In this document: one piece after another, positions 1 through 64,000 of the stretch
How the letters are laid out: each line of letters opens with the position of its first letter
Position numbering within the stretch: position 1 is the stretch's first letter
Origin: a virus
Lineage: Duplodnaviria > Caudoviricetes
Length of the DNA: 64,000 nt
IMG/VR virus record: IMGVR_UViG_3300037400_003633
Coordinates: 22,560-86,559 of that record
Reading direction: 5' to 3' (one strand)
The notes under the pieces: model-generated
What the model saw: only the letters and a program-made list of their open reading frames with translations
The model's database searches: none
What the model was told of the DNA's origin: nothing
Translations under genes and position numbers: made by a program

Positions 1-90
1 ACGTATGTATACGAGTAATGACGTGGGGACACGTGTACACGCCTCACGTCTGTTAGCTCCAGATTGCCCACATGCAATGTGGATGTCGCC

Positions 91-297
91 TCACGAGTTC
101 TGTTCGATGAGCGACTCTACATTAGCCTTCATCAGGCTGTCCATTTCGCTTAGGAACAATATCTCTCCTCCACTGTCCTCTATGTAGCCGTCTCCATTTC
201 TGGATGTGGTGTCTATATGGACAACGTTAGGGTAGCTTGTCCCGTTTTTCCCCAATACATTGATTGGCTTGGGTAAATATAAATCTACTTTCTTCAT
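91..297 (-). CDS. hypothetical protein
   Basis: ORF track 91..336; ATG at 297 lies just downstream of a minus-strand promoter (CAAAATTA 306-313, CAAA 334-337). Confidence 0.7.
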   Translation of the reverse strand: MKKVDLYLPKPINVLGKNGTSYPNVVHIDTTSRNGDGYIEDSGGEILFLSEMDSLMKANVESLIEQNS

Positions 298-532
298 AGT
301 GGTTGCAAAATTACATAAAAGATTTGATATAACCAAACTTTTACTGGATAATTTATCTAAAAAGTTTATATAGCCCTATATAACTTTTACACCTTATTAT
401 ATATACGTGCGAGGCTATTTGTAAAGAAATTAGAAAATTTTCATTCCAGATGATATTTTTTCTCTAAAAAATTTGGTAGTTTCGATTTTTATACCTAATT
501 TTGCAGCGTGAAACATTAAAACAACAAGAGTT

Positions 533-853
533 ATGGATAGAGAAGAATTTTACAAAGAGGGAAGCAAGGTGCTGACCGATGATGAGTACAATGTAATTTC
601 AGGTGCATTTGACGATGCCGAAGAAACCTGTAACGACATTATGAGTAACCTACGTGAGGTTATCAATGGCGTTATGGCTAAGTTGTGGGAAAAACGCAGT
701 TGCACTGAACTGACTACTGACAGGTTTACTATCATCAATCGTTTTGGTGACATTACAGTCATTGACAGGAGAGTTGATAGCACTGAGGAAACATCACTTG
801 ATGACATTAATAGCGTTGACAAGTTAATGGATATTGTAGCCAGTATTATCTAA
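533..853 (+). CDS. hypothetical early protein
   Basis: ORF track; promoter + A-rich leader + ATG; no motif recognised. Confidence 0.8.
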   Translation: MDREEFYKEGSKVLTDDEYNVISGAFDDAEETCNDIMSNLREVINGVMAKLWEKRSCTELTTDRFTIINRFGDITVIDRRVDSTEETSLDDINSVDKLMDIVASII

Positions 854-859
854 CACAAA

Positions 860-881
860 GGTGGGGTGAAATTCCCCACCA
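860..881 (+). terminator. hairpin GGTGGGG-TGAAATT-CCCCACC
   Basis: inverted repeat after stop at 853; no strong U-tract. Confidence 0.4.
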
Positions 882-894
882 CTATCAATGAATT

Positions 895-1323
895 ATGGAA
901 AGAAGAAAATTTTTAGTGAATGGTCGTGAACTGGAAACATACCAGTTAAGTAACGAAGAACTGGTTAAGTTGTGTGACAGTCCTGAGACCTCGCAGGAAG
1001 ATAAACAATTCCTGTTGGAGAAGATTAAAGAGCGTTTCACCTATGACCTGTGCAAGAGAGGTGGAGAGACCAACGACGATGTATTTGCACGTTTCTTTGG
1101 CAACTTTGTCAATGGCAAATGCGAGAGTAAGCGTAAGGTTGCCGAATTGATGAGTAAGGAGCATAGATATTTGCAGAACGAAATGTTCAAGGTGTGTTTG
1201 GAATACATTAAGATTCTTGCAGAGAACTGTGAAAAGGGATGGTTTGACCCACGTAACCAGTATGCTGCAAAGACATCTAAAGAGATTATCGACCACTTTA
1301 AAGAGATTAATTACCCATATTAA
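895..1323 (+). CDS. hypothetical protein
   Basis: ORF track; A-rich leader + ATG. Confidence 0.8.
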   Translation: MERRKFLVNGRELETYQLSNEELVKLCDSPETSQEDKQFLLEKIKERFTYDLCKRGGETNDDVFARFFGNFVNGKCESKRKVAELMSKEHRYLQNEMFKVCLEYIKILAENCEKGWFDPRNQYAAKTSKEIIDHFKEINYPY

Positions 1324-1344
1324 CAATAATAAATAAGAAGAATT

Positions 1345-1572
1345 ATGCAAGGAATTACAATTGACCAGTTAGCTGCAATGTGCAAGAAGCAACAGGCACT
1401 GGGTAACGGAAAGAAAATGGTTCTGATGTCATCTGATGACGAGTGTAACGAATACCATCAGGCTTGGAATGGACTGGAAGACCCATCAATACTTGGGGAG
1501 GGAGTTATCGACGAATACCAGTTATCAGGCTGTATCTCTAAAAATTTGAGTGATTATGTGTTACTGACATAA
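1345..1572 (+). CDS. hypothetical protein
   Basis: ORF track; A-rich leader + ATG. Confidence 0.75.
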   Translation: MQGITIDQLAAMCKKQQALGNGKKMVLMSSDDECNEYHQAWNGLEDPSILGEGVIDEYQLSGCISKNLSDYVLLT

Positions 1573-1648
1573 GGTTTCTGTTTTTCTAATAGTCATTTAG
1601 ATTGTAAGTGTTTCGAAATGGGCTGTCTGTGTTAGATAGCCCATTTTT
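1573..1648 (+). ncRNA. candidate antisense-TIR small RNA A with terminator
   Basis: stop -> CAT(1594) -> U-rich tract -> hairpin GGGCTGTCT/AGATAGCCC + TTTTT; reverse complement reads AAACACTTACAATCTAA-ATG-ACT-ATT-AGA. Confidence 0.5.
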
Positions 1649-1782
1649 AGTGAATAAACGTTAAATATTGATATAACCCTGCAAGTTTTCTCAAAAAAGT
1701 TTGGTGGTTTCGATTTTTTTATGTAATTTTGCATCGTGAAACCTGAGGATAGTCCGAGGGTACGCCTTAAAAAATTACAATT

Positions 1783-2874
1783 ATGGCAGCAAACATTGAG
1801 ATTATTAACGGAGTTGCAAGTTTTGCAGAGAACAAGAAGAGTGGTCTGGCATGGCATGGTCTGGGTCAGCAGGTAGAGGGTGCTATGTTCGTCGATGAGG
1901 CTTTGAAAGCCTGTCACGCTGACTATGAGGTACAGTCACGTCCAGTGATGGTATTGACCCCTGAGATTCAGGAGCGCATGATGCGTGGTGAGATTATCAC
2001 TGCCGACGAGTTGATTAACCTGACTATCCCCAACACTATGGCTACTGTACGTACCGACCTGAATCGTTCACTGGGTGTGGTATCTGACAAGTACGGTATC
2101 GTTCAGAATGCTGATGCTTTCCGCTTTGTGGATATGTTCTGTTCAGGTAAGTTCGCTGACAGACAGGACACTCCAGTTATCGAGACCTGTGGTGTACTGG
2201 GTCGTGGTGAGCGTGTATTCGTTACTGCTAAGTTCCCTGAGCCTGTTGTGCTGAACTCACGTCGTGATGACATTGTGGAAATGTACGTGGTATTCACCAC
2301 CAGTCATGACGGTACTGGTTCAGTACGCTGCATGGTTACTCCGATTCGTGTGGTATGCAACAACACACTGAACCTTGCTATGCGTAACAACATTGGTCGC
2401 ATTTGCTTCCGTCACAGCAGCAATGTAATGGATAGACTTGACCTGTTGCAGCAGGAGAACGCTGAGTTTGCTTACAAAGCAATGAACGTGTACGAGGTTT
2501 ACACCAATGGTCTGAAAGAGCAGTTTGACCACCTGCGTAACATCAAGGTCTCTGAAAAGGATTTGGATAACATCCTTGCTGAGGTTCTTCTCTCTCCTGA
2601 GGCTTTCAAGGCTTACAAGACCGACGGCATCAATTCCAGTGAGATTAAGACTCGTGGTCGTAACCTGTTCTTCAACGTCAAGCAGGCTATTGAGACTGGT
2701 ATCGGTCAGGACAATCAGGAGACTGGCACTGCAATGTGGGCAATCAACGGTCTGACTACCTACTATCAGAATCAGGCTAATTTCAGCAACGACGAGATTA
2801 AGTTTGACTCTCTGATGCAGGGCAATGCCTACAACAAGATTCAGAAGGCTCAGGAGTTGCTAATGGCAGTCTAA
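1783..2874 (+). CDS. DUF932 / phage-plasmid TIGR03299-like protein
   Basis: AWHGLG N-terminal motif, ETCGVLGRGERVF, TPIRVVCNNTL, W.AINGLT motifs. Confidence 0.8.
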   Translation: MAANIEIINGVASFAENKKSGLAWHGLGQQVEGAMFVDEALKACHADYEVQSRPVMVLTPEIQERMMRGEIITADELINLTIPNTMATVRTDLNRSLGVVSDKYGIVQNADAFRFVDMFCSGKFADRQDTPVIETCGVLGRGERVFVTAKFPEPVVLNSRRDDIVEMYVVFTTSHDGTGSVRCMVTPIRVVCNNTLNLAMRNNIGRICFRHSSNVMDRLDLLQQENAEFAYKAMNVYEVYTNGLKEQFDHLRNIKVSEKDLDNILAEVLLSPEAFKAYKTDGINSSEIKTRGRNLFFNVKQAIETGIGQDNQETGTAMWAINGLTTYYQNQANFSNDEIKFDSLMQGNAYNKIQKAQELLMAV

Positions 2875-2886
2875 ACCACTACAGGA

Positions 2887-2917
2887 AAGCCCTACCTGAC
2901 TTGGGTAGGGTTTTTCC
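2887..2917 (+). terminator. intrinsic terminator
   Basis: AAAGCCCTACC-TGACTTG-GGTAGGG-TTTTT. Confidence 0.75.
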
Positions 2918-2952
2918 TTTCACTCTAATAATAATATAACACCATATAAACT

Positions 2953-3336
2953 ATGAGTAAGACAAAGAAGAAATATAAGGTCAGGATATATATTACTGAC
3001 AATGTGCGTGGCAATATGGTTAATTCATTCCTGAGATTGGGCGTTTTACGCCTCCAGAACTCATTTGATGGTAAGAATGGTATATTAGCCATCTACGACG
3101 TTATTTGCCCAGCACAGGCGATTCTAGAGTTAAATACGCTGGGTATTAAGTATTTCCCACTGGATAACTATTCTGATTTTGTTATCGCCTGCCCTAACTG
3201 TGGCGAAAGAATTGATGATGATATGATACTTACTATATATGATGAGAATCTGTTATCAGGTTATAACATTAATTGCCAGCGCCAGGACTGTGGTACACAA
3301 ATGGCACAGGTAGTGTTCACGCCAGCAGATTTGTAA
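2953..3336 (+). CDS. hypothetical protein with C-terminal Zn-ribbon (CPNC...CxxxxC)
   Basis: ORF track; cysteine pairs. Confidence 0.7.
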   Translation: MSKTKKKYKVRIYITDNVRGNMVNSFLRLGVLRLQNSFDGKNGILAIYDVICPAQAILELNTLGIKYFPLDNYSDFVIACPNCGERIDDDMILTIYDENLLSGYNINCQRQDCGTQMAQVVFTPADL

Positions 3337-3455
3337 AGAAACACGAAAAGTTTATATAAGGTGATAAGTTTTTCACGAAAAAATTTGGTAGATTAGATTT
3401 TTTTGTGTAATTTTGCACCGTCAAACATTTAATAACAACTTAAATAATTATAGTT

Positions 3456-4292
3456 ATGGAAAAATTTGTTTATGGTCACGAGTTGAAGAACATGGGTATT
3501 TCTTACTTAGGTAGTGTAGCCCAGTCCATGAAGATGCGTTTGTCTTACGAGAATGGCACAATGACGTATTGCCTTTATCTCGCACCTGCCGATATGTCAG
3601 GTTACAATGTATGTCCTAACAGTGAGCACTGCAAGCAGTTCTGCCTGAATGGTAGCGGTCAGAATAAGTGCGACCAGTTGAGCCGAGGTGTGGAGGGTAG
3701 CCTTATAAACCGTTCACGTATCAAGAAAACCCGTAAGTTCTACGAGGACAGAGATACTTTCATGCGTATGCTTATTCATGAGTTGAGACGTTATCAAAAG
3801 GCTGCAAAGGAAAAGGGCATGGAATTTTCGGTACGTCTTAATGGTACGTCTGATTTGTCACCAGTTCTTTTCAAAGACCCCGACACTGGTAAGAATATCT
3901 TGGAATTGTTCTCTGATGTTCAGTTCTACGACTATACCAAAGTCCCCTCACGTATCAAGTTGATGCAGCGTTATTCTAACTACGACCTTACGCTGTCTTA
4001 CAATGGTTACAATTGGGATGACTGCGAAAAGTTCCTGAATGCAGGTGGCAAGGTTGCAGTTGTATTCTTTAGTGAGAAACTGCCTAAGAGTTTTCATGGC
4101 TATCCTATCACTGACGGTAACGGTTACGATATGCGTTATCTTGACCCTGCAAAGCATATCATTGGCTTGCACTATCATAAGACTGCCAATGACTACTATG
4201 TTGACGAAAAGGACGGTAGGAGAAAGTTTAGAGTGCCTGAAACTCCCTTTGTAGTCAAGGTAAACAACGAATTTGTGGACTGGGTTTTCTAA
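3456..4292 (+). CDS. Gp88-like phage protein (Cys cluster)
   Basis: YLAPA..NVCP...C...CL, FSVRLNGTSDL, FYDYTK motifs. Confidence 0.65.
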   Translation: MEKFVYGHELKNMGISYLGSVAQSMKMRLSYENGTMTYCLYLAPADMSGYNVCPNSEHCKQFCLNGSGQNKCDQLSRGVEGSLINRSRIKKTRKFYEDRDTFMRMLIHELRRYQKAAKEKGMEFSVRLNGTSDLSPVLFKDPDTGKNILELFSDVQFYDYTKVPSRIKLMQRYSNYDLTLSYNGYNWDDCEKFLNAGGKVAVVFFSEKLPKSFHGYPITDGNGYDMRYLDPAKHIIGLHYHKTANDYYVDEKDGRRKFRVPETPFVVKVNNEFVDWVF

Positions 4293-4379
4293 CCCTTTCC
4301 ACAAAAAAGTTGAGAAAAAGTTTGGATATTCCAGTTTTTTTTCCTAACTTTGCAACGTCAAACAAAAACAATAAGAGTT

Positions 4380-4805
4380 ATGGATAAGAAGAATTTCTAT
4401 GGCGACATTAAGACCTTGCACAAGCAGGTTGTTGCCGAGATTAAGGCTTTAATGGTTGAGCATGGCAAGGCAGTTGTTGACCTTGCAGGTAGCCAAGCCC
4501 CTCACGCTTTTATCATTGGCGTTCCAGATTTTGACTGGGATATGGACTACATTGAGGCAGAAGTCCTGAGTGTTATCTTGGAGGATGATAAGATTAAGTT
4601 AGACATCAACTGGGGTATTGACAGCGAGGACTACCTTGAAGAAAATCCCAATGATAACGATGACATCAGTGATTTGTATTCAGTGGTTGAGGCTAACGAC
4701 TTTGAGAAACTTGTTCCTTGCGCAGGAATCAGTAATGTGTACGAATCTGTTTGGGAATATCTTACCTGCGGTTACAAAGGTGATAACGACGAAAATTTAA
4801 AGTGA
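4380..4805 (+). CDS. hypothetical acidic protein
   Basis: start corrected to ATG 4380; the TTG start of the track lies inside the promoter. Confidence 0.8.
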   Translation: MDKKNFYGDIKTLHKQVVAEIKALMVEHGKAVVDLAGSQAPHAFIIGVPDFDWDMDYIEAEVLSVILEDDKIKLDINWGIDSEDYLEENPNDNDDISDLYSVVEANDFEKLVPCAGISNVYESVWEYLTCGYKGDNDENLK

Positions 4806-4806
4806 T

Positions 4807-4992
4807 ATGGCAAATTTCAATGTAAGTGTTGACATGACATTATGTAAGATGGTGTCAGTCGAAGCGGAGAATGAACAGGAGGCTATGGATAAGGTAAACG
4901 AAATGATTGCCAACAATCCATACCAGTACACTAACAATTACAGCCACTATGTGACCCACAGCGTGGTTGATGCAGAACCAGATAACGATTAA
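4807..4992 (+). CDS. DpnD/PcfM-like small protein
   Basis: F.VSV..TL...VSVEAENEQEAMDKV pattern. Confidence 0.55.
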   Translation: MANFNVSVDMTLCKMVSVEAENEQEAMDKVNEMIANNPYQYTNNYSHYVTHSVVDAEPDND

Positions 4993-4995
4993 TGT

Positions 4996-5382
4996 ATGAG
5001 ACGTTTTAGTATATTCGCAATGGTAGTCCTGCTGTTGACGCTCTCTATAGCCTCTTATGGGCTGTCACAGGACGTTGAAAAGGTGAAGCCCTCACAACTG
5101 CAAGGGAAGTATATAACAGACGATTCTGAGGCGTTTTACACGTTTACTGGTGACAGCCTCTATATCGATTGCGCTGGAAGTGGTTGCGGCATCCATGCCT
5201 ATAGTCTAAGATACACCAGAAATGATTTCAGTGAGTGTGACTTGGAAGAAACCGTAGTAGACTTAGACACAGGCAAGGAGTCCAAGGAGAGGCATCACTT
5301 TAAGTTCTTAAAGCATGGTGACAGGGTTTATGTTATAGTAGGTCACAGGACGGTAGACGTTATCGAGAAAGTTCTTCCATAA
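4996..5382 (+). CDS. secreted/periplasmic protein
   Basis: N-terminal MRRF + hydrophobic signal peptide. Confidence 0.65.
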   Translation: MRRFSIFAMVVLLLTLSIASYGLSQDVEKVKPSQLQGKYITDDSEAFYTFTGDSLYIDCAGSGCGIHAYSLRYTRNDFSECDLEETVVDLDTGKESKERHHFKFLKHGDRVYVIVGHRTVDVIEKVLP

Positions 5383-5440
5383 CCATATTAAGTTTTTTTA
5401 AGAAATTAGAGTCACGAAAACTTGTGATTCTAATTTTTTT
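5383..5440 (+). ncRNA. candidate antisense-TIR small RNA L (short)
   Basis: CAT(5384) ATTAAGTTTTTTTAAG then hairpin TTAGAGTCAC/GTGATTCTAA + T-run. Confidence 0.3.
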
Positions 5441-5480
5441 TTTATATCTTTGCACCGAATTAATTAAAACATTAAATTAA

Positions 5481-5798
5481 ATGGAACAGGACGAAAGTAA
5501 GATTTTTGAAAAGTTCTACGGCAAAAAGGTTTGTACGGAGAAACTAAATGTAGAGGGCTACAAGAAACCCATCCAGTTTGATATTTATGACGGTTATGCT
5601 GTTTGTCCAAGCTATAAGGGGCACAGGCTTGAAATGACCTACCCACAGATGAAAGCGGTAAAGGACAGCAAGGAGTTTTCAGACGCTATTATGAACTACG
5701 TTAGTGGTATTACCAATGTAGATGAAATAACCGTCCTACACGTCCTGATAGCCTTTGGTACGTTCTATAAGGATGGGGTGGAGATTCCAGCTAAATAA
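5481..5798 (+). CDS. hypothetical protein
   Basis: ORF track; promoter + leader. Confidence 0.8.
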   Translation: MEQDESKIFEKFYGKKVCTEKLNVEGYKKPIQFDIYDGYAVCPSYKGHRLEMTYPQMKAVKDSKEFSDAIMNYVSGITNVDEITVLHVLIAFGTFYKDGVEIPAK

Positions 5799-5832
5799 CG
5801 ACAGAAACAATCTTAAAACACTTACAATTATT

Positions 5833-6006
5833 ATGGCAAGAAAATATACTATCCAACTTAATTATAACGCATCTATCATTGTAGATGTTACTGGTAACGA
5901 TGAGGGTGAAGCATTGGAGAATGCAAGAAACATTGCTGAGGATGCAGACATCAAGGAATTTACTATCGGAGCAGAGAGGGAAAGTCAGATACTCAGGCAG
6001 AGTTAG
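5833..6006 (+). CDS. DpnD/PcfM-like small protein
   Basis: start corrected to ATG 5833; Y.IQL...ASIIVDV.GNDEGEALENA. Confidence 0.55.
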   Translation: MARKYTIQLNYNASIIVDVTGNDEGEALENARNIAEDADIKEFTIGAERESQILRQS

Positions 6007-6076
6007 TTTTTCATAGTTTTTTATTGTTTTATTGTTAGTTATTCAGGGGGTGCATAAAAAGATGCACCCTTTTTTT
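6007..6076 (+). ncRNA. candidate antisense-TIR small RNA B with terminator
   Basis: TTTTT-CAT-AGTTTTTTATTGTTTTATTGTTAGTT then GGGTGCAT/ATGCACCC + T-run. Confidence 0.55.
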
Positions 6077-6155
6077 GTGTTTTTCCATGAAAAAATTTGG
6101 TAGATTCGATTTTTTTATGTAATTTTGCCATGTCAAACAATAAACAATAAGAGTT

Positions 6156-6500
6156 ATGAAGAAAGAAACGTATTTTAAAAAGGCTGACGAACTTTACGAC
6201 AGCATTATTCCTACACAGAAGGAAATTCGTAAGAAGTGTGAGACATTCATCAAGAAATCATTACAGGAACATAATGGTAAGATTGATTTCTCTGATTGCG
6301 ATGGCTCTGTATCAGTAACCTACGATGGTGGCAACCATCCTGAATATGCCAGCAATGCTTTCTCTATGGTTGAGGGTATTAGCCTTGACAAAAATGGAAA
6401 TATCATCTTACAGACAGAGGATTGCTCTGAATATGGTATTGAGAATATCAACTGGGAAGAAGTTTACTGGATTGCCTCATTCATCAAAGAAAATTTCTAA
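6156..6500 (+). CDS. hypothetical protein
   Basis: ORF track; promoter + leader. Confidence 0.8.
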   Translation: MKKETYFKKADELYDSIIPTQKEIRKKCETFIKKSLQEHNGKIDFSDCDGSVSVTYDGGNHPEYASNAFSMVEGISLDKNGNIILQTEDCSEYGIENINWEEVYWIASFIKENF

Positions 6501-6575
6501 AAAAGTTCAGGAAATTTTTGGTTATTCCAAATATTTTATCTAACTTTGCAGTGTAAACAACAAAACAATAGAGTT

Positions 6576-7079
6576 ATGAGTACAAACAGTTGCGTTATCA
6601 TTAAGTTGAGACAAGAGGACATAGGGAAACCTATTAAGTTCGACAAGGCATTATTGCCTGACGGAGTGAAGATTGAAGATTGGGTGCTGAAAGACCCTAA
6701 TACTGGTAATATTTGGCATGATGAGAGTACCAAGGAGAAGTCAAAGACCATTATTCCCACTGGTAAGTATATCGGTATCTATTGTCACTGGGATGGTCAC
6801 AAAAGTAGTGTTGGTAATGCCCTTAAAACAAGGTTCTCTAACTATATTCATGCGCTCAATCTACTTGCAGGTGGTTGGTGCAGTGCAATCAGCAAAGGCA
6901 GCATAAAGCACTATGCCAATAGAAAGGGTGAAAGATGGGGCATTATTCAGCCTGTGTTTGGTGACACACCGCAGGAAATCATGAAGAATATAGACTTTCA
7001 GTATTGTTACCTGCTTGATGAAAAGGGTTGGCGTTGCTATGACACTAATTACAAGGCAGTGAGATTCTTGAAGTATTAA
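6576..7079 (+). CDS. phage protein with YCHWDG motif
   Basis: start corrected to ATG 6576; GIYCHWDG motif recurrent in phage hypotheticals. Confidence 0.7.
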   Translation: MSTNSCVIIKLRQEDIGKPIKFDKALLPDGVKIEDWVLKDPNTGNIWHDESTKEKSKTIIPTGKYIGIYCHWDGHKSSVGNALKTRFSNYIHALNLLAGGWCSAISKGSIKHYANRKGERWGIIQPVFGDTPQEIMKNIDFQYCYLLDEKGWRCYDTNYKAVRFLKY

Positions 7080-7120
7080 TCGGGTTGGGGAGCAATCCCC
7101 ACCCACAAAAATAGAATATT

Positions 7121-7342
7121 ATGGATAGATATACTACATCAACAGGATATGAGGTTTCTGAACGAATGAACGGTCTCGATATATATGACGAAAATGGTGA
7201 TTACATCTGTGAGTTGCACGGTAGAACTCTCGACGAATACAGAAACGAGGAAGAGGCTATCGACGAAGATGCACTTGAAGGTGACATCAAGAACCAACTG
7301 GAAGTAGAGGCGTTTATTGACTACCAGTCAGGTTACTGCTAA
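7121..7342 (+). CDS. hypothetical acidic protein
   Basis: ORF track. Confidence 0.7.
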   Translation: MDRYTTSTGYEVSERMNGLDIYDENGDYICELHGRTLDEYRNEEEAIDEDALEGDIKNQLEVEAFIDYQSGYC

Positions 7343-7427
7343 AAAATACTGGTAAAAACTTGTATATCTCGAAAATTTTATATATCTTTGCCTTGTGAGG
7401 TAATTATATATTAAAATCAAAGATATT

Positions 7428-7553
7428 ATGAGTGGAAACAAAAGACTAATGCGTAGTGTAGAACACCTGAGAGTGATTGCTACGCCAACGAGAGTGCGAG
7501 AGAATGAGGACGGCACAAAGGCCCAACTCTATCGAATAAACCCGATGAGGTGA
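7428..7553 (+). CDS. 41-aa small ORF (MSGNKRLMRSVEHLRVIATP...)
   Basis: translated by hand; ATG after promoter 7359-7390 and A-rich leader; below the ORF-track cutoff. Confidence 0.5.
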   Translation: MSGNKRLMRSVEHLRVIATPTRVRENEDGTKAQLYRINPMR

Positions 7554-7554
7554 C

Positions 7555-7715
7555 GCACTAAAATGCCTGGGGCTATATGACAGGACTGCCGACGTTACGT
7601 CTCCTGAAGCCCTTTAAACTACCCTAACGTGGATTGGGTGTCCACACTAATCAATTAAGGAAATGGAGCGACAAGAACGACCACCGCCCTGATGCAGGGA
7701 TATAGGTTTTAAATG
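7555..7715 (+). ncRNA. putative structured RNA
   Basis: non-coding, GC-richer, nested stems GGGCT/AGCCC, CAGGA/TCCTG, GACG/CGTC, plus GTGGA/TCCAC and CCCTG/CAGGG. Confidence 0.35.
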
Positions 7716-7758
7716 AATATTATAATAAGTTTGCGACATAATAAAAGATAAAAATGTC

Positions 7759-7832
7759 TGGATAGTAGCTCAGTTGGTTAGAGCACTATGGCATTTGCCT
7801 ATGAGTCGCAGGTTCGAGTCCTGCCTGTCCAG
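7759..7832 (+). tRNA. tRNA-like RNA with disrupted anticodon arm (pseudo-tRNA)
   Basis: acceptor TGGATAG/CTGTCCA, D arm GCTC-AGTTGGTTA-GAGC, T arm GCAGG-TTCGAGT-CCTGC; anticodon arm CTATG-GCATTTG-CCTAT does not pair canonically and lacks U33. Confidence 0.75.
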
Positions 7833-7846
7833 CAATGCGTCGTGAT

Positions 7847-7915
7847 GATGCCTGTTTTTCCATAATGAAATTGTTAGGTTGAGGGAAGCGTATCCAGATG
7901 GGTGCGCTTCCATTG
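7847..7915 (+). ncRNA. candidate antisense-TIR small RNA C with terminator
   Basis: GCCTGTTTTTC-CAT-AATGAAATTGTTAGGTTGA then GGAAGCGTATCC/GGGTGCGCTTCC hairpin. Confidence 0.5.
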
Positions 7916-8022
7916 TTTATGTTAAAAATACTATAAGGTTATAAGTTTTTCTCGAAAAAATTTGGTAGATTCGATTTTTTTATCTAATTTTGCCACGTCA
8001 AACAATAAAAACAATAAGAGTT

Positions 8023-8445
8023 ATGGTAATAGGAATTTTAAAAGTGGAGAAAACCACAAAGGTAAAAAACAATCCGTTTTACGGAAACTACGAGGTTAAG
8101 GACACGTACACTCACAACATTGTGAATGAGAAGTATGTAGGTCTTGTATCGCCTGAGAATGGCATACACATTGTAGTGAAGTCTATTGACGGTGATAAAC
8201 TGGACATCACCATTGGTAAGTATGCTTTCACTGGTGAGCGTGAAAAGGACTTTGACGAGGACATAGAGTTTTCCACATCATTTGGCTTCAGTGGTCACAT
8301 CTATGAGGTCACAGTAGATGTTCGTGGTCAACTTATCTCTCTCGACGAATGGTACGGTTATGGTGATTTCGAGGACTGTAATGAGCCTGACAATCACTAT
8401 AAGAAGAACAGTAAGGGTATTAAGTGGGAACTTGTAGATATGTAA
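8023..8445 (+). CDS. hypothetical protein
   Basis: start corrected to ATG 8023. Confidence 0.75.
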   Translation: MVIGILKVEKTTKVKNNPFYGNYEVKDTYTHNIVNEKYVGLVSPENGIHIVVKSIDGDKLDITIGKYAFTGEREKDFDEDIEFSTSFGFSGHIYEVTVDVRGQLISLDEWYGYGDFEDCNEPDNHYKKNSKGIKWELVDM

Positions 8446-8449
8446 GACT

Positions 8450-8671
8450 ATGGCACGAAGAATAGCAATTATCGACCACAATGAGCATGAGTTGCTTATT
8501 GAGGACATCAACGAACAGGAACTGAAAGAAAAGTATGGTGGTGATGAACAGGCGTATATTGATGATAACTACGACCTTGAAAACTACTCGTGGGATTGGA
8601 TTACTGACACCCAGTATTTCCCTGAGGGTGACCCTGACCCAATGGAAGTTGAGTTTACTGATTGGTTGTGA
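8450..8671 (+). CDS. hypothetical acidic protein
   Basis: ORF track. Confidence 0.75.
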   Translation: MARRIAIIDHNEHELLIEDINEQELKEKYGGDEQAYIDDNYDLENYSWDWITDTQYFPEGDPDPMEVEFTDWL

Positions 8672-8771
8672 CAATTGGGCAATAATAAATGTTAAAAGAT
8701 TGGGATATTGCTTTGATATTCCAATCTTTTTATGTAATTTTGTCACGTCAAACAATAAAAAGATTATCATT

Positions 8772-9056
8772 ATGGAAACAATAGTAATCAAAGGTGTCAA
8801 ATGTTTGCTTCCTTGCAAGGTGTTATCACTTGGTCTGGATATGCAGTGCCATCATGTTATTACAAAAAGCACAATACTTTCTGTGAACGAGTCAGAAGAT
8901 AAACTTATCATTGAGAATGATGGCATAAAGATTCGTTTACGCATGAATGACTTAAATGACTTTTATCCAGATACTACGGAGAACTATAATATTCTGAAAT
9001 CGCAATGTGATGAAGAATATAGCCAGTGGCATAATAGAATTGTGAAAAATAATTAA
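8772..9056 (+). CDS. hypothetical protein
   Basis: start corrected to ATG 8772 downstream of promoter 8712-8742. Confidence 0.75.
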   Translation: METIVIKGVKCLLPCKVLSLGLDMQCHHVITKSTILSVNESEDKLIIENDGIKIRLRMNDLNDFYPDTTENYNILKSQCDEEYSQWHNRIVKNN

Positions 9057-9130
9057 AAATAAGGCAATTTCTTTGTTATTTCAAAAGTTTTCCTTAACTT
9101 TGCCCTGTCAAACAATAAAACATTAGTATT

Positions 9131-9790
9131 ATGGAAAAAAATGGTATTAAATTAGAAGTTATTCCCCACTACGTTGATGAGATTCTTGTTGACGGTAGAA
9201 AGTCTCACAGGACACTTATTAGGAAGGCTAATGCAAGGCTTTCTGAGTATAGCATGGGTAGTAAGTATTCATTCAATGATGACGATGATTTTGACACTGA
9301 ATGCCCTATCGAAATGGAGTTCTACGACGGTATAGCACTGGCTACTGATGGTTGCGGTCTATGCCTGACCTATCCAAAGTTGGAAGAAGTTGCCAAGTCT
9401 ATTGTCCGTCAGGAAAAGATTCAGGAATACACTGGTATCTATGACGGTACTATCAATCAGCATGACGTTGCCTTGACCTATGGCGTGTTGAAATTCGATG
9501 AAAAGCAGGACAAGGTTAGCACATCTATTAGTATGCAAGCCTTTGAGCATGAGGCACTGGTATTGATGTCAGGTGACATATTTCAACAGGTATATAATAT
9601 GTCAGAAGTGTATGACTATAACCTTGCTGCCAGTCTTGTTCGTGACGCTGCCTTACGCTTTGAAAAGAAGTGGTGGGAAATGAAAGCGGACGATAAGGAT
9701 GATATGCTTGACTACATCTTTGAAATGGAGAAGTTCGAGGAAGAAGAACTTGCACGTTTACGTGAGATTTACGATACTGAAAACGTTTAA
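9131..9790 (+). CDS. hypothetical protein
   Basis: ORF track; promoter + leader. Confidence 0.8.
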   Translation: MEKNGIKLEVIPHYVDEILVDGRKSHRTLIRKANARLSEYSMGSKYSFNDDDDFDTECPIEMEFYDGIALATDGCGLCLTYPKLEEVAKSIVRQEKIQEYTGIYDGTINQHDVALTYGVLKFDEKQDKVSTSISMQAFEHEALVLMSGDIFQQVYNMSEVYDYNLAASLVRDAALRFEKKWWEMKADDKDDMLDYIFEMEKFEEEELARLREIYDTENV

Positions 9791-9839
9791 AAATTGACTG
9801 TTATGTTCTATCTCTTTCTTATATTAAGTTTTGTGGTAA

Positions 9840-9868
9840 TGGTTGTGGATGAGTATGTCCACAACCCC
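9840..9868 (+). terminator. hairpin GGTTGTGGA/TCCACAACC
   Basis: inverted repeat downstream of stop 9790. Confidence 0.55.
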
Positions 9869-9976
9869 CAATTCAGGAAGAAAATAAAAAACATTAAAGA
9901 ATAATCGCTGAAAAATTTGGATATTCCAAAAAAAATATGTATCTTTGCACTGTCAAACAATTAAACAATAATAACA

Positions 9977-10282
9977 ATGGAAGAACTTTGGACAAATTTA
10001 AACTCTATGAGAGTTGCAACATTCGGGCTGTCAGAAAAACAGCACGACATGGTAGTTAAGATGCTACAGGAAGATAGAGAAACCAAGGGAGGCTATCGTC
10101 TGACTGAGCCTGACAGAGAAATGGTAAACGTGTGGATTGCTGATGCTCACAGCGAGGGTAGAGAGGACTATGCAGAGTTCCTGAGACTTGCACTGGCAGA
10201 AGATGCAGACCTATATACACTGGTTGATGAGAGCCTGATTGGTTGCTCGCAGGAGATTGGCGAAGTAGCTGTTTACAAATAA
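9977..10282 (+). CDS. hypothetical protein
   Basis: ORF track; promoter + leader. Confidence 0.8.
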   Translation: MEELWTNLNSMRVATFGLSEKQHDMVVKMLQEDRETKGGYRLTEPDREMVNVWIADAHSEGREDYAEFLRLALAEDADLYTLVDESLIGCSQEIGEVAVYK

Positions 10283-10296
10283 GAAAGGAGGGTAAT

Positions 10297-10434
10297 ATGG
10301 CATACATTAAGATTGGTTTTCCTGAAGTTCAGGAACTCATGGAAGAAGAAGATTTCATGGATAATGCAGTAGCGACCAATGAGCCAGGTGTTTACCTTGT
10401 AGATGAAGACTGGCTTGATGAGTTTGAAGAGTAA
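10297..10434 (+). CDS. small acidic hypothetical protein
   Basis: start corrected to ATG 10297. Confidence 0.6.
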   Translation: MAYIKIGFPEVQELMEEEDFMDNAVATNEPGVYLVDEDWLDEFEE

Positions 10435-10471
10435 AAAACAAAGTAATAGTATATTTATATAACACAATATT

Positions 10472-10744
10472 ATGGCACAGAGAGTGAAGAGATTCAACAA
10501 GGCTTTTGGCAACTGCCTGTTTTGCAGCAGAGATAATGTTGCCAAGGTGATTGCAGAGCGCATCGAGGAATATGATGTATTTGCAGATAAGCCAACAGGG
10601 ATAAAGATGGAGCGCATCGACGAAATGCACGACCGATTATCCTTAACATTCAGCAATGGTACACTGGATGGTATTGTGACATGGCGTAAAGCACTGGATG
10701 GGCATCAATATGTCTTATCAGGCTACGAAGTAACAGAGAGTTAA
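10472..10744 (+). CDS. hypothetical protein
   Basis: ORF track; TATTTATA at 10452-10459 upstream. Confidence 0.75.
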   Translation: MAQRVKRFNKAFGNCLFCSRDNVAKVIAERIEEYDVFADKPTGIKMERIDEMHDRLSLTFSNGTLDGIVTWRKALDGHQYVLSGYEVTES

Positions 10745-10824
10745 TATCATATTGTAAGATTCGTGATTTGTGTTTTTCATGGTAGTGCCATTCCAGTCAG
10801 TGATGATAGGGGTGGCTTTTTTTT
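10745..10824 (+). ncRNA. candidate antisense-TIR small RNA D with terminator
   Basis: TAT-CAT-ATTGTAAGATTCGTGATTTGTGTTTTT then GCCATTCC..GTGA..GGGGTGGC + T-run. Confidence 0.45.
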
Positions 10825-10828
10825 ATAT

Positions 10829-10856
10829 GGCTCTGTGGTGGAACTGGCATACACAA
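10829..10856 (+). pseudogene. isolated tRNA 5' fragment (acceptor strand + D arm)
   Basis: GGCTCTG TG GTG GAACTGGCATA CAC A; no anticodon or T arm follows. Confidence 0.55.
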
Positions 10857-10863
10857 CAAATAA

Positions 10864-10965
10864 GGGGGAGTGTCGAAACTGGTAGCCGAGGGGGACTTAA
10901 AATCCCCTGCCCATTAGTATTACACGAAAGTAAGTAGCGTGAGGGTTCGAGTCCCTCCTCCCCTA
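10864..10965 (+). tRNA. trnL: tRNA-Leu(TAA) with a 33-nt variable region
   Basis: acceptor GGGGGAG/CTCCCCT, A73, D stem TCG/CGA, anticodon arm GGGGA-CTTAAAA-TCCCC, T arm GAGGG-TTCGAGT-CCCTC. Confidence 0.85.
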
Positions 10966-11051
10966 CACTTTTCATAAAAAACCTTAAAAAGTTTTGTAGT
11001 CTCATATATTTTATGTAATTTTGCAGTGTCAAACAATAAAACATAAGAGAT

Positions 11052-11339
11052 ATGAAAAGGTACAAAGTTAGAATCACAGACAGAAACGGCTTCTACAAGG
11101 AGTTCGATGATGGCAGTATCATTGGTGGGCACTATGGTGAGCCTATCGTAGTTACTATGCTGCTTAATGAGAATGAATTTAAGGCTCTTACAATGTTTAT
11201 GGGTCAGGTGAGCGAATTACGTCACGATGTGGCTGCATTTAACCTATCCCAGTGTTGTGTGCTGACACCTTGGCATAAGAGGGTGATGTGCAAATACTTT
11301 AAGGCTTTCACAGAACAGGTAACAATAGAAATACTATAA
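11052..11339 (+). CDS. hypothetical protein
   Basis: ORF track; promoter + leader. Confidence 0.8.
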   Translation: MKRYKVRITDRNGFYKEFDDGSIIGGHYGEPIVVTMLLNENEFKALTMFMGQVSELRHDVAAFNLSQCCVLTPWHKRVMCKYFKAFTEQVTIEIL

Positions 11340-11343
11340 GGCT

Positions 11344-11775
11344 ATGGAAAAGACGAGAGAAGAAATGCTTGCCATTATCCGTAAAGTGATTGGCAATAAG
11401 AGATTTATATTCTCTGATGCATACGTTAAAAAGGCTGGCTATCCAAAGGTTGGCAATGACAGGGAAATATGTGCTATAACACAGCAAAATGTTTTCTTCA
11501 CGTCAAAGGTTCTTATCAGATACTTCTACGATGAGGAAACAGATAACTATCCTGCTAAGATTGATAAACTGCCAATTTGTAGGCGTTTCGACGGATTCAC
11601 CAGAAGTAATCTGAAACTGGACGATTTGTCACTGGGAGACCTGAGAAGCCTATACAATGGGCTTACTTACTATCTGTGGTGGGAAAACGACGTAAGACTG
11701 CCTGAAATCAGGAAACAGTTCACAGAGTGTGAGGAAAAAGCAAAGATGTATGCTAAGTTAGAGAAATTGGTCTAA
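11344..11775 (+). CDS. hypothetical protein
   Basis: ORF track. Confidence 0.8.
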   Translation: MEKTREEMLAIIRKVIGNKRFIFSDAYVKKAGYPKVGNDREICAITQQNVFFTSKVLIRYFYDEETDNYPAKIDKLPICRRFDGFTRSNLKLDDLSLGDLRSLYNGLTYYLWWENDVRLPEIRKQFTECEEKAKMYAKLEKLV

Positions 11776-11796
11776 GGAGTAAACCTTTTTAAATCA

Positions 11797-11838
11797 GGAT
11801 GCTGGGGCGTTGGGGAGCGTTTCCAGCATCTTTTTTTT
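11797..11838 (+). terminator. intrinsic terminator
   Basis: GATGCTGG...CCAGCATC + T-run. Confidence 0.7.
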
Positions 11839-11918
11839 CGAAAAAAGTTGGGAAAAAGTTTGGTTATTCCAAATATTTTATGTAAATTTGCAGCAGATTA
11901 AACAAAAACATAAGAGAT

Positions 11919-12281
11919 ATGAAGTATACAAAGATTTTCGATGCCTACAAGAAAAAGACTGACTTGCTGATGAACTATCAGTTGTGTCGTGCATACTTTG
12001 GCGACAATTGCAGTATTCTGCGAATCGTTGAGAAGATTCTGCTTGAACGTTTTAGCGATGTTCCTTTCAAGGAAAAGACCATTGGTAGGGTTCTATCAAA
12101 TTTGGTTGGTAAGACTAATCCAGTAGTTGAGATTCCAAAGTGGGAAATCAAAATGACCGCCAGTGAGATTCTTGCTGCCTACGTTGAAAAGCGATTCGAT
12201 AAGATGGTCAGGGAGCAGTTGAACGGTAAGCCAAACTACCCGCTAACGTTCAGAGACATTGTCGAGAGAAATTTGGAGTAA
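11919..12281 (+). CDS. hypothetical protein
   Basis: ORF track; promoter + leader. Confidence 0.8.
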   Translation: MKYTKIFDAYKKKTDLLMNYQLCRAYFGDNCSILRIVEKILLERFSDVPFKEKTIGRVLSNLVGKTNPVVEIPKWEIKMTASEILAAYVEKRFDKMVREQLNGKPNYPLTFRDIVERNLE

Positions 12282-12319
12282 ACGTTACTTTTTTTAAATC
12301 ACAATATTTTTGAAGCCAT

Positions 12320-12355
12320 GACTGGTTGTCTGTGAAGATAGCCAGTTATTTTTTT
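12320..12355 (+). terminator. GNRA-loop terminator
   Basis: ACTGGTTGTCT-GTGA-AGATAGCCAGT + T-run. Confidence 0.75.
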
Positions 12356-12434
12356 CGAAAAAAGTTCAGAAAAAGTTTGGTTAATCCAAATATTTTCCCT
12401 AACTTTGCCACGTGAAACTTAAACAATAATAGTT

Positions 12435-12710
12435 ATGGCAAGAAAAATTTACGTATTAGGCTACGAAACAGCCGACGATGGCAGAGGCACAATCTGTGCA
12501 GTGCCTGACAAAAACAATCTCACTGACGAACAGAAGAAGGAGATTAGAAAGAGTATCGAGAATTCATTCAGTGAGGAATTCGAGAATGAGGCTGATGCAG
12601 ATGAGTTAGTAGACTTTGAGAAAACTCTTAGTACTCTCCTGAAAGGTGAGGACAGCAGTTGGGTTAACTACTACTGGTTTGCGTGGATTGAAATAGATTT
12701 GATTGACTGA
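12435..12710 (+). CDS. hypothetical acidic protein
   Basis: ORF track; promoter + leader. Confidence 0.8.
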   Translation: MARKIYVLGYETADDGRGTICAVPDKNNLTDEQKKEIRKSIENSFSEEFENEADADELVDFEKTLSTLLKGEDSSWVNYYWFAWIEIDLID

Positions 12711-12785
12711 TTCTTCCATATCTTAAAGTTTAGTTGTTGACAGGAGGACTGGGTAATGCATAACACCTAGTCTTCCATCTTTTTT
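12711..12785 (+). ncRNA. candidate antisense-TIR small RNA E with terminator
   Basis: TTCTTC-CAT-ATCTTAAAGTTTAGTTGTTGA then GGAGGACT..AGTCTTCC hairpin + T-run. Confidence 0.55.
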
Positions 12786-12864
12786 ATTAAAAAATGCAAA
12801 AAAGTTTTGTAGTCTGAAATATTTTATCTAATTTTGCGGTGTCAAACAATAAAACATAAAAGAT

Positions 12865-13098
12865 ATGACTTACAGCATGATTATTCAAAAAAACCTGTAC
12901 GACCCTGAATATATCAATGGGTTACAGACTTGGCAGCAGGTGACAGAGAAACTGCGTAGTGGGCTTCCAACATGTACGAAATCTGTACACATCTACAAGT
13001 TTTCGAGTAACAACAAGACAATAGGTAGTTGCATTGTTACAATGGCTAACATTGTCAAGGTTGCTAACACTTTGAGAGATAAACAAGCATTATATTAA
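12865..13098 (+). CDS. hypothetical protein
   Basis: ORF track; promoter + leader. Confidence 0.75.
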   Translation: MTYSMIIQKNLYDPEYINGLQTWQQVTEKLRSGLPTCTKSVHIYKFSSNNKTIGSCIVTMANIVKVANTLRDKQALY

Positions 13099-13119
13099 CA
13101 ACTTAAAATTTCAAAGATT

Positions 13120-13749
13120 ATGGGACAGTATTACAGACCAGTAGTTTTAAAGAAGAACTACAAGACAGCTAACAATCCAGTTGAGGCTTCGTTATCGCCT
13201 TACGACTATTGCAACGGTGCAAAGTTGATGGAACACTCCTACGTTGCTAATAGATACGTTCGTTCTGTTGAGTTTATTCTTGCTAACCAGTTCAAGGGTC
13301 ATCGCTTTGCATGGGTTGGTGACTATGCAAGTGACGTAAACCTGATTAAGACCACAAAGCACCCTGACGGTATAGATTTATACAAGGCAGCTAATAACTG
13401 GATGGACGAAAATGCAAATGCGTACAGGGCATTGCGTGGCACTATTCCAGTAATGTGTGCAGAGTATGAGGATTTTGACCCTTACTTGCACATACCATAC
13501 TACAAGTATCTCGTGAACTATACCAAGAAAGAGTATTGCACCATTCCAAAGTACAACCCTGCAAAGGATGAATGTGTTGTAAATCCGCTTCCATTGCTGA
13601 CAGCAGACGGTAACGGTCAGGGTGGTGGAGATTACTATGTAGAGGATGCACGTGTAGGCTCGTGGGCTTACGACAGCATAGGACTTACCAACGACAGCAA
13701 CGAGATTAAGGGCTTCAAGAGAATAAGCGGTAAGTTCAAGAGAGAATAA
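13120..13749 (+). CDS. conserved-looking phage protein (MGQYY...KLMEHSY...W.GDYA)
   Basis: ORF track; no function recognised. Confidence 0.8.
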   Translation: MGQYYRPVVLKKNYKTANNPVEASLSPYDYCNGAKLMEHSYVANRYVRSVEFILANQFKGHRFAWVGDYASDVNLIKTTKHPDGIDLYKAANNWMDENANAYRALRGTIPVMCAEYEDFDPYLHIPYYKYLVNYTKKEYCTIPKYNPAKDECVVNPLPLLTADGNGQGGGDYYVEDARVGSWAYDSIGLTNDSNEIKGFKRISGKFKRE

Positions 13750-13849
13750 GGCTGTAAGTATCTTAATATATATTAAAAGATTGGGGTATTATTTGGATAT
13801 TCCAATCTTTTTATGTAATTTTGCCATGTCAAACAAAACATTTAAGATT

Positions 13850-14041
13850 ATGGAACAAGTTGCATTATTTAACAAGAATTGGTTCGATGAAAATACCATT
13901 AGCCAAATGTCAAGGGAAGAGGCTATAAGCACTGCAATGCAGTATAATGGTATTGCTTGCATCAGGAACAAGAAAGAAGTTGAGGCTGACAAGCTACGAC
14001 ACCCTGAGAAGTATTCAGCTATTATCATTAAAAACTTATAA
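13850..14041 (+). CDS. hypothetical protein
   Basis: start corrected to ATG 13850. Confidence 0.7.
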   Translation: MEQVALFNKNWFDENTISQMSREEAISTAMQYNGIACIRNKKEVEADKLRHPEKYSAIIIKNL

Positions 14042-14053
14042 AGGTATTGTAGT

Positions 14054-14296
14054 ATGGGATTATTCTTCAATGAAGACAGAAAGACCTATTGCGGAACTTA
14101 TAAGGGGTTCAGAGTATATGGTTTCGGCTGTATGATAGGCAACAACTGGTATGGGGATTATTACATTACTATTCCTCGTGGAGAATCAAAACGACAGATG
14201 AAAGTAAAAGACAGCGTATGTCGCTCTATTGAAGCACTAAAGCAGTATGTGGATAGTCATCTGACAGAACTACAACAGCAGGCTGGACTTAAATAA
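14054..14296 (+). CDS. hypothetical protein
   Basis: ORF track. Confidence 0.7.
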   Translation: MGLFFNEDRKTYCGTYKGFRVYGFGCMIGNNWYGDYYITIPRGESKRQMKVKDSVCRSIEALKQYVDSHLTELQQQAGLK

Positions 14297-14302
14297 GTAC
14301 AA
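14286..14302 (+). promoter_or_regulatory. GACTTAAATAAGTACAA motif, copy 1
   Basis: exact 17-mer found five times in the window. Confidence 0.7.
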
Positions 14303-14335
14303 GGTCGTATGTATAAAAAATAAACACATAGAAAT

Positions 14336-14581
14336 ATGAGAATACAGGTATTACACGCCAGCGTGAATCCACAGTACTATGATACAAAGGAGCTGGCAAA
14401 GATGGATTATAACTCAGCATTGAATTTCTTCGAGAACGACGGAATCAACGCCTGTAGGGTAGAACATCATGATATTGATGCTACAGAGTACAGTGAGCAT
14501 CTGTTTGCGCCTGATGGTATTCAGGGAGGTGATGACAGCGATACAAATCTTGTCTGGCTAAAGGTTACGCCATTTATGTAA
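14336..14581 (+). CDS. hypothetical protein
   Basis: ORF track. Confidence 0.75.
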   Translation: MRIQVLHASVNPQYYDTKELAKMDYNSALNFFENDGINACRVEHHDIDATEYSEHLFAPDGIQGGDDSDTNLVWLKVTPFM

Positions 14582-14610
14582 TATATTATATTAATTAAAT
14601 CAATAGCGTT

Positions 14611-14913
14611 ATGAATAAACATTTGATTAAAATGCGAGACATTCCTCATGCATCAAACTGCATCAAGGCAATCCTGAAACTTGAAGAGGCTGAAAACAAG
14701 TATATCCGAGAGCAAATTACGTTGAAGTGGGGAGATAGGACTCAGGATGAGGCTGTAGCTGAGCTGGGTCAACGTCTGAACAGAGGTCGTGCTCGTGTCC
14801 GAGGCTATCAGGTGGCACTACATGAGTTGAAGCGTTCCCTGAAGCATCATAACCAGTGCTATGATTGGTCTGTTTCACATCAGGAGGCTGTGGCAGTTAC
14901 CACAGAGGCGTAA
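14611..14913 (+). CDS. hypothetical protein
   Basis: ORF track. Confidence 0.75.
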   Translation: MNKHLIKMRDIPHASNCIKAILKLEEAENKYIREQITLKWGDRTQDEAVAELGQRLNRGRARVRGYQVALHELKRSLKHHNQCYDWSVSHQEAVAVTTEA

Positions 14914-15008
14914 AACGTTAAAGATTCTAAAAAATTGAGGCTATCTCTTGGTAGTCTCATTTTTTTTATGTAATTTTGCGTCGAGTTAAACAATTAAACA
15001 GAAGGATT

Positions 15009-15302
15009 ATGAAGTTAAAACATTTTGCGGGCTACGGCTCAGTTGAAGTGAAAAAGCAGTCCAAGACTACTTTCACTAACGAATGGGGAGAGAAAAAGAC
15101 AAAACTCGTCCTGACAGTAAAGGGCAACCATGAACGTGGACTTGTGCGTGATGACATCTACGACGTTAAGCACTGGCTGTTTGACAGATTCGAGAAGAAT
15201 TTCAATGGCGATTACTACAACATCACTATGAGCGTTCATGATGACTACATCAGTGAGAATGGTATCGACGTTGAGGTGGCTACATATACTTTTATCTACT
15301 AA
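15009..15302 (+). CDS. hypothetical protein
   Basis: start corrected to ATG 15009. Confidence 0.75.
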   Translation: MKLKHFAGYGSVEVKKQSKTTFTNEWGEKKTKLVLTVKGNHERGLVRDDIYDVKHWLFDRFEKNFNGDYYNITMSVHDDYISENGIDVEVATYTFIY

Positions 15303-15316
15303 TTGAAAAACGTGAT

Positions 15317-15523
15317 ATGAGTAACAGGGCACGAATAAAGGTTAGGGCTAAAAAACAGGCGAGGCGTATTGCTAAGCCTGTACAGCCTGAAAAGCCTCAC
15401 ACGAGTTTCAATATATTTACTCAAGATGGCAAAAGCCTTACAGATGTAAAGTCGCCACGACCAATGTATCTTGCAGAGGCACAGGCATATTTTAAAGCCT
15501 TATGTATAGGAGCAAATGATTAA
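15317..15523 (+). CDS. basic hypothetical protein
   Basis: ORF track. Confidence 0.65.
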   Translation: MSNRARIKVRAKKQARRIAKPVQPEKPHTSFNIFTQDGKSLTDVKSPRPMYLAEAQAYFKALCIGAND

Positions 15524-15544
15524 AAACATCAAAAGAATTGAAAT

Positions 15545-16045
15545 ATGAACGTTAACGAAATTTATCAAGAGATTAATGCCAAGCACCCAAACTTGGTTGA
15601 AAACCTACTCGACAGGAGCAGTAGGGAGAGTGAGTCAGAGCGTCAGACTATCTACGGAGACCTGATGGACTGGCTGAGGGACTATTACACCATCATTCCA
15701 CTGTATGACAGAAGCACAGTGGCAAATATGCTTATCGGGCAGTACGTCATCAAGCATCCCTATTGCTTACAGAAAATATATATTGTTAAACAGGAAAGCA
15801 ATGTGGATGGTGAACTACTATTTAACGCCACACCTTGCAGGACACTGGAGGCAGCACAAAAGGTCATGTCAGACGAAATTCGTACCATCATGACAGAGAG
15901 CCATCATTTTGGGTGGTGCAAAAACCTTAGCACTCTGGAAAAGGAATACGAGGTTGAAAAGGATGATACATCATTCTATCTCAATGACCCCAGTGATGAC
16001 TACTACGAGGACATTAAAATTGAAGAAAAAATAATCTTGTCATAA
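15545..16045 (+). CDS. hypothetical protein
   Basis: ORF track. Confidence 0.8.
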   Translation: MNVNEIYQEINAKHPNLVENLLDRSSRESESERQTIYGDLMDWLRDYYTIIPLYDRSTVANMLIGQYVIKHPYCLQKIYIVKQESNVDGELLFNATPCRTLEAAQKVMSDEIRTIMTESHHFGWCKNLSTLEKEYEVEKDDTSFYLNDPSDDYYEDIKIEEKIILS

Positions 16046-16123
16046 AAAAAGTTGGGGAAATATTTGGTTATTCCAGATATTTTCCCTAACTTTGCATCGT
16101 CAAACAATTAAAACAATAAGATT

Positions 16124-16351
16124 ATGGCAAGTCAGATAACTAAAAGGATTAAGATTGGCACAAAGGTGACAGCACGTCTATTTGGCGGTAGAATGGTCAC
16201 TGGAGTTGTTGATAGCATCGAGAAGTGCAAGATTGGTGAGAAGTATGGTACACCAGTATCGAGTGCCCCATTTGGTGCAGGTAACTACACATTTGGACTG
16301 GATTGTGGTAATTGGTGTTATGGAGACCAAATAAGGACAATTGTTAATTAA
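16124..16351 (+). CDS. small SH3/KOW-like protein
   Basis: IKIGTKVTARLFGGRMVTGVVDSI beta-barrel pattern. Confidence 0.6.
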   Translation: MASQITKRIKIGTKVTARLFGGRMVTGVVDSIEKCKIGEKYGTPVSSAPFGAGNYTFGLDCGNWCYGDQIRTIVN

Positions 16352-16361
16352 AAGTATAACT

Positions 16362-16562
16362 ATGGGTAAGCAGAGAATGAAAGTGTATAAGGATAAGGAG
16401 TTCAGAGACCTCCTTACATCAAATGGGTATCGGTTGAACAGAAGTTCTGGAGACCACCACATTTACGTCAATGCGACTGGAAGACATGTCTCAGTTAAGT
16501 TCCCAGTGAACCCATGTATTGCGAGAAGACTAATAAAGGAATATAACTTAATAACAACTTAA
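16362..16562 (+). CDS. hicA: HicA-like mRNA interferase
   Basis: KEFRDLL..NGYRL.RSSGDHHIY.N..GRHVSV...NP.IARRLIKE: HicA pattern with the G-x-H motif. Confidence 0.65.
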   Translation: MGKQRMKVYKDKEFRDLLTSNGYRLNRSSGDHHIYVNATGRHVSVKFPVNPCIARRLIKEYNLITT

Positions 16563-16564
16563 AT

Positions 16565-16804
16565 ATGGATAAGGCAAAGTTAACCCAGTTACGGGCACAA
16601 GTGAACAGGCTGTTCAGAGGCAGACCAGAGGGAAGTGTAATACAGTTAATGCTGGACGGTAAGGAATATAGTCATTATGAGATTCCTGAGAATCATTACG
16701 TCACTAGAGACAGCAAACCACCTATAGACTGGTTGAATGAGGCTGTATGCTTCGCAGAACTAAGAGGCATTAAAGGAAATTTCAGCCTCAGGATAAAACC
16801 CTGA
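16565..16804 (+). CDS. hypothetical protein
   Basis: ORF track. Confidence 0.7.
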   Translation: MDKAKLTQLRAQVNRLFRGRPEGSVIQLMLDGKEYSHYEIPENHYVTRDSKPPIDWLNEAVCFAELRGIKGNFSLRIKP

Positions 16805-16813
16805 GAAGACCAT

Positions 16814-16924
16814 AAGGGAGAAAGAGCATGTTGGCGTTGCCAGTGGTGTTCCCACTAAAGAACCCAGCAAGATTCAGGTAGCTCCTGATGCGCTGGAAAG
16901 TAGGTTCGAATCCTTGCTCCCTTT
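16814..16924 (+). ncRNA. tRNA-like RNA of about 110 nt with a very large variable arm and non-canonical anticodon loop
   Basis: acceptor AAGGGAG/CTCCCTT, T loop AGG-TTCGAAT-CCT, D-like GCA-TGTTGGCGT-TGC, stem AGTGG-TGTTC-CCACT, extra arm CCAGC/GCTGG enclosing TCAGG/CCTGA. Confidence 0.6.
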
Positions 16925-16926
16925 CA

Positions 16927-17002
16927 AGCGATTTCAATTCTTCTGATTTATTCATTTTGCATTTACCCAGTGGCTGTCGGGAGACACCTGCTGGGCTTTT
17001 TT
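16927..17002 (+). ncRNA. candidate antisense small RNA F with GNRA terminator
   Basis: reverse complement AAATGCAAA-ATG-AAT-AAA-TCA-GAA-GAA-TTG; hairpin CCCAG..GGGA..CTGGG + T-run. Confidence 0.35.
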
Positions 17003-17081
17003 ATTAAAAATCATTAAAAAGTTTTGTAGTCTGAAATAAAATACCTAACTTTGCCACGTCAAACGATAAAACATTAGGATT

Positions 17082-17309
17082 ATGGATATGACAATTGAAG
17101 AAGTAAGGAACAGCCTCATTGATGGTTTGGAGGATTGCTATACTCCAACTCAGATTGAGTTAATAGACCTTCGTTTAGAAGAGATTGCAAAGGAAGAACA
17201 CCTTACACTTGAAGACCTTGATTACTATTGCACAGCAAATTCAAGTGAGATGTTTACTTGTATTTTTAACTATAAGGAGTTTGATAAGAAGAACTTTGAA
17301 GTAGATTAG
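17082..17309 (+). CDS. hypothetical acidic protein
   Basis: ORF track; promoter + leader. Confidence 0.75.
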   Translation: MDMTIEEVRNSLIDGLEDCYTPTQIELIDLRLEEIAKEEHLTLEDLDYYCTANSSEMFTCIFNYKEFDKKNFEVD

Positions 17310-17325
17310 ACTTAAATAAGTACAA
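17309..17325 (+). promoter_or_regulatory. GACTTAAATAAGTACAA motif, copy 2
   Basis: exact 17-mer; TATGAT at 17331. Confidence 0.7.
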
Positions 17326-17346
17326 AGTCGTATGATTTAAAAAGAA

Positions 17347-17784
17347 ATGTATATGGAAGCGTATATAGACAAGTATAACAAGGCACTGGGTGAGTTCAGG
17401 AACGCAAAGCACGCAATGATGAATGAGATTGTCACTATGATAAAGACAATCGCCTGCAAACCCATACACATAGGTAACACGTATTATTATTACGTTAATC
17501 ATAATGGCGTGGATGTACCTGCGTATTGCAATGAGAATGACTATAATGAGAGCAATCCTGAGTTCCTGCCAGTATATGATGAGGAGGAAACCTATGACTT
17601 TGGTTGGGTAAGATTCGAGGAATGCTGTCGATTATTCGAGGTCATCAGGAGAGTGTTAATGAATAGCGATACTACAAAAGAAATGGCTGAACGTTATAAA
17701 CAATATACGCAAGGTTGGGCATATATACCACCTCAAGACCTTGGCAAATACGAGAAAGCGTTTAAGCAGTTTTATAATAAATAA
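17347..17784 (+). CDS. hypothetical protein
   Basis: ORF track. Confidence 0.8.
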   Translation: MYMEAYIDKYNKALGEFRNAKHAMMNEIVTMIKTIACKPIHIGNTYYYYVNHNGVDVPAYCNENDYNESNPEFLPVYDEEETYDFGWVRFEECCRLFEVIRRVLMNSDTTKEMAERYKQYTQGWAYIPPQDLGKYEKAFKQFYNK

Positions 17785-17798
17785 TCAATATAAGATAT

Positions 17799-18008
17799 AT
17801 GGATGTAAGGATTAAATTCGACGCTGACCTGATTATTTCAGGTGAGACAATGCAAGAAGTCAGGAGTAAGTTCGAGAGCATGCAACTGTTCTCACAGGAG
17901 GCAAAGGATTCTGGCGTAGAGTTCAGCGAGATACAACTGGTTGAGGATTCTGAGACCTACGACGATTTGAGGCACGAGTATGACCACTGTTATGACAGGA
18001 ACGAGTGA
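17799..18008 (+). CDS. hypothetical acidic protein
   Basis: ORF track. Confidence 0.7.
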   Translation: MDVRIKFDADLIISGETMQEVRSKFESMQLFSQEAKDSGVEFSEIQLVEDSETYDDLRHEYDHCYDRNE

Positions 18009-18100
18009 TTGTTAATAAACAATAAAAAACTGGGCAGTTTCTTTTCTGTTCCAGTTTTTTTCTGTAATTTTGCCACGTCAAACTTAAATAACAAACAGAT

Positions 18101-18523
18101 ATGGAAGCAAATGTAACAGGATTTATCAGGAAATGGAACGGTAGAACATTACAGGATGACGGCAGTAGTGTTTCGAAAGAGTTTCATTCATTTCAGGTGG
18201 CGTTCATTAACGCCATGCGTAAGATTGCCACTGCGTTAGGTGGTGAAGTTGTAGGACAGTCCTATGGTCACTACGATATGAGTGGATTCATCAGGAGAGG
18301 CGACAAGTATGTGTATTTCAGTTACAGTAATGGCTGTTGTCGTGGTGGAAGAACATTCGTAAACCTGAAAGGACAGTGGGATGACTGGCATTCGCCATTA
18401 CTTATCAGAACAGCAGCAGACAGCAAGGATTTTCGTGGAGGCTGTAATCATTTTACATCATTCGAGAAGTGTCAAGAACTGATAGACAGCCTACTAAATA
18501 CAGAACATCGTAGAGTATGGTAA
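18101..18523 (+). CDS. hypothetical protein
   Basis: ORF track; -7 box + leader. Confidence 0.8.
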   Translation: MEANVTGFIRKWNGRTLQDDGSSVSKEFHSFQVAFINAMRKIATALGGEVVGQSYGHYDMSGFIRRGDKYVYFSYSNGCCRGGRTFVNLKGQWDDWHSPLLIRTAADSKDFRGGCNHFTSFEKCQELIDSLLNTEHRRVW

Positions 18524-18651
18524 TAACATTAAAATAATAAAAGCTATGAGAAAAGTATTGTATTAAAAATCATTAAAAGATGAGACTATCTCTTGGTAGT
18601 CTCAATTTTTTTATGTAATTTTGCAGCGTCAAACAACAAACAATTAAGGTT

Positions 18652-19377
18652 ATGGATAAGAACAAAGAGAGTTTAATCAAGGCGATTGCCAAGGCTATCA
18701 AGGAGAGTGCTAAGGGAATCAATGGCAATGTTTATTGCTATGCCAACGTTCCCATTGAACTGCGGAATTGGGGTGCAGGATGGGGCAACAAGTGGAAGTG
18801 GTCATCTTCCGAGATTAAGGTGGGTAACGAAACCTACAAGTTCACTGACAAGGAAGTAACTGACCAAGAAATGATTAGCATTGCAAAGCAGGCTTTGGAG
18901 TTAAGTGGCTGCAAGGGCAAGGTTCTCTATGATGAATGTGGCGATGGCTATTGGATTTCCAAGACCTATAGTTTCAATGGCATCAAGGTATATGGTGAAC
19001 CCTGCAATGAGTTCAAGGAACTGAATAAGATGCTTGCCAAGTATGGTAATAAGACAATAGGTGAGCAGGATGTGTTCCACGTCAATGTGTGTGGCAAACG
19101 TTCATCTTGGAGTGATAGCGGTCACGAAAGTTATCTATGCTATATGCCTAAGGTTTGTGCCAATATCATTGACTATATTAGGCACAATAGACTAAGAGGT
19201 TGGAAAGTGTGCATCAGCATGGAAGAGTATTTCAGTCATGGTGACGAAATGGACTATCGCTGCGCACAACACCAAGAAAGCGAATGGTACGGATGCAGGG
19301 GTGTGATGTTGGTGACTGACATCAAGAACACCAAGGGTGAACCAAAACTGCATAAGACCTTTATGGATTTCAGTTGA
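18652..19377 (+). CDS. hypothetical protein
   Basis: ORF track; promoter + leader. Confidence 0.8.
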   Translation: MDKNKESLIKAIAKAIKESAKGINGNVYCYANVPIELRNWGAGWGNKWKWSSSEIKVGNETYKFTDKEVTDQEMISIAKQALELSGCKGKVLYDECGDGYWISKTYSFNGIKVYGEPCNEFKELNKMLAKYGNKTIGEQDVFHVNVCGKRSSWSDSGHESYLCYMPKVCANIIDYIRHNRLRGWKVCISMEEYFSHGDEMDYRCAQHQESEWYGCRGVMLVTDIKNTKGEPKLHKTFMDFS

Positions 19378-19455
19378 GTTTTCTTTCTAAACCATAATGA
19401 TAATTTTAAATGATGTTAAAGTTTGGGGTAGTCTTTTGGCTATCCCGACTTTTTT
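19378..19455 (+). ncRNA. candidate antisense-TIR small RNA G with terminator
   Basis: AAAC-CAT-AATGATAATTTTAAATGATGTTAAAGT then TTGGGGTAGTC/GGCTATCCCGA hairpin + T-run. Confidence 0.55.
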
Positions 19456-19485
19456 GTGTAATTTTGCTACCGAATTAAAACATTA

Positions 19486-19779
19486 ATGGTTATGGATAAG
19501 AAAAATACGTTTTACATTGTGGTTGTGTTCTATGACGGACTTGGCTACACATTGCAGGAGGATGAAAAGGTACACCTATTCTTCCACTACGGGATAAAAG
19601 GCTACAAAAAGTTAGCCTACGCTATCAAGAAAGCAAATAGACTGGCTTATACCTACGTCAATGAAAAGACCTGCATATTCAAGGTAGAAGAAGATGAGAG
19701 AGTTTCCTGTGACCAATATCGTGACTGGTGCAAGGATAAGAATAGACTGGTTTATGAAAATAAAGGATTTAAGTTATGA
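19486..19779 (+). CDS. hypothetical protein
   Basis: ORF track. Confidence 0.75.
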   Translation: MVMDKKNTFYIVVVFYDGLGYTLQEDEKVHLFFHYGIKGYKKLAYAIKKANRLAYTYVNEKTCIFKVEEDERVSCDQYRDWCKDKNRLVYENKGFKL

Positions 19780-20033
19780 TAGCAATTAATGATTTCAAGT
19801 TAGTGGCTGATTTTAATGACTGGTCACAAACTCACGACCCAGACAAACTCTATTGTATTACAAAGGAGAATGGAGAGGAATTGTTTGATGTGTACGAAGA
19901 TGATTTCATTACTATGATTGACCTTGGTATCGTCAATAGCGAGGGATTTTATTACCTGCTTGGTAATCCTACTGATGACCAAATTAGGGAGTATGCAAAG
20001 ATGTATGGTATTCACTGGACTGATTTAGACTAA
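19776..20033 (+). CDS. hypothetical protein
   Basis: ORF track; ATGA overlap. Confidence 0.75.
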   Translation: MIAINDFKLVADFNDWSQTHDPDKLYCITKENGEELFDVYEDDFITMIDLGIVNSEGFYYLLGNPTDDQIREYAKMYGIHWTDLD

Positions 20034-20037
20034 GATT

Positions 20038-20265
20038 ATGAAAAGGAGAAAGATAGTAAGGCGAAAGAACATCTATGATGTTGACTGGTGGAGAGGTGAC
20101 TGGTGTTATCGTACAACCACTGGCTGCGACTGGGAAGCAGTACTGGAGTGCAAACGTGCTGCGAAGTTAATGGGTGAGAAAATAACCTATGAGAAGACTG
20201 GAGTAAAGGAAGATGTGTACTATACTGGAGGACGAGGTGGTTCACCAATATTTATGGCACGTTAA
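20038..20265 (+). CDS. hypothetical protein (ACTGG-rich gene)
   Basis: ORF track. Confidence 0.7.
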   Translation: MKRRKIVRRKNIYDVDWWRGDWCYRTTTGCDWEAVLECKRAAKLMGEKITYEKTGVKEDVYYTGGRGGSPIFMAR

Positions 20266-20294
20266 AATATTAACAATTAAAATGCAAATGAATT

Positions 20295-20591
20295 ATGGAA
20301 ATTAGAAGAATGAAACGAGAGCAAATTAGAAGGAAACTGTCAGCACTATTGATGCACACTGACGAGCAGCATCCAATGGAATGTCGGTATGTGGTAGGAG
20401 ACGCTTATTCTTGTGGTTTAAGCACGCTGGAAATGCCTACTATCACCAGTATGTTTCAAGAGCCATCAGAGGGCATTATTTGGTTTCAGTTTGAAGGTGA
20501 ACAAGAGCCAAGAGAGTTTGACGATATGGTTAGGTCAGACCTTAATGAACTACTGGAAGGATTAAAAGAAGATATGTTATTAACAATTTAA
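20295..20591 (+). CDS. hypothetical protein
   Basis: ORF track; leader AATGCAAATGAATTATG shared with the next gene. Confidence 0.75.
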   Translation: MEIRRMKREQIRRKLSALLMHTDEQHPMECRYVVGDAYSCGLSTLEMPTITSMFQEPSEGIIWFQFEGEQEPREFDDMVRSDLNELLEGLKEDMLLTI

Positions 20592-20603
20592 TGCAAATGA
20601 ATT

Positions 20604-21005
20604 ATGATTGAAGGAAGTATTGGACTGGGAGATTTCCTTAGAGGAGAAAACTCTATCAGTTGTGAGATTGGTTGTGTTACTGGTATGCGACAAAGCACTG
20701 GTTCACGGAAGGGTATGATTTACAAGATTGGTATTAACTGGTTCTTCGCTGACGAGATTAGCCACGACTGGTGGGGAGAACTACAACACAAGGTAGGTGT
20801 AGGCAAACGATACAACTACAAAAAGCCTATTAAGGTTATATACAAGAAAAGAACCTATAAGGCTATAAGAGTTGAGTTTGAGGAAAACTACCACGTTATA
20901 CTGGAAGATAAGGACGGTGCATTAGTCTATGAACACATTTATTCCTTACCAACAAAGACATTAGAACGGCTGGTTAACCAATATGATAAAGAACAAATTA
21001 AATAA
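20604..21005 (+). CDS. hypothetical protein
   Basis: ORF track. Confidence 0.75.
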   Translation: MIEGSIGLGDFLRGENSISCEIGCVTGMRQSTGSRKGMIYKIGINWFFADEISHDWWGELQHKVGVGKRYNYKKPIKVIYKKRTYKAIRVEFEENYHVILEDKDGALVYEHIYSLPTKTLERLVNQYDKEQIK

Positions 21006-21012
21006 AATAACT

Positions 21013-21363
21013 ATGAATAAAAAAGAATTGAAAGCACATCTTATCATTATGATAGGTGAGTTAAAAGGGGAGATTGATAACGAGTCAGGTTGCTTTGATG
21101 AGATTGCAACATCAGCACTAAAGAACGTATTAGGCTGCAATGAACTGGTTGATACTGATAGCAATGACATACTGGTACAACTGGATAAAAGTATTGAGGA
21201 CGATGGGCTACTGGTTGATGCAGTATTTTTGTCCAGTAATAACAAGGTGTTATTTAGCGTTACTGATGCAGAAGATGAAATGATTGATAGTGCTGAACTT
21301 GCTGACATATCAAGAGAGAACATCATAAAATTATTAGATGAAATATATAAAATGTGTGAATAA
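21013..21363 (+). CDS. hypothetical acidic protein
   Basis: start corrected to ATG 21013. Confidence 0.75.
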   Translation: MNKKELKAHLIIMIGELKGEIDNESGCFDEIATSALKNVLGCNELVDTDSNDILVQLDKSIEDDGLLVDAVFLSSNNKVLFSVTDAEDEMIDSAELADISRENIIKLLDEIYKMCE

Positions 21364-21445
21364 AACAAAAATAATTGGGATATTATTTGGGTATTACATT
21401 TTTTCTTTGTAACTTTGCAACGTCAAACAATTAAAATTAGAAGAT

Positions 21446-21700
21446 ATGATTAACGCAGAACAAGCAAAGCAGTACACTAAGAAGTTCGAACCAAGTAAGG
21501 AGTTGGTAGAACAAGTAGAAAAACAAATCAAGAGAGGTGAGCGTCACATTCACGTCTACACTACTCGCTATTGTCGTGATTATGCAGAGGACTTTGCAAA
21601 GTATTGCAGGGAGCAGGGTTTCACCAATGCACGTATTGAGGACATCTACAACCGCAGAACGGGTGAAAGAGGTGGCAATTATCTTGCTATTGACCTTTAA
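21446..21700 (+). CDS. hypothetical protein
   Basis: ORF track; promoter + leader. Confidence 0.8.
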   Translation: MINAEQAKQYTKKFEPSKELVEQVEKQIKRGERHIHVYTTRYCRDYAEDFAKYCREQGFTNARIEDIYNRRTGERGGNYLAIDL

Positions 21701-21768
21701 GACTACAATGCCCACTATCAAGGTGGTGGTGGGCATTTAACAACTAACAATTAAACATTAGAAGAATT

Positions 21769-22278
21769 ATGGTAAACAAAGACAAAGTAAGGCAGATTTT
21801 CAGTATTGAACTATTGGAGGACAATGCCCAATATTTCAATCATTATACTGATATGATTAAGTGCGGTCATCCCTGGAACGTTGTGTGCGAGTTAAGAAAG
21901 GTCAGCGAAAACGCAGAGTCAGACCTTGACCCTTACACCTATGAGCAGATACTGGAGAGTGCCAAACAATTTAATGAGCGTATCGTATTCGACAATGGTG
22001 AATACTTGCTGACTGCCAATGACGCTATCATAGTCCTTTACCAGTATGGTGATGTGGACGTATACGACTGGACTGGAGATAAACTGGAAATAAACGATGA
22101 AGTTATATGGCTCGACCCCGATGATGATGCAAGAGATTTACGCAGGGTGTGGACTATCTATGATATAGTTAACGAAGAACTGGTTAAGATTGCTGACGAT
22201 GCATCAGAAGCAGAGGTTGCACCAAATGAACTGGTTAAAGCCAGTAACGTGCTACACGTTGACATCATAATCAAATAG
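21769..22278 (+). CDS. hypothetical protein, C-terminal SH3-like segment
   Basis: ORF track; LEINDEVIW...WTIYDI...VKI pattern. Confidence 0.75.
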   Translation: MVNKDKVRQIFSIELLEDNAQYFNHYTDMIKCGHPWNVVCELRKVSENAESDLDPYTYEQILESAKQFNERIVFDNGEYLLTANDAIIVLYQYGDVDVYDWTGDKLEINDEVIWLDPDDDARDLRRVWTIYDIVNEELVKIADDASEAEVAPNELVKASNVLHVDIIIK

Positions 22279-22294
22279 ACTTAAATAAGTACAA
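22278..22294 (+). promoter_or_regulatory. GACTTAAATAAGTACAA motif, copy 3
   Basis: exact 17-mer; TATATG at 22300; directly upstream of candidate sRNA H. Confidence 0.7.
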
Positions 22295-22307
22295 AGTACT
22301 ATATGAA

Positions 22308-22385
22308 CTAGAGCTTTGTCATACTATCAATATTTTAAATGAATAAGTAAACCAGTATTAGTCGTGAGATTGGTACTGGTTTTAT
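22308..22385 (+). ncRNA. candidate antisense-TIR small RNA H with GNRA terminator
   Basis: GCTTTGT-CAT-ACTATCAATATTTTAAATGAATAAGT then AACCAGTATTAGTC-GTGA-GATTGGTACTGGTT + T-run. Confidence 0.6.
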
Positions 22386-22394
22386 TATATACTG

Positions 22395-22411
22395 GACTTA
22401 AATAAGTACAA
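22395..22411 (+). promoter_or_regulatory. GACTTAAATAAGTACAA motif, copy 4
   Basis: exact 17-mer. Confidence 0.7.
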
Positions 22412-22476
22412 ATACTCTATATTCTTACACATTAAATAACTGGATAGATTTTATTTCACCTTATATAATATGTGCG

Positions 22477-22960
22477 CCAGTATAATATATGACAATATAT
22501 GTTGTGCGTGTATGTTTCACGTGAAACGTATAGAATTTATTCATGTAAATCCATACGCCTATATACGTGTATATGCACCAGTATAGCACATTACACCAGT
22601 ATAGACCAGCACATGTACTACAACCTATACCAGTTGATTCACGTATCTGCACCAGTTGGCATACGCCAGTACAGTGAGCATAACAGACCAGTTTCTCCTG
22701 ACAGACAAGCCACGATAATCAGGCTATCAGGAATCACATTGAGGACTGTACGCCAGTGTGTATATACGCACAGGTTATTTATATACCCCTTTATATTTCC
22801 CCAGACTGATTTACCCGCTGTAAAGATTTTTTACCACTGTAAATTGCATATAACTATATAGGGCTACTGGTTGTAAAGATTTATTATTTTCCCAGTATCT
22901 TTTGTTTGGCTACCAGTTGCCAGTTGTACCAGTCACCAGTAATCCAGTAAAAACACTGGT
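22477..22960. repeat. non-coding CCAGT cluster
   Basis: 14 CCAGT copies on + between 22477 and 22948. Confidence 0.8.
22818..22885 (+). repeat. about 70-bp imperfect repeat, copy 1 (TGTAAAGATT...GCATATAACTATATAG...TGTAAAGA)
   Basis: second copy at about 26098-26168. Confidence 0.65.
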
Positions 22961-23065
22961 TTGTGAACAGATGTTAATAAATTAAAACAAATTGGAAAAT
23001 ATTTGCAGGAATCAATAAAAGTCGCTACATTTGCACCCAGTTATTTATCATTTAAAATTAAAAGT

Positions 23066-24571
23066 ATGGCAAACATGAATTTTTCTCAGTTTCAAATCGC
23101 TATCTTTAACGAAGTTAAGAATGGCACTGGTAATCTTGCAATCAATGCGGTTGCAGGTAGTGGTAAGACCACAACAATCGTTGAATGCTGCAAGTTGCTG
23201 CATCTAAACAAGTATGATGTTAAATTCTTGGCTTTCAACAAGTCTATTGTAGAAGAGTTGTCAGTTAAGATTGGCAATTATGCTGATGTTTCCACCCTGC
23301 ATTCCTTTGGCTTTAATGTTATTAAGAAAATAAATAAAAGAGCCAAGGTTAACAACCGCAAGTATTCCAACGTCATTCGTGATATGGTTGATAGCAACAA
23401 CAAAAACTTTGTCGCTATCGTTAACAATGCCAGTAAGTTGTTTAACCTTTGTCGTGTTAACCTTATCAAGGCTGATAACATAACCGCTATCAATGCCATT
23501 TGTGACGAACACTCTATCGTTGTACTGGATAACGAAATCAGTATCGTTAACTCCCTGCTAAAGGATTGCTATATACTGGATAACGATAATCCCGAAGTTG
23601 ATTTCACCGATATGCTTGTCCTGCCTTTGGCATATCGTCGCCATATTCCTGCCTACAAGTTTGTCTTTATTGACGAATGCCAAGACCTTAACGCTGCACA
23701 ACGTGAGTTGATGCTTGCTGCTGCTGCAAAAGGTCGTTTTATTGCGGTTGGTGATAGAAACCAAGCAATCAATGGTTTTGCAGGTGCTGACTGCAATTCT
23801 TTCGATAAGATTGCAACCCTGCCAAATACCAAGGAGTTGCCATTGTCAGTTAACTATCGTTGTGGCAAATCTATGATTGCACTGGCACAACAAATCGTGC
23901 CACAAATACAAGCCCACGACAAGGCAATAGAGGGAGTTGTTGCTCATACCAATGAGATTACCTTAGACCTTTTCAAGGCTAATGATATGGTGCTTTGTCG
24001 CTCCACTGCTCCACTGGTTGCAATGTGTCTTAAACTGATACAAGCAGGTGTAACCGCTATCGTTAAGGGTCGTGACATTGCTGATGGGTTAATTAACACC
24101 ATTGAGAAGTCCAAGGCTAAGACCATTAAAGGGTTTGAATCTTGGGTAGAGATTGAAAAGGCAAAGGTCGTTAAGGACATCTGCAAGAAAGATAACATTA
24201 CACCTGCCGAAGCAGAGGAAACTGGACGTTATATAGCCTTTATGGATAGAATGAACTGCATTCTTACCATTGGTGAAAACGTTAACAAACTGGATGACGT
24301 TAAGGCTTACATTCAGCAGATTTTCAGTGATGATAAGATTAACAATGCCGTAACACTTTCAACGGCTCACAAGTCCAAAGGACTGGAATCGGATAGAGTT
24401 GTTATCCTGCTCCCCGAAAAGTTACCACTGACTTGGAAACACCAGTTAGAATGGCAATATCAGCAAGAGTTAAACTTGAAGTACGTTGCACTGACACGAG
24501 CCAAAAAAGAACTGGTTTTCGCTGACACCAGTTTGGCTGACCTGCTGAAAGTCAAGTTCAACAACAAGTAA
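23066..24571 (+). CDS. UvrD/Rep-like superfamily I helicase
   Basis: AVAGSGKT, FIDECQD, VGDRNQAINGFAGAD, LSVNYRC, STAHKSKGLE, YVALTRAK; start corrected to ATG 23066. Confidence 0.9.
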   Translation: MANMNFSQFQIAIFNEVKNGTGNLAINAVAGSGKTTTIVECCKLLHLNKYDVKFLAFNKSIVEELSVKIGNYADVSTLHSFGFNVIKKINKRAKVNNRKYSNVIRDMVDSNNKNFVAIVNNASKLFNLCRVNLIKADNITAINAICDEHSIVVLDNEISIVNSLLKDCYILDNDNPEVDFTDMLVLPLAYRRHIPAYKFVFIDECQDLNAAQRELMLAAAAKGRFIAVGDRNQAINGFAGADCNSFDKIATLPNTKELPLSVNYRCGKSMIALAQQIVPQIQAHDKAIEGVVAHTNEITLDLFKANDMVLCRSTAPLVAMCLKLIQAGVTAIVKGRDIADGLINTIEKSKAKTIKGFESWVEIEKAKVVKDICKKDNITPAEAEETGRYIAFMDRMNCILTIGENVNKLDDVKAYIQQIFSDDKINNAVTLSTAHKSKGLESDRVVILLPEKLPLTWKHQLEWQYQQELNLKYVALTRAKKELVFADTSLADLLKVKFNNK

Positions 24572-24576
24572 CCACC

Positions 24577-24605
24577 AAGGGCAACACACAAAGTTGCCCT
24601 TTTTT
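24577..24605 (+). terminator. intrinsic terminator
   Basis: AGGGCAAC-ACACAAA-GTTGCCCT + T-run. Confidence 0.75.
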
Positions 24606-24714
24606 AGTGCTTAAAACTTTTTTCTTAAAAAAGCTTAAAATATTTGGTAGTATCAAAATAATACCTTATTTTTGTACCCGAAATAAGTTTATTAATCATT
24701 TAAAATTAAGCATT

Positions 24715-25464
24715 ATGAAACATCAATTAAGTTCAATCGTGTTCGGTAAGGGAGTTGCTAACAATGTAGAGCGCACAAGTGACGTTGCTGCTTATTTGGC
24801 TATGATTGCCAACTTTAAGCCACTGACCATTGAAGAAGAAATCGAACTTGCCTATCGCATCCAAAATGGTGACAAGGCAGCAAAGGACACTCTGGTTAAT
24901 CACAATCTTCGTGCTGTTGTTTCTATCGCTAAGAGTTATTCCTATTGTGGCGGTTGTCTTTCCCTGCTTGACCTTATCAATGAGGGAAACCAAGGACTTA
25001 TCGAAGCAGCCGACCTTTATGACCCAACAATCGGCACTAAGTTTATGAGTTTTGCCGTTTCTTTCGTCCGCAAGTACATACTTGATGCACTGACCCACAA
25101 ATCAAGAATGGTAGCCGACTACCATAAGGACACGCCAAACCGACATTCATCACTTGATGCACCAACCAATGACGATGCAGACACCACATTAGGCGACATC
25201 CTTTGCACATCAGTTGATGCAGAAGTTAGTCTTAACGACTCCCTTTCTACCGACTTGCTCCGAGTGCTTAACTCAATCCTGCAACCCAAGGAAGTAACAA
25301 TCATTTGCACTATCTACGGAATAGGCACAACCCAAATGAGTAGAAAGACCATTGCAGAGAAAATGAATAAGACCGATGAACGCATCCGACAAATCATTGA
25401 GGGCGCAATAATCAAAGTACGAAAGAACGACCAAGCAATGACCCTGCTAATGAAATATATCTAA
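24715..25464 (+). CDS. sigma-70 family factor lacking most of region 3
   Basis: region 1.2 (YL..I...KPLTIEEE), 2.1-2.2 (LVNHNLRAVVSIAKSY, DLINEGNQGL), region 4 (T.ERIRQI); start corrected to ATG 24715. Confidence 0.85.
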   Translation: MKHQLSSIVFGKGVANNVERTSDVAAYLAMIANFKPLTIEEEIELAYRIQNGDKAAKDTLVNHNLRAVVSIAKSYSYCGGCLSLLDLINEGNQGLIEAADLYDPTIGTKFMSFAVSFVRKYILDALTHKSRMVADYHKDTPNRHSSLDAPTNDDADTTLGDILCTSVDAEVSLNDSLSTDLLRVLNSILQPKEVTIICTIYGIGTTQMSRKTIAEKMNKTDERIRQIIEGAIIKVRKNDQAMTLLMKYI

Positions 25465-25481
25465 GCACAACAAACCATAAT

Positions 25482-25517
25482 CAAGCCTGCTACAAACCAA
25501 GTGGCAGGCTTTTTTTA
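25482..25517 (+). terminator. intrinsic terminator
   Basis: AAGCCTGCTAC-AAACCAA-GTGGCAGGCTT + T-run. Confidence 0.75.
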
Positions 25518-25519
25518 TT

Positions 25520-25536
25520 GACTTAAATAAGTACAA
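25520..25536 (+). promoter_or_regulatory. GACTTAAATAAGTACAA motif, copy 5
   Basis: exact 17-mer right after the sigma-gene terminator. Confidence 0.7.
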
Positions 25537-25709
25537 GCCACCATATTTCTATCCTGCAATATATAATAACATGCAAAATATGCACGGAAATAGCGTTTAT
25601 TTCGCTCACAATCGCTTTGTACTATCTTTGTGGTTAACTACCAAGGTAAACCACCAAAAACGCAATACGAGCCATTTATGAACGTTTTTAGCCAGTAACC
25701 AGTACAACA

Positions 25710-25885
25710 AACCAGTCAAGACACCTGATGCCTGACAATCAGGACACCAGTATAAACCAGTTAACAAAACTAACCAGTCAAGACACCTGATGCCTGACAA
25801 TCAGGACACCAGTATAAACCAGTTAACAAAACTAACCAGTCAAGACACCTGATGCCTGACAATCAGGACACCAGTATAAACCAGT
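25710..25885 (+). repeat. 62-bp tandem repeat, about 2.8 copies
   Basis: unit AACCAGTCAAGACACCTGATGCCTGACAATCAGGACACCAGTATAAACCAGTTAACAAAACT; CCAGTC at 25712, 25774, 25836. Confidence 0.9.
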
Positions 25886-26014
25886 AACCAGTTGAACCAA
25901 TAGCCAAATAGATTCGATTCTAAGACGTTTTAAGTGGTTTGGTGATAACTTATCAATCAAACACACTAACAAACCAATGTGAGGGAAACAAAGGGCAAAT
26001 TTCAGCCTTTAATA

Positions 26015-26059
26015 ATATATCTATTATATTGTTACTTCGTAACAACATAGTAGATATGT
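26015..26059. repeat. long imperfect palindrome, TTC loop
   Basis: ATATAT-CTATTATATTGTTAC-TTC-GTAACAACATAGTAG-ATATGT. Confidence 0.85.
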
Positions 26060-26097
26060 TATAAAGCCAAATTAGCCAAGGAAGGCACAAAAAATAC

Positions 26098-26168
26098 AGT
26101 TGTAAAGATTTTTTTATCAACCAAAACGCATATAACTATATAGAGGATTGAGCTGTAAAGAGTTTTTA
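26098..26168 (+). repeat. about 70-bp imperfect repeat, copy 2
   Basis: matches 22818-22885. Confidence 0.65.
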
Positions 26169-26498
26169 CTTTTCATTTATCACTGTATTGATTTGGCTTG
26201 CAGGACACAAACCAAACAAGCATTTTTTACGCATTACTGAAAACCTGTAAAATAGCCCATTTTGTAAACTCAGAGATTACAATTTTGCCTTATTATATAT
26301 TTTCAATGACTGAAAATAAAGAAAAATGCACTTTTTGCGAAAAAAAATCGTTTTTTTCTTGCAGGAATGAAAAATAATGCCTACCTTTGCATCGTCAATC
26401 AGACAAAAAGAGTTCTTTGAGTAGTTGACACAACAAGGTTTTAGTTAACGTAGCCTATCTGATAGGCTGCAAATATTCACTTTTAATTCATATACGAT

Positions 26499-27062
26499 AT
26501 GAAAACTACAAGCATTATCGCAAGTGAGTTCGTTAACGTGATGGACAACATCACGAGTTGCCAATTTTGCTCTTTGTCCTATACAACGGACATCGACCAC
26601 ATCAACAAAAAGTTGGCAGGTGGCAGGAGCAACACCTACTACGGCAGGGTTTCGTCATTGACTGACATTAGCGGTTTGCAGTTCAACGCAAATTACGAAA
26701 AGGCAGTCAACAATCGCTTGCCAAAGGGTGACGGAGAGGGTGAAAAGTTCGTGGCTGAAAGCCTACCTTGGGGAACGTGGTTAGTGCCTAACAAGTCTAT
26801 CACACACAAGGGCGCAACATATCTTCGCCTATATCAGACTAAGGCAACCAAAAAAGAGGTTACTTTCATTCTTGATGGAGCAGTCGTAACAGACCCTGCA
26901 ATCATTAAGGACATCAAGGCAGCGTTTAGACCTGCAAAGGAGAGCAACCGCCAAGCAGAGGCAGGTATTGAGGCTGACAACCAAGTTAAACCCTTCACGC
27001 TCAATGTAGCCGACATCCACCACATTGCAATCAACGGGCAAAAGTTGGTCATCATCCACTAA
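26499..27062 (+). CDS. hypothetical phage protein
   Basis: ORF track; own promoter 26358-26389, leader hairpin GTAGCCTATC/GATAGGCTGC, terminator 27076-27108. Confidence 0.8.
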   Translation: MKTTSIIASEFVNVMDNITSCQFCSLSYTTDIDHINKKLAGGRSNTYYGRVSSLTDISGLQFNANYEKAVNNRLPKGDGEGEKFVAESLPWGTWLVPNKSITHKGATYLRLYQTKATKKEVTFILDGAVVTDPAIIKDIKAAFRPAKESNRQAEAGIEADNQVKPFTLNVADIHHIAINGQKLVIIH

Positions 27063-27075
27063 CCCAACTCACTGA

Positions 27076-27108
27076 AAAGGCGCATCCAAAAGGGTGCGCT
27101 TTTTTTTT
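27076..27108 (+). terminator. intrinsic terminator
   Basis: AAAAGGCGCATCC-AAAA-GGGTGCGC + T-run. Confidence 0.75.
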
Positions 27109-27367
27109 GTCCTTTGGCTTGCTGGCATCACCAGGACACCAGCGACCTGGCAACACACAAATACAAACATACATTAACACAATATCAATACTTTCAATTT
27201 AAGGCTATTTTTAAGCCCGTAGGACGCATTTTATGGCATAGGTGGATAACTTATACCTTTGGCTACCTAAAACACGCTTAGAAACGCTAAAATTAAACCC
27301 TAATAAACTGACTACCAATAAGATAGAATAAAAATTTTTTACAAGATAATATTATTGTCGAAATACT

Positions 27368-27420
27368 TAATAGATAACTATTATATTGTTACGAAGTAAC
27401 AACATAGTAGTTATGTATTA
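27368..27420. repeat. long imperfect palindrome, GAA loop
   Basis: TAATAGATAA-CTATTATATTGTTAC-GAA-GTAACAACATAGTAG-TTATGTATTA. Confidence 0.85.
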
Positions 27421-27451
27421 AATTATAATAGTGTAGGTAAAAAGTATTGAC

Positions 27452-27502
27452 AGGTGGTGGGGACACCCCCCCCCTATGTGACCCCCGTCCCCGTCCCCCA
27501 CT
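27452..27502. other. G/C-run island at the boundary between the early region and the AT-richer region
   Basis: GGTGGTGGGGACACCCCCCCCTATGTGACCCCCGTCCCCGTCCCCCAC. Confidence 0.5.
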
Positions 27503-27679
27503 TTTTGAACACATATGGTGGCAACAGTTCTTTAAATAAAATTTTGGGAAAAAAATTGGCAAAATTTTAAAAATAGTTATTGAAAACTATTGTTTTTCAT
27601 TGAAACAATATTATATTTTATTACAGTAAAATATTTATTAGTATATCAATTACCACAGAATAAAAAATTCCAGAAAAAC

Positions 27680-29548
27680 ATGAAAGAATATAAAATTTAT
27701 ATTTATGAGTTTCTAAATCAATATTGTTACATTGGTTTGACCAACAATCCTTCAAGGCGTGATGGTGAGCATCGCATAAAGGGTAGTGTGTTTCAGCATT
27801 CTCAAATTTTTGAAGAAGAGATTCCAGAAATGAAAATATTAGAGGAGGGTCTTGATGAATATGAGGCTCAGAAGAGTGAAGAGAACTGGTGTAAATATTA
27901 TGTTGATAATGGATGGACATTGATAAACAAAGCCAAGATGGGTTTGTTTGTTTCTTCATTGGGCGGCAAAGTTATTGAATCATCTAGATGTATTTCTTCA
28001 AGCACTTCAAACGATTTAGAAATAAATTACAAAGTTTGTTTGGAAGAGGCTAAGAAATATGATTATTTATCAGATTTTCGAAAATTCTCGAACAAGTATT
28101 ATACAATGTCTCGTAAATATGGGTGGGATTACGAATGGTTAGAAAAGACTAAACCAATTAATCATGGCACGAAAGAATTATCTTTTGGTGAAATACAGGA
28201 GATTGCATCAAGATACGGGACGAGAAGTGAATTTAGTTTAAATAATCACACTTTATATATGAAATGTTTATCTGATGGTAGTATAGATGAATTATTTCCT
28301 AGAGAAAATAAAACAAGGATTAAAGATTCTGGTTTATACAGTGATGAAGAATTAATGGCGGTTATGTTATCATATAGAACAAAGACTGAATTTTTTAAAG
28401 CTAAGAGTAAGTTGTATAATCTCTGTCGTTTACGTGGTTTATTAGATAAATTTCCCAAAAGGACTAACATTTCTACTGATTGTGGTTCATTGGAAAAAAT
28501 TGGCATCAAAGATTTCTTTCTTAATAATAAAAACATAGTGACTAGTTCCAAATATGGTAAAAAATACATTTTTAACAAAGATGATATGTCTTTATATCAT
28601 GAATATAAGACAATGGTAGCCAAAGTAAGAAAAAAATATGATAAGTATGGTATTTTATGTTATAAAATTGATACGAGTTACGTATGCATTTTTGATATTA
28701 TTAATGAATTTATTTATGGTGGTAAATACAATATTTACAAATTTATTGATGGTGATTTTTCCAGTATTAACTTAGAGAACATTGATAAAGGCATTATTGA
28801 TTTGGATAAATTTTCAAAAATGTCTGAATTGGATACTTTTTTGATAAATGAGCACGGGGAGATTTATTCTACCAGGCATAAAATGATAATGCCGTGTAAC
28901 ATTTTAAATGGTGTTCCATATTTCTGTGGGTTTAAGATAGATAGACTTGTAATCAAATATTTTCACCCAAATTACAGTAATTTAAAGAAATTTGATATAA
29001 TACACAAAGATGGCAATTTATCAAATAATGATATTACCAATTTAGATATTCAGTTATCGGATAGTGGTAGAGGTGTATATAAAAAAAATTTTTTAATTGT
29101 CAAAAACATTGGTGAGACAAATGAGATTTATATTAAAGACTTTAAGAACGACAAAGAATATTTTTTAGGGCTGATAAAAAATGAAAAAGTGATTGATGCT
29201 ATTAGAAGTGAAATTATTGAATATATTTCTAAATTTACAGAAATTAGTGATTGGGTTGGTTCATACCAAGGATTAGAATTTAAGAAGTGGCAAGAAAAGG
29301 ATAAAAAAATAAATATGATATCTATTAGGGTAAATAGTAATGGATGTTATTACTCAGAAGTTCATAAATTATGGAAAAGTAAAATTTATTATAAAGAAAA
29401 GGAATATAGTTTAGGCTATTTTCACACATTTGAAGCTGGAAAGGTTTTATATGAAGAGGCTGTTATGTATATCAAGTATAACAGATTTGAGAAGTGGTAT
29501 AGTAATATAGAATCTCACAGAGAGAGGGTAAAATCTTATTTTGAATGA
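27680..29548 (+). CDS. GIY-YIG homing endonuclease-like multidomain protein (GIY-YIG, helical repeats, HNH-like, AP2-like)
   Basis: YIYEF...YIGLTNNPSRRDGEH; repeated Y.T..EF.......Y units; IIHKDGNLSNNDITNL; WKSKIYYKEKEYSLGYF; start corrected to ATG 27680. Confidence 0.7.
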   Translation: MKEYKIYIYEFLNQYCYIGLTNNPSRRDGEHRIKGSVFQHSQIFEEEIPEMKILEEGLDEYEAQKSEENWCKYYVDNGWTLINKAKMGLFVSSLGGKVIESSRCISSSTSNDLEINYKVCLEEAKKYDYLSDFRKFSNKYYTMSRKYGWDYEWLEKTKPINHGTKELSFGEIQEIASRYGTRSEFSLNNHTLYMKCLSDGSIDELFPRENKTRIKDSGLYSDEELMAVMLSYRTKTEFFKAKSKLYNLCRLRGLLDKFPKRTNISTDCGSLEKIGIKDFFLNNKNIVTSSKYGKKYIFNKDDMSLYHEYKTMVAKVRKKYDKYGILCYKIDTSYVCIFDIINEFIYGGKYNIYKFIDGDFSSINLENIDKGIIDLDKFSKMSELDTFLINEHGEIYSTRHKMIMPCNILNGVPYFCGFKIDRLVIKYFHPNYSNLKKFDIIHKDGNLSNNDITNLDIQLSDSGRGVYKKNFLIVKNIGETNEIYIKDFKNDKEYFLGLIKNEKVIDAIRSEIIEYISKFTEISDWVGSYQGLEFKKWQEKDKKINMISIRVNSNGCYYSEVHKLWKSKIYYKEKEYSLGYFHTFEAGKVLYEEAVMYIKYNRFEKWYSNIESHRERVKSYFE

Positions 29549-29594
29549 AATTTCTGTAGATGGGTTATTATTTATATACATAATATATTATGGT

Positions 29595-30428
29595 ATGATA
29601 TTAAACATTAGAGAAAACAATACCAGGAAGGTATATATCAGTGAAAGTCAGTGTCGTCTGTTGAGGAGGTGTTCCCTTATGTTGAGAGATAATATTGATA
29701 AAATAATAAGTGAGAGTATATCCAGTGTTGTAGAGGGTTTGAATCTTGACCCATTGTATGGTGATGTTAGTCTTGATGCCAGTCATCAGGATTACGTTGA
29801 CACCAATGATGCTTGGAGTCCTCATCCTTTTTACAGCAGGGTTGGTGGTTACAAGGTGATATCCATATTCAGGAACAAGTGGAATCACAATCCACTCATA
29901 TGGGCATTGAAGGGCAAGAAGTGGCGTTTCAAGAATCCTAGGGAGGATGTTATGTTTCTCTTGAGGCGTTTTGTTGCTGTTACCAAGGAATTGAATGAGA
30001 GGTTTGATGTGATTATCACCACTCCTTCATCCAGTGAGTTGAACAACAGGGTATTGGGTATTATTGAGAGGTTGATACCTCACAAGTATTCTTTCAAGGA
30101 GTTTTTCAGGAAGAGGGAGGCTTCTGAGGTGTATAACGCATTGCCTGAGAATGTTAAGATTAATTTGCGCCCATATTTTGAGGAAATGATGAGGAATGGT
30201 AATTTATTCTCGTACAAATATATTCCAATTGGATATAGGGGGTTAATTGGTCAGACTATCAAGGTATCTGATATTTCTCTTGGGAATAAGATAAACGGCA
30301 TGAGGGTATTAATATTGGATGACACAGTTACTACTGGCAAGACTATCACTGATTCTGCGAAAGCGTTATTGGATACGTTTGTACCAAAGAGTGTGACGTT
30401 TCTAACGTTAATGGCCCCAGAGAAATAA
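29595..30428 (+). CDS. type I phosphoribosyltransferase-fold protein with N-terminal head-protein-like motif
   Basis: PRPP-binding loop VLILDDTVTTGKT; IITTPSSS; start probably ATG 29595. Confidence 0.75.
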   Translation: MILNIRENNTRKVYISESQCRLLRRCSLMLRDNIDKIISESISSVVEGLNLDPLYGDVSLDASHQDYVDTNDAWSPHPFYSRVGGYKVISIFRNKWNHNPLIWALKGKKWRFKNPREDVMFLLRRFVAVTKELNERFDVIITTPSSSELNNRVLGIIERLIPHKYSFKEFFRKREASEVYNALPENVKINLRPYFEEMMRNGNLFSYKYIPIGYRGLIGQTIKVSDISLGNKINGMRVLILDDTVTTGKTITDSAKALLDTFVPKSVTFLTLMAPEK

Positions 30429-30455
30429 AGAAGAAAAAAAAAAAGAAGAAAGCAT

Positions 30456-30695
30456 ATGATATCTGAATCAAAGTTGAACAGCATTGTGGAGTGTGTTATA
30501 AATGAGGTATTGAATAACACAATTCAGCTTCAGTATATTAATGGTATATATTATCCTATTGATTTCATAAGTAAGAAGATATTGGAACGTGAATTGAGTA
30601 GGGATAGGATAATTGAGAGGGATTTCGACATTGTATCTCCAGTATTGGTAAAGAGGGGATACAAGATGGCTATATCTGGATATGAAAATGGGTGA
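30456..30695 (+). CDS. small protein with ISESKLNSIVECVINEVL motif
   Basis: ORF track. Confidence 0.7.
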   Translation: MISESKLNSIVECVINEVLNNTIQLQYINGIYYPIDFISKKILERELSRDRIIERDFDIVSPVLVKRGYKMAISGYENG

Positions 30696-30758
30696 ATTTT
30701 GGTTAATTCCCCCATTTATTTTTTACATTATATAAATACTTATATATAAATTTTGACT

Positions 30759-33700
30759 ATGATTTATATTAAATTATTTGAAACTCATAATGAGTATGAG
30801 TCTTATGTTGAAAGTGGGTTAACAAGACCAAATCTATCAGTATGTAAAGACATACCAAAAGAGGTACATTATAATCCACGAAGGTGTGAAGAAACGACTT
30901 CATATGAAATAATTGGAGAGCCATCATACCCATCGACTGTTTTAGCTACTGCGACATCTTTTGTAATCAGTTTTGAGTATAAAAGGACTGACATCAATTA
31001 CAGATGCATTAAATCTGTGACTCAAGGCAGTGATTCTGTTGAAGTCATTATAACGGAAAATCCTTCAACTGAAGAAAGGGTTGTCAGTGGAAATTGTAAT
31101 TATCATGGTTTATCAATACCATATAGTGTTACTCAAGAAGGGTTATCTTATTCAGAAAGTTATTTGACATTTGATGTATTAACTTCAGGAACTATAAATT
31201 GGGTATCACAAAGTGGCGTAACTAAGACCATTTCATACAGTAAAGATTATGGTGAAACTTGGGTTGAAATAACGTCATCAGCAGATGGGTCTGCCATTAA
31301 TGTGAATGCTGGTGACAAATTATTGATTAAGGGTAACAATGACCAATATTCTATCGCTAAAGATGCTGGTTCTCGTTTTAGCGGGGATACTGCAAGATAT
31401 GACGTATATGGTAATATAATGTCTCTTATTGGTGGTGATAATTTTAAGAGTCTCAAGTCATTCAACGGAAAAACATGGGTATTTCATAACTTATTCAACG
31501 GTTCTGGTATAAAGTCAGCAGAGAATTTAATATTGCCAGTAACTGAATTGACTGAATGTTGTTATCGTGCTATGTTTGCTGGTCTTTCAAATAATACTGG
31601 TGATAAGATATTAACTAAAGCTCCAAAAATTATTCCAGCAACTACAATGGCAGTAAGTGCATGTTGCTACATGTTCCAAAATACGCTTATAACAGTTGCA
31701 CCTGAACTTCCATGTAATGTATTGGCAGATTATTGTTATTACAGGATGTTTTTCACTTCAAGTATAAATTACTTGAAATGTTTAGCAACAGATATTTCTG
31801 CGACTCAGTGTACATATGAATGGTGTAGAACAGTACCAAAAACAGGTACATTCATTAAGCATCCATCAATGAATGATTGGGCAATAAACGATAAAAGTGG
31901 AATCCCACCAACTGATTGGACTGTAATAGACGATGTTTATGAAAAGTCAAACAGAAGCCTTAACACCTGGACATATGACAATAATGAAATTGAAGTGCCG
32001 TATTCCATCAATGCAGTAGACGGTCATTCAGCAAGTTATGCAAAGGGTACATTTGATTTTGAAACAAGTGTTAACCTTGATGAGTCTCAGCCAACTTATT
32101 TATGGTTTCAGCATGCAGACCAAACAGCAGACATCTATGTGGATGATACGAAGGTAGAAACCCACTGGGGAGGATACAATGCATTTTTTACTGACATATC
32201 AAATCATGTTCATAGTGGTACTAACGAAATAAGAGTTTCATTGTGTAATACAACAAGAAATACACTTGCTCCAGCATCTGGTGATTTCAATTTCAATGCT
32301 ACGTTGGGTAAGGTTAAACTATTAACAAGTCCTGTATTACCATCAATGAATTATGGCTATGATGGATTCCACATCACATCAACTGTATCTTCAGCGTCTG
32401 CGACAATCAATGTTAAGACAAGCATACCAACAGGTGCAACTGTTGTGTGTAGTATCAGTGGCACTAACTGTAATTACAGTGAAACTAGTGCAAGCACTGG
32501 TTCTGAAATGATATTCACGACAACTATTGCAAATCCTCATCTTTGGAATGGTACAATTGACCCATATTTGTATATTGTAAAACTTGATGTATATTATAAT
32601 GATGAATTATATCATAGTTACACAAGACCTTATGGATTGAGATTCTATGAATATGTAATAAATGATACTGTAAAATATGGTACGGTATCTAATCCTTACA
32701 CAGGTTTCTTGCTTAATGGACAGCCATATCTATTGAGAGGTGTTTGTATGCATGATGACGTTGAAGGAAGGGCAAATGCATTGTTGGATAGTGACTACGT
32801 ACAAGAGTTCAATATAATTCAAGAACTTGGATGTAATTTCTTACGTCTTGCTCACTATCCTCATCCAAAGGAGGTATATGACAAGTGTGACGAATTAGGT
32901 ATAGTTGTACAGACTGAAGTACCTTGTGTTGATAAACTACAAATGTCATTACCATCTGATTACTATGAGCACTTGAACGTACAATATGCAGATATGGTTA
33001 ATCAGCATTATAACCACCCATGTATTATGTTCTGGGGACTAGGCAATGAGGCTAAAATTACTGATAGTGACGAAGGTAGGGAGTTTGCCAAAACCAAGCT
33101 TGAAGGTTATACAGCATTAATAAAAAATCTTGATTCAGAACGTTTGGTTGGTATTGTTGCACACGCCCTTATTGACCCAAGTTCATATTTCGGAAATCCA
33201 GATATTGATTGGTTCGGATGCAACCATTATGTTGGATGGTATCAAAGTAGAACATCAAGAAATCCTTCATCTGTTATAAACCGTTGCCTATCAAGTACAA
33301 CTACAGAGTTAGGAAAAGCATTTGCATTATCAGAATATGGAGCTGGTGGCACACAAAATTGTCATTCTGAAACACCAAGTGATACAACTGATAAAGCATC
33401 AGCTGGAGCTAGACATGATATAGAATATCAAATGTGGATACATGAAGGACATATTGCTGCAATTAGAAATTATCCACAACTTATATTTACATCATTATGG
33501 CAATTATTCGATATTGCAGTGTCTTCCAGGGATGAAGGATATACTATATGTATAGACGGAGAAAATACATATATTGACGACAATTTGAGATACATAAATG
33601 ACAAAGGTATTGTGGAAAGAGACCACACAACCAAAAAAGATACATTCTATTTGTATAAGGCTGAGTGGAATACTGTTGATACATTTGTACACATTTGCGG

Positions 33701-34997
33701 AAAAAGTTTCTCAAAGACAACAAATAGGGTAATAAAATGTTATACAAATGAAAGTGGTACGTTTACGCTGAAAGTAAACAATAACGTAGTAGCCACAGCA
33801 ACATCATCAAATCATATTGTAACGTTTGCAGCACAGAATTTCAATAATGGTGATGTAATAGTAGTTGAAGGAAATACTACATCTGACACATTTACATTTA
33901 TTTGTTCTCCAACAAGTACATATGAAATAGTAGGAACTCCTTCATACCCAAGTACAATTGAAGGTGATGATGTATCATTTGATATAACAGTTAATTACAG
34001 AAGGAGTGATACGGATTCAGCTTGTACAGAAACTGTAACAACTGGAACTGATATAATAACTGTTGAATGTGGTGAAAACCCAAGTACTACTGATAGTAGG
34101 GCTATAAGTGGTACTGTTGATTATCACGGTAACACCATTGAATATGATGTGACACAAGATGTTGGTGGCTTCAAGTTTAGAGGGGTATATGATGATAGTT
34201 CAATAAATAAAGTAGCCTGTGACAATAACCCAACATTAACATCAGGAGAAACAAAGCCTAACGGATACACAGCATCTGCAATGACATCGGCAGAAATAGG
34301 AAATTGTGTAACAACAATAGGAGCTGATACGTTCAGAGATTGTAGCGGATTAACAAGTGTAACAATACCAACAAGCGTTACAAGCATCGGAGATAATGCT
34401 ATAAGAAGTTGCACATCATTAAAATCTGTAACAATTCCAGGAAGTGTAACAAGTATAGGTTCAGCTGCATTCCGTTTCTCTACAGGGCTTACAAGCATAA
34501 GCATACCTGACAGTGTAACAAGTATCGGTAACGAAGCTTTCAGCTACTGTTATAGCCTTAAAAACACAACAATAGGTAGCGGTATAACAACTATCAGTGA
34601 AAGTGCATTCTATAATTGTAGAAAACTTGCAAGTATAACAATTCCAAGCAATGTTACAAGTATCAGTGATAATGCGTTCAGAGATTGTAGCGTATTAACA
34701 AGTGTAACAATACCAACAAGTGTTACAAGCATCGGAGATAGGGCATTCTATAATTGTAAAGCACTTACAAGTATTACAATCCCTGATAGTGTTACAAGTA
34801 TTGGTGGTAGTGCTTTCAATACTTGCAGTGCTCTCACAAGCGTGACAGTTAATGCTGTAACACCTCCAACACTTGGAACTTCAGTATTCAACACAACCAA
34901 TGACTGCCCAATATATGTTCCGAGTGGTAGTGTAAGTGCATATAAGTCAGCAACCAATTGGAGCAATTATGCAAGTAGAATACAAGCAATACCTTAA
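30759..34997 (+). CDS. putative tail/fibre-associated protein: BACON-like, LRR-like repeats, glycoside hydrolase family 2, BACON-like, BspA-type LRR
   Basis: GH2 motifs LRGVCMHDD, FLRLAHYPH, CDELGIVV, NHPCIMFWGLGNE, LSEYGAG; duplicated ENPST..R..SG..YHG..I.Y.VTQ module; TIP.SVTSIG..AF..C repeats. Confidence 0.85.
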   Translation: MIYIKLFETHNEYESYVESGLTRPNLSVCKDIPKEVHYNPRRCEETTSYEIIGEPSYPSTVLATATSFVISFEYKRTDINYRCIKSVTQGSDSVEVIITENPSTEERVVSGNCNYHGLSIPYSVTQEGLSYSESYLTFDVLTSGTINWVSQSGVTKTISYSKDYGETWVEITSSADGSAINVNAGDKLLIKGNNDQYSIAKDAGSRFSGDTARYDVYGNIMSLIGGDNFKSLKSFNGKTWVFHNLFNGSGIKSAENLILPVTELTECCYRAMFAGLSNNTGDKILTKAPKIIPATTMAVSACCYMFQNTLITVAPELPCNVLADYCYYRMFFTSSINYLKCLATDISATQCTYEWCRTVPKTGTFIKHPSMNDWAINDKSGIPPTDWTVIDDVYEKSNRSLNTWTYDNNEIEVPYSINAVDGHSASYAKGTFDFETSVNLDESQPTYLWFQHADQTADIYVDDTKVETHWGGYNAFFTDISNHVHSGTNEIRVSLCNTTRNTLAPASGDFNFNATLGKVKLLTSPVLPSMNYGYDGFHITSTVSSASATINVKTSIPTGATVVCSISGTNCNYSETSASTGSEMIFTTTIANPHLWNGTIDPYLYIVKLDVYYNDELYHSYTRPYGLRFYEYVINDTVKYGTVSNPYTGFLLNGQPYLLRGVCMHDDVEGRANALLDSDYVQEFNIIQELGCNFLRLAHYPHPKEVYDKCDELGIVVQTEVPCVDKLQMSLPSDYYEHLNVQYADMVNQHYNHPCIMFWGLGNEAKITDSDEGREFAKTKLEGYTALIKNLDSERLVGIVAHALIDPSSYFGNPDIDWFGCNHYVGWYQSRTSRNPSSVINRCLSSTTTELGKAFALSEYGAGGTQNCHSETPSDTTDKASAGARHDIEYQMWIHEGHIAAIRNYPQLIFTSLWQLFDIAVSSRDEGYTICIDGENTYIDDNLRYINDKGIVERDHTTKKDTFYLYKAEWNTVDTFVHICGKSFSKTTNRVIKCYTNESGTFTLKVNNNVVATATSSNHIVTFAAQNFNNGDVIVVEGNTTSDTFTFICSPTSTYEIVGTPSYPSTIEGDDVSFDITVNYRRSDTDSACTETVTTGTDIITVECGENPSTTDSRAISGTVDYHGNTIEYDVTQDVGGFKFRGVYDDSSINKVACDNNPTLTSGETKPNGYTASAMTSAEIGNCVTTIGADTFRDCSGLTSVTIPTSVTSIGDNAIRSCTSLKSVTIPGSVTSIGSAAFRFSTGLTSISIPDSVTSIGNEAFSYCYSLKNTTIGSGITTISESAFYNCRKLASITIPSNVTSISDNAFRDCSVLTSVTIPTSVTSIGDRAFYNCKALTSITIPDSVTSIGGSAFNTCSALTSVTVNAVTPPTLGTSVFNTTNDCPIYVPSGSVSAYKSATNWSNYASRIQAIP

Positions 34998-35014
34998 GTA
35001 ATGTATTGTTAAAA

Positions 35015-35050
35015 AAGAAAGGAGACTGGTCATAGGTCTCCTTTTCTTAT
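35015..35050. terminator. bidirectional terminator between convergent genes
   Basis: A-run-GGAGACT-GGTCAT-AGGTCTCC-T-run. Confidence 0.65.
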
Positions 35051-35067
35051 TTTGTTAGTGAAAAATA

Positions 35068-36072
35068 TTAAAGATGCTTAATTTTGTTTATTTTCTCTTG
35101 TTCTTTCTTTATTTTCTCTTTTAATGTATCAATGGCTAGTTTCTTTGCTTCTTGTTTGCTGAGGCAGAGAACAAAGTCTGTATAGAGTGGTTCTTTTCCC
35201 TCGCTATGCAGTGATACTGTTGGGAACATAATTTGTTTTGCGGTTGTGCTCTTTATCTGTGAGTGTTGTATATAGAAGCATTTACCGCCACCACAAGAGA
35301 CTGCACAGTATGCCTTTGACAGTCCTGTGTTATCAAAGTAGCCTGGATTGGGTATTGTTGCGAAGTTTCCTGACTTAGAGTTTACCACGTAGACTGGCAC
35401 TGTCAGTTTCTTTATTGGTTTTTCTCCCACAGCAAACTTATGAAGGTCTCCGAATGTGAGCTTTCCTCTTTCCTTATAGACAGGCATATCGTTTGGTATG
35501 ATTTCCGTCATATATTTCTTGATATGTTTCTCAAGCTCTTGTTTAGTGAGTTCTCCGAAGTCATCTGGCATATCGAATCCATAGTCATAAGTGTATGTAC
35601 TGTTACACTCAACACGTCTTGGGTTTTTCCAGTTTGGTTTCTTGATAAGTTCTCCAACACTGACGTTTATCTTATTTGGTCTGTAGTCTTGAGGTGTTGT
35701 CTGGTTGGAGATATAGAGTGATATATTATTTCTCTTGAGGTAGACGTGCATGAGGTCTCCTGGTTTTCCTTCCTTCTTGTATACTTTAAATCCACATGAC
35801 TCAAGGAACTTGATATTGTTATCAAGTGCTGTGTCTAGATATATTGGAAGGTACTGGATAGTTGTCCTGAGTTTTGTCATTTCCTCGTCTGTGAGGTTAT
35901 AGTAATGGTCTCGTGTGAACAGTCTATTATATACATCCAATGGACTTTCTCCCCATCTTGACTTAAATGGGTTATCATAGACGTAGCCATTATTCCCTTG
36001 TAGTGGCTGTCCGTATGGTAGGCTTTCCACCCACTCATTTGCATTATTAAAATATGGTACGTTATTTTTCAT
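35068..36072 (-). CDS. hypothetical protein
   Basis: ORF track. Confidence 0.8.
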   Translation of the reverse strand: MKNNVPYFNNANEWVESLPYGQPLQGNNGYVYDNPFKSRWGESPLDVYNRLFTRDHYYNLTDEEMTKLRTTIQYLPIYLDTALDNNIKFLESCGFKVYKKEGKPGDLMHVYLKRNNISLYISNQTTPQDYRPNKINVSVGELIKKPNWKNPRRVECNSTYTYDYGFDMPDDFGELTKQELEKHIKKYMTEIIPNDMPVYKERGKLTFGDLHKFAVGEKPIKKLTVPVYVVNSKSGNFATIPNPGYFDNTGLSKAYCAVSCGGGKCFYIQHSQIKSTTAKQIMFPTVSLHSEGKEPLYTDFVLCLSKQEAKKLAIDTLKEKIKKEQEKINKIKHL

Positions 36073-36160
36073 TTGGAAAATATAGTTTTATATCTGACGT
36101 TGTGTTCTTTTTTATTCTCTCGTAGAGGTCAATTCTACAGACTCTGCATGTGCCATATGT

Positions 36161-36559
36161 TTATAATTTCAATAGTTTCTTTTTTACTTCCAATATTTTA
36201 CTTATACGGTCTTCTAATACTCTGATGTCGTGTTGGATTTCACTTGTTTCTCCAGTAAGGAATTGATTGGCTAGCTTGATAGTTTCTCCTTTCGTTGTAC
36301 CGATGAAAGTGAATACTCCCCATACAAACTGGTTCATAAGCACATTATCACTAAGTCTTTGTTGGTCACGCTTATGTGCGCTTGCGCCACTATCCTCATC
36401 AAACATTAAGTGACCATTCTCAAGGTCTAGTACGGTATCACATGTCCAAGTAGTACTGTCAACATAGTCTCTAGTGACTTTTGTCCATTCAGCTTTTTCT
36501 ACTTTTTCACCGTTAACTTGTAGGAAAAAGACTTTAGTACCTTTTTTGATATTAAGCAT
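36161..36559 (-). CDS. hypothetical protein (beta-barrel + coiled coil)
   Basis: ORF track; promoter CAAATTTA 36587-36594. Confidence 0.8.
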   Translation of the reverse strand: MLNIKKGTKVFFLQVNGEKVEKAEWTKVTRDYVDSTTWTCDTVLDLENGHLMFDEDSGASAHKRDQQRLSDNVLMNQFVWGVFTFIGTTKGETIKLANQFLTGETSEIQHDIRVLEDRISKILEVKKKLLKL

Positions 36560-36657
36560 ATTTTATCGTTTTATTGTTTCTGGTGGCAAATTTAGATAAA
36601 AAAAATGAGATAGCAAAAAAACTACCTCATTTTTTAACGTAATTTAAATGATAGCCC

Positions 36658-36996
36658 TTATCTTCTACTAGTCTGGTCATAGTACTTATTATTTTTTCTC
36701 ATTTCTTGTTTTATTTTCTCATTTTGGCTTGGTGGTCTGGTAGTCCAGAATATATAGTCTGTTTCAGGCATGGACATAAGTTCTCTATATGGGATGTATT
36801 TATTCTTCCCACATTTTTCGCAGTAATAGAAAGCCCCAGTGTTGCTTCCATTCTCCCCATCATAGAGCCACTTATGTTTGCATTCATTTTGGTTAATGAA
36901 TGTGTTTTTATTTTCTGGCTGTGATGAAGCTGCTATTACCATTATTATCACACCAAAAAGGCAACATGCCAGCACACCTATTATTTCATTCTCCAT
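36658..36996 (-). CDS. membrane-anchored protein with Zn-ribbon (CKHKW...CEKCG)
   Basis: N-terminal hydrophobic helix; start corrected to ATG 36996. Confidence 0.7.
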   Translation of the reverse strand: MENEIIGVLACCLFGVIIMVIAASSQPENKNTFINQNECKHKWLYDGENGSNTGAFYYCEKCGKNKYIPYRELMSMPETDYIFWTTRPPSQNEKIKQEMRKNNKYYDQTSRR

Positions 36997-37453
36997 GTTT
37001 TTTAATATAGATATATCGTGGGTATCTTCCAAGCACAAATAATGTAACTGGACAAATCCACATATTTGTTATATTGATTGTTCCATCTTCGTCTTTGTCA
37101 ACTTTTGTATAATTTCTGCCCCATAATATTTTGTCTTTCAGTGAGTATTTTGATACATTTTCTGCCACATATGTATCATATTTCTTTGCCTCTTCTTCAC
37201 TGATTGGCTTCTTTGATGCGATTATGTCAACGGTTACTTTACTTTTTCCCAGAGCATAATGAGTACAAAGGTTATCAGCCCCTGCAACCATTTCCAGGTT
37301 TCCTTCTTCAAATCCCCAGTTCTTGAAGTCATAGAACCACCTTCTCCTATGAACAAGTCCATCGAATTTGGAATAGAATGACAGGGTGTAATGTTTTCTG
37401 CGAAATATTACGTTTTTTATTAATTTAAGTATTGTTGTTATTTTCTTTATCAT
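36986..37453 (-). CDS. hypothetical protein
   Basis: ORF track. Confidence 0.8.
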   Translation of the reverse strand: MIKKITTILKLIKNVIFRRKHYTLSFYSKFDGLVHRRRWFYDFKNWGFEEGNLEMVAGADNLCTHYALGKSKVTVDIIASKKPISEEEAKKYDTYVAENVSKYSLKDKILWGRNYTKVDKDEDGTINITNMWICPVTLFVLGRYPRYIYIKKHGE

Positions 37454-37466
37454 AGTTCAAATATCT

Positions 37467-37913
37467 TTAGCAAAGTGCCATTGAAGCGAACTCTTCGGTA
37501 AGCTCTTCTTCTTTTGTGTCAATGAGTTCAAGTGCAGAGCCAGCAAGAAGAAGCCCTGTTTCCGATTCACTTACTCTTTTCCTGATAATATCCAAGACTT
37601 TGAGTTTTTCATACACAAGCCTTTGTGCTTCTTCAACACACGTTTCTTTTGAAGTAGAGTAAATATCAAATGACAGGTTTATCTCATCTTCTGGTTTTGT
37701 ATTTCTGACGTGATATGATGAATCAGTATTGGTATATATTGCATCCCCACCCTGGAATCTTATCATAATCCTGCTCATATCGGCAGTCCTTATTATACCA
37801 GTAACAGTTTTCTCTTGCATACAATGGTTTTTTATCTCCTGTATATCAGAGTCTATCATGCTTATACAATATAACTTATCACCTTCTTTTAAATTTATGA
37901 AATTCTTTCCCAT
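37467..37913 (-). CDS. paralog family member 4 (C-terminus TEEFASMALC)
   Basis: shared F..LK.GDK.Y.I N-terminus and EEFAxMAL C-terminus. Confidence 0.8.
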   Translation of the reverse strand: MGKNFINLKEGDKLYCISMIDSDIQEIKNHCMQEKTVTGIIRTADMSRIMIRFQGGDAIYTNTDSSYHVRNTKPEDEINLSFDIYSTSKETCVEEAQRLVYEKLKVLDIIRKRVSESETGLLLAGSALELIDTKEEELTEEFASMALC

Positions 37914-37925
37914 TATGTTTATTTT

Positions 37926-38396
37926 TTATGCCAGTGCCATTTCAGCAAATTCCTCAGTTAGTTCCTCGTGTTCATCTTTCATGAATTCGAGGTGTGAATC
38001 AAGTTTATCAAATACGTTTACGCTTGCTATTATGTAGTCTTCCAACTGAATAATTTTCTTGTTATATTCAATATTTCTTTTCTTTAGGTATTCTCTAGTT
38101 GCTTCAATACATCTTCTCTCTGATGTGGCGTATATATTGGCAATAACTGGAGAAATGCCTGTTGAATTATTAGTTGGTTCTGCGACGAATGTATCATCAC
38201 TTCTACTAACAGTTATCATTGAGAAGTCACTAAGTGTTAATGCCACAAGTTCTTCATCAAAGCAATCATCAAATGCTGACCTCACTGTTCGTTCCCTGAC
38301 AAATTCACCATTTCTGTCATACAATAATGTAGAAGAACCTATCTTTATCAGATATATTTTATCGTCTTTTTTTAGACTATTGAATGTTTTTTCCAT
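37926..38396 (-). CDS. paralog family member 3 (C-terminus TEEFAEMALA)
   Basis: same shared termini. Confidence 0.8.
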   Translation of the reverse strand: MEKTFNSLKKDDKIYLIKIGSSTLLYDRNGEFVRERTVRSAFDDCFDEELVALTLSDFSMITVSRSDDTFVAEPTNNSTGISPVIANIYATSERRCIEATREYLKKRNIEYNKKIIQLEDYIIASVNVFDKLDSHLEFMKDEHEELTEEFAEMALA

Positions 38397-38401
38397 AAGC
38401 T

Positions 38402-38866
38402 TTACAGTGGCATTTCGGCAAACTCTTCCATAGTATCAGGCATATCTGCGTCTTTTAGTGACTCATTTATTTTCGAAACCATGTTGTTATTTGATATAAT
38501 CTGCTCTTGCATTCTATCTATAATTCTCCTCTGTATGACGGAAGATGAATCTATGATGTTTTTTGCCCTTTCCAAACAGGCTCTCTTTGTTGTTGCATAA
38601 ATCTTAGAATTGATTCTACCTTGACCAGTTGAATCGTATGATTCTATTGTTACATGTGATTGCAATGAGGAATTGGGGTAGAACACTCCACCATTGTTTT
38701 CAAGTGTAACACACATAGAGTTGCCATAATCGCCAGAACTGTTTGTCCTTCCTCTAACTTTCTCGATACTTATAAATGAATTATCAAGATTCGATTTAAA
38801 TTTCGAGTCTTTTATTGAGATAGTGTATATTTTATCTCCAGCGTGTATGTCACTAAAATTTTTCAT
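38402..38866 (-). CDS. paralog family member 2 (C-terminus MEEFAEMPL)
   Basis: same shared termini; start corrected to ATG 38866. Confidence 0.8.
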   Translation of the reverse strand: MKNFSDIHAGDKIYTISIKDSKFKSNLDNSFISIEKVRGRTNSSGDYGNSMCVTLENNGGVFYPNSSLQSHVTIESYDSTGQGRINSKIYATTKRACLERAKNIIDSSSVIQRRIIDRMQEQIISNNNMVSKINESLKDADMPDTMEEFAEMPL

Positions 38867-38867
38867 A

Positions 38868-39356
38868 TTACAAAGCCATTTCAGCAAATTCAACTTCAGA
38901 CATAGCATTCTCTTTTGAATCATCGTATGCTAATTCATACAATGGTTCTATTTTACCAGCACTAATAATACCTTGATTAATGAGAATCAATGTTTCTCTC
39001 CTTAATTCAGAGAGTTGCTGTTGTTTACTCTTCAACCTGGTTAGCGCTGCTTCAAGAACTTTTTTCCTGGATGGTGAATAGAACTCAGTAAACACACCTA
39101 TTGGTGAGTCAACATTCGCCTGAGGCTTTTTATCTACGGATATTGAAATGGCATTCATATTGACCTCAGCATGTGTTCTATCGTCGAATGTGAGCCTCAA
39201 CGTATAGAAATTATTCCACTGTTGCCTTTTCTCAACTTTCAGCAGCTCAATAAAGCCACCATTTTCATCCTCGACAAGCTTAGAATTGGCAATTCTTATC
39301 CTATAGACCTTGTCACCTTCCTTAATGTTTCTAAACGTTTTCTCAATTTTATCCAT
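38868..39356 (-). CDS. paralog family member 1 (C-terminus EVEFAEMAL)
   Basis: same shared termini. Confidence 0.8.
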   Translation of the reverse strand: MDKIEKTFRNIKEGDKVYRIRIANSKLVEDENGGFIELLKVEKRQQWNNFYTLRLTFDDRTHAEVNMNAISISVDKKPQANVDSPIGVFTEFYSPSRKKVLEAALTRLKSKQQQLSELRRETLILINQGIISAGKIEPLYELAYDDSKENAMSEVEFAEMAL

Positions 39357-40140
39357 ATACTAATTCTGCTTTTTTCCAGTTTCTAGTCCAATGTTCATCA
39401 GTCTGTACATGGTTTGCTCTTACATACTTACAGACATGATTAGGGAAGTCTTCACCACTGAATCCGCTTGTTGCTCTCATTACGATTCCTTCTTTAGTAG
39501 TCCCATATGCTGAAGGCTTCTTCATTTCCTTTAATATAAGGTCTCTTATTTGCTCCTCAGTCTGCGCAACGCCTCTCCACAGTACTGGCACTGCTGGTAT
39601 TTCCATTACCTTCGAAATGAACATTACATCATCCCACTCCCACCACTCGTCTACTATGTCGCTATATGCAGCGAACAAATGGAAATAGCTTTTTAGAGCA
39701 TCATAATGTATTGAGTGCTCTCCATATAGATTTTCACCGAAGATATAGAGTCCGTTGTCTATAAGCCCTTTAACCTTCCAGTATAATCCATCATTACCCC
39801 AAAGGTTAATTGACCAAGGAGAGCGTGTTTCTGCTGCATGCGAACGTGCAAACACCCCATTATTTGTCATGCAGGTGTTCTCCCCATCAAGTTTCTCAGT
39901 GAGGATTATTTCCTTTCCTCGATAGTATTCAAACCACCCATCTTTGAGCTTCTTATCATCTTTTGTGGCCCCAGGTGAGAATGGCATGTGATATGTCCTT
40001 GGATATTTCATAAGCTTTCTATCCATGATATGATGGGCATCAACTGCATCCTCATTACATCCTGGAACACAGCATTTTCCATCAGTTCTCGCAAACACCT
40101 GTTTCTTGAACTCTTCTCTCGTTAATAGCTTTCTCCACAT
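39349..40140 (-). CDS. RNA ligase family protein with N-terminal HNH-like fragment
   Basis: KYPRTYH, motif I TEKLDGEN, EGIVMR, KYVRANHVQTDEHW. Confidence 0.75.
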   Translation of the reverse strand: MWRKLLTREEFKKQVFARTDGKCCVPGCNEDAVDAHHIMDRKLMKYPRTYHMPFSPGATKDDKKLKDGWFEYYRGKEIILTEKLDGENTCMTNNGVFARSHAAETRSPWSINLWGNDGLYWKVKGLIDNGLYIFGENLYGEHSIHYDALKSYFHLFAAYSDIVDEWWEWDDVMFISKVMEIPAVPVLWRGVAQTEEQIRDLILKEMKKPSAYGTTKEGIVMRATSGFSGEDFPNHVCKYVRANHVQTDEHWTRNWKKAELVYG

Positions 40141-40300
40141 TTTTATTCCACTTCTCTAGTGCTTTTGTTTCATCACTATTGAGGCACATTATTATTTCGT
40201 GCTTCAATTTCTCAATCTCGATATCAGTTTTCAATGTTTCTATTCTAACACCAAGAATGAGTATGATGAATAGCTGTAGCAGTATTATCTTATTCTTCAC
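40082..40300 (-). CDS. small protein with N-terminal hydrophobic helix
   Basis: ORF track, GTG start. Confidence 0.55.
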   Translation of the reverse strand: MKNKIILLQLFIILILGVRIETLKTDIEIEKLKHEIIMCLNSDETKALEKWNKNVEKAINERRVQETGVCEN

Positions 40301-40301
40301 G

Positions 40302-41447
40302 TTAGAATCCTATTTTAGATGCTTTTTTACCACCAACAACTACTGTCTTATCCTTTTTATATATTGAAGCAAGAGTCATTGGTGCTGTTGCATCTGGTAT
40401 AAGTACCTTTGTTTTCTCCAATGAAAGTTCGTCGAAGCAATACTTTAGAGACAATCTACCCTCTCTCAATAATGCCTCATCAATTTTACTCTCAGAGCAA
40501 TTGAACGAACAAATGAACTTACATTTTATAGTTTCTCCCAAGATACCGTCTGTAAGATTAAGAAGAGTCCCCATAAATGGATTTCCTTGCTCTCTTCGTG
40601 ACAGAATTTTCTCACAGTCTTCCAGTACAACTACAGAGTTACGATAATTCAACAGGAATGCAATGAACTTTGATGAATCCATATCAAGCAGCAGGTTTGA
40701 ATCGATATATAGGAATTTATTTTCGCTAACGGACATCAGGTGCTTGATAAGAGAAGTCTTTCCAGTTCCAGGCTTTCCGTTGAATAAGATAAGCTCATTT
40801 GACTTTGAGTTCAATATTTCAACAATGTCATTGTATGGTATATCGTCATTGTAGTTCTTCTTCAAATCAATGTCAATTTTATCAAACTCAAGTTCTTCAG
40901 TATCAAGTCCAGAGAAATTTGTTCTAACCCACAAGTATTTTGTTTTACCAGGTGCTTCTGTCTCAATTTCAACAACATTTTCCATGAATGTTTCAGTCAA
41001 GTCAAATGCGTCTTTCTCTGTTTTAGCCATAGCGCACACCCCAGTAATTGCGGTTATTTGTGAATCACATATTTTTTTTCCGTATGTCTCAATGATAAGC
41101 ATACCATTAGTGCCTAGGAACAAACCCATTTTTGGGGTAGGATAAGCCACGACCCCAAGTTTATAGCAGGTATCAATAAGCGAAAAATTTTTCGTTAACC
41201 CCTTAGTTTTCAATTTCAATGGTGAATATTTTTCCGAGAAATCTGTGAAGAACACCTTATCAGTGTCTTTCTCCATTCTCATATTGAACACCCTCTCAGG
41301 AGTTCCACCATACAAGTGTGAAAATAGCCATCTTGTATTAACGTCTACAGCTCCCATGCCTGGGTTTATAATCACTAGTTTATCCCCATATTCGAGAAAG
41401 ACCTTTTTAAATTTCTCTATTTTTTCCTTGTCTTGTTCTACAATCAT
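40302..41447 (-). CDS. AAA+ ATPase
   Basis: Walker A GKPGTGKT, Walker B VVVLEDCE, ALLREGRL; start corrected to ATG 41447. Confidence 0.85.
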   Translation of the reverse strand: MIVEQDKEKIEKFKKVFLEYGDKLVIINPGMGAVDVNTRWLFSHLYGGTPERVFNMRMEKDTDKVFFTDFSEKYSPLKLKTKGLTKNFSLIDTCYKLGVVAYPTPKMGLFLGTNGMLIIETYGKKICDSQITAITGVCAMAKTEKDAFDLTETFMENVVEIETEAPGKTKYLWVRTNFSGLDTEELEFDKIDIDLKKNYNDDIPYNDIVEILNSKSNELILFNGKPGTGKTSLIKHLMSVSENKFLYIDSNLLLDMDSSKFIAFLLNYRNSVVVLEDCEKILSRREQGNPFMGTLLNLTDGILGETIKCKFICSFNCSESKIDEALLREGRLSLKYCFDELSLEKTKVLIPDATAPMTLASIYKKDKTVVVGGKKASKIGF

Positions 41448-41561
41448 TTTATTTTTTCTACTATAGTTTTGTGCAAAGATATAAATAAAAAATGAAAATA
41501 GCAAGTAATATTTACGTTTAAACTGAAAATTAACAATATTTATAGGTTAAAATAAGGTTAT

Positions 41562-41912
41562 ATGATAACAGAGGATAGAATAAGACAAATCATACTACAG
41601 GAAATAGAAAACCTAATAGATTTCGATAATGATTCTAGGAGTCAATTAGAAAGGCAACTATCTAATGTAGATAATGGTAGTATGACATCTTGGGCTGACA
41701 CATATAAAAAAATGAGCGAACTCACTGGAAAACCAGAAGAACACTTCAGAAGTCAGAATGCTGGCGCAATTACAAATGCAATGAAATCAAATGGTACAAT
41801 ACCTACAAATCATAGTACCGTTGGTGAAAGGGGTTATAATGATTGGAAAGCGAATTTTATTGGTAGGATGTCATGGCAAGAATATTGTAATAGGTTCTTT
41901 TTAAGATATTAA
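41562..41912 (+). CDS. protein with ITEDRIRQIILQEIENL motif
   Basis: ORF track; TATTTATA upstream. Confidence 0.8.
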   Translation: MITEDRIRQIILQEIENLIDFDNDSRSQLERQLSNVDNGSMTSWADTYKKMSELTGKPEEHFRSQNAGAITNAMKSNGTIPTNHSTVGERGYNDWKANFIGRMSWQEYCNRFFLRY

Positions 41913-41952
41913 ATAATAGACAATTTCTTAGTTGGCAAACTATTTATAGTAT

Positions 41953-42324
41953 ATGGGATTTATTAGAAATATTAAAGAGTCAATCGACGATAAGTCTCCT
42001 ATAAGTGTTAACAATATCACAGTGCTTGCATCTGCTTTAATGGGCGCTATTATAGGATTTGTCATTTGTTTTGTGCTCATTTACGACGTTACATACGATG
42101 GCAAGGTTGACACTAATTTGACTGACTTGGGTATATTCTTGCTTTGTGGAGGTGGATATATCCTTGGTTCTGGTGCTCCTAAGGCTTATATAGATGGTAA
42201 GATGAAGACCCGTTCTTGGGTAGAGGGAGAGAAGATGCAGATTGACGCTGATGAAGAGGTGAGAACGTACAGGAGGCAGAAGAAATCCAAGCTTGAAGGT
42301 GAAGATAAAGATGAAGAAATATAA
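41953..42324 (+). CDS. two-TM membrane protein with charged tail (holin-like candidate)
   Basis: two hydrophobic segments; TATTTATA upstream. Confidence 0.55.
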   Translation: MGFIRNIKESIDDKSPISVNNITVLASALMGAIIGFVICFVLIYDVTYDGKVDTNLTDLGIFLLCGGGYILGSGAPKAYIDGKMKTRSWVEGEKMQIDADEEVRTYRRQKKSKLEGEDKDEEI

Positions 42325-42339
42325 AACAAATATTGAGCA

Positions 42340-42741
42340 ATGAACAAGTTAGATAGAATAATAACTGAGTCAATAGACAAGGTTATAAAAGAGAATAAAT
42401 TTAAAAGTCCGCTTTCTAAAATAAAGGCGGCATCGTATGCTGCTGCTAAAAAAGAAGGTGGTAAAAGTGGAGAAGAAAGATATAATGACTGGAGGGCAAA
42501 ACAAGCAGCCATAGCAGACATAAATAGAGAACTCCATACTAAACGTTCAATACCAAAGAAGGATAGAATACCAGTTGGTATCTCAAAATCATTTGATGAT
42601 GGAACTAATGACATTGGTGTTTTATCTGCTGATAGAATGAGAGATGCAAAAGACTATTTTAATTCTGAAAATGAATTCAATGGAGCAATAAATAATGATA
42701 CATTCGACAATGAATGGCTTATAGATAGAGACATAAATTAA
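42340..42741 (+). CDS. protein with LDRIITESIDKVIKE motif
   Basis: ORF track. Confidence 0.8.
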   Translation: MNKLDRIITESIDKVIKENKFKSPLSKIKAASYAAAKKEGGKSGEERYNDWRAKQAAIADINRELHTKRSIPKKDRIPVGISKSFDDGTNDIGVLSADRMRDAKDYFNSENEFNGAINNDTFDNEWLIDRDIN

Positions 42742-42747
42742 TAGCAT

Positions 42748-43782
42748 ATGAATACCAAAGTACTTAGTTTTGTAAAGAAGCTGGAAGGTTATAAGACAGC
42801 AATCAAGGCACTTCACTGGGATAGTGATTCACTTTCTCAGCATGAGCTTTGCGATAAGATTGCAGACACCATTTCTGAGTTCCAGGACACAGTTTCAGAA
42901 GTTGAACAGTCAATTACTGGTAAACTTGATAAGAAGGAACTTGAGGGTGAGAAATATAATGTTACGACATTGAAGAAATTTGTTGAAGATGTATTGGACG
43001 CAGCAAATACCTTCTACAAGAGTCTTGAGAATGAGGGCGATACATATACTGGAATGAGAAGTGATTGTGAGTCATTCCTATCAGATATGCAGAGAAATCT
43101 CTACCTTGTTAACTTCACTATGAAGGAAGACCTCAAGAGAAGACTTGCTAACAGAATTAACGAGGGGTATAAGAGAGAGGAGAATATCAAGACAACATTT
43201 CACGGCACAAAGCCTTCAACCGAGAAGGGTATGTTCAAAAGAATTAATGACATTACAAAAGGTGGACAATTAAATACTAGAACGTTCACTGGTTTATCTG
43301 ATGCTTATGAATTCTACAAGAAGACATTTGCAAGGGCTGCTGTAGGAGACCTTCATTGTCTTGGAACTTTCGAGACAAATGTAATGGTACAGCTTGATAC
43401 GCCTAATAATATGTCATATTTTGGTATTATGAGGGCAAAAGAAGTTGGTGAAGGACAGTTTAAAGCTAGTATTACATTCTCACCACACAGTGATGAAATT
43501 GAACAGCCAGAGCCAGAAATTAGTGAGCCTACGATAGAGGATTGTAATAACTACGAAATCTATGGAGAAAATAGAATATATAGGATGACTGAAAATGAAC
43601 TTAGGGGATTCATCAAGGAGTCTATTACCAGAGTACTGAAAGAAAATGGACAATTCATTAATGATAAACATCTTGGTAGAATATACATTAGTGATAATGA
43701 CGTAAATGCTATGGAAAAAGCATTTACAAGAAAGCCAGAGAAAAATAAAGGTAATAACATAGAAGTTGGCCCAAATATCTAA
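42748..43782 (+). CDS. ferritin/Dps-like (DUF5856-like) N-terminal domain protein with C-terminal MTENELRGFIKESITRVLKE motif
   Basis: LHW...QHELCD.IAD....FQD...E pattern. Confidence 0.6.
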   Translation: MNTKVLSFVKKLEGYKTAIKALHWDSDSLSQHELCDKIADTISEFQDTVSEVEQSITGKLDKKELEGEKYNVTTLKKFVEDVLDAANTFYKSLENEGDTYTGMRSDCESFLSDMQRNLYLVNFTMKEDLKRRLANRINEGYKREENIKTTFHGTKPSTEKGMFKRINDITKGGQLNTRTFTGLSDAYEFYKKTFARAAVGDLHCLGTFETNVMVQLDTPNNMSYFGIMRAKEVGEGQFKASITFSPHSDEIEQPEPEISEPTIEDCNNYEIYGENRIYRMTENELRGFIKESITRVLKENGQFINDKHLGRIYISDNDVNAMEKAFTRKPEKNKGNNIEVGPNI

Positions 43783-43913
43783 AAAAATCTGATAAAAACA
43801 AATGGGAACGATATACTTGTTGACACCAAAAAATAAAAAATGTGTGAATCAAGGAGATTCACACATTTTCTTATATTCCAACGTTATTTTGTGTTAAGCG
43901 TAATGCTATTGCC

Positions 43914-44355
43914 TTAATAAAAGTATGCTTGACCATTATAAAAATCAAACTTTATACCATATTCTTTTGCTCCAATTTTAGCTAACCTATCACAATAATC
44001 ATAAGATTTAGCACCTTTACCATAATATTTTTTTATCCATTTTTTTATACCTTCTTTACTACAAAGAAAGTGTCTCAAAAAACCACATATCGTCTTTCCT
44101 TTGTTTTTGAAAATCCTCGTCTGTAAGTTTTTGGTATTCTTCTTGCCAATTTATTGGGTTTGTTTGTGATGGCTCTATACCATGATTTGGGTAATCATTA
44201 TCTACTTGTTGCTTAAACCATTTATTCCTTTCATAATAATCACCTACAGGCATTTGTGAAAAATCTATTTCATTCAATATCTTGTCTACAGACTCTTTTA
44301 CAATCTTGTGAAGGTCACTTTCTGTTAGTCTTATAAGCTTCTTATTCATATTCAA
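43914..44355 (-). CDS. LTESDLHKIVKESVDKILNE-motif protein, apparently frameshifted in a T6 run
   Basis: ORF 44059..44355 stops early; deleting one base in the run at 44077-44082 opens a frame to TAA at 43914 (146 aa). Confidence 0.55.
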
Positions 44356-44426
44356 AAATGTTTTTCATATAAATATTTACAAACGTAAAAAAATAAAAAG
44401 AGTTAAGAATTTCTTAACTCTTTTTT

Positions 44427-45170
44427 TTATGCTTCCGTTAGTGTGCCTTCATCATTTAGGATAAAAGCTTTTCTACAATCAAGGCAAACCCATTTATCAG
44501 TAGTAATTGGTTTTTCACTTAATTGCGTGTGTCCGAATATCTGATAATCGTACCCATTAACTATTGAATCGTCGTTTGGTACAATGTTATCTATTTCGCT
44601 TTTATCATCCATTTTTTCCCTTACATCAGACCACACAATGCTCCCACTTTTTTCTCCAAGCCACGTTCTATAGCCAGAAACATCTGTAAGTGTAATAACC
44701 CCATGTGGTGTTTCTAGTAGGTGGTTTATGCTATCTACTGTTGGCTCTCCTATCACTTTTTTATTTCTTTCAACCCATGAGTTCATAAGCCCAGCATGAG
44801 AGAACAGATACGCCTTTCCGTTTATAATTTCAGAATGGGCAAGTTTAAACAGGCTTCTATGTGATTTAAACTTCTCTATTATATGATAAGCATTGCTTGA
44901 GTCATATCTTGAGCGTGTATTAAATTCTTTCAAGAAATACTGACAATCGTGATTACCTAGGAGAAGTACAACTTTCTCCTTATTATTCAATTTGAAGTCG
45001 ATAATTTCCTCAAAATTCCTAATTGCATCTTTCCTGGTAATACCTTCTTCTTGATATGGGTCTAAATAATCACCAAGGAATATTACCTTATCACATTCGT
45101 TAGCGTGTTTATCAACAGCATCTTTCCAAAACGTCCTACCATGTACGTCGGGTATAATTAGCAATTTCAT
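44427..45170 (-). CDS. calcineurin-like metallophosphoesterase
   Basis: IPDVHGR, FLGDYLD, LLGNHD, FSHAG, IFGHTQ. Confidence 0.9.
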   Translation of the reverse strand: MKLLIIPDVHGRTFWKDAVDKHANECDKVIFLGDYLDPYQEEGITRKDAIRNFEEIIDFKLNNKEKVVLLLGNHDCQYFLKEFNTRSRYDSSNAYHIIEKFKSHRSLFKLAHSEIINGKAYLFSHAGLMNSWVERNKKVIGEPTVDSINHLLETPHGVITLTDVSGYRTWLGEKSGSIVWSDVREKMDDKSEIDNIVPNDDSIVNGYDYQIFGHTQLSEKPITTDKWVCLDCRKAFILNDEGTLTEA

Positions 45171-45191
45171 ATTTCTTCTTATTTTTAAATA

Positions 45192-45809
45192 TTATTTAGA
45201 AGCAAATTTGGACTTCAGGAGTTGTTTTTCAATTTTCTGTGAGAATTCTGCCCAAGATATTGGTGTATAATTGTTGTTATCAACGCCAACATCATACTGT
45301 GTTGGAAATAGAGCCTTAAGTCTTTCAACATCCAGTCCTTTCTGGTTAGGACCGCTATGAACGTGCCCAAATGCCTGGTAAACTAGTCCTTTAGCGTCAC
45401 GATACGTGCCTCCATAACACAGGAATGGTACATGATTCAAATACACTCCTCTGCCTTCTACTCTAATCTTCATTTGGAAGGCAACGTGGTCGAATAGTTC
45501 CTGAGAGGCTGTTGGTGTCATGTTTTTCTCATCATGGTTTCCCTTAATGAGTATAATATGACCATTGAGCTGTTCCCTGATTTGTTTCCAAAATGGATAT
45601 CCACCCCAGGCGAAATCCCCAAGGTGGAACACAAGACCGTCTTCTGGGACTTTCTTGTTCCAGTTCTCTATGAGTTTATGGTTCATTTCCTCAACATTTT
45701 CAAACGGTCTGTTACAAAAACCAAGTATGTTTGCATGACCAAAATGGGTATCTGACGTGAAAAATATCTTAGAACCATCCTCAAATTTAAAATCTACACT
45801 TTCTTTCAT
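45192..45809 (-). CDS. calcineurin-like phosphoesterase
   Basis: SDTHFGH, HLGDFA, IKGNHD, FGHVHS. Confidence 0.9.
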   Translation of the reverse strand: MKESVDFKFEDGSKIFFTSDTHFGHANILGFCNRPFENVEEMNHKLIENWNKKVPEDGLVFHLGDFAWGGYPFWKQIREQLNGHIILIKGNHDEKNMTPTASQELFDHVAFQMKIRVEGRGVYLNHVPFLCYGGTYRDAKGLVYQAFGHVHSGPNQKGLDVERLKALFPTQYDVGVDNNNYTPISWAEFSQKIEKQLLKSKFASK

Positions 45810-45864
45810 TGTGCAAATATATCAATTTTCTCTTAAAAATACAAGTTATAAATATTAATTAATC

Positions 45865-46719
45865 TTAAAGTAGAATTTTCATGTCTTCTATGTTAAGCTG
45901 ATTGTATATAATTTCCATAGTGCCATCATTATATGTCACCTGTGCCCCCTTATTGTTTGTCAATTTAACATCAGTAATATTTTCCAATTCAATTGGGCTA
46001 TAAGTGAACATACATTTGGAAAGCATGAGCATGTCTAAAGCTGACATTGGTTCTATTTCATTCTCAGAACCATTTTCCAGTATTCTATTAAACTCTTTAT
46101 CCCTAATGGAGCAAGACTGTATGTAATTATCCATGAAAGTCTCCCATTTGAATATAAGAAATTGAAGTGTCCCATCGTTCACAATAACTTTATTCCAACA
46201 GTTATGCCAAGTCAATGATGTTTCGGATTCGTGGTTTGAAACGTTATCGAATGTTGTCCTGGTAACAAACCAACAATCACCGCCAAGTTCTTCAATTAGT
46301 TGTTTCTCATTTGGAAACCTCACATCATCTAGAACATAGTCGTACTGCGGGTCAATCATTTCTTTTATCCTGTTTACATGCCAGTCTTTGTTGTACTGCC
46401 TTATTAGGTCAGTACCTATGAATTGTAGCATTTCTCTGACATTATTAATGGTCTTGCCATAACATGTTTCTTTTACTGTCTCAAGTGGTATATCTGTTTC
46501 CTCTGCTAAGATTGTGCAGATATCATCACCTATGTATAAGCCAATATCAGTGTTTTCGTTTTTAGCTTTGTTTAGTCCATCGATAGATATATCCAATATA
46601 TCAGCGCATAACTGTTTAAGTGGTAGGGCAAAGTATAATTTTTTATACCCAAATCTCTCACAAACTTTAGCAAGCTCTGTTTTTCCAGACCTCATTCGTC
46701 CAGCAAATCCGATTATCAT
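45865..46719 (-). CDS. deoxynucleoside monophosphate kinase (T4 gp1-like)
   Basis: IIGFAGRMRSGKT, FALPLK, REMLQFIGTD, DDVRFPNE. Confidence 0.8.
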   Translation of the reverse strand: MIIGFAGRMRSGKTELAKVCERFGYKKLYFALPLKQLCADILDISIDGLNKAKNENTDIGLYIGDDICTILAEETDIPLETVKETCYGKTINNVREMLQFIGTDLIRQYNKDWHVNRIKEMIDPQYDYVLDDVRFPNEKQLIEELGGDCWFVTRTTFDNVSNHESETSLTWHNCWNKVIVNDGTLQFLIFKWETFMDNYIQSCSIRDKEFNRILENGSENEIEPMSALDMLMLSKCMFTYSPIELENITDVKLTNNKGAQVTYNDGTMEIIYNQLNIEDMKILL

Positions 46720-46720
46720 A

Positions 46721-47011
46721 TTATCTGTCTTTTAGGCACTGAGTTATTAAATCTACAAGGTCTTTCTCAGGTACGTTACCCATTAGCTTGTATATAGGCT
46801 CGTCATTTTCATCAAGCAAAATGGTTGTTGGAATTGACTTGACATCGAATTTTGCAATATCAACATCATGGTCTTCGTCATCATCAAGATGAATTGCTTC
46901 AAATGTGATTTCACTAAATTCATTCATTTCGCTAATTTTCTTAAATGTAGGAGCGAAGGCTCTGCATGGTGAACACCAGCTTGCAGAAAACTCTTTAATT
47001 CGTTTAAGCAT
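46721..47011 (-). CDS. trxA: thioredoxin
   Basis: FSASWCSPC active site, KSIPT cis-Pro motif. Confidence 0.85.
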   Translation of the reverse strand: MLKRIKEFSASWCSPCRAFAPTFKKISEMNEFSEITFEAIHLDDDEDHDVDIAKFDVKSIPTTILLDENDEPIYKLMGNVPEKDLVDLITQCLKDR

Positions 47012-48155
47012 ATATATTATCTATTAATTCTTTATTATTTTTTGTAATTTTTTCGCCCAAAAACATTTCGTATTTTGGTATATTTGAGAAATATATTAGT
47101 TTTATTTTATTATCTTTACACAATTTATTCTTTAGTAAATCTAACTTTTTCCTTTTTTCCAAGTTTTCAGTGTTCTTTTCAAACCTATATTTAGTAAAAT
47201 GTTGTTCTCCCTGACATTCAATCGCTATGTTGTGGTCTGGGAGGAAAAAGTCTAGATGTTGTTTCCCAAGCCAAGGAAAAATTTTATAATCAGCATGTTG
47301 AACAAAATTAATTGAATTTCTTTTTAACTCTTCACTTACTATGTTTTCTAATTTACTATTTCTACATATTGGACACCCGTTACCCTTTAAATGGTTATGT
47401 GGTTCTTGCCAAAATTCCCCATGCTTTGGACAGATTATTTTAACTTTCTCAAAAGCATTAACATATTCGACACCTGAATAGTCATATTTTTTTCCATGTA
47501 CTTTTTCAGATTCATCTATGAACTGTTTGACAGTTTTTCTGTGGCTATCAGTGCATTTTTTTAGTCCGCATTTAGGGCAACCATACCCATATAGATGGCA
47601 ACTAGGTTTTTGCCAAAATTCGCCATGCTCTAAACAAATAATACACACTTTTTCTTTTGCACTAATATATTCAACTTTCGAATAATCATATTTATCACCG
47701 TGAATTTTTCTAGCTTTTTCTATGAACTTTTTTGTATTCATACGTCTAGGTTTGTTTTCTAAATGGCATTTTTTACACCCTTCACCTTGCAAGTGTGAAT
47801 TTGCTTCTTGCCAAAATTCCCCATGCTTTGGACATATAATACAAACTTTTGTTTTAGAATTTATATATTCAACTTTCGAATAATTGTATTTATCACCGTG
47901 AATTTTTCTAGCTTTTTCTATGAATAACTCATTTGTTAATGTTCTAATTTTCTTCCTTTTATCAACGCAACATTCATTACACCCATTACCATTTAAATGA
48001 GAATTAGGAACTTGCCAAAATTCTCCATGTTCTGGACAAATAATACACACCTTTGTATGATTATTTATATAACTTATTTTGGAATAGTTGTATTTATCCC
48101 CATGAATTTCTTTAGCTTTTCTAATAAACAATTCAGTTGTTAATTTTTTACTCAT
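47004..48155 (-). mobile_element. free-standing homing endonuclease (four Zn-ribbon/DUF723-like repeats + PD-(D/E)XK nuclease)
   Basis: 4x F..KA..IHGDKY.YSK..Y.....KV.IIC..HGEFWQ....HL.G.GC..C; LDFFLPDHNIAIECQGEQHF. Confidence 0.8.
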
Positions 48156-48188
48156 ATCACACTATTTTTATTATAAATATAAGTAAAA

Positions 48189-48248
48189 TCATTTTATACA
48201 CCAGCTTGCAGAGAACTCTTTAACTTTCTTTACTTTATTCGTGTTCAT
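48189..48248 (-). pseudogene. orphaned 5' end of thioredoxin (MNTNKVKKVKEFSASWCIK*)
   Basis: translated by hand; matches KEFSASWC of 46721..47011. Confidence 0.8.
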
Positions 48249-50038
48249 ATTCTTAATCTTACCGTTTTTCTTTTCTTCAGTAAATCTGAGAAATTATTCA
48301 TTTTCCTAGTTGAGTTTATGTCAACAGTAGCACTTGTTGCAATCTTCTTTTCAATTTTAGTTGCGTTTCTTATTATTTCTGCTGCATTTGATTCGTTAAC
48401 TATAATTTTAGTGTTTTTGCCAAGGACCCTATTTACTTGTGTTTCAATGTTATTCAGAATTCTCACGTTGTTTACGTTTGATAAATCGTACTGTTCAAAA
48501 TCTTTCTCATCTATGAAACCAAGAATGTTTTTTGCTCTAGTATATGCAACGTACATTAAGTTTGTTTCCTGCCTTACCTCCCAGTCTTTCTTAGCTGACT
48601 TGCTAGGCATCAAAGAAGGGCATACAACATATACGTTATCAGCTTCTAATCCCTTTGCTTTATGTACAGTAGATAACGATACTCCTTCAGCTTTACTCTT
48701 CTTAGGGAAAATCTCAGTTATTTTATTAATTAGTTCGTCAGTTGTTTTTAATCCTTCTGATAGAACCTCCAATGCCTTTATTATATCAAGTTTATTTTCG
48801 AACATTGGTGTTTTCATTGCTGTCTGAGCATCTACAGCAGATTTTTCCATAATCTTGTTTCTAGTGGTGAATAGGTCATCATATAGTCTTACGAATAGTC
48901 CATCTTCCTTACAGTCCACATTTATAAGTTCTTTCCTGACTGACATTACTATACTCTTAAGGTTACTGCCAATATCCTTTCCACGAATTGTTGCTTTCTT
49001 ACCAAGCCTAAGGAATTCGTTGTATACCTGGATTAGTGGTGCATTATTCCTACATAGAATCATATCTCCGTCCTTTACGTCATCCAATGACACATTGAAA
49101 AGTATTTTTCCTTCCCTGGTGTCTTCGTCACTTGATTCAATCGTTGGTACAATCTTCTTTGCAAAATCAACTATATTTCTTGAACACCTATACGATATAC
49201 TTAGTGGAAGGCACTTGGTGTTTGGCATTGATTTAAGAATGTTGAACGATTCTGTATCAGCACCAGCAAAAGAGTATAATGTCTGGTTTGAGTCACCTAC
49301 AGATATAAGTCGTGTTCCCATCTTAAAACACTTCATAATAAGCTCTCTCTGGGCTTTATTCATGTCCTGGCACTCATCTACCATAATGTAATCGTAAAGT
49401 AGTCCTAGAGGCTTTAAATATAGAACGTGAGGAAGCCATATCATATCAGTGTAGTCAACCCCCTCCAGCTCTGTTTTGCCCCACTCCATTACCTTTATTG
49501 CAATATCCTTTTCGTCAGCAATTGTCTCAACGTCATATCTTTCCTCAATGAAATCAAGGTCTTTAACAGTCTGACATAGATAGTATCTTCCATAATCCAC
49601 ATATTTCTTTATATTGTCTACATAGTGGAAATATCTTCTGCCAGTAAGTCTTCTAGTGTCAATAGACGTATAATACTTAAGGTTGTTCTTGATATGAGAA
49701 TCGTATTTCAATGGGTCTGGCACAGAGTTGATATTTGGGTAATTCCTTTTCAGCATAGTAAGTCCAAGGCTATGCAAAGTTCTAACATCAACATTTTCAA
49801 ACCCCCTGGTTCTCTTTTCAAGTTCCTTAGTTATATCATTGTTGAAAGCGCAAAGCAAAACTTGTTTGTCGTTTGGTATAAGTTCAAGGCATTTTAATAG
49901 TGTAGTGGTCTTTCCACTACCAGCAGCAGCCTCTACAACAAGGTTTCCACTTTCATGCACTATGTAGTCATAGATTGCTTTTTGATATTTACTTGGAATA
50001 AATTCTTGTTTTTCAACTTCTTTTTTCTTCCTTGCCAT
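48245..50038 (-). CDS. UvrD/Rep-like superfamily I helicase
   Basis: AAAGSGKT, MVDECQD, VGDSNQTLYSFAGAD, LSISYRC, STVHKAKGLE, YVAYTRAK. Confidence 0.9.
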   Translation of the reverse strand: MARKKKEVEKQEFIPSKYQKAIYDYIVHESGNLVVEAAAGSGKTTTLLKCLELIPNDKQVLLCAFNNDITKELEKRTRGFENVDVRTLHSLGLTMLKRNYPNINSVPDPLKYDSHIKNNLKYYTSIDTRRLTGRRYFHYVDNIKKYVDYGRYYLCQTVKDLDFIEERYDVETIADEKDIAIKVMEWGKTELEGVDYTDMIWLPHVLYLKPLGLLYDYIMVDECQDMNKAQRELIMKCFKMGTRLISVGDSNQTLYSFAGADTESFNILKSMPNTKCLPLSISYRCSRNIVDFAKKIVPTIESSDEDTREGKILFNVSLDDVKDGDMILCRNNAPLIQVYNEFLRLGKKATIRGKDIGSNLKSIVMSVRKELINVDCKEDGLFVRLYDDLFTTRNKIMEKSAVDAQTAMKTPMFENKLDIIKALEVLSEGLKTTDELINKITEIFPKKSKAEGVSLSTVHKAKGLEADNVYVVCPSLMPSKSAKKDWEVRQETNLMYVAYTRAKNILGFIDEKDFEQYDLSNVNNVRILNNIETQVNRVLGKNTKIIVNESNAAEIIRNATKIEKKIATSATVDINSTRKMNNFSDLLKKRKTVRLRI

Positions 50039-50154
50039 GTTATTTTAATCATTTTTGCAAAGATATAAAAAAAATGTTAAAAAAACAAATTTTTGAACAA
50101 AATAAATGGACTAGAAACGAAGTCCTAGTCCATCTATTAATTTCCCTTGTAGGA

Positions 50155-50964
50155 TTACTCATCGAAGATGTCCTTCAAGAAACCACGCAGATGCGGGTTC
50201 TTGTCGAGGGTCTTCTTCAGCTTCTCCTTGAGCTGAACCACTGATGGGTCAACTGCAATTCCCTGAGGCTGTCCACCCTGCGCTGCGCCATTCTGAAGCT
50301 CGTTGAACTGTCTGTCCTTGTCCTCAAGGAAACGGACGAGCTGCTCACGGCTCACGTTGGCGAGGTCAATCTCGTTGTGCCACAGGTGCTGGCGAACAAT
50401 CTGAACGAGTTCCTCACGACCCATGTTGGCGAAAGGAGGGCGCTGCTGACCACCCATAGGAGGCATGCCAGGCATTGGCATTGCACCAGGCATAGGTGCT
50501 CCCTGACGGTTCTTAGGCCAAGGTCTGAACTGACCGTTAGCTGCACGAGGCTGCTGAACAGGTGCTGCTACAGGCTCAGGTGCTGGCTGACGATGGAAGT
50601 CATCGAAAATGCTAGGAGCTGGCTGTGCAGGGCGACCAGGACGATGCTGACCCATAGGAGGCATTGGTGCGCCACCAGGCATTGGGAATCCACCACCCAT
50701 AGCAGGAGCAAACTGAGACTCCTCTACTGGCTTAAGTTCCATAACGATACCGCTTGCAATCATCAGGATAGCAAAGGTCTTCATTGAAGGAACACCACCG
50801 TTAAGGATGTTGTTCAGCTCGTTGATGTCAATACCGAGGTCGTTAGCCATCTGAGGCAGAGAAATACCACTCTCGTTGCTGAACTCCCTAATCTTTGATG
50901 CGATGTCTCGCTTTGCCTGCTCAACCCATGCGTTAGCAGACTGGTGTAAAAGTTGCTTATTCAT
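50155..50964 (-). CDS. XRE-type HTH protein with long Pro/Gly/Met/Gln-rich disordered linker
   Basis: ISLPQMANDLGIDINELNNILNG; PMPGAMPMPGMPPMGG; start corrected to ATG 50964. Confidence 0.75.
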   Translation of the reverse strand: MNKQLLHQSANAWVEQAKRDIASKIREFSNESGISLPQMANDLGIDINELNNILNGGVPSMKTFAILMIASGIVMELKPVEESQFAPAMGGGFPMPGGAPMPPMGQHRPGRPAQPAPSIFDDFHRQPAPEPVAAPVQQPRAANGQFRPWPKNRQGAPMPGAMPMPGMPPMGGQQRPPFANMGREELVQIVRQHLWHNEIDLANVSREQLVRFLEDKDRQFNELQNGAAQGGQPQGIAVDPSVVQLKEKLKKTLDKNPHLRGFLKDIFDE

Positions 50965-51062
50965 CTTTTGATAGTTAAAAATGTTGTTTCTAAATTGTTT
51001 ACGGTGCAAAGATATATAAAAAAACTGGTATTTCCAAATCCTTTAACACTTTTTATACATTA

Positions 51063-52109
51063 TTATTCGTCTTCGTCAGAATTGTATTTTCTTTCTTTCC
51101 TCCTAAGTGTCTCAAGAATCTCCTCAAACACTGGTATAAGTCGTTTATAATCAACCTCCTGGGTGTGATAAGGAGAATAATTGAAGACCGTGTTGGTTCT
51201 CTCGAAGGTTTTCAGAAAATATACATAATTAACTGCAATTTCCTTCATTGGCTCTATACCTTTACCAATACCATTATAGAAGCAGTGGTCAAAATCGTCG
51301 ATATGAACGGTGTCATGAAGAATGCAGTGACTAGCGAAAAACAGGTACATGTTTTTTCTGTCAGCGTCTTTAACATCTAAGTCAAAATAAACAAGTCCCT
51401 CAGAACCGAATTGCAATGGGTTAACATTACCTATTTCGTCTTCATTATCCTTAATGAGCTTAACGGTAAAATCAAATGCTTCGTCTGGTGACACTGGTTT
51501 GTACCAAGACCATCCATCTGTATAACCATTTCTTCCAACTTCAACCATTTTATCATATACGGACTTGTGGTCAATGATTATAACAATGGATGTGTTATTG
51601 TACCTTTTTAACTCATATTGGTACATTTGGTCATATATCTTTTTAACACTTTCGTCCTCTCCTCCATGACGTGGTTCAAACTTTTTAGGCTCAAACCCAA
51701 AAAGATTCTTTAGCATTTTGATACCCTTCTCAAAATCTTCAACTGTTTCATAGTGAACCTTGTTTTCGCTTCTCTCTTCATTTTTGATTGCCTCAATCTG
51801 CTTTTCCATATATGATATTGACATACCACTATGGTCATGCATAAGGTTAGCGAAATCTTCAAGCGTCATACCAACTTTTTTAGTAAAATACTGGTGGTTG
51901 GCATCATCTATTACATCTTCTATAGACCCATAATCGTTGTATTTACCAAAGAAAGGCATGGCGATTGGTGTAAGTCCAATACCAGTAACATCAATAGGAG
52001 TACTATCAATTCTCTCATGCTGCGTATTAGCACAGACAAATAGAACAATATCATCACCATAAGTGATTGGTAGATGGCTGAAGAAGCCTGTTTTATTAAA
52101 GCATCCCAT
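51063..52109 (-). CDS. hypothetical protein
   Basis: ORF track. Confidence 0.8.
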   Translation of the reverse strand: MGCFNKTGFFSHLPITYGDDIVLFVCANTQHERIDSTPIDVTGIGLTPIAMPFFGKYNDYGSIEDVIDDANHQYFTKKVGMTLEDFANLMHDHSGMSISYMEKQIEAIKNEERSENKVHYETVEDFEKGIKMLKNLFGFEPKKFEPRHGGEDESVKKIYDQMYQYELKRYNNTSIVIIIDHKSVYDKMVEVGRNGYTDGWSWYKPVSPDEAFDFTVKLIKDNEDEIGNVNPLQFGSEGLVYFDLDVKDADRKNMYLFFASHCILHDTVHIDDFDHCFYNGIGKGIEPMKEIAVNYVYFLKTFERTNTVFNYSPYHTQEVDYKRLIPVFEEILETLRRKERKYNSDEDE

Positions 52110-53328
52110 AATACTTCTTTCTCATTTTAATTAATACATCGTTAATCAGGTCTACGTTTATTTTTTCTTTAATCGTAGATTCAGCAATAGCTTTATCAAG
52201 TTTTTTCTTATCCTCTTCGACAATTTCCATCAGTTCATCATATTCATACCTATGATTTCTGATGTTCATTAGGAATTCCTTGTCACCAGCCTTTTCCCTG
52301 TCAAGAATGATTCCATTTCCAGTAGCAATTTCATAACCCATATGAAGCAATCTAACAGTATGACACATGTTTTTTGAGTCATAGTTTTTATCGAGATTTG
52401 ATTCATAACGTTTTGGGTTACGGTTTTTCTCCCATTCCTTATACTCCTTGTATTTCTTACAATGGTCTTTAAATCCACTCTCGTTATATACCATATGGCA
52501 TAATGGTCTCTCTCCCTTTGATACAGAAGAACCACGCATATCAGTGGAATTTTCAAGGCACATTCCACGATAATGTTTTACTGCCTTATTTTCCTCGAAC
52601 CATTTTTCTCCAATAAAATCTTCGCATTCATCAACGTCACCAAATCCGTAGAAATTATATGCGAAATCATAATCCAACTCACTTTTCTTGAAGTCTTCGT
52701 ATGTCTTAATACCATTTGCTTCGAAGTGAGCGCCCCAATCATAGTATACACCATAGGTATCGTGCATGTTTGGAATATGAACAAGACCACAGAAGTCCTT
52801 GTTAAGCCCACGATTATCAAGCCAGTCCTTAATCTTGGTACTACCCTGTTTGTAGAAGGTATAAGCAAAATCAAACGGTGTGAGACGTTCATAAACTGGA
52901 TTCACAATTTTCTTATTGAGTCCACGTGCTTTGTGTATCTGCTGAATGGCATATCCGACAAATGGGTTAAAACACTGCTTTGTAATAAGCTCATTCCTAT
53001 TGGCGAATAGCTCATCCAAAACTGGGTGTGGCTTAACAACCATCTTGTCTTCTGGGATGAATAGAGACTCAAGAACTGTTGGGTTTGATTTCAATAACAA
53101 CCTACACAGCTCTCCAACCTCAAACCAGGTATTATCATGACGAGAATCAGACACCTGAGGCTGATAGTCAGCGCCAATTCCTAGTATTGAGTCTTTAGTG
53201 GCAATATATACACCAGATGTGTCTACATCAGATTCTGGTGTATTCAAATTATACAAATGACTTCCACGTACATATTCGTATAGAAGACGCTTGTCTTCTC
53301 TGATTTTATCGAAATTATTCATCTTCAA
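52096..53328 (-). CDS. Pol-beta superfamily nucleotidyltransferase (RlaP / NrdC.11-like)
   Basis: RGSHLYNLNTPESDVD..GVY; KSNPTVLESLF; KNMCHTVRLL. Confidence 0.8.
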   Translation of the reverse strand: MKMNNFDKIREDKRLLYEYVRGSHLYNLNTPESDVDTSGVYIATKDSILGIGADYQPQVSDSRHDNTWFEVGELCRLLLKSNPTVLESLFIPEDKMVVKPHPVLDELFANRNELITKQCFNPFVGYAIQQIHKARGLNKKIVNPVYERLTPFDFAYTFYKQGSTKIKDWLDNRGLNKDFCGLVHIPNMHDTYGVYYDWGAHFEANGIKTYEDFKKSELDYDFAYNFYGFGDVDECEDFIGEKWFEENKAVKHYRGMCLENSTDMRGSSVSKGERPLCHMVYNESGFKDHCKKYKEYKEWEKNRNPKRYESNLDKNYDSKNMCHTVRLLHMGYEIATGNGIILDREKAGDKEFLMNIRNHRYEYDELMEIVEEDKKKLDKAIAESTIKEKINVDLINDVLIKMRKKYYGML

Positions 53329-54115
53329 ATTTGATTAAATTTTCTACATAATCCCTATCTTCACCTTTGAGTATTGGCATGTTGTAGTCAATAACCCACT
53401 TATCATCTTTTTTAATAATAGCCGTACCACGTTTTTCAGGCACTGAGAGATTATTCCAGTTGATACTGAACTTTTCCATTAGCATATCTTGCATTTGGCT
53501 TGAGTTCTTTCCATGCAGTTCCTTATGAGAGAACTTTGACTGTGCCAGTGAAGAAATAGAGTTACGTGTGGCATCTAATGTGCGCCAAAGTATACAGTTT
53601 GTTACTTCCTCAACAGGGATATTGAACACACGTGCGTCGAACATTGCACCCTTGCTGATGGCTTTCTCATATACAGAGTTGAGTTTGCTTGTTTTCTCAT
53701 CAACTTCAACATTACCGAATGATTTAATAAACCATTTTGCATATGCTTTCTCAAATGCCTGATTGAAATATAGTGTACACATTGAAGCTGCCACAGAACA
53801 CATCTTCTGTACACTATAATCAAACCATGCATCAGTATTGATGTCGTTATAATCTACTAGAACAAGGGTAATTTCATCTGACTGTGTATAGCCGAACACA
53901 CAACCCTGTATCTCCTGGCAGAGCTTGAGGGTAGTATGCTGCATTGCCTGCATCATCACGTCATCAAACGGTTTATCGAACCCACGTGTGAACGTGTGGA
54001 ATGCCTTACCATCAAGTCGAATTACAACTGGCATGCGTCTAACGAGGTAGGTCTTAGCTCTGTCCTCGTAATTGTTTTTCATCCTGTCCCCCAGGCTATC
54101 TTTTTTATTTGCCAT
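53315..54115 (-). CDS. tRNA(His) guanylyltransferase Thg1-like protein
   Basis: RLDGKAFHTFT, YTQSDEI, FDARVF, DATRNSI. Confidence 0.9.
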   Translation of the reverse strand: MANKKDSLGDRMKNNYEDRAKTYLVRRMPVVIRLDGKAFHTFTRGFDKPFDDVMMQAMQHTTLKLCQEIQGCVFGYTQSDEITLVLVDYNDINTDAWFDYSVQKMCSVAASMCTLYFNQAFEKAYAKWFIKSFGNVEVDEKTSKLNSVYEKAISKGAMFDARVFNIPVEEVTNCILWRTLDATRNSISSLAQSKFSHKELHGKNSSQMQDMLMEKFSINWNNLSVPEKRGTAIIKKDDKWVIDYNMPILKGEDRDYVENLIKFEDE

Positions 54116-54761
54116 ATTTCTTTTTTATTATTAAAGTTGAATCACTATAATTTATTGAAACGTCACCAAGTTTTTTAAGCACTGCTTGACCAAACAATGG
54201 CATTGAATCTCCGCTAGTTTCTGCTGTACATTTAACTGAGTCCAGTTTTATACCACCTATCTCTATATTTTTGATTATATATACAGGACATTGATGCTCA
54301 GAGCCATCAGCATATACACAAGTTGCCATTTCAACATATTCATCCTTATCAATTATGCCCTGATGAATCATAAAAACCAATTCAGAACATCCAAGATGTA
54401 TATCTGAGCAACCAGTATCAAGCATGCAACGCATTTCAATGCCGTTGATTTTTGGCTTAATAAACATCATATTGTCCAGTATTTCAAGTTTTATTTTAAT
54501 TACATTATCATTCCCTGGACTGAATGATACTCTCTTTGGTATAGTATCCTCAACAATACAGGCTGCTGTATCCTTTTCAGCTAACTGTAACCCAAGTTTG
54601 TTAGCAATTTTGTTAGAAACGCTGTCTCTGTACTCACACAATTTGTCAACAGATTTATCGATAGCTGCTGAGCCACCAATAACTACTACAAATGCAACAC
54701 AACAAATGAGTATTAATCCTAGAAGTTTTAAAAAACAACCAAATTTATTTTTCTTTATCAT
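54105..54761 (-). CDS. membrane-anchored retropepsin-like aspartyl protease
   Basis: N-terminal TM; MLDTGCS; LFGQAVL. Confidence 0.75.
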   Translation of the reverse strand: MIKKNKFGCFLKLLGLILICCVAFVVVIGGSAAIDKSVDKLCEYRDSVSNKIANKLGLQLAEKDTAACIVEDTIPKRVSFSPGNDNVIKIKLEILDNMMFIKPKINGIEMRCMLDTGCSDIHLGCSELVFMIHQGIIDKDEYVEMATCVYADGSEHQCPVYIIKNIEIGGIKLDSVKCTAETSGDSMPLFGQAVLKKLGDVSINYSDSTLIIKKKYGK

Positions 54762-54993
54762 TTTCTATTAATTTTTTTAATGCTATTGTACAATGTGAAT
54801 ATCTCATATGACCCTTAGTTACAACCTTACCGTCCTTTAATGCTCTAAATTCGTGATGATGATATACTGAGCAATGATTATAGCAGGACTGTTCTATATA
54901 CTCTATGATGTATCCTTTGTATTTATATCTTCTTAAAACACCAGGTTCGCTCCAGGGTGTACATTCAAACCAGGGTGCTACTTTACCTTGCAT
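54745..54993 (-). CDS. hypothetical protein
   Basis: ORF track. Confidence 0.65.
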   Translation of the reverse strand: MQGKVAPWFECTPWSEPGVLRRYKYKGYIIEYIEQSCYNHCSVYHHHEFRALKDGKVVTKGHMRYSHCTIALKKLIENDKEK

Positions 54994-55352
54994 AATTCAC
55001 TGTTTAATGTTGCTTTAATCGACATACCGATGTTGTCTATTCCAATAATCATTCTGTCATACACATCTGGGTCTACCTCAGTTATCTCACCACTCAATAC
55101 TCTGTTTACAAAGTCCAACGATGCCATTGGTAGTTGGTTGATATTGTGTATAATCTGTGTATGACCACCATTGGCGTTTATGATTAGACACAGGCTTTCC
55201 ACCAACGGTGTATAGCCTTTGTATCCAACGCACTTCTGGAAGTTACCATCGTTAATCTTGTACACATGTCCTTTCTTGTACGTGTGCTTCTTGAACTCGT
55301 TCAGACTTATCATCTTGTCTATGCTTCGGATATACACATCATTTATTTTCAT
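54978..55352 (-). CDS. hypothetical protein
   Basis: ORF track. Confidence 0.75.
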   Translation of the reverse strand: MKINDVYIRSIDKMISLNEFKKHTYKKGHVYKINDGNFQKCVGYKGYTPLVESLCLIINANGGHTQIIHNINQLPMASLDFVNRVLSGEITEVDPDVYDRMIIGIDNIGMSIKATLNSELCKVK

Positions 55353-55409
55353 ATCTTACTTTATATTTGTATTGTGCCATAAATTTTGGTAATTATATAC
55401 TATTTGACC

Positions 55410-55724
55410 TTATACAAGTATTTCGTTTCTGACCTTCACCATTTTTTTCTTCTTGTCATCCCAAACCATATCAACAGCAGTTACTCTAATTCCGTGTTCT
55501 TTACAGAATTTGAGTTCTTCATCACTAATGTCATCATCATTACTATAATGACGGTCATCTTCCAAATCAGAGTCCTCTAAATAATCATACAAAGATTTGT
55601 TTTCGCCTTCGTATGGGGCAATAACAAGAGGAAGTTCGTATTTTCCGTTTTCCTCTGGAACTACGCACAACCCATACTTCTCACAAAGAGCTTTTAGCTC
55701 AGTTATAAAATTTTCTTTTTTCAT
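55410..55724 (-). CDS. hypothetical acidic protein
   Basis: ORF track; promoter 55780. Confidence 0.75.
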   Translation of the reverse strand: MKKENFITELKALCEKYGLCVVPEENGKYELPLVIAPYEGENKSLYDYLEDSDLEDDRHYSNDDDISDEELKFCKEHGIRVTAVDMVWDDKKKKMVKVRNEILV

Positions 55725-55846
55725 ACGTTATTATATAAACTACTTGGGTCTAATTGTATATAGTTGCCTAAATTTTTTGCAAAGATACATAAAAAAAATG
55801 GAATAACAAAGCGTTACCCCATTTTTTTAAGTTTTTTTAAAGCTGA

Positions 55847-56329
55847 TTACCAACCCATTGTCTCCCACCAGTGAGTCTCACCGATGAACTCCTTATTCAT
55901 TGGAGGAGGACAGCCGAGTGGCTGACGGATAGCCTCACACTTGGTGATAGGCTGGTCACCCTTCTTTGCCATTCCACGAGCGATGCAATCCTGACCTGCC
56001 TCAACGAACTTGTCGAATGCAGCGTGGTCGCTCTCGAACTGCCAACGATGTGCGTAATCCTCGCAACGTGGCTCGTCAATCTCGAATGCTGCGCCAAAGC
56101 GCTTGTTATCACATGCAGGTGTTCCTGCGATTCCCCACTCACCTGGAGCTGGTGCGCAAGCTGGTCTCTGAGGAGCACAAGGCTTGCAAACTGGTCTTGG
56201 AGCTGGACGTGGAGTCCACTGCTTCCTACATGGCTCTGGCTTCTCAAATACCTGTGCGATAGCCTCGCCAATCTTCTCTGCTACGTCACCAAACGTAGGT
56301 ACGCCAATAACAAAAATTTTTGTTTCCAT
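55847..56329 (-). CDS. Pro/Cys-rich hypothetical protein
   Basis: ORF track; promoter 56386. Confidence 0.75.
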   Translation of the reverse strand: METKIFVIGVPTFGDVAEKIGEAIAQVFEKPEPCRKQWTPRPAPRPVCKPCAPQRPACAPAPGEWGIAGTPACDNKRFGAAFEIDEPRCEDYAHRWQFESDHAAFDKFVEAGQDCIARGMAKKGDQPITKCEAIRQPLGCPPPMNKEFIGETHWWETMGW

Positions 56330-56433
56330 AACTGTTTTAATAAAAAGTTTCTTTAGATTGAAATCGTTTTCTAGTGTTTACAGTGCAAAGATATATATTT
56401 TTTTTCGTATTTCCAAATTTTCCAATAACTTTT

Positions 56434-56835
56434 TTATCTTCCACGATGAAAATGTCCTCCATGTGCGCTGTGATGTTGTGGTCTTCCAGTGTAACCACCA
56501 CGCTGTATACTATGATGTGGCGATGTATAGAATCTGTGACTAACTGTAGGTCTATGCCTATAGAAATATCTTGGAACTGGTCTATAATGCCTAGGTGGTA
56601 ATGGCTTTGCATAATGTCTGAAGTACCAACAATTATTATAGTAGTATGGATAGTAGAACATATCACGGTATACATAATACATTAGTAAGCCACTAGTATT
56701 ATAATAAGGTGTACCATATGAAATAACAACAGATGTGTCAATTTCATCATCAACTTGTGCGTATGCTGTTGTTACGCAAGAGGTAAGCGAGAAACACATT
56801 ACCAAGCCTAAAATAAAACTAATAATCTTTTTCAT
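56434..56835 (-). CDS. putative lipoprotein
   Basis: MKK + hydrophobic stretch + LTSC lipobox; Tyr/His/Arg-rich tail. Confidence 0.65.
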   Translation of the reverse strand: MKKIISFILGLVMCFSLTSCVTTAYAQVDDEIDTSVVISYGTPYYNTSGLLMYYVYRDMFYYPYYYNNCWYFRHYAKPLPPRHYRPVPRYFYRHRPTVSHRFYTSPHHSIQRGGYTGRPQHHSAHGGHFHRGR

Positions 56836-56985
56836 AAGCCATCTATTTTTTCTATAACTAGTGCAAAGATATGTGCTTTTTTCCTAAAATACAAGTGCAT
56901 ACATAATATTTAGGGATTTTCCAAGTACATTTAGGGAATCCCCTATAACCTATAGGCAATTATACTGAGAAACAAAAAAAGGAGC

Positions 56986-57417
56986 TTAGTCAGCTCCCTT
57001 TTTGTTATAGTGTTCCATAACCTTTTTCAAATAACCATTTGTTCCTTCTACAGTGTAGCCAGGTCCTCCGTTCCATATTCGAATCGCCTTCTCTACATTG
57101 TTGGACTTGTTGTAATAAGTTTGAATCATTACGAACATTTCCTTTGACTTCTCAACGTTGTACCTATCTGCTAGTGTATAACGTTTTTTAGATTTCTTGG
57201 CTCTGAGCCAAATGTTGCATTGTTTCACCAGTCCTGGTGTAATTTGTAGGATTCCAGCGCAATTTCCATTTGTGTTAAATGCTTTTGGGTTTCCTTCACT
57301 TTCAACTTGTATGATGGCATTAATTACTCTAGTCCAATCATACGTTTCCTTTTGTGCCATGACACTAATTGGAAGCATCAAAAGCACTGTTAAAATTAAT
57401 TTTTTTAGTCTCATCAT
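56986..57417 (-). CDS. lytic transglycosylase / lysozyme-like protein with signal peptide
   Basis: AIIQVES.GNP.A, GILQI, AIRIWNGG..Y. Confidence 0.75.
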   Translation of the reverse strand: MMRLKKLILTVLLMLPISVMAQKETYDWTRVINAIIQVESEGNPKAFNTNGNCAGILQITPGLVKQCNIWLRAKKSKKRYTLADRYNVEKSKEMFVMIQTYYNKSNNVEKAIRIWNGGPGYTVEGTNGYLKKVMEHYNKKGAD

Positions 57418-57430
57418 CTTTTAATTTAGT

Positions 57431-57503
57431 TGAGGCTCGTATGCAGTATGCTGCACCGATACGGTGACGATATGTGAGAGAGAGTTACGTCACACTATCC
57501 TCT
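57431..57503 (-). ncRNA. putative three-way-junction RNA leader
   Basis: GAGG/CCTC, GTGACG/CGTCAC, CGTA..TGCAG-CATA-CTGCA-TACG. Confidence 0.45.
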
Positions 57504-57518
57504 TATTATTAAACTTAC

Positions 57519-57911
57519 CTACTTTCCTACATTCTTCAAGAAATCATAGTTCGTGAGGTTTCCAAGCTTCAGTTTTGGCGACTTCATGTACCAATCCTTT
57601 GCTATCTGTAGGAATAATCCTTTTCTTTCTAATTCGTTAGCTACTAATCTGTGATAATTTTCTTCATGTTCAAGCATGTCAACAACATCATCAATCCATA
57701 CTGACTGGTCAGATGGTATCCCGTTGTTGAGTTTTATGAATACACCAAAGTTACCCATAGTTCCACCTGGGTTTGATTTACCCAAGAGTCCCTGAGTAAA
57801 GTTATTATCCAGGAACTTTTTAACCATGAGTACCTTGTCGCTATATGATTCGTTGATAATCTGTTTCCTAACAGTATCAAAAGCTCTTTCAGATAATATG
57901 AATTTCTTCAT
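57519..57911 (-). CDS. protein with ILSERAFDTVRKQIINES motif
   Basis: ORF track; TATTTATA upstream. Confidence 0.8.
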   Translation of the reverse strand: MKKFILSERAFDTVRKQIINESYSDKVLMVKKFLDNNFTQGLLGKSNPGGTMGNFGVFIKLNNGIPSDQSVWIDDVVDMLEHEENYHRLVANELERKGLFLQIAKDWYMKSPKLKLGNLTNYDFLKNVGK

Positions 57912-57938
57912 TTTACAGTATACATTATACTATAAATA

Positions 57939-58502
57939 TCATTCAAGAAGCTTTTTGTTAAACGGTAGCATATAAAATACCGCATCTGGTATTCTAAACA
58001 GTTCTACGAATCCAAGCCTTTGCCAGTATGAATGCGTTCTGAGGTCAATCTCAACTGCAATCCAAATGAGGTCATAGTTTTGTGCAAGGAATTTGAGGTT
58101 ATACCATAACATCTTCCTGTCAAGCCCAGTGCCTCTAAGTCTCTCGTCAATGACGAATGAATGACCATTTATCTGGCTAAAGTTGTCCAAAAAGTCAGAA
58201 ATACCTTTCTCTACCATGAGTATTGGACTGCCTACCTTAATAGGATATTCACAGAATATTAGTAGTCCATATATTTCATCAGTTTCCTTGTCAACTAGCT
58301 TTATTGACTCATCAAGTCTAGCTCTAGACTGGATTAACTGCTGAAGTGCCTCCTCAGGAGAATACATGTCAAACGCTTTTGACAATGTGTGGCATATTAC
58401 CACCAGGTCTTCTGTAGTGGTCTTCCTTATTTCGACCCTTTCTAACAGCTCGTCTTTGGTTAAATAGTTGTCTACGAGCTTGTTACATAAATTTATTCCC
58501 AT
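57939..58502 (-). CDS. GNAT family acetyltransferase
   Basis: FVIDERLRGTGL acetyl-CoA motif, YWQRLGF. Confidence 0.75.
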   Translation of the reverse strand: MGINLCNKLVDNYLTKDELLERVEIRKTTTEDLVVICHTLSKAFDMYSPEEALQQLIQSRARLDESIKLVDKETDEIYGLLIFCEYPIKVGSPILMVEKGISDFLDNFSQINGHSFVIDERLRGTGLDRKMLWYNLKFLAQNYDLIWIAVEIDLRTHSYWQRLGFVELFRIPDAVFYMLPFNKKLLE

Positions 58503-58651
58503 AAAAAAATAAACTTACAAGTGCAAAGATACGAAAAAAAATTGAAATAACCAAATTTTTTCGTAAAAAACTGCTTATTTTTCCAAAAAAGGGAGGCAAA
58601 TTCTAGATTCACCTCCCATAAAAGAACGGTATTAACAAAATATTTAAAAAA

Positions 58652-59260
58652 CTATGAGTAATCAACTATTTCGTTTTTTTTAGTTTTACGTCGTTTTCTT
58701 GCATATTCTCTTATTTTATCTTTGTTGGCTTCACACCACTTCCTATGTGATTCTTTCTTTTTTTCTTTGTTAGCCTCATACCATTTTTTCTGGTATTCTC
58801 TATCATATGCTTTTTTATTTTCTGAATGTTCAGTGAAATAAGCTTTTATTTTCTCCCTGTTCATTGAGTAATACTCCCTCTGGTACGCTTTTTTGCTGTC
58901 TTTATTGGACTGGTAGTATTTTTTTCTATGCTCTTTCATTTCATCATCAGTATATACACGATGTTGATTTCCAATTTGTCCGCCACATAATTTGTTCAAG
59001 ACGTTGTATTTATCATCATTCCTGTAATGGCTAATCCAAAACTTTTCACGTTCAACTCCTTCCTCGACTGTTAGGTTACTCTCTATTATCACCATCTTCG
59101 GATGTTCTACGTGATGTTCATGACTGAACTTGTATGTCCTCTCACTTTCTCTAGTCTTGTGAGCATAGTGCCTACTTTTCGGGTTTTTTGTTCTACCAAC
59201 GTACACCGTATTAAACTCTTCCCATAGGTAAATGTAAATGTTATCAAGCTTTTCCTCCAT
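58652..59260 (-). mobile_element. GIY-YIG homing endonuclease
   Basis: IYIY...VYVGRTKNPKSRHYAH, E...I..Y....LN; basic repeat tail; start corrected to ATG 59260. Confidence 0.75.
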
Positions 59261-59333
59261 AATAATATCTATTTTAGTTATAAATACCACGATGAGAGGA
59301 AAAGTCTACAAATTTAAAAAATTATGAGATGTC

Positions 59334-61862
59334 TTATACAATTTCTACTTCATCACCAGAACAAGAAGCGCTGAAGGCGTAATTTGCTGGATAATCATTA
59401 GAGAGCATAAGGTCTGTGATTTTATCTTCAAGTTCTGTCTGTATAAGCCTGATAATCGGTCTTGCTCCAAATTCCTTCTTCTCAAGCGCTTTTGCATGAA
59501 TATGTGTCACAACATCATCACTATATATTATACTATATTCTAATGACTTAAGTCTATCATTAAATTTATTAATCTCTAATTTAACTATATCTCTTAGATT
59601 ATCCTCTGATAAACTATTAAAATATACTATTTGGTCCAATCTATTAATGAACTCTGGAGTAAATTTTTTCTTTAACTCTTTATCTATAATAGATTTCTTA
59701 TTTGATTCTTCACTGCTTACAAATCCAAGTCCATTACCAAGCTCTGCTGCTTTTCTAGCACCGATATTAGATGTCATGAGCACAATTACATTCTTGAAGT
59801 TAACAATTTGTCCAGCACTATCTGTAAGCCTTCCTTCGTCGAACAACTGCAAGAATATGTTGTATACTTCTTGGTCTGCCTTCTCTATCTCATCAAGTAG
59901 TAATACACAGTGCTGCTTATTTTTTACAGCCTCAGTAAGCTGTCCTCCGTTTTCATAACCAACGTATCCAGGTGCTGCACCAGTAAGTTTTGCCACTGAG
60001 TTTTTCTCTGAATACTCAGACATATCAATTCTGATAAGCGCTTTCTTATCTCCAAATATTTCTTCAGCTAGTTTCTTGGCAATGAGTGTCTTACCACTAC
60101 CAGTAGGTCCTACCATTAGGATATTTGCCATAGTTTTTGCCTTATCTCCAAGACCAACCTTATTCCTCTTTATTACCCTACAAACGCTATCAATAGCCTC
60201 ATCTTGACCAACAATACTTTCTTTAAGTGTCTTGTCAATAGTTGCAATCTTAGCCTTTTCGTTGGCAGATAATTTGCTTACTGGTATCTTGGTTATTTCT
60301 GATACAACGTCTGAAATATTATCTTCATTTATCTCTATCTCGTTTATTTTCAACTTCTTGATATCCCTCTTATAATCAGCAAGGTCTGATGCAAGTACGT
60401 TTTCTTCAATTGTTAAACTATCAATCAGCTCGAAATCTCCATTATTGAGGGCATTATACTTTTCAGCTTCAATTTCCTTCATTCTCTTCTTGGTGTTCTG
60501 AATCTCGATTGGTTCTCTGTCTATTAGTGAAGTTCCAGCGCCAGCTAGGTCAATCAAGTCAAATGCTGAATCTGGAAGGCATCTGTCTGACATATATCTC
60601 TCAGCCAGTTCTATTGCCTTTCTAATACTCTTCTCAGTGTAAGTAACATGATGGAAATCCTCATAATACCTCTTATTCTGCATAAGAATTTCAAATGCTT
60701 CGTCAGCAGTGTTTGGCTCAATTATTACCTTCTGAAGTTTTCTTGAGATAGATGTGTTATTTTCAATGGAATTTCTATAGTCTTTGAAAGTGGTTGTTCC
60801 TATTACCTTTAATTTTCCATCAGCAAGAGCACCACTAATCATTCCTGATATATCAGTGTCCTTATCCTTACTTCCATTCTTCAGAACATTGTGTATATCA
60901 TCGATGAATAAGATGTATTTGTCAGTTTTTTGAAGTTCTGTAAATAATCCATTAATTCTTTCCTCGAACATTCCCCTGAAATGAGTTCCGCTAACAAGTG
61001 CCATGATGTTAAGCATAACAATCTGTTTCCCCTCAAGGAATGATGGGACTTTTCCTTCCTCTATCAAATTTGCAAGACCATACACAATTGCTGTCTTACC
61101 GCAACCACCGTTACCAACAAGAACTACATTGTTTTTCTTTCTCCTTGCAAATGCCTTTATTATGGATTTTATTTCATTTTCTCTTCCAATGATGTCATCA
61201 ACTTCACCATTTTTAGACTTGATATTGATGTTTGTGGTGTACTTTGTAACAAATTCCCCATCAGCACCACTACTTACGCTAGCCCCAGCATTTACGCTGC
61301 TCTTCAATGGTATAGCCCCATTGTCGTTTTTTAGCTTCTTTGGTTTAATCCTGTTAGGTCTTTTTGGTTGCTCTTCTATTTCTCCTGGAGAATAGCTACA
61401 TTTCTCATATATGAAATTATATTCAAGTCTGAACTTATCAAAAACTTCTGCATTTTTAAAATTGTTTTCTTTGTTTAATACAGCAAGGAGAACATGCTCA
61501 GTACCAATTTCGACATTTTTCATCTTGTCTACCTCATCCTTTGCACAATTCAAAAGTCTTACAAGTTCGTCTCCGAATATTGCATTTTCTTTATTAGCTT
61601 GGGGTCTCATATGAGCCTCTATAACAGAAACATAAACCTTCCTCAGTTCCTCTATGTTATTTGACATTAGGCAATTGTCAAGTATAAGGTTCGCATGGCA
61701 GTTCCTTACGTCCAACATAGACAGAATAAGGTATTCTGGCGTTAATACTTCTGTTGGAAATTCGTTGATTAGAGTGTCTGTCATATATGTCATGACCTCA
61801 CTCATTTCTAATGTGTAAATGTTTTCCTTATTTTTACTCATAATTTTTTGTTCTATATTCAA
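59334..61862 (-). CDS. clpC: ClpC/ClpB-type AAA+ chaperone
   Basis: Clp N-domain (TEHVLLA), GNGGCGKT, LFIDDIH, UVR-like middle coil, GPTGSGKT, RIDMSEY, GARPI. Confidence 0.9.
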   Translation of the reverse strand: MNIEQKIMSKNKENIYTLEMSEVMTYMTDTLINEFPTEVLTPEYLILSMLDVRNCHANLILDNCLMSNNIEELRKVYVSVIEAHMRPQANKENAIFGDELVRLLNCAKDEVDKMKNVEIGTEHVLLAVLNKENNFKNAEVFDKFRLEYNFIYEKCSYSPGEIEEQPKRPNRIKPKKLKNDNGAIPLKSSVNAGASVSSGADGEFVTKYTTNINIKSKNGEVDDIIGRENEIKSIIKAFARRKKNNVVLVGNGGCGKTAIVYGLANLIEEGKVPSFLEGKQIVMLNIMALVSGTHFRGMFEERINGLFTELQKTDKYILFIDDIHNVLKNGSKDKDTDISGMISGALADGKLKVIGTTTFKDYRNSIENNTSISRKLQKVIIEPNTADEAFEILMQNKRYYEDFHHVTYTEKSIRKAIELAERYMSDRCLPDSAFDLIDLAGAGTSLIDREPIEIQNTKKRMKEIEAEKYNALNNGDFELIDSLTIEENVLASDLADYKRDIKKLKINEIEINEDNISDVVSEITKIPVSKLSANEKAKIATIDKTLKESIVGQDEAIDSVCRVIKRNKVGLGDKAKTMANILMVGPTGSGKTLIAKKLAEEIFGDKKALIRIDMSEYSEKNSVAKLTGAAPGYVGYENGGQLTEAVKNKQHCVLLLDEIEKADQEVYNIFLQLFDEGRLTDSAGQIVNFKNVIVLMTSNIGARKAAELGNGLGFVSSEESNKKSIIDKELKKKFTPEFINRLDQIVYFNSLSEDNLRDIVKLEINKFNDRLKSLEYSIIYSDDVVTHIHAKALEKKEFGARPIIRLIQTELEDKITDLMLSNDYPANYAFSASCSGDEVEIV

Positions 61863-61910
61863 AATATAATAAAAATGTTCGATAAATCAAGCATTTTTGT
61901 TAAAAGAAAA

Positions 61911-61942
61911 TTTGCTTTTTTAACATTTTTTATATATCTTTG
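61911..61942 (+). promoter_or_regulatory. Bacteroidota sigmaA-type promoter
   Basis: TTTG 61911, TATCTTTG 61935. Confidence 0.75.
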
Positions 61943-61961
61943 CAAAAAATAGTTAAATGCT

Positions 61962-62177
61962 ATGGAAGAGTTATTGTTTGATAAGATTATGAATGGCGAG
62001 TCATTGGTAAAAGATGTACTGAAAACTGATGGTGTAAGTTCTATCAGAGATAATAATGGAAAGTCATATTGGTGGAACACCATTGATAAAGCAAAGAAAT
62101 ATCGAGTTAGAAAGTATGAATATGATAGAGCACTACAAGATTATTCAGTTATTTCTTATGAGATAGAAGAGTTATAA
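61962..62177 (+). CDS. hypothetical protein
   Basis: ORF track. Confidence 0.7.
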   Translation: MEELLFDKIMNGESLVKDVLKTDGVSSIRDNNGKSYWWNTIDKAKKYRVRKYEYDRALQDYSVISYEIEEL

Positions 62178-62199
62178 TTACAAATAAATTTAATAAAAA

Positions 62200-62712
62200 A
62201 TGAGTAAAGTATTCAATTTGTATACAAAGGACAAAAACGGTAATGACATTGACAGAACTTGGTATTTATCTAGTAATATTAAGTATAGTGAATGTGTTGA
62301 CCGTGACAACGAACTTAAAGTATTGAGAATTGTGTTCAATAATGCAACTCAATATGAATACAAGGATGTGGACGTGTCTCAATATTTGCTTTTTAGGGAT
62401 TCCGAATCTCAAGGTAAAGCATTAAACCAGTACATTAAGCCAAAAGGTTATGCCTACGAAAAATTGGAGAATGCAGACCTTGCAACTCTTGACGGTGAAC
62501 TCAACTTCAGGGTTGAGGGAGGTGTGTTCATCAACTATGATGGTAAGAAACTTATTGCTAGGGATAACAAGGATAATGTTATCTTTGAGAAAGAAACCAA
62601 GACTGACAGAGAAGGACTTAATAATATTTGTGGTGTTCTTACTGCTGTTGGTAAAGATGTAAAACTAATCACTACGGAGGAATTTGACAATGGAGAAAGC
62701 GGAGAGGATTAG
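62200..62712 (+). CDS. KTSC-domain protein
   Basis: SSNI....Y......L.IVF.N...YEY.DV......F..S.SQGK..N..IK. Confidence 0.7.
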   Translation: MSKVFNLYTKDKNGNDIDRTWYLSSNIKYSECVDRDNELKVLRIVFNNATQYEYKDVDVSQYLLFRDSESQGKALNQYIKPKGYAYEKLENADLATLDGELNFRVEGGVFINYDGKKLIARDNKDNVIFEKETKTDREGLNNICGVLTAVGKDVKLITTEEFDNGESGED

Positions 62713-62977
62713 ATTGTATGAGAAAGCCATAAACAAATGGGGAGTTGAAGCCCAGAGAAATATGGCATTTGAGGAACTTGGTGAACTCAACACCATTCTA
62801 GCAAGAGATAGAAGGGGTAGAGCAACCAAAGAAGAGATTTTAACTGAACTAGCTGATGTTACCATTATGTGTGAACAGATGGCGGTCATTCTTGGGTTTG
62901 AAGACTATGAAAAGGAGTTGGATAACAAATTAATAAGACTAAGGGATAAAAAACTTAAATTAAATGATAATAATTAA
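62684..62977 (+). CDS. MazG-like NTP pyrophosphohydrolase
   Basis: EELGEL...ELADV.IM..Q. Confidence 0.75.
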   Translation: MTMEKAERIRLYEKAINKWGVEAQRNMAFEELGELNTILARDRRGRATKEEILTELADVTIMCEQMAVILGFEDYEKELDNKLIRLRDKKLKLNDNN

Positions 62978-63221
62978 AATTTTGGGAGCTATATTGGTTG
63001 CAATTGGTTTATTCTTAACAACCAATATTTTATCAAGTAAAATTAATAAAGGAATAGGTTGGGCATTATCATCTTTAGGTATGTTTTTATTTTTTGCCTA
63101 TGGCATGATATGTGGAAATATGATTTTTGCATCGCTCAGTTTATTATTTGCAATTGTTAATGCATATTTTTCTGTAGATTATTTCAAAAAAAGACAAAGA
63201 GTAAATGGGTATAATAATTAG
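62964..63221 (+). CDS. small multi-pass membrane protein
   Basis: three hydrophobic segments. Confidence 0.65.
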   Translation: MIIIKILGAILVAIGLFLTTNILSSKINKGIGWALSSLGMFLFFAYGMICGNMIFASLSLLFAIVNAYFSVDYFKKRQRVNGYNN

Positions 63222-63762
63222 TTCATTTCCTGGGTGTGGTAAGAGCTATCTTATGAATACTCATGGAGATAAAGCAAAGATGCTTGATGCGTTTACTCCA
63301 GAACTGGTTGGTGATAGCGGTGATGGTGGATATGACTACAACGTATGGGTTGACAAGATAATGAATGTGGTTGATGAATATGACATAGTATTCGTTCCAG
63401 TTGCAGAGAAAATGCTTGAAACATTGAATAAGAGGGAGATTGACTATGACATTTTTTATCCATCAAAGGAAAGACGAAAGGAGTTCCTAGAGAACATGGT
63501 TAGGAAAAGAGCCTTTAGTAATGACATTATGATGCTTGACAGGGACTTTGACAAGATTGTTGATAGAATTGATGCAATCGAGTCTGATAATTGTTATAAG
63601 CATAAGATGGAAGAACCTGGTCACTTCATTGGTAATGATGCTGCTATCATGCAGTACGTAAATAACATAAATAAAATACAAAACAGCAATGAGCAGAAAT
63701 CTGGCGAAAGAGTGGAAGAATCTCCACGAAGTGAAGAGAATAATGAAGAAAATGAGGCGTGA
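63205..63762 (+). CDS. P-loop NTP-binding protein (kinase-like)
   Basis: IISSFPGCGKS. Confidence 0.7.
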   Translation: MGIIISSFPGCGKSYLMNTHGDKAKMLDAFTPELVGDSGDGGYDYNVWVDKIMNVVDEYDIVFVPVAEKMLETLNKREIDYDIFYPSKERRKEFLENMVRKRAFSNDIMMLDRDFDKIVDRIDAIESDNCYKHKMEEPGHFIGNDAAIMQYVNNINKIQNSNEQKSGERVEESPRSEENNEENEA

Positions 63763-63847
63763 AATGCGTGAACTTGATAAGATGATGGCAACCGCATGGC
63801 AGGAAGTATGCCAACCAGCAAATAATTATTGATAAATCATAATTTGC

Positions 63848-64000
63848 ATGAATAATGTAGATAAACAATATTTGTCACTCCTATCTGATATAATGGAGAA
63901 TGGAGTTGAAAAGGAAACAAGGGCGGGTGCTGTTAAATCAGTATTCGGAAGGCAAATGAGGTTTGACCTTAAGGAAGGTTTTCCACTGCTTACAACTAAG
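63848..64000 (+). CDS. thyA: thymidylate synthase, N-terminal part (runs off window)
   Basis: translated by hand: [51 protein letters not shown]. Confidence 0.9.

Follow-up and report, generated by a model that had tools for sequence, protein, structure and literature searches.

The enterobacterial CpxQ, SroC and leuZ 3′ spacer are small RNAs derived from 3′UTRs or tRNA trailers, which depend on Hfq or ProQ and on RNase E and act on specific host targets. In the phage units described here, the putative regulatory segment likewise shares its terminator with a coding transcript or a tRNA transcript, with the seed just 5′ of the hairpin, while the candidate partners are the phage's own repeated leaders. 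In phage T4, the proteins RegA and RegB shut off early mRNAs, and the starts of genes e and soc are hidden in read-through early transcripts. There as here, a common feature of early starts would allow their joint switch-off or hiding; the hairpins of T4 work in cis, on the gene that follows, whereas this relation, tested here, does not generally hold. P22 sar is a phage antisense RNA against a start region. The c4 antisense RNA of phages P1/P7 belongs to the same strand and operon as its target (in part after PMC8198154). As for c4 and sar, pairing at the ribosome-binding region that blocks translation or expression is predicted for the units from their sequence. However, c4 and sar each serve one immunity operon as its single dedicated regulator, while the units make up a dispersed family, with a many-gene consensus leader as the likely target.

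FopS/GibS of Bacteroides thetaiotaomicron are multicopy sRNAs with a single-stranded seed and a terminator, directed to start regions, and one FopS member is derived from a 3′UTR (PMC11697453). They share the Bacteroidota setting, but are host-encoded with one conserved seed in common, whereas the tracts described here are phage-encoded, mutually different and mostly located in 3′UTRs, each mirroring a whole phage leader. Because such start-region-targeting multicopy sRNAs are known in Bacteroides, along with 3′UTR-derived sRNAs and phage antisense RNAs, the view of the initial annotation that no system of this form has been described needs tempering. The promoter/stem-loop cassettes (PeSLs) of T4-type phages (PMC2839356, PMC4122927) resemble the surroundings of the units, with repeated host-type promoters and terminators flanking small ORFans and with gain and loss at cassette borders. 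PeSLs, however, use sigma-70 −35/−10 promoters and SD sites, and an anti-start element is not described for them; they explain the context, not the units.

Early cassettes and anatomy of the units

The window, which is the whole analysed stretch of 64,000 nucleotides, comes from an IMG/VR phage record of 86.6 kb, and the source is a large rumen phage of the Bacteroidota type. The first ~22 kb of the window contain about 30 cassettes of Bacteroidota type, each a fusion of terminator and promoter, which share an A/C-rich leader (Table 1). They flank small ORFans and repeat the host-type promoter and terminator, and their leaders are the presumed targets of the units. Gene gain and loss are bounded by cassettes, as illustrated by positions 4976–5375, missing in the relative G002, which is 92–98% identical to this phage.

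Table 1. Position and composition of units and related features in the window
Feature	Position	Strand	Composition
Example early cassette	6081..6155	+	A tract, −33 TTTG, −7 TAnnTTTG, conserved A/C-rich leader, ATG
Unit A	1573..1652	+	spacer 1573–1614, terminator 1615–1647; weak member
Unit L	5375..5448	+	consensus-start complement overlapping stop of gene 4996–5382, then left end of next cassette, hairpin 5400–5439
Unit B	6007..6079	+	U/G-rich spacer 6007–6044, complement of consensus early leader and AUG; hairpin 6045–6072, then U tract
Unit C	7834..7922	+	mini-hairpin 7837–7851, anti-start tract 7852–7882, terminator 7884–7911
Unit D	10745..10824	+	spacer 10745–10786, terminator 10787–10816 and U8, upstream of tRNA-Leu
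Unit E	12711..12785	+	spacer 12711–12742, terminator 12743–12776
Unit G	19378..19458	+	spacer 19378–19417, terminator 19418–19452
Unit H	22278..22392	+	promoter-like 16-nt motif 22278–22293, transcript ~80 nt, terminator 22349–22382, no ORF
Ninth unit, new to the list	58585..58656	−	CAT overlapping stop, B-like U-rich tract, hairpin 58617–58591, U tract
U/G-rich stop-to-terminator spacer	9791..9870	+	without CAT

All eight units proposed by the initial annotation, A to E, G, H and L, lie at the coordinates given there. In each of them, a spacer that is mostly unpaired in the centroid fold is followed by a hairpin and a U tail, and the terminator hairpins, described there as a constant feature, are indeed stable (z −2.3 to −5.7 against shuffles) and associated with a U tract in every case. 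The distance from the unit start to the first CAT is 21 nt in A, 1 in L, 5 in B, 14 in C, 3 in D, 6 in E, 15 in G and 12 in H. GNRA loops, reported as frequent, are limited to D and H. Reading of the sequences also disclosed a short box adjoining the hairpin, common to several units. Units were said to follow a stop codon or a tRNA-like end, which has to be amended for H, preceded by a promoter-like motif, and for C, located 27 nt after tRNA-Lys. The group is mixed. Besides 3′UTRs it includes a tRNA trailer and a promoter cassette's left end, and one stand-alone unit runs from promoter to terminator.

Unit B is the 3′UTR of a conserved 57-aa gene (5833–6006), and a 2-nt indel after the stop excludes coding. 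Unit C is the 3′ trailer of tRNA-Lys (7759–7833). Unit H is a candidate stand-alone small-RNA gene. Its 16-nt motif has five exact copies, and the four outside H are all located upstream of ORFs, with the ATG following 38–51 nt later in three cases. The ninth unit sits behind the minus-strand gene 58652–59290 (p 0.008 against dinucleotide shuffles), so the layout follows the transcript and not the orientation of the genome. Every unit, this one included, has the sense strand of the preceding gene. The spacer without CAT (p 0.02–0.04, dinucleotide shuffles) is a possible degenerate family member. In contigs from rumen RNA libraries, sequence of the upstream gene continues into the L, B and E spacers, although these are assembled contigs and may contain DNA. 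No Rfam family matched the unit tracts at E values up to 0.5.

Likeness to start regions and predicted pairing

The context of the inverted starts, with T at −1 in seven and A at −3 in six of the eight units, was described correctly and matches that of real starts. A matrix built from real starts ranked B 1st, G 2nd, H 5th, L 7th, C 12th, E 14th, D 27th and A 304th among 378 minus-strand ATGs in positions 1–27000; the two scores of L, 13.1 and 9.9, correspond to ranks 3 and 7. Dinucleotide shuffling of their own spacers in seven units, the segment of C having been cut too short there, gave p values of 0.002 for L, 0.003 for G, 0.004 for H, 0.008 for E, 0.024 for B, 0.13 for A and 0.21 for D, and the range across two tests was 0.002–0.005 for L, 0.002–0.003 for G and 0.005–0.008 for E.

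Selection of units by eye was avoided by testing every gene 3′ end followed by 70 nt or more of intergenic sequence, 31 in total, against dinucleotide shuffles. Nine of them reached p < 0.05, compared with 1.55 expected, and four (L, B, E and G) p < 0.01, with a Fisher value of 1.4e-4 for the test; an alternative CAT of unit A, overlapping the stop (1568–1570), scored 8.5 by the matrix, with p 0.025 here. The reversed-sequence control gave a Fisher value of 0.15, while the sense-strand control was likewise significant, so that the latter is not clean and 3′ segments are not neutral sequence. The same test in G001 (~69% nucleotide identity) replicated the signal modestly (Fisher 0.04 only).

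On the sense strand, the unit reverse complements find their best BLAST matches in real starts, and the ATG is in register. When duplex energies with 57 real starts were compared with those of shuffled units, mean z values were −4.4 for B, −3.1 for C and −6.7 for E. Among the top 12 sites over 27 kb, those covering an ATG number eight for B, nine for E and five for C, where one or two are expected, an enrichment of predicted sites at start codons; for D it is only one. The spacer of E mirrors the whole 5′UTR, from about the transcription start to codon 3, and its best duplex (−28.1 kcal/mol) is with the start at 9977. A 14-nt leader motif in unit G recurs in the leaders of helicase and sigma factor, and the unit's best partners, the starts at 8772, 24715 (sigma) and 23066 (helicase), were equalled by none of 60 shuffles. 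Unit H pairs with the helicase start region at −24.2 kcal/mol, a value reached by none of 500 shuffles. Unit A has one notable partner only, at position 5833, where the 57-aa gene starts (−21.8, p about 0.05), and duplex statistics of L against shuffles revealed no significance. Combining these analyses, the proposed likeness of the units to real start regions, in antisense and beyond composition, is partly confirmed: shuffles, duplex energies, start enrichment and conservation support it for B, C, E, G and H, and partly for L, while A and D are individually not supported.

As a partner, the start of the unit's own mRNA ranks only 20–44 among the 57, except in G (rank 5); the leader of the B-bearing operon departs from the consensus. 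With the start of the next gene, B (−21.8 kcal/mol, rank 4) and E (−19.9, rank 11) pair strongly; that start ranks 10–42 for G, A, C, H, D and L. Pairing is not generally aimed at the next gene, nor at the own mRNA. What predicted pairing does match is the consensus leader, in B, C and E, or individual starts, as in H with helicase. The predicted duplexes are rich in A-U and G-U, and we know of no chaperone needed or present for them.

Conservation in related phages

Comparison with G002 shows purifying selection on the unit spacers. Spacers of B, C, D, E and G differ by 3 mismatches in 184 nt (98.4% identity), compared with 92.3% in other intergenic DNA, 90.1% at third codon positions and 89.7% in the units' own hairpins. 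Units B and D are identical in G002 and E has 1 mismatch in 35 nt; no relative of E more distant than G002 was found.

Conservation in more distant relatives is best seen in B and C, which are near-invariant in phages with ~70% gene identity, even though their terminator stems are replaced. Unit B is preserved in G001 and in 9–10 of 12 relatives found by protein alone, with different hairpins, and stays unchanged while the downstream gene and leader vary. The mini-hairpin and tract of C are nearly invariant in eight phages, in which the upstream tRNA(-like) gene and the terminator vary. A short motif of L is kept in 9 of 12 relatives despite differing upstream genes. Exceptions are unit A, absent from G001, and the B locus in its three remotest relatives, where the CAT is missing.

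Leaders of G001 carry an SD-like GGAG box, and two G001 units carry the matching CTCC complement. At the position orthologous to D in G001, L018 and L021, the sequence is a clear complement of the phage's own SD-like leader. Units B and C are invariant even where phage leaders have a different flavour, which fits a conserved partner and equally a protein-binding or other role. Compensatory covariation between unit and target could be tested in a single case. In L037 and L038, motif, short stretch, hairpin and motif are likewise found upstream of helicase, with a sequence different from H, and cognate pairing with the helicase start is weak (−12.3, p 0.06, in the L037 test).

Alternative explanations and proposed function

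The units could be functional 3′UTR elements of another kind, such as an RNA-binding-protein site, a stability or processing determinant or a termination aid, whose likeness to starts comes from inverted-leader descent or common sequence preferences and not from pairing. Strong primary-sequence conservation of B and C whatever the leader flavour, conservation of D which is not a start image, the hairpin-adjoining box and the failure to find target covariation in the H counterpart all agree with this explanation. We nevertheless consider it unlikely, as it leaves unexplained the in-register ATG and whole-5′UTR coverage, the start-codon enrichment of predicted sites, and the CTCC complements in the phage with GGAG leaders. 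Quite unlikely is a cis insulator on the model of T4 e and soc, in which the tract of a read-through transcript folds onto the next gene's start and translation proceeds only from own-promoter transcripts. The next-start ranks of B and E, the inverted repeat (I24) formed by B with the next leader, and kinetics favouring intramolecular pairing speak for it, whereas the ranks of the remaining six units, the invariance of B next to changing genes and leaders, and the poor fit of C, H and the tRNA trailer speak against.

Neutral relics of cassette shuffling, or chance, would imply inverted gene starts left beside palindromic terminators in a T-rich context and picked by eye. Start-like A-rich sites are indeed frequent in this AT-rich genome (28 pseudo-starts of at least 11 bits per 86.6 kb), A and D fail the tests, the units were chosen after the fact, and cassette-bounded gene gain and loss is real. 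This is very unlikely, however, given the nine 3′ ends that pass the unselected test, spacers better conserved than synonymous sites and their own hairpins, and the persistence of B and C through deep divergence; moreover, simple cassette inversion would leave an inverted −7 box, and no unit retains one. A similarly small probability is assigned to DNA-level sites, with the leader as an operator or recombination site and the units as inverted extra copies bound by the same protein. Leader conservation exceeding what translation alone seems to need and the inverted repeat of B would be accommodated, in conflict with the invariable sense-strand location, with similarity ending at about the transcription start, and with a nearby inverted partner existing for B only. 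Real minus-strand genes or antisense promoters are hardly credible. The start-like context is very good and some true minus-strand genes of G001 have such starts (32601), but the frames close after 2–11 codons and are not conserved; as the initial annotation stated, those of B, G and H stop after 3, 2 and 4 codons, and no TAnnTTTG box was found on the minus strand upstream of units.

The best reading, to which we give close to an even chance, is that of trans-acting anti-leader RNA segments. In this reading, B, C, E, G and H, with L as a probable addition, and the minus-strand unit are sense-strand segments, each with a single-stranded U/G-rich tract directly 5′ of an intrinsic terminator, carried by early-mRNA 3′UTRs (B, E, G, L), a tRNA trailer (C) or an own small transcript (H). 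The tract in each case complements one of the phage's 5′ leaders, over a span that opens near the transcription start and takes in the AUG and the first codon or two. Since translation initiation in Bacteroidia does not depend on Shine-Dalgarno pairing but on leaders that are A-rich and unstructured (PMC6847099, PMC7797042), pairing of the tract over leader and AUG would block it, and the duplex could become exposed to double-strand RNases. The analysis demonstrates anatomy, complementarity beyond composition, purifying selection and orientation in transcript sense, while accumulation of these RNAs, their pairing in vivo and repression as the outcome are what we infer; host mRNAs as targets are pure conjecture.

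As conserved reverse complements of the phage's own start regions, these stop-to-terminator stretches are good, if unproven, candidates for RNA segments that block start codons. Units G and H fit the helicase and sigma-factor starts. Because B, C and E match the leader common to some 30 early cassettes, they would work in trans to damp early-gene translation in general or to shut it off.

The early region and its cassettes

The virus record holding the window is 86,559 nt long, with the window as its bases 22560-86559, and is 29% complete according to CheckV; the phage is therefore large. Between position 1 and about 22000 lies an array of small ORFs, all on the plus strand, interrupted by about 30 copies of one cassette. 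Each cassette is ordered as an A tract, a -33 TTTG, a -7 TAnnTTTG, a conserved A/C-rich leader (hereafter the consensus leader) and ATG, with boxes typical of Bacteroidota housekeeping promoters. Many copies have the preceding gene's terminator hairpin built into the promoter. In the fused cassettes (~30), the -33 TTTG sits in the loop of the hairpin, whose U tract continues into the -7 box.

The array resembles that formed by the PeSL cassettes of T4-type phages (PMC2839356), also in gaining and losing genes at cassette borders. A test of PeSL-like context found about 30 repeated intergenic cassettes of promoter and stem-loop flanking small ORFs, with indels at borders; for example, window 4976-5375 is missing from G002, the close relative. 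Similar in function, the cassettes described here nevertheless form a separate family because of their Bacteroidota-type promoter. In place of gene 4996-5382 (128 aa), the 98%-identical G002 carries about 18 nt (L010 3743-3761), and this cassette-bounded indel ends exactly at unit L.

Relatives of the window are rumen phage contigs. They comprise G002 (92-98% identity, spanning window 1234-20407), the distant G001 (about 69% identity) and some 20 more contigs, including records of 295 and 412 kb. Megablast found no match to window 1-24000 in the deposited phage collection. At the tRNA-Lys position, relatives L021 (3758-3831, plus strand) and L018 (10417-10491, minus strand) have instead a tRNA-like gene with a four-base anticodon (ccaa) according to ARAGORN, G002 has a disrupted version, and no tRNA was detectable in G001. 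ORF 10779-10937, which runs across tRNA-Leu(UAA), is spurious, and one RNA contig is a chimera joining this tRNA to tRNA-Lys. Three tandem ~62-nt units with a hairpin-forming core, possibly iterons or an origin, sit at about 25700-25900 in the 817-nt gap after the sigma-factor region.

Coordinates of units and associated features (window positions unless a relative is named)
Feature	Position	Strand	Remarks
Unit A	1573	+	
Unit L	5383	+	
Unit B	6007	+	
Unit C	7847	+	
Unit D	10745	+	
Unit E	12711	+	
Unit G	19378	+	
Unit H	22308	+	
Ninth unit	directly behind minus-strand gene 58652-59290	-	found in genome-wide scan
16-nt near-palindromic motif	14286, 17309, 22278, 22395, 25520	+	exact copies; 0.01 expected by chance
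Fused terminator/promoter cassettes	1-22000	+	scattered minus-strand copies, e.g. 36594, 51014, 55787, 58531
UvrD-type helicase and sigma factor	downstream of early array		
tRNA-Lys	7759-7833		
tRNA-Leu(UAA)	10864-10965	+	long variable arm; Rfam tRNA, 47.3 bits; missed by ARAGORN
Best minus-strand start-like sites in early region of G001	23691, 15416, 14767, 19130, 21398, 25025 (G001)		stop-to-terminator spacers

Anatomy of the units and their likeness to translation starts

All eight units, each composed of CAT, a U-rich tract and a terminator hairpin, are present where the initial annotation had placed them. Their CAT offsets, the T at -1 in 7/8 and A at -3 in 6/8 of the reverse complements, and the early stops in the reverse-complement frames of B, G and H were all reported correctly. 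GNRA loops, described as frequent, occur only in D and H. The units were also said to follow a stop codon or a tRNA-like end; C does follow tRNA-Lys, and H is preceded by a promoter-like motif instead of a stop codon. Every unit ends in a stable hairpin and U tract (z from -2.3 to -5.7 against shuffles), and structure prediction leaves the tract preceding the hairpin largely unpaired in all of them. The terminator hairpins are kept in relatives, yet differ in sequence. RNAalifold found no consensus in the B family, whose hairpin sequences are not alignable, and these hairpins were therefore assessed individually.

Minus-strand genes are excluded, in agreement with the initial annotation, and a minus-strand promoter or a true cis-antisense RNA was rejected as well: no minus-strand -7 box lies near any unit, and the reverse-complement frames span 2-11 unconserved codons. 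In the ninth unit the CAT overlaps the stop codon, and a U-rich tract resembling that of B leads to a hairpin, after which comes a U tract (p 0.008 against dinucleotide shuffles). Its place on the minus strand behind a minus-strand gene means that the layout goes with the strand that is transcribed, which points to a feature of the transcript.

Start-likeness was scored with a matrix built from 57 real starts (-25 to +6). Sites reaching 12 bits numbered 45 on the plus strand and three on the minus strand, and the latter are units B, G and L. Among 378 minus-strand ATGs in 27 kb, the units ranked 1 (B), 2 (G), 5 (H), 7 (L), 12 (C), 14 (E), 27 (D) and 304 (A). Dinucleotide shuffles of the same spacers gave p 0.002-0.024 for L, G, H, E and B, 0.13 for A and 0.21 for D. 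Because the units had been picked by eye, an unselected test, also with dinucleotide shuffles, was run on all gene 3' ends having 70 nt or more of intergenic space (n=31). It gave p<0.05 at 9/31 ends (1.55 expected) and p<0.01 at 4/31, with a Fisher's combined p of 1.4e-4 versus 0.15 for reversed sequences; the latter were the sole negative control, because the sense-strand control was itself significant. The same test in G001 was marginal (Fisher 0.04).

Duplex energies, tested with mononucleotide shuffles, gave z values against shuffled units of -4.4 (B), -3.1 (C) and -6.7 (E) over all real starts, while G and H each have one outstanding partner. The enrichment of predicted pairing at starts, proposed as a check in the initial annotation, was found in a scan of the 27-kb plus strand: an annotated ATG is covered by 8, 9 and 5 of the best 12 sites for B, E and C, respectively. 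The best sense-strand matches of the units' reverse complements are real starts, with ATG in register. A and D fail the duplex and start-site tests. In summary, an accessible seed complementary to starts beyond chance is carried by B, C, E, G and H, by L according to the matrix test only, and not by A and D. For five or six of the units, then, out of eight, the original observation of start-region images is real.

Predicted partners, conservation and transcription

B, C and E match the consensus leader, and E complements a 5'UTR, beginning near the transcription start and reaching codon 3. The operon carrying B has a non-consensus leader. A 14-nt motif is common to G and the leaders of the helicase and sigma factor. 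For H, the duplex with the helicase start reaches -24.2 kcal/mol, a value attained by 0/500 shuffles. The helicase-upstream layout of H is kept in relatives L037 and L038 with a different sequence; the L037 counterpart pairs only weakly with its own helicase start, at -12.3 kcal/mol (p 0.06), though better than the cross pairs, which reach -8.8 and -9.6.

H is preceded by one of five exact plus-strand copies of a 16-nt motif, which is also present in L037, L038 and G001. Each copy is followed by a TATAT-like box. The other four copies all precede an ORF, three at a distance of 38-51 nt from its ATG. H, which lacks an ORF, is thus a unit running from a promoter-like motif to a terminator. The motif probably serves as a promoter specific to the phage, perhaps one for the sigma factor at 24715-25464, or else as a regulator site.

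Many early leaders of G001 have an SD-like GGAG box 8-14 nt before ATG, where leaders of the window have AAGAG; GGAG occurs in 1/57 of the latter. Such boxes are odd, given that the ribosomes of the hosts are reported to be blind to SD sequences. G001 units 21398 and 25025 contain CTCC, the complement of GGAG, an anecdotal match in leader flavour, and unit 21398 is a near-exact complement of a G001 leader.

Two forms of pairing in cis were rejected by ranks. Occlusion of the next gene's start, as in T4 e/soc, would require specific pairing with it, and among 57 starts the next one ranks 4 (B), 10 (G), 11 (E), 17 (A), 19 (C), 23 (H), 27 (D) and 42 (L). For fold-back onto the start of the same mRNA, of the hok fbi/tac type, the ranks among 57 are 19-44 for own-gene and operon-first starts, apart from G (5) and the operon-first start of L (6).

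An exact B 20-mer occurs in 41 bacterial genome contigs (L039-L079), about the chance expectation for AT-rich genomes. Read in reverse complement, it is a leader with ATG at its end, apparently where a gene starts. About 20/41 contigs derive from Bacteroidota (Prevotella, Alistipes, Pedobacter, Chryseobacterium and others), and a single match (L074) is a mis-binned phage relative. As a start context in Bacteroidota, the phage leader consensus is thus ordinary, and the search of bacterial genomes with this 20-mer disclosed neither a conserved host target nor the host's identity.

Compared with G002, the spacers of B, C, D, E and G show 3 mismatches in 184 nt (98.4% identity), against 92.3% in other intergenic DNA, 90.1% at third codon positions and 89.7% in the units' own hairpins. 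The seed is conserved above its flanks in B and C; E and G were compared with the close relative only, because their upstream proteins have one close relative each in IMG/VR. Unit B sits behind a 57-aa gene that is conserved. G001 was identified independently, by way of another protein; there the B tract is nearly unchanged, while the preceding coding sequence is about 69% identical and the terminator stem entirely different. CAT and the B tract are kept in 9-10 of 12 relatives found by the 57-aa protein alone, and the three most distant have only a T-rich spacer. Coding read-through from the 57-aa gene is excluded by an indel of 2 nt directly behind its stop codon. The mini-hairpin and tract of C are near-invariant in eight phages that vary in the terminator and in the tRNA or tRNA-like gene upstream, and at L a short complement of the consensus start context is found in 9/12 relatives with unrelated upstream genes.

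Parts of the window are held in seventeen rumen or gut metatranscriptome runs, and contigs of four of them cover most early genes (compared over window 1400-21399). At L (4994-5425), B (5512-6037) and E (11870-12770), RNA contigs continue past the upstream gene into the spacer. This fits co-transcription of the units as 3'UTRs, the evidence being assembled contigs that carry neither strand nor transcript ends, with DNA carry-over possible; gaps in their cover are uninformative, and they give no levels. In three RNA runs, belonging to two studies, the summed contig depth is greatest (68, 30 and 13) in bin 5402-6068 (genes 5481-6006 and unit B), although such depths cannot rank genes.

Proposed function and relation to known systems

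The best-supported reading, from the anatomy, statistics, selection and strand logic observed here, is that the units are sense-strand anti-leader RNA segments; that they accumulate, pair in vivo and repress translation, we infer. Initiation of the host type depends on unstructured A-rich leaders (PMC6847099, PMC7797042), and anti-leader segments would be able to cover the leader and AUG of phage mRNAs. B, C and E could act as general repressors of early cassettes, and G and H as more specific ones. More tentatively, and rather doubtfully, rumen jumbo phages of Bacteroidota type may exert a global RNA-based control of early translation. B and C would be deeply conserved 'master' segments in 3'UTRs or a tRNA trailer, with E, G and H lineage-specific; by pairing with the SD-less leader that dozens of early mRNAs share, the segments would shut these mRNAs off, and carrier operons would escape via non-consensus leaders.

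The main rival grants the conserved tracts another RNA-level role, their start-likeness being inherited from inverted copies of leaders. Less weight is given to three further rivals: an insulator acting in cis on transcripts that read through; neutral relics, against which stand spacers that diverge less than third codon positions; and DNA sites, against which stands the layout following the transcribed strand.

Base-pairing RNAs against start regions are known, and the claim that no system of this form has been described was too broad in that respect. It stands for a narrower case: to our knowledge, mirror images of a phage's own leaders, borne in 3'UTRs and forming a dispersed and conserved family, have not been described. 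The systems closest to the units include the FopS/GibS sRNAs of Bacteroides (PMC11697453), 3'UTR-derived and tRNA-trailer sRNAs, and the antisense RNAs c4 (P1/P7) and sar (P22). Rfam covariance models, including FopS/GibS and other sRNA families, gave no gathering-score match to the units, and matches at E up to 0.5 were at chance level only. The proposed early shut-off shares its logic with T4 RegA/RegB, of which it would be an RNA counterpart.

Even if pairing is wrong, B and C are unusually conserved non-coding elements in a widespread jumbo-phage group and need an explanation. If it is real, this would be the first post-transcriptional regulatory network described in Bacteroidota phages, in which the phage exploits the structure-sensitive, SD-independent initiation of its host and one short RNA could silence a whole leader-sharing gene set. 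The signature of stop, start-context complement, U/G tract and terminator could then be searched for in many uncultivated gut and rumen phages, and for the genetics of Bacteroides and Prevotella the segments would provide compact repressors of translation that can be programmed.

Follow-up and report, generated by a model that had tools for sequence, protein, structure and literature searches.

A tRNA-like element that appears not to decode lies directly upstream of a small RNA module in rumen phages and may mark a place of RNA processing

Directly upstream of a putative small RNA gene, here called sRNA C, a phage from the rumen encodes an RNA that is built like a tRNA everywhere except in the arm with which a tRNA reads its codon, and this poses the question of whether the RNA is a working tRNA, the remains of one, or a tRNA-shaped structure that has been put to some other use. 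The window, by which we mean the whole stretch of 64,000 nucleotides that was analysed, comprises bases 22560-86559 of a viral record of 86.5-86.6 kb (IMGVR_UViG_3300037400_003633; Duplodnaviria, Caudoviricetes) whose completeness is estimated by CheckV at 29%. Related contigs of 134 kb and 154 kb are estimated to be 45% and 52% complete, and these figures therefore point to a phage genome of about 300 kb. Every related sequence, DNA or RNA, was recovered from samples of the rumen or the bovine gut, and the source is probably a rumen jumbo phage with a Bacteroidota host. The first 22 kb of the window consist of plus-strand cassettes in series, each of which opens with a promoter-like repeat (TTTG, about 19 nt of spacing, TAnnTTTG), which we take to be of the Bacteroidota promoter type, and an A-rich leader. 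The features of the unit that contains the tRNA-like element are collected in Table 1.

Table 1. Features of the transcription unit containing the tRNA-like element, in window coordinates.
Feature	Position	Strand	Remarks
Promoter	7359..7390	+	Bacteroidota-type, -33 CTTG, -7 TAnnTTTG; member of repeat family D5
41-codon ORF	7428..7553	+	MSG.K.L...RV.A.P..VREN.DG.K.QLY.I.P..
Mini-ORF MERQERPPP-stop	7663..7692	+	Between the 41-codon ORF and the element
Candidate second -7 box, TAAGTTTG	7726..7733	+	25 nt 5′ of the element; proposed on sequence only
tRNA-like element	7759..7832	+	74 nt; regular acceptor, D arm, variable loop and T arm; non-canonical anticodon arm; discriminator G; no CCA
Hairpin 1	7837..7851	+	5 bp, GUGA(U) loop; 5′ side of the sRNA module
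sRNA C 'seed'	7852..7883	+	Single-stranded, near-invariant; contains UGUUUUUCCAU; antisense to leader plus AUG
Intrinsic-terminator-like hairpin and U-rich tract	7884..7921	+	12 bp at 7884-7911

The body of the element is that of an ordinary tRNA, and a first reading made from the sequence alone (the sequence-only reading) was correct in describing its acceptor, D and T arms as well formed and its discriminator as G. The 7-bp acceptor (UGGAUAG/CUGUCCA, including one G.U pair) is followed by U8-A9, by a D stem GCUC/GAGC with GG present in the D loop, and by a T arm of the form GCAGG-UUCGAGU-CCUGC; the discriminator is followed by CA and not by CCA, so that CCA is not encoded. ARAGORN recognizes a single gene in the window, at 7759-7833 on the plus strand, and the Rfam tRNA model RF00005 matches the element with 48.7 bits (E 2.3e-7 with the whole window searched; gathering score 29). 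The anticodon arm had been described in the same reading as broken, with a bulged GGC-AUUU-GCC pairing and without U33, and two treatments bear this out: RNAfold of the arm in isolation forms only GGC-AUUU-GCC, and the covariance model fits the arm only with an inserted U, giving a loop CAUUUGC with A33 and G37. Scoring by ARAGORN, which had been suggested as a check, yields tRNA-Lys(ttt) despite A33, G37 and the irregular stem; this call is a warning, and is not to be counted as decoding capacity. Among the properties that a decoding tRNA would be expected to have, the element possesses a cloverleaf above the RF00005 threshold, and lacks both a 7-nt loop with U33 and a fitting purine 37 on a regular 5-bp stem (its G37 adjoins a UUU anticodon) and an anticodon that is constant among orthologues. 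Two other class assignments were considered and rejected: the model for YrlA and bacterial Y RNA (RF02553) scores too low (18.6 bits versus a gathering score of 69, and on the T-arm side only) and the acceptor of the element is open-ended, where a Y RNA would have its tRNA-like module closed and continued into a Ro-binding stem, while for tmRNA ARAGORN finds no candidate in the window.

Whether the anticodon arm is aberrant in this copy only can be judged from relatives. An exact 25-mer taken from the T arm and acceptor has zero matches in viral contigs, and distant BLAST searches of phage records return generic tRNA halves only. Relatives were collected through the flanking sequences in two ways. 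The first set consists of six viral contigs with a homologue of the downstream gene (8023-8445, 50-94% identity), and in all six a tRNA-like element is present at the same position; ARAGORN types these as Leu(aag), Ser(tga), Arg(cct), Gln(ttg) or '???', or makes no call, so that there are five different 'anticodons', or none. The second set was obtained with the conserved stretch 3′ of the element as query and contains 8 viral and 22 metagenome contigs, amounting to about 25 distinct variants, a count that overstates their independence since the variants share ancestry. In all of them a T arm and then a 7-bp acceptor helix are present, and the helix stops 3-12 nt short of the downstream hairpin. 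The background of the loose T-arm-plus-acceptor detector is 0.34 matches per kb, and chance placement within 15 nt before hairpin 1 would therefore occur with a probability of about 0.005 per locus; it is seen in every variant.

The variants contain 14 acceptor-stem and 13 T-stem sequences, with pairing preserved in nearly all of them, and the parts of the element differ greatly in how strongly they are conserved. Nine representatives, each of a different clade, have a mean pairwise identity of 0.87 in the D arm, 0.87 in the variable loop and 0.88 in the T loop, with 0.63 in the acceptor, 0.65 in the T stem, and 0.55 in the anticodon arm, which is different in all nine. The core of the L-shape (U8, A14, GG, the variable loop GGGUC and the T loop) is conserved over this wide divergence. 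The anticodon arm changes from clade to clade, with loops of 3-7 nt, insertions of 15-90 nt (15 nt in L003, and about 35-90 nt in L028, L011, L019, L036 and L038), or loss of the arm altogether, as in L034, where a 50-nt element is made up of acceptor, D hairpin and T arm. The near-canonical forms have an anticodon hairpin of 5-6 bp with a 3-5-nt loop, built from six unrelated stem sequences. The discriminator is G, A, U or C among the relatives and the acceptor sequence is equally free, which argues against recognition by one synthetase; in L007 the discriminator is directly followed by CCA.

A tRNA-Leu gene of the same phages provides a control, and has the anticodon UAA in every relative where it is called. 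The window copy (10864-10965) has a regular CUUAAAA loop, an extra-long variable region of about 30 nt and no encoded CCA; it is missed by ARAGORN and by Rfam at the gathering threshold, and is recovered only by Rfam in E-value mode (47.3 bits). Drift of the anticodon arm with conservation of the elbow in related phages, for which the sequence-only reading had recommended looking, is what we observe, and the pattern that it had named as contrary to its proposal (an intact tRNA in the relatives and decay of all arms in this copy) did not appear, since the relatives differ in their anticodon arms and the acceptor and T stems covary. Such drift with the elbow kept indicates that this is neither a decaying tRNA nor a decoder. 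As far as comparison of these sequences can tell, the element is non-decoding, and selection maintains the body of a tRNA and not its decoding.

The element is coupled in every variant to the module formed by hairpin 1, seed and terminator, and both lie on the plus strand in one transcript. An antisense unit C had been noted at this place beforehand, and while the unit itself is confirmed its location required correction, as it shares the strand and the transcript of the element and is not a minus-strand gene. The small hairpin that had been described at its 5′ side is also real and covaries in the relatives: in an alignment of 20 variants 97.9% of the cells are paired, both sides change in three of the five pairs, and the covariation score is matched by none of 500 shuffles. 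The seed that follows is the reverse complement of a leader-plus-AUG-like sequence, and is identical in four of the six protein-synteny relatives, for which the seed had not been used as a query; the other two (L004 and L006) have a different sequence in its position that is also antisense to a leader-plus-AUG-like string. One frame of the seed reads MKLLG-stop, and was rejected as coding since it is lost in relatives through 1-2-nt indels. A terminator hairpin occurs in every variant (11-13 bp, -20 to -25 kcal/mol, at least nine stem sequences) and is followed by a U-rich tract; the terminators were folded one sequence at a time because the MAFFT alignment is out of register between clades. 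With hairpin 1, seed and terminator in succession, the module is laid out like an sRNA that acts by base pairing and ends at an intrinsic terminator.

Other anti-leader-plus-terminator units, at approximately 1577-1647 and 6007-6075, are situated directly 3′ of protein genes and have no tRNA-like element, from which it follows that the module does not need such an element in general. These units adjoin the stop codons of early genes, which looks like a general 3′ end module of early cassettes, and they are possibly 3′UTR-derived sRNAs.

Searches for targets of sRNA C gave results at the level of chance. In the 86.5-kb record, ungapped complementarity to the seed reaches a score of 36 at best, equal to the mean best of 200 shuffled seeds (36.0, sd 2.4), and the two leaders that had been proposed as targets, at 9119-9139 and 8760-8778, do not rise above chance. 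Related phage records (27-154 kb) contain only the sRNA gene itself at up to three mismatches, and 401 Bacteroidales genomes contain five seed matches versus nine for a reversed control. An exact complement of the seed, with a 1-nt insertion allowed, is present in a sole bacterial genome, a Bacteroidales MAG (L040, 7866-7889), where it coincides with the leader and the AUG of an ORF for a membrane peptide of 30 codons; this leader was rejected as a target, about one such match being expected by chance in that collection.

The FopS/GibS sRNAs of Bacteroides (RF04319) consist of a single-stranded U-rich seed followed by a terminator and pair with translation initiation regions, and FopS sRNAs bind RbpB (PMC11697453). 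sRNA C has the motif UGUUUUUC(C)AU in common with the FopS consensus and its UGUUUUUCCAU resembles the FopS start, whereas it differs in having an extra 5′ hairpin and a tRNA-like element in place of a 5′ end of its own. Membership of sRNA C in the family was rejected, since RF04319 has no match at E ≤10 on 7826-7930. An Rfam match to FopS does occur in L008 at 5716-5809 (56.4 bits, just above the threshold), 3 nt 5′ of tRNA-Leu, and the window contains a similar unit at about 10777-10830 that opens with GUGUUUUUCAUGG, has a terminator and lies 5′ of the window tRNA-Leu; the two units look like phage-borne copies of the host Bacteroides sRNA family.

On its other side the element is preceded by a promoter and small reading frames. 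The promoter motif, for which we presume a Bacteroidota consensus, recurs at the equal relative place in L003, L004, L008 and L013 in a regex scan. The 41-codon ORF has preserved its length, start and stop in L004, L006, L008 and L013, matches no family in Pfam or PHROG, and is covered from 7447 onward by RNA contigs of four studies. A mini-ORF ending in ERPPP (9-11 codons, with the stop at once or at most two codons on) is found in L003, L004, L006, L008, L011, L013 and L024, and could possibly encode a polyproline leader peptide with EF-P-dependent stalling. The TAAGTTTG box is identical in L003 and L026/L033 and missing from other clades, and is a weak candidate for a second -7 box. The order of the early unit is conserved, and runs from the promoter through the 41-codon ORF, the ERPPP mini-ORF, the element and the hairpin to the single-stranded seed and the terminator.

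Two further arrangements were seen upstream of the element in some relatives. At L005 (approximately 2000-2430) and L007 (approximately 1850-2275) the place of the small ORFs is taken by about 450 nt of non-coding, G+C-rich DNA with repeated AGAGAGCCGC motifs, which could be a large structured RNA; Rfam finds no family at threshold on these two loci. In L012, L029, L031, L035, L037 and L038 a second closed RNA-like element is located directly 5′ of the tRNA-like element, about 60-160 nt upstream, with a stem UUCCCG...CGGGAA and an internal T-arm-like hairpin whose loop has 9-10 nt.

The unit is represented in RNA libraries, and part of the segment 7390-7990 is found in 18 bovine-gut metatranscriptome runs from at least 10 studies. 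Assembled contigs from four of these runs were aligned to the window, with the understanding that the ends of contigs do not prove the ends of RNAs. The segment 7447-7704 is covered by contigs in all four runs, and the common start of the contigs at 7446/7447 in four studies was rejected as an RNA end and read as a break in the assembly graph, there being strain differences between the window and L003 at 7444/7445. The contig of run X1 (388 nt, depth 15) covers 7447-7833 and ends one base past the discriminator, and is the only one of the four to stop there, with X3 stopping at 7805. Its single unaligned end letter is not an A, because the genome has A at 7834, and since close relatives do not differ between about 7825 and 7911 the stop is not accounted for by a strain bubble. 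This one contig observation is a hint that an RNA ends here, at the 3′ boundary of the tRNA-like structure, and perhaps bears a C that is not encoded, as reported for plant t-elements (PMC1920247). The same contig spans 7759, so that an RNase P cut at this position must be incomplete or absent, and upstream RNA is joined to the element in at least part of the molecules. The segment 7834-7915 is uncovered by contigs of the four runs, which is uninformative either way, as contigs can miss small RNAs.

What, then, could be the role of a tRNA body that appears not to decode? What RNase P and RNase Z recognize in their substrates is the helix of acceptor and T arm together with the elbow, and not the anticodon arm (for tRNA-like substrates, PMC1920247). 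The element retains precisely the acceptor/T-arm helix and the elbow between D-loop and T-loop and leaves the anticodon arm free, and this pattern of conservation, which includes the arm-less L034, corresponds to the footprint of the two enzymes. That the element always lies directly 5′ of a conserved small RNA suggests that it most likely marks a cutting place for the tRNA-processing enzymes of the host. We propose, with about even confidence, that it acts as tRNA-like punctuation, cut by RNase Z or RNase P, that ends the upstream small-ORF RNA and releases the sRNA. In this scheme RNase Z or another 3′ endonuclease would cut after G7832, whereupon the upstream small-ORF RNA would gain a tRNA-shaped 3′ end and sRNA C a 5′ end four nucleotides before the protective hairpin 1; RNase P may also cut at the 5′ boundary of the element.

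RNase Z occurs in likely hosts, being present in 28 of the 31 Bacteroidales that were sampled and in B. thetaiotaomicron, which served as a control. The gene for the phage tRNA-Leu does not include CCA, and the host must therefore have both an endonuclease that cuts near the discriminator and a means of adding CCA. In Bacillus subtilis RNase Z is inhibited by CCA after the discriminator, which counts against punctuation in the case of L007. The sequence-only reading had offered two possibilities, and the first of these, a processing scaffold that releases sRNA C, is the better supported, through the linkage to the sRNA, the conservation of the parts read by RNase P and RNase Z, the want of an encoded CCA in the phage tRNA-Leu as well, the commonness of RNase Z and the end of the X1 contig at 7833, with the cleavage itself being a prediction. 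Its second possibility, a non-cleavable decoy for anticodon nucleases, has fared poorly, since the anticodon loop is the only part without conservation and one relative is without the arm, and such a decoy seems unlikely.

A different kind of decoy has to be weighed, in which the released tRNA-like RNA is itself the product and the sRNA simply has its transcript in common with it. The RNA would then be a stable sponge, occupying a host factor by way of its elbow or acceptor, and this factor could be, for example, a defence nuclease directed at tRNAs, a modification enzyme or the enzyme that adds CCA. Conservation of the L-shape core with compensatory changes over a wide divergence would be expected of such an RNA, as would its presence in metatranscriptomes. 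However, the freely varying discriminator and acceptor give no sign of a single partner, whether synthetase-like or sequence-specific. The anticodon loop, at which the known anticodon nucleases are directed, is unconserved or absent, and a sponge does not account for the unvarying association with one sRNA seed; we consider this reading unlikely.

Alternatively, the element may never be cut off and may stabilise the RNA to which it belongs, giving the small-ORF mRNA a tRNA-shaped 3′ end or capping the sRNA at its 5′ end. The anticodon arm of such a chassis would be a platform for inserted RNA modules, in a natural version of the recombinant 'tRNA scaffold'. Engineered tRNA scaffolds protect their inserts in E. 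coli (PMC3753655). The joining of upstream RNA to the element in the X1 contig fits with this, as do the large structured insertions placed exactly in the anticodon arm in L003, L028, L011, L019, L036 and L038, yet these inserts are unconserved across clades, none of the RNA contigs of the four runs joins the element to the sRNA, and a 3′ end at the discriminator would still require a cut, so that the idea partly overlaps with punctuation. Taken by itself we regard it as about as unlikely as the sponge.

Neutral decay of a pseudo-tRNA beside an unrelated terminator region would account for the imperfect anticodon arm of the window copy and for an Rfam score below that of typical tRNAs. Decay, however, would harm all of the arms, yet there is covariation in the acceptor and T stems, identity in the D arm and T loop stays at 87-88% where the neighbouring proteins drop to 50%, and the element is found in every relative, at a divergence that excludes the recent copying of one sequence; this explanation is very improbable. 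A working tRNA-Lys(UUU) with an unusual anticodon loop, resistant for example to a host anticodon nuclease, has the ARAGORN call in its favour and a precedent in the nuclease-resistant tRNAs known from phages, and is scarcely credible in view of A33, G37 and the bulged or shifted stem, of orthologues with other 'anticodons', 3-5-nt loops or no arm, and of a related contig with an ordinary tRNA cluster elsewhere that includes tRNA-Lys(CUU).

Punctuation by a tRNA-like element has counterparts outside the phages. The t-elements of plant mitochondria are non-canonical cloverleaves within longer transcripts, and the termini of RNAs fall at their ends. RNase P and RNase Z have been proposed or demonstrated to act on them, and in some of them a lone C that is not encoded has been added at the 3′ end (PMC1920247). 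The phage element resembles them in keeping the acceptor/T-arm helix and the D/T elbow while the remainder is dispensable, as in the 50-nt form of L034; unlike the t-elements, which are organellar and flank mRNAs, it parts a small-ORF RNA from an sRNA, and its cleavage is a prediction. In the TMERs of MHV68 a viral tRNA-like element is followed by small regulatory RNA hairpins that are released by tRNase Z (PMC4838037). Here too a virus-encoded tRNA-like element stands directly 5′ of what is probably a small regulatory RNA, although the TMERs belong to an animal virus and depend on pol III and Dicer, whereas the phage unit has a bacterial sigma-type promoter, an intrinsic terminator and an sRNA of the base-pairing type. 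In RNAs of the MALAT1/NEAT1 mascRNA type the tRNA-processing machinery uses a tRNA-like structure to form the 3′ end of the upstream RNA (PMC12941219); these are, in contrast, mammalian nuclear long non-coding RNAs without a downstream sRNA. In bacteria, the regulatory RNA 3′ETS-leuZ is cut out of a tRNA transcript, of which it forms the trailer (10.1101/2021.04.25.441314). The phage element differs from it in that its tRNA part seems to have lost decoding. The tRNA of 3′ETS-leuZ is reportedly a genuine decoder, with the trailer a by-product that has been put to use.

Further tRNA-like and tRNA loci were encountered in the window and in one related contig. A second and weaker tRNA-like RNA, called by neither Rfam nor ARAGORN, is located at 16815-17000 in the window, with an acceptor AAGGGAG/CUCCCUU, a T loop UUCGAAU, about three clean T-stem pairs and a long interrupted middle, and is followed by an anti-start stretch and a terminator. 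The contig that contains L007 (G403) has a large tRNA cluster at 135-153.6 kb (loci L061-L077) with a genuine tmRNA (tag GENVDSPAYAYAVAA), a tRNA with the amber-reading anticodon CUA, and many tRNAs of 82-87 nt belonging to normally short types (Met, Trp, Thr, Lys and Cys), which may reflect stop-codon recoding or non-standard cloverleaves.

Tentatively, and with somewhat less than even confidence, we suggest that rumen Bacteroidota jumbo phages have turned a tRNA gene into a non-decoding processing or scaffold module for sRNAs, a counterpart in prokaryotic viruses of the herpesvirus TMERs, in which the freed anticodon arm would be a landing site for additional modules of RNA, and translation starts of the host or the phage would be regulated by the FopS-like sRNA once it is released. 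Elements of tRNA shape with a part in directing RNA processing are known from organelles, from mammalian long non-coding RNAs and from one herpesvirus, and in the literature searched here no phage or bacterial sRNA gene of such a build was found. No Hfq or ProQ is known from Bacteroidota. If the predicted cuts are true, the element would represent a new route of sRNA biogenesis in Bacteroidota, would explain some of the 'odd' or 'undetermined' calls that tRNA finders make in phage genomes, and would constitute a natural tRNA-scaffold design that accepts inserts of 15-90 nt in its anticodon arm.

Follow-up and report, generated by a model that had tools for sequence, protein, structure and literature searches.

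A candidate trans-acting antisense RNA encoded upstream of an SF1 helicase gene and complementary to its start in a Bacteroidota-type jumbo phage

The DNA analyzed here is a 64,000-nt stretch (the window) of an 86.5-kb IMG/VR record that belongs to a Bacteroidota-type jumbo-phage family, for which the sample names are mostly of the rumen type. Its (+) strand carries a gene for an SF1 helicase and, 750 bp upstream of it, a short unit designated H, comprising a promoter-like motif, a −10-like box, a predicted RNA, and a terminator-like hairpin (Table 1). A phage sigma-factor gene is located at 24715-25464, its link to the motif of H being one of co-occurrence only.

Table 1. Features of the H unit and the helicase start region (positions in the window)
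Feature	Position	Strand	Details
Phage-type 17-mer, GACTTAAATAAGTACAA	22278-22294	+	GACTT at −35-like position, then conserved spacer with dyad ACTTAwwTAAGT
−10-like hexamer, TATATG	22300-22305	+	17 nt 3′ of GACTT
Predicted H RNA, ~77 nt	22312-22389	+	5′ end placed from the −10-like box
H block 1 (anti-start), TTTGTCATACT	22315-22325	+	Pairs with AGTATGGCAAA, 23063-23073, across AUG; one G-U
H block 2, ATTTTAAATGA	22332-22342	+	Perfect 11-nt complement of TCATTTAAAAT, 23048-23058
H block 3, ATAAGTAA	22343-22350	+	Pairs with 23041-23048 in duplex prediction
Terminator-like hairpin	22349-22386	+	15-bp stem, GTGA loop, then T run
Second 17-mer copy	22395-22411	+	Tandem, 117 nt downstream of the first; no terminator 3′ of it in this phage
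Host-type (Bacteroidota) promoter of helicase	23002-23033	+	TTTG-N20-TACATTTG, type TTTG-N-TAnnTTTG
Pairing target	23041-23073	+	Nearly entire short 5′ leader plus first 8 nt of helicase reading frame
SF1 (UvrD/Rep-like) helicase gene, 501 aa	23066-24571	+	Pfam UvrD-helicase (9e-20), AAA_19, UvrD_C

The phage-type motif that an earlier, sequence-only reading had placed before H was indeed located at 22278 as a 17-mer, of which the window contains five exact copies, all on the (+) strand. With up to three mismatches (≤3), there were 7 matches in the window (0.58 expected), and with up to two (≤2), 8 copies in the 86.5-kb record, every one of them on the (+) strand; the copies lie within the (+)-strand gene block. 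The motif is common to many IMG/VR jumbo-phage contigs, and the copies at 14286 and 17309 are positioned 30-40 nt upstream of ORF starts. At a spacing of 17-18 nt from GACTT, the four copies other than that of H are followed by TATGTA, TATGAT, TATATT, or CATATT, and a strain that is 99% identical (L209) has TATAAT at the exact position of the predicted −10 box of H. Across 270 motif instances, TAT was ~2.5-fold enriched at offsets 22-26, in a position that is broad rather than sharp. Being partly palindromic, the 17-mer would fit a promoter and a DNA-binding protein that acts as a dimer equally well.

The predicted RNA contains no ORF other than ATG-AAC-TAG, and its body is nearly devoid of structure (−3.7 kcal/mol), next to a stable terminator hairpin. 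A search of Rfam gave no match in the window at the gathering score, nor in 22200-23100 at E-values up to 1, and megablast found no match to the H region among 50,697 GenBank phage records. On the minus strand under H, a mini-ORF (MTKL-stop here, 12 aa in L009) is unconserved and was therefore rejected as coding. Taken together, the promoter-like motif, the lack of an ORF, and the hairpin with its T run support the view that H is organized like a discrete RNA gene. Tandem 17-mers, such as those found here, also occur in L009, L075, L209, L268, and L213 (spacing, 108-128 nt).

The claim that H ends in a GTGA-loop terminator was borne out. Specifically, 22349-22382 reads AAACCAGTATTAGTC-GTGA-GATTGGTACTGGTTT and is followed by TATTATAT, with 15 pairs (−19 kcal/mol) and the T-rich tail TTTTATT. 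In a loop-anchored pair table over eight aligned units, all eight shared the same design (GNRA loop, 4 bp, 1x1 mismatch, 6-9 bp stem, and T run), and the 6-9 bp stem differed in sequence among them through compensatory changes; consensus folding of their MAFFT alignment by RNAalifold did not recover the terminator, as the alignment had put the loops out of register. The element thus has the features of an intrinsic (Rho-independent) terminator, i.e., a stable hairpin, a directly adjoining T run, and compensatory stem changes.

The helicase lies, as had been proposed, behind a host-type promoter with TTTG and TAnnTTTG boxes. The pattern TTTG N17-23 TAnnTTTG had 34 matches in the window compared with 4.1 expected, and a host-type promoter precedes the helicase in seven of the eight lineages. 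Equating host-type with early expression is an assumption, since such promoters serve the DNA-metabolism block of the minus strand as well.

We found that H can pair with the helicase start in three blocks of 11, 11, and ~7 bp, as the sequence-only reading had suggested, for a total of 28 pairs including 2 G-U (−23.3 kcal/mol). Of 8150 windows taken from this genome, 0.11% paired equally well (p = 0.0011), and an AUG-anchored helix of the length found in H occurred at 0.55% of 3639 genome ATGs (p = 0.0055). The complementarity of H to the helicase start exceeds chance. How the pair ranks in energy depends on the field of comparison. The 86.5-kb record has 40 leaders preceded by a host-type promoter, and among these the helicase leader ranked first for H by duplex energy (−26.0 kcal/mol versus −20.2 for the sigma factor and −18.0; margin over the other 39, 6 kcal/mol), after trimming of the leaders (−22.0 versus −16.0 for the next; n = 40), and by cofold ddG (−14.6, with a margin over the next of only 1.4 kcal/mol). 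A genome-wide scan in 70-nt windows did not bear out first place, in that approximately eight other sites equaled or beat the raw energy of the pair and the helicase start was about the 9th best H site in 173 kb. Judged by energy alone, therefore, this pair is uncommon rather than unique, and short helices come cheaply because both H and the helicase leader are A/T-rich.

To place H in a wider context, we compared seven further lineages, with helicases 62-77% identical, plus the 99% strain. All of these lineages carry the motif, a body of 45-90 nt, a GNRA-loop hairpin, and a T run, and in all of them the unit is kept upstream of the helicase on the same strand. Most of the bodies can pair with the helicase start of their own phage, even though these starts vary in sequence. 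One lineage, L212/L213, lacks the match to the helicase start (p = 0.64 and 0.82); its helicase now begins with MKK, and the gene showed no host-type promoter in front of it. Where helicases were 52-55% identical, the upstream synteny differed, with no H-like match within 1.3 kb and no syntenic H.

In the relatives, the homologues of block 1 change in step with their start sequence. The unit of L009 (TTTGCTCATAATAA) forms 14 Watson-Crick pairs with its own start (TTATTATGAGCAAA), and the extra base of that start (ATG-A-GCAAA) is mirrored by an extra base in the RNA (TTTGC-T-CAT). Likewise, L075 has two units, the first matching ATAATAGATATT to AATATCTATTAT and the second forming 13 pairs (1 G-U) with its helicase start, while L048 matches GCCATATTAT to ATAATATGGC and TTAAACATT to AATGTTTAA. 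Complementarity to the cognate start amounts to 28 pairs in L084, to 10 bp, a bulge, and then GCCAT in L268, and to 8+6 bp in L259; the 99% strain has an altered body yet retains 9+9 bp on an identical leader. Against genome windows, the p values were <0.0002 (L084), 0.0029 (L048), and 0.0044 (L025), alongside that of H given above, and 0.025 (L075) and 0.031 (L009), with L268 (p = 0.17) and L259 (p = 0.26) weak by this energy test; AUG-anchored helices gave p values of 0.0014-0.017 in five units. These p values are not fully independent, as the lineages are related. Using the bodies only, we found that the cognate assignment of RNAs to leaders over 8 lineages was equaled by only 3 of 40,320 permutations (p = 7.4e-5); regions of 260 nt gave strong non-cognate scores because of their G+C-rich hairpin parts. 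The pairing is thus conserved with co-variation in the relatives, one lineage being negative, and such lineage-specific conservation of complementarity is what a functional antisense regulator predicts. That the match between H and the helicase has been kept despite change in both sequences points to a real regulator.

The same data bear on whether chance and shared descent could suffice, with H a short transcript or a promoter/terminator spacer whose antisense likeness to the A/T-rich 'ATGGCAAA' has no function. Helices of 8-10 bp are frequent in A/T-rich sequence (null 95th percentile, 8-9.5), several other sites in the genome score equally, and some lineages are weak or negative; however, the permutation result, the independent and differing matches in L009, L048, L075 unit 1, and L084, the persistence of the pairing on the start codon, and the strand asymmetry of the wobble pairs described below all make this account unlikely.

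Another possibility is that the pairing acts in cis, i.e., that transcripts from the 17-mers read through and the upstream anti-start folds over the helicase start, silencing only the transcripts from phage promoters. The second 17-mer, which has no convincing terminator before the helicase, would give a transcript that includes 22433-22443, a segment 3′ of this motif that is complementary to 23037-23047, and the upstream placement on the same strand in every lineage fits as well. In every lineage, however, the anti-start blocks precede a strong hairpin and T run, both units are terminated in L009 and L075, the intervening 700-800 nt are poorly conserved in sequence, and the helicase has its own proximal promoter, so we regard folding in cis as quite unlikely.

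Reading the RNAs from the (+) strand gives more stable duplexes than the opposite-strand reading in 7 of 10 units (summed difference, 30 kcal/mol), and helix interruptions in the (+) sense are G-U, not A-C, which favors pairing of RNA over a DNA inverted repeat. Such a repeat, bracketing a replication/partition cassette and serving replication, recombination, or protein binding, would suit arms that flank ~700 bp with a conserved parS-like site (palindrome) and lineage-specific pentamer arrays (CCAGT repeats), the pentamer of the lineage recurring in the H hairpin stem, but it is very improbable given that one arm coincides exactly with the start codon and leader while a promoter-like motif and a terminator enclose the other, that repeats bound by protein should keep their sequence rather than co-vary, and that nothing is bracketed by a further unit, G, whose match is to the start of the sigma factor, 5 kb away.

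The explanation that we favor, and consider rather probable from the sequence evidence, is that H, located 750 bp upstream of the helicase gene and in the same orientation, encodes a putative trans-acting RNA that would block translation of the helicase. This noncoding RNA of ~77 nt would arise from a phage-type promoter of its own (GACTT, 17 nt, TATATG) and end at the GNRA-loop hairpin and U run. Its unstructured 5′ two-thirds would base-pair with the helicase mRNA over the short leader and the first codons; this mRNA is predicted to begin ~27 nt before the AUG, from the host-type promoter 750 bp downstream of H. Ribosomes of Bacteroidota depend on a start region that is open and A/U-rich, not on a Shine-Dalgarno sequence, and a duplex covering approximately −25 to +8 would thus exclude the 30S subunit and lower helicase synthesis; decay of the helicase mRNA may occur in addition. 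Since the two promoters are of different classes, the ratio of H to helicase can change during infection. The transcription of H, its 5′ end, the reading of the motif by a sigma factor, the repression, and its timing are what we infer from these features.

Several known regulatory RNAs offer points of comparison. The c4 RNA of phages P1 and P7 reportedly pairs through two short, separate complementary blocks over the ribosome-binding region (Citron and Schuster 1990). Like c4, H would be a phage RNA of ~77 nt that lies upstream of its target on the same strand, and two of its blocks (22315-22325 and 22332-22342) can pair with a downstream start region (23063-23073 and 23048-23058). The operon layout of c4 is described in PMC8198154. 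H has no sequence or structure homology to c4 (no Rfam match even at E = 1); c4 is cut from the same operon transcript, whereas H seems to be equipped with a promoter and a terminator of its own, and c4 controls an antirepressor in a temperate phage, whereas H would target a replication-type helicase in a Bacteroidota jumbo phage. Lambda OOP and P22 sar are short cis-antisense phage RNAs that lower phage gene expression by base pairing. They are encoded on the strand opposite their targets and so match perfectly, whereas H, on the same strand and 750 bp away, pairs imperfectly in two to three blocks; H does not overlap the helicase leader, and the motif, T run, and wobble asymmetry all indicate the (+) strand.

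In pMV158, the antisense RNAII acts on repB and blocks translation of a replication gene (PMC4485353). H resembles such plasmid copy-control RNAs in being a small RNA beside a putative origin that is directed at the start region of a replication protein gene, but these are countertranscripts overlapping the target leader, and H is encoded apart from its target. Among bacterial sRNAs encoded in trans, some occlude start regions by means of a 5′ seed, including the Hfq-dependent RNAs of enterobacteria and, in Bacteroides, GibS. H shares with them a 5′ seed free of structure, a Rho-independent terminator, and a target located around the start codon, and differs in being phage-borne, in having a phage target, and in its long pairing (~28 bp). 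To our knowledge, Bacteroidota have no Hfq or ProQ homologue, and we know of very few phage-encoded RNAs that regulate the phage's own genes in trans. Literature searches yielded no description of a trans-regulatory phage RNA in Bacteroidota jumbo phages, and we know of none. For the present candidate, co-variation supports a precise target, the promoter class is defined, and a phage sigma factor is encoded nearby. If correct, it would imply that an uncultured group of gut/rumen phages times a replication gene post-transcriptionally and provide a natural case of antisense control at Shine-Dalgarno-independent start sites.

The 11-mer targeted by block 2 is also present in the leader of the sigma-factor gene. 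We rejected the sigma factor as a conserved second target of H, because the two pair in this phage only (units of the relatives, −4 to −11 kcal/mol). Unit G (19378-19425) matches the start of the sigma factor and that of the gene beginning at 8772. H and G may conceivably belong to a set of sRNAs, each directed against a different phage gene start, that forms a switch coupling phage-sigma transcription to the shut-off of host-sigma genes in a phylum for which no sRNA chaperone is known, a proposal that we advance tentatively and consider doubtful. Under this proposal, RNA output could follow a repeat-binding replication protein, since the terminator stem is an inverted pair of the origin-type repeat; that the repeats adjoining H function as an origin is our guess.

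Recomputing the pairing blocks upheld the alignment made by hand in the sequence-only reading: H, a predicted small RNA of ~77 nt, and the start of the SF1 helicase gene form 28 pairs in total (−23.3 kcal/mol). The motif that H was said to follow and the hairpin in which it was said to end were both located. Exact copies of the 17-mer motif number five in the window, and the record has eight at ≤2 mismatches, always on the (+) strand; the 55 nt beyond the motif of H contain no usable reading frame. Past the second 17-mer, TAAATAACTGG (22433-22443) is a perfect 11-nt complement of 23037-23047, the 5′ edge of the helicase leader; no terminator follows this second unit in the window phage.

Features of the H unit, its pairing with the helicase start and the corresponding pairings in related lineages
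Feature	Position or RNA side	Helicase-start side	Remarks
17-mer motif	22278 (+)		GACTTAAATAAGTACAA
H hairpin	22349-22382		15 bp, GTGA loop, then T run
Pairing block	22315-22325	23063-23073	spans AUG; one G-U
Pairing block	22332-22342	23048-23058	perfect complement
Pairing block	22343-22350	23041-23048	
Sigma-70-family gene (regions 1.2, 2, 4)	24715-25464		directly past helicase; behind host-type promoter
L009 unit 2	TTTGCTCATAATAA	TTATTATGAGCAAA	14 Watson-Crick pairs
L075 unit 2	TTTGCTCATAATAA, as in L009 unit 2	TATTATGGGCAAA	one G-U
L075 unit 1	ATAATAGATATT	AATATCTATTAT	
L048	GCCATATTAT + TTAAACATT	ATAATATGGC + AATGTTTAA	two blocks
L084			28 pairs, leader through AUG
L268	TTCATTTTTG, bulge, GCCAT	ATGGCAAAAATGAA	
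L259			8+6 bp

Judging from the sequence, we consider it fairly likely that H is a discrete RNA that pairs with the helicase leader and start and blocks ribosome loading. It would be a ~77-nt RNA whose seed lies close to the 5′ end, would cover nearly all of the 27-nt leader along with the initial 8 nt of the reading frame, and would thereby keep ribosomes from an A/U-rich start site without a Shine-Dalgarno sequence. Since the two genes appear to have promoters of different classes, the H:helicase ratio could shift during infection. Among known systems, H would work most like the c4 RNA of phages P1/P7, which it resembles in size, in lying upstream of its target on the same strand and in having two pairing blocks on the ribosome-binding region. 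An Rfam search gave no match for H, which places it outside the c4 family, and unlike OOP, sar and plasmid countertranscripts it does not overlap its target and is thus not a cis-antisense RNA. A literature search turned up nothing of this kind in either jumbo phages or phages of Bacteroidota.

Within this one genome, the helicase start stood out as the target of H by some measures and not by others. It ranked first in duplex energy among 40 leaders behind host-type promoters (−26.0, followed by the sigma factor at −20.2 and then −18.0), with trimmed leaders (−22.0 vs −16.0) and with intramolecular folding permitted (ddG −14.6; next leader −13.2), but only about ninth among distinct sites in a scan of the whole record (−25.8 vs a best of −27.2; 70-nt windows, both strands); the energy tools used ignore accessibility or treat it crudely. 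Only 9 of 8150 42-nt windows pair as well with H (p=0.0011), and 0.55% of all ATGs anchor a helix as long as the helicase's. Because the outcome depends on the measure used, the single-genome evidence is suggestive, not decisive.

Relatives of the helicase with upstream DNA were then drawn from viral and metagenome collections, giving eight lineages (the window phage and L209, a 99% strain of it; L009; L075; L048; L259; L025/L084; L268; L212/L213) with helicase identities of 62-99%. All eight carry the unit on the helicase strand, 650-930 bp upstream. In it, the 17-mer or a near variant is followed by 45-90 nt of body, then by a hairpin with a GNRA loop and a run of T; a second 17-mer often stands in tandem. 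A common plan (GNRA loop, 4 bp, 1x1 mismatch, 6-9 bp) underlies the hairpins, whose lower stems vary in sequence and are kept paired by two-sided changes. Helicase leaders and first codons vary by lineage, and the RNA bodies vary along with them; for example, L009 has one base more in its helicase start (ATG-A-GCAAA vs ATG-GCAAA in the window) and a matching one in its RNA (TTTGC-T-CAT vs TTTG-T-CAT).

Tested against genome windows, pairing energies gave p values of 0.0011 (window phage), 0.0029 (L048), 0.0044 (L025), <0.0002 (L084), 0.031 (L009), 0.025 (L075) and 0.056 (L209); they were weak in L268 (0.17) and L259 (0.26), and L212/L213 showed no match beyond chance (p=0.64 and 0.82). A test of AUG-anchored helices gave p values of 0.0014-0.017 for five units. 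When we asked in eight lineages if the RNAs pair better with the leader of their own phage than with those of others, the summed energy was as low as in the true assignment in only 3 of 40,320 assignments (p=7.4e-5, strong but not exact, as the lineages are related and two share a nearly identical unit 2); an alternative choice of units gave the same result. Both partners are A/T-rich, making short helices cheap. Chance combined with shared descent is rather unlikely as an explanation. A cognate advantage is not what independent drift of two unrelated sequences gives. The pairing of H with the helicase start thus appears to have been maintained in evolution.

Fold-back in cis within read-through transcripts is unlikely. 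The (+) strand duplexes were more stable than those of the opposite strands in 7 of 10 units and about equal in 3 (summed gain, 30 kcal/mol), since breaks in the helices read as G-U in the (+) sense and would read as A-C in the other. This asymmetry, the direction in which the motif points and the T run all speak for two (+) strand RNAs pairing with each other rather than for an inverted repeat in the DNA that brackets an origin/partition cassette, a reading that is very unlikely.

Each of the five copies in the window has a TATATG, TATGTA, TATGAT, TATATT or CATATT box 17-18 nt past GACTT, a classical sigma-70-like layout that differs from the host type; in L209, whose helicase leader is the same, the box is TATAAT. 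Two copies have ORF starts 30-40 nt further on. The 17-mer may be read by the sigma-70-family protein, homologues of which are present in related contigs. A protein-operator role is also possible, since the 17-mer is partly palindromic (ACTTAwwTAAGT) and the position of the −10-like box is loose over 270 motif instances. In L009 (3215-3232) and L075 (~6085-6101), the first 17-mer is immediately preceded by a host-type −7 box (TAACTTTG), from which transcripts would begin within the motif; this suggests that the motif might double as an operator there. Minus-strand DNA-metabolism genes are likewise preceded by host-type promoters, so a host-type promoter need not mark a gene as early, nor the motif one as late. 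The sigma-factor (24690-24717) and helicase (23044-23068) leaders have the 14-mer ATCATTTAAAATTA in common and are unlike the stereotyped leader (CGTCAAACAATAAAAC...AGAGTTATG) of ~20 small genes at 1-21.4 kb.

Another candidate unit, G (19378-19425, containing CCATAATGATAATTTTAAATGAT), pairs across the sigma-factor start codon (−20.9), equally well across that of the gene starting at 8772 (−21.0), and with the helicase leader at −18.8. Three further GNRA-loop hairpins with T runs, of the H-terminator design, follow non-coding stretches (10787-10816, 12318-12349 and 16966-16995, +); for none of the three did one leader clearly stand out as the best target.

In the H hairpin and its counterparts in relatives, the lower stem carries an inverted pair of the repeat pentamer typical of that lineage (ACCAGTA in the window phage, GCCAGCA in L025/L084, GCTGG/CCAGC in L009/L075), so the hairpin DNA could also be a binding site for a repeat-binding protein. 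Dense same-strand CCAGT arrays occupy 22470-22950 (14 copies, H to helicase) and 25690-25890 (12, past the sigma gene), against ~3.9 per kb in the whole window with the two orientations combined; L025, L084, L009 and L075 have CCAGC arrays instead. These iteron-like arrays may mark an origin. A parS-like palindrome, TGTTTCACGTGAAAC(G/A), lies at 22513-22528, ~120 nt past the second 17-mer, and is kept (TGTTYCACGTGAAACA) at a similar place in at least eight related lineages, including L009, L025, L084, L259, L268, L212 and L209.

CheckV rates the 86.5-kb IMG/VR record, of which the window makes up bases 22560-86559, as 29% complete, and relatives sharing the 17-mer and helicase include contigs of ~410 kb, which points to a jumbo-phage family; the GenBank phages searched included no near relative. 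Most samples yielding family members bear rumen-type names. With 34 occurrences in the window vs 4.1 expected, the two-part promoter TTTG-N17-23-TAnnTTTG leads us to infer a Bacteroidota host. At 1-21500 (+), ~20 short ORFs are preceded by near-identical copies of a 32-nt cassette with a host-type promoter (TTTGGTTATTCCAAATATTTTATGTAATTTTG and variants). A 652-aa ORF (27590-29548) matches GIY-YIG and HNH weakly, in each case below the Pfam curated cut-off, and in a single 1414-aa protein (30753-34997) glycosyl hydrolase family 2 domains occur alongside BspA-type leucine-rich repeats.
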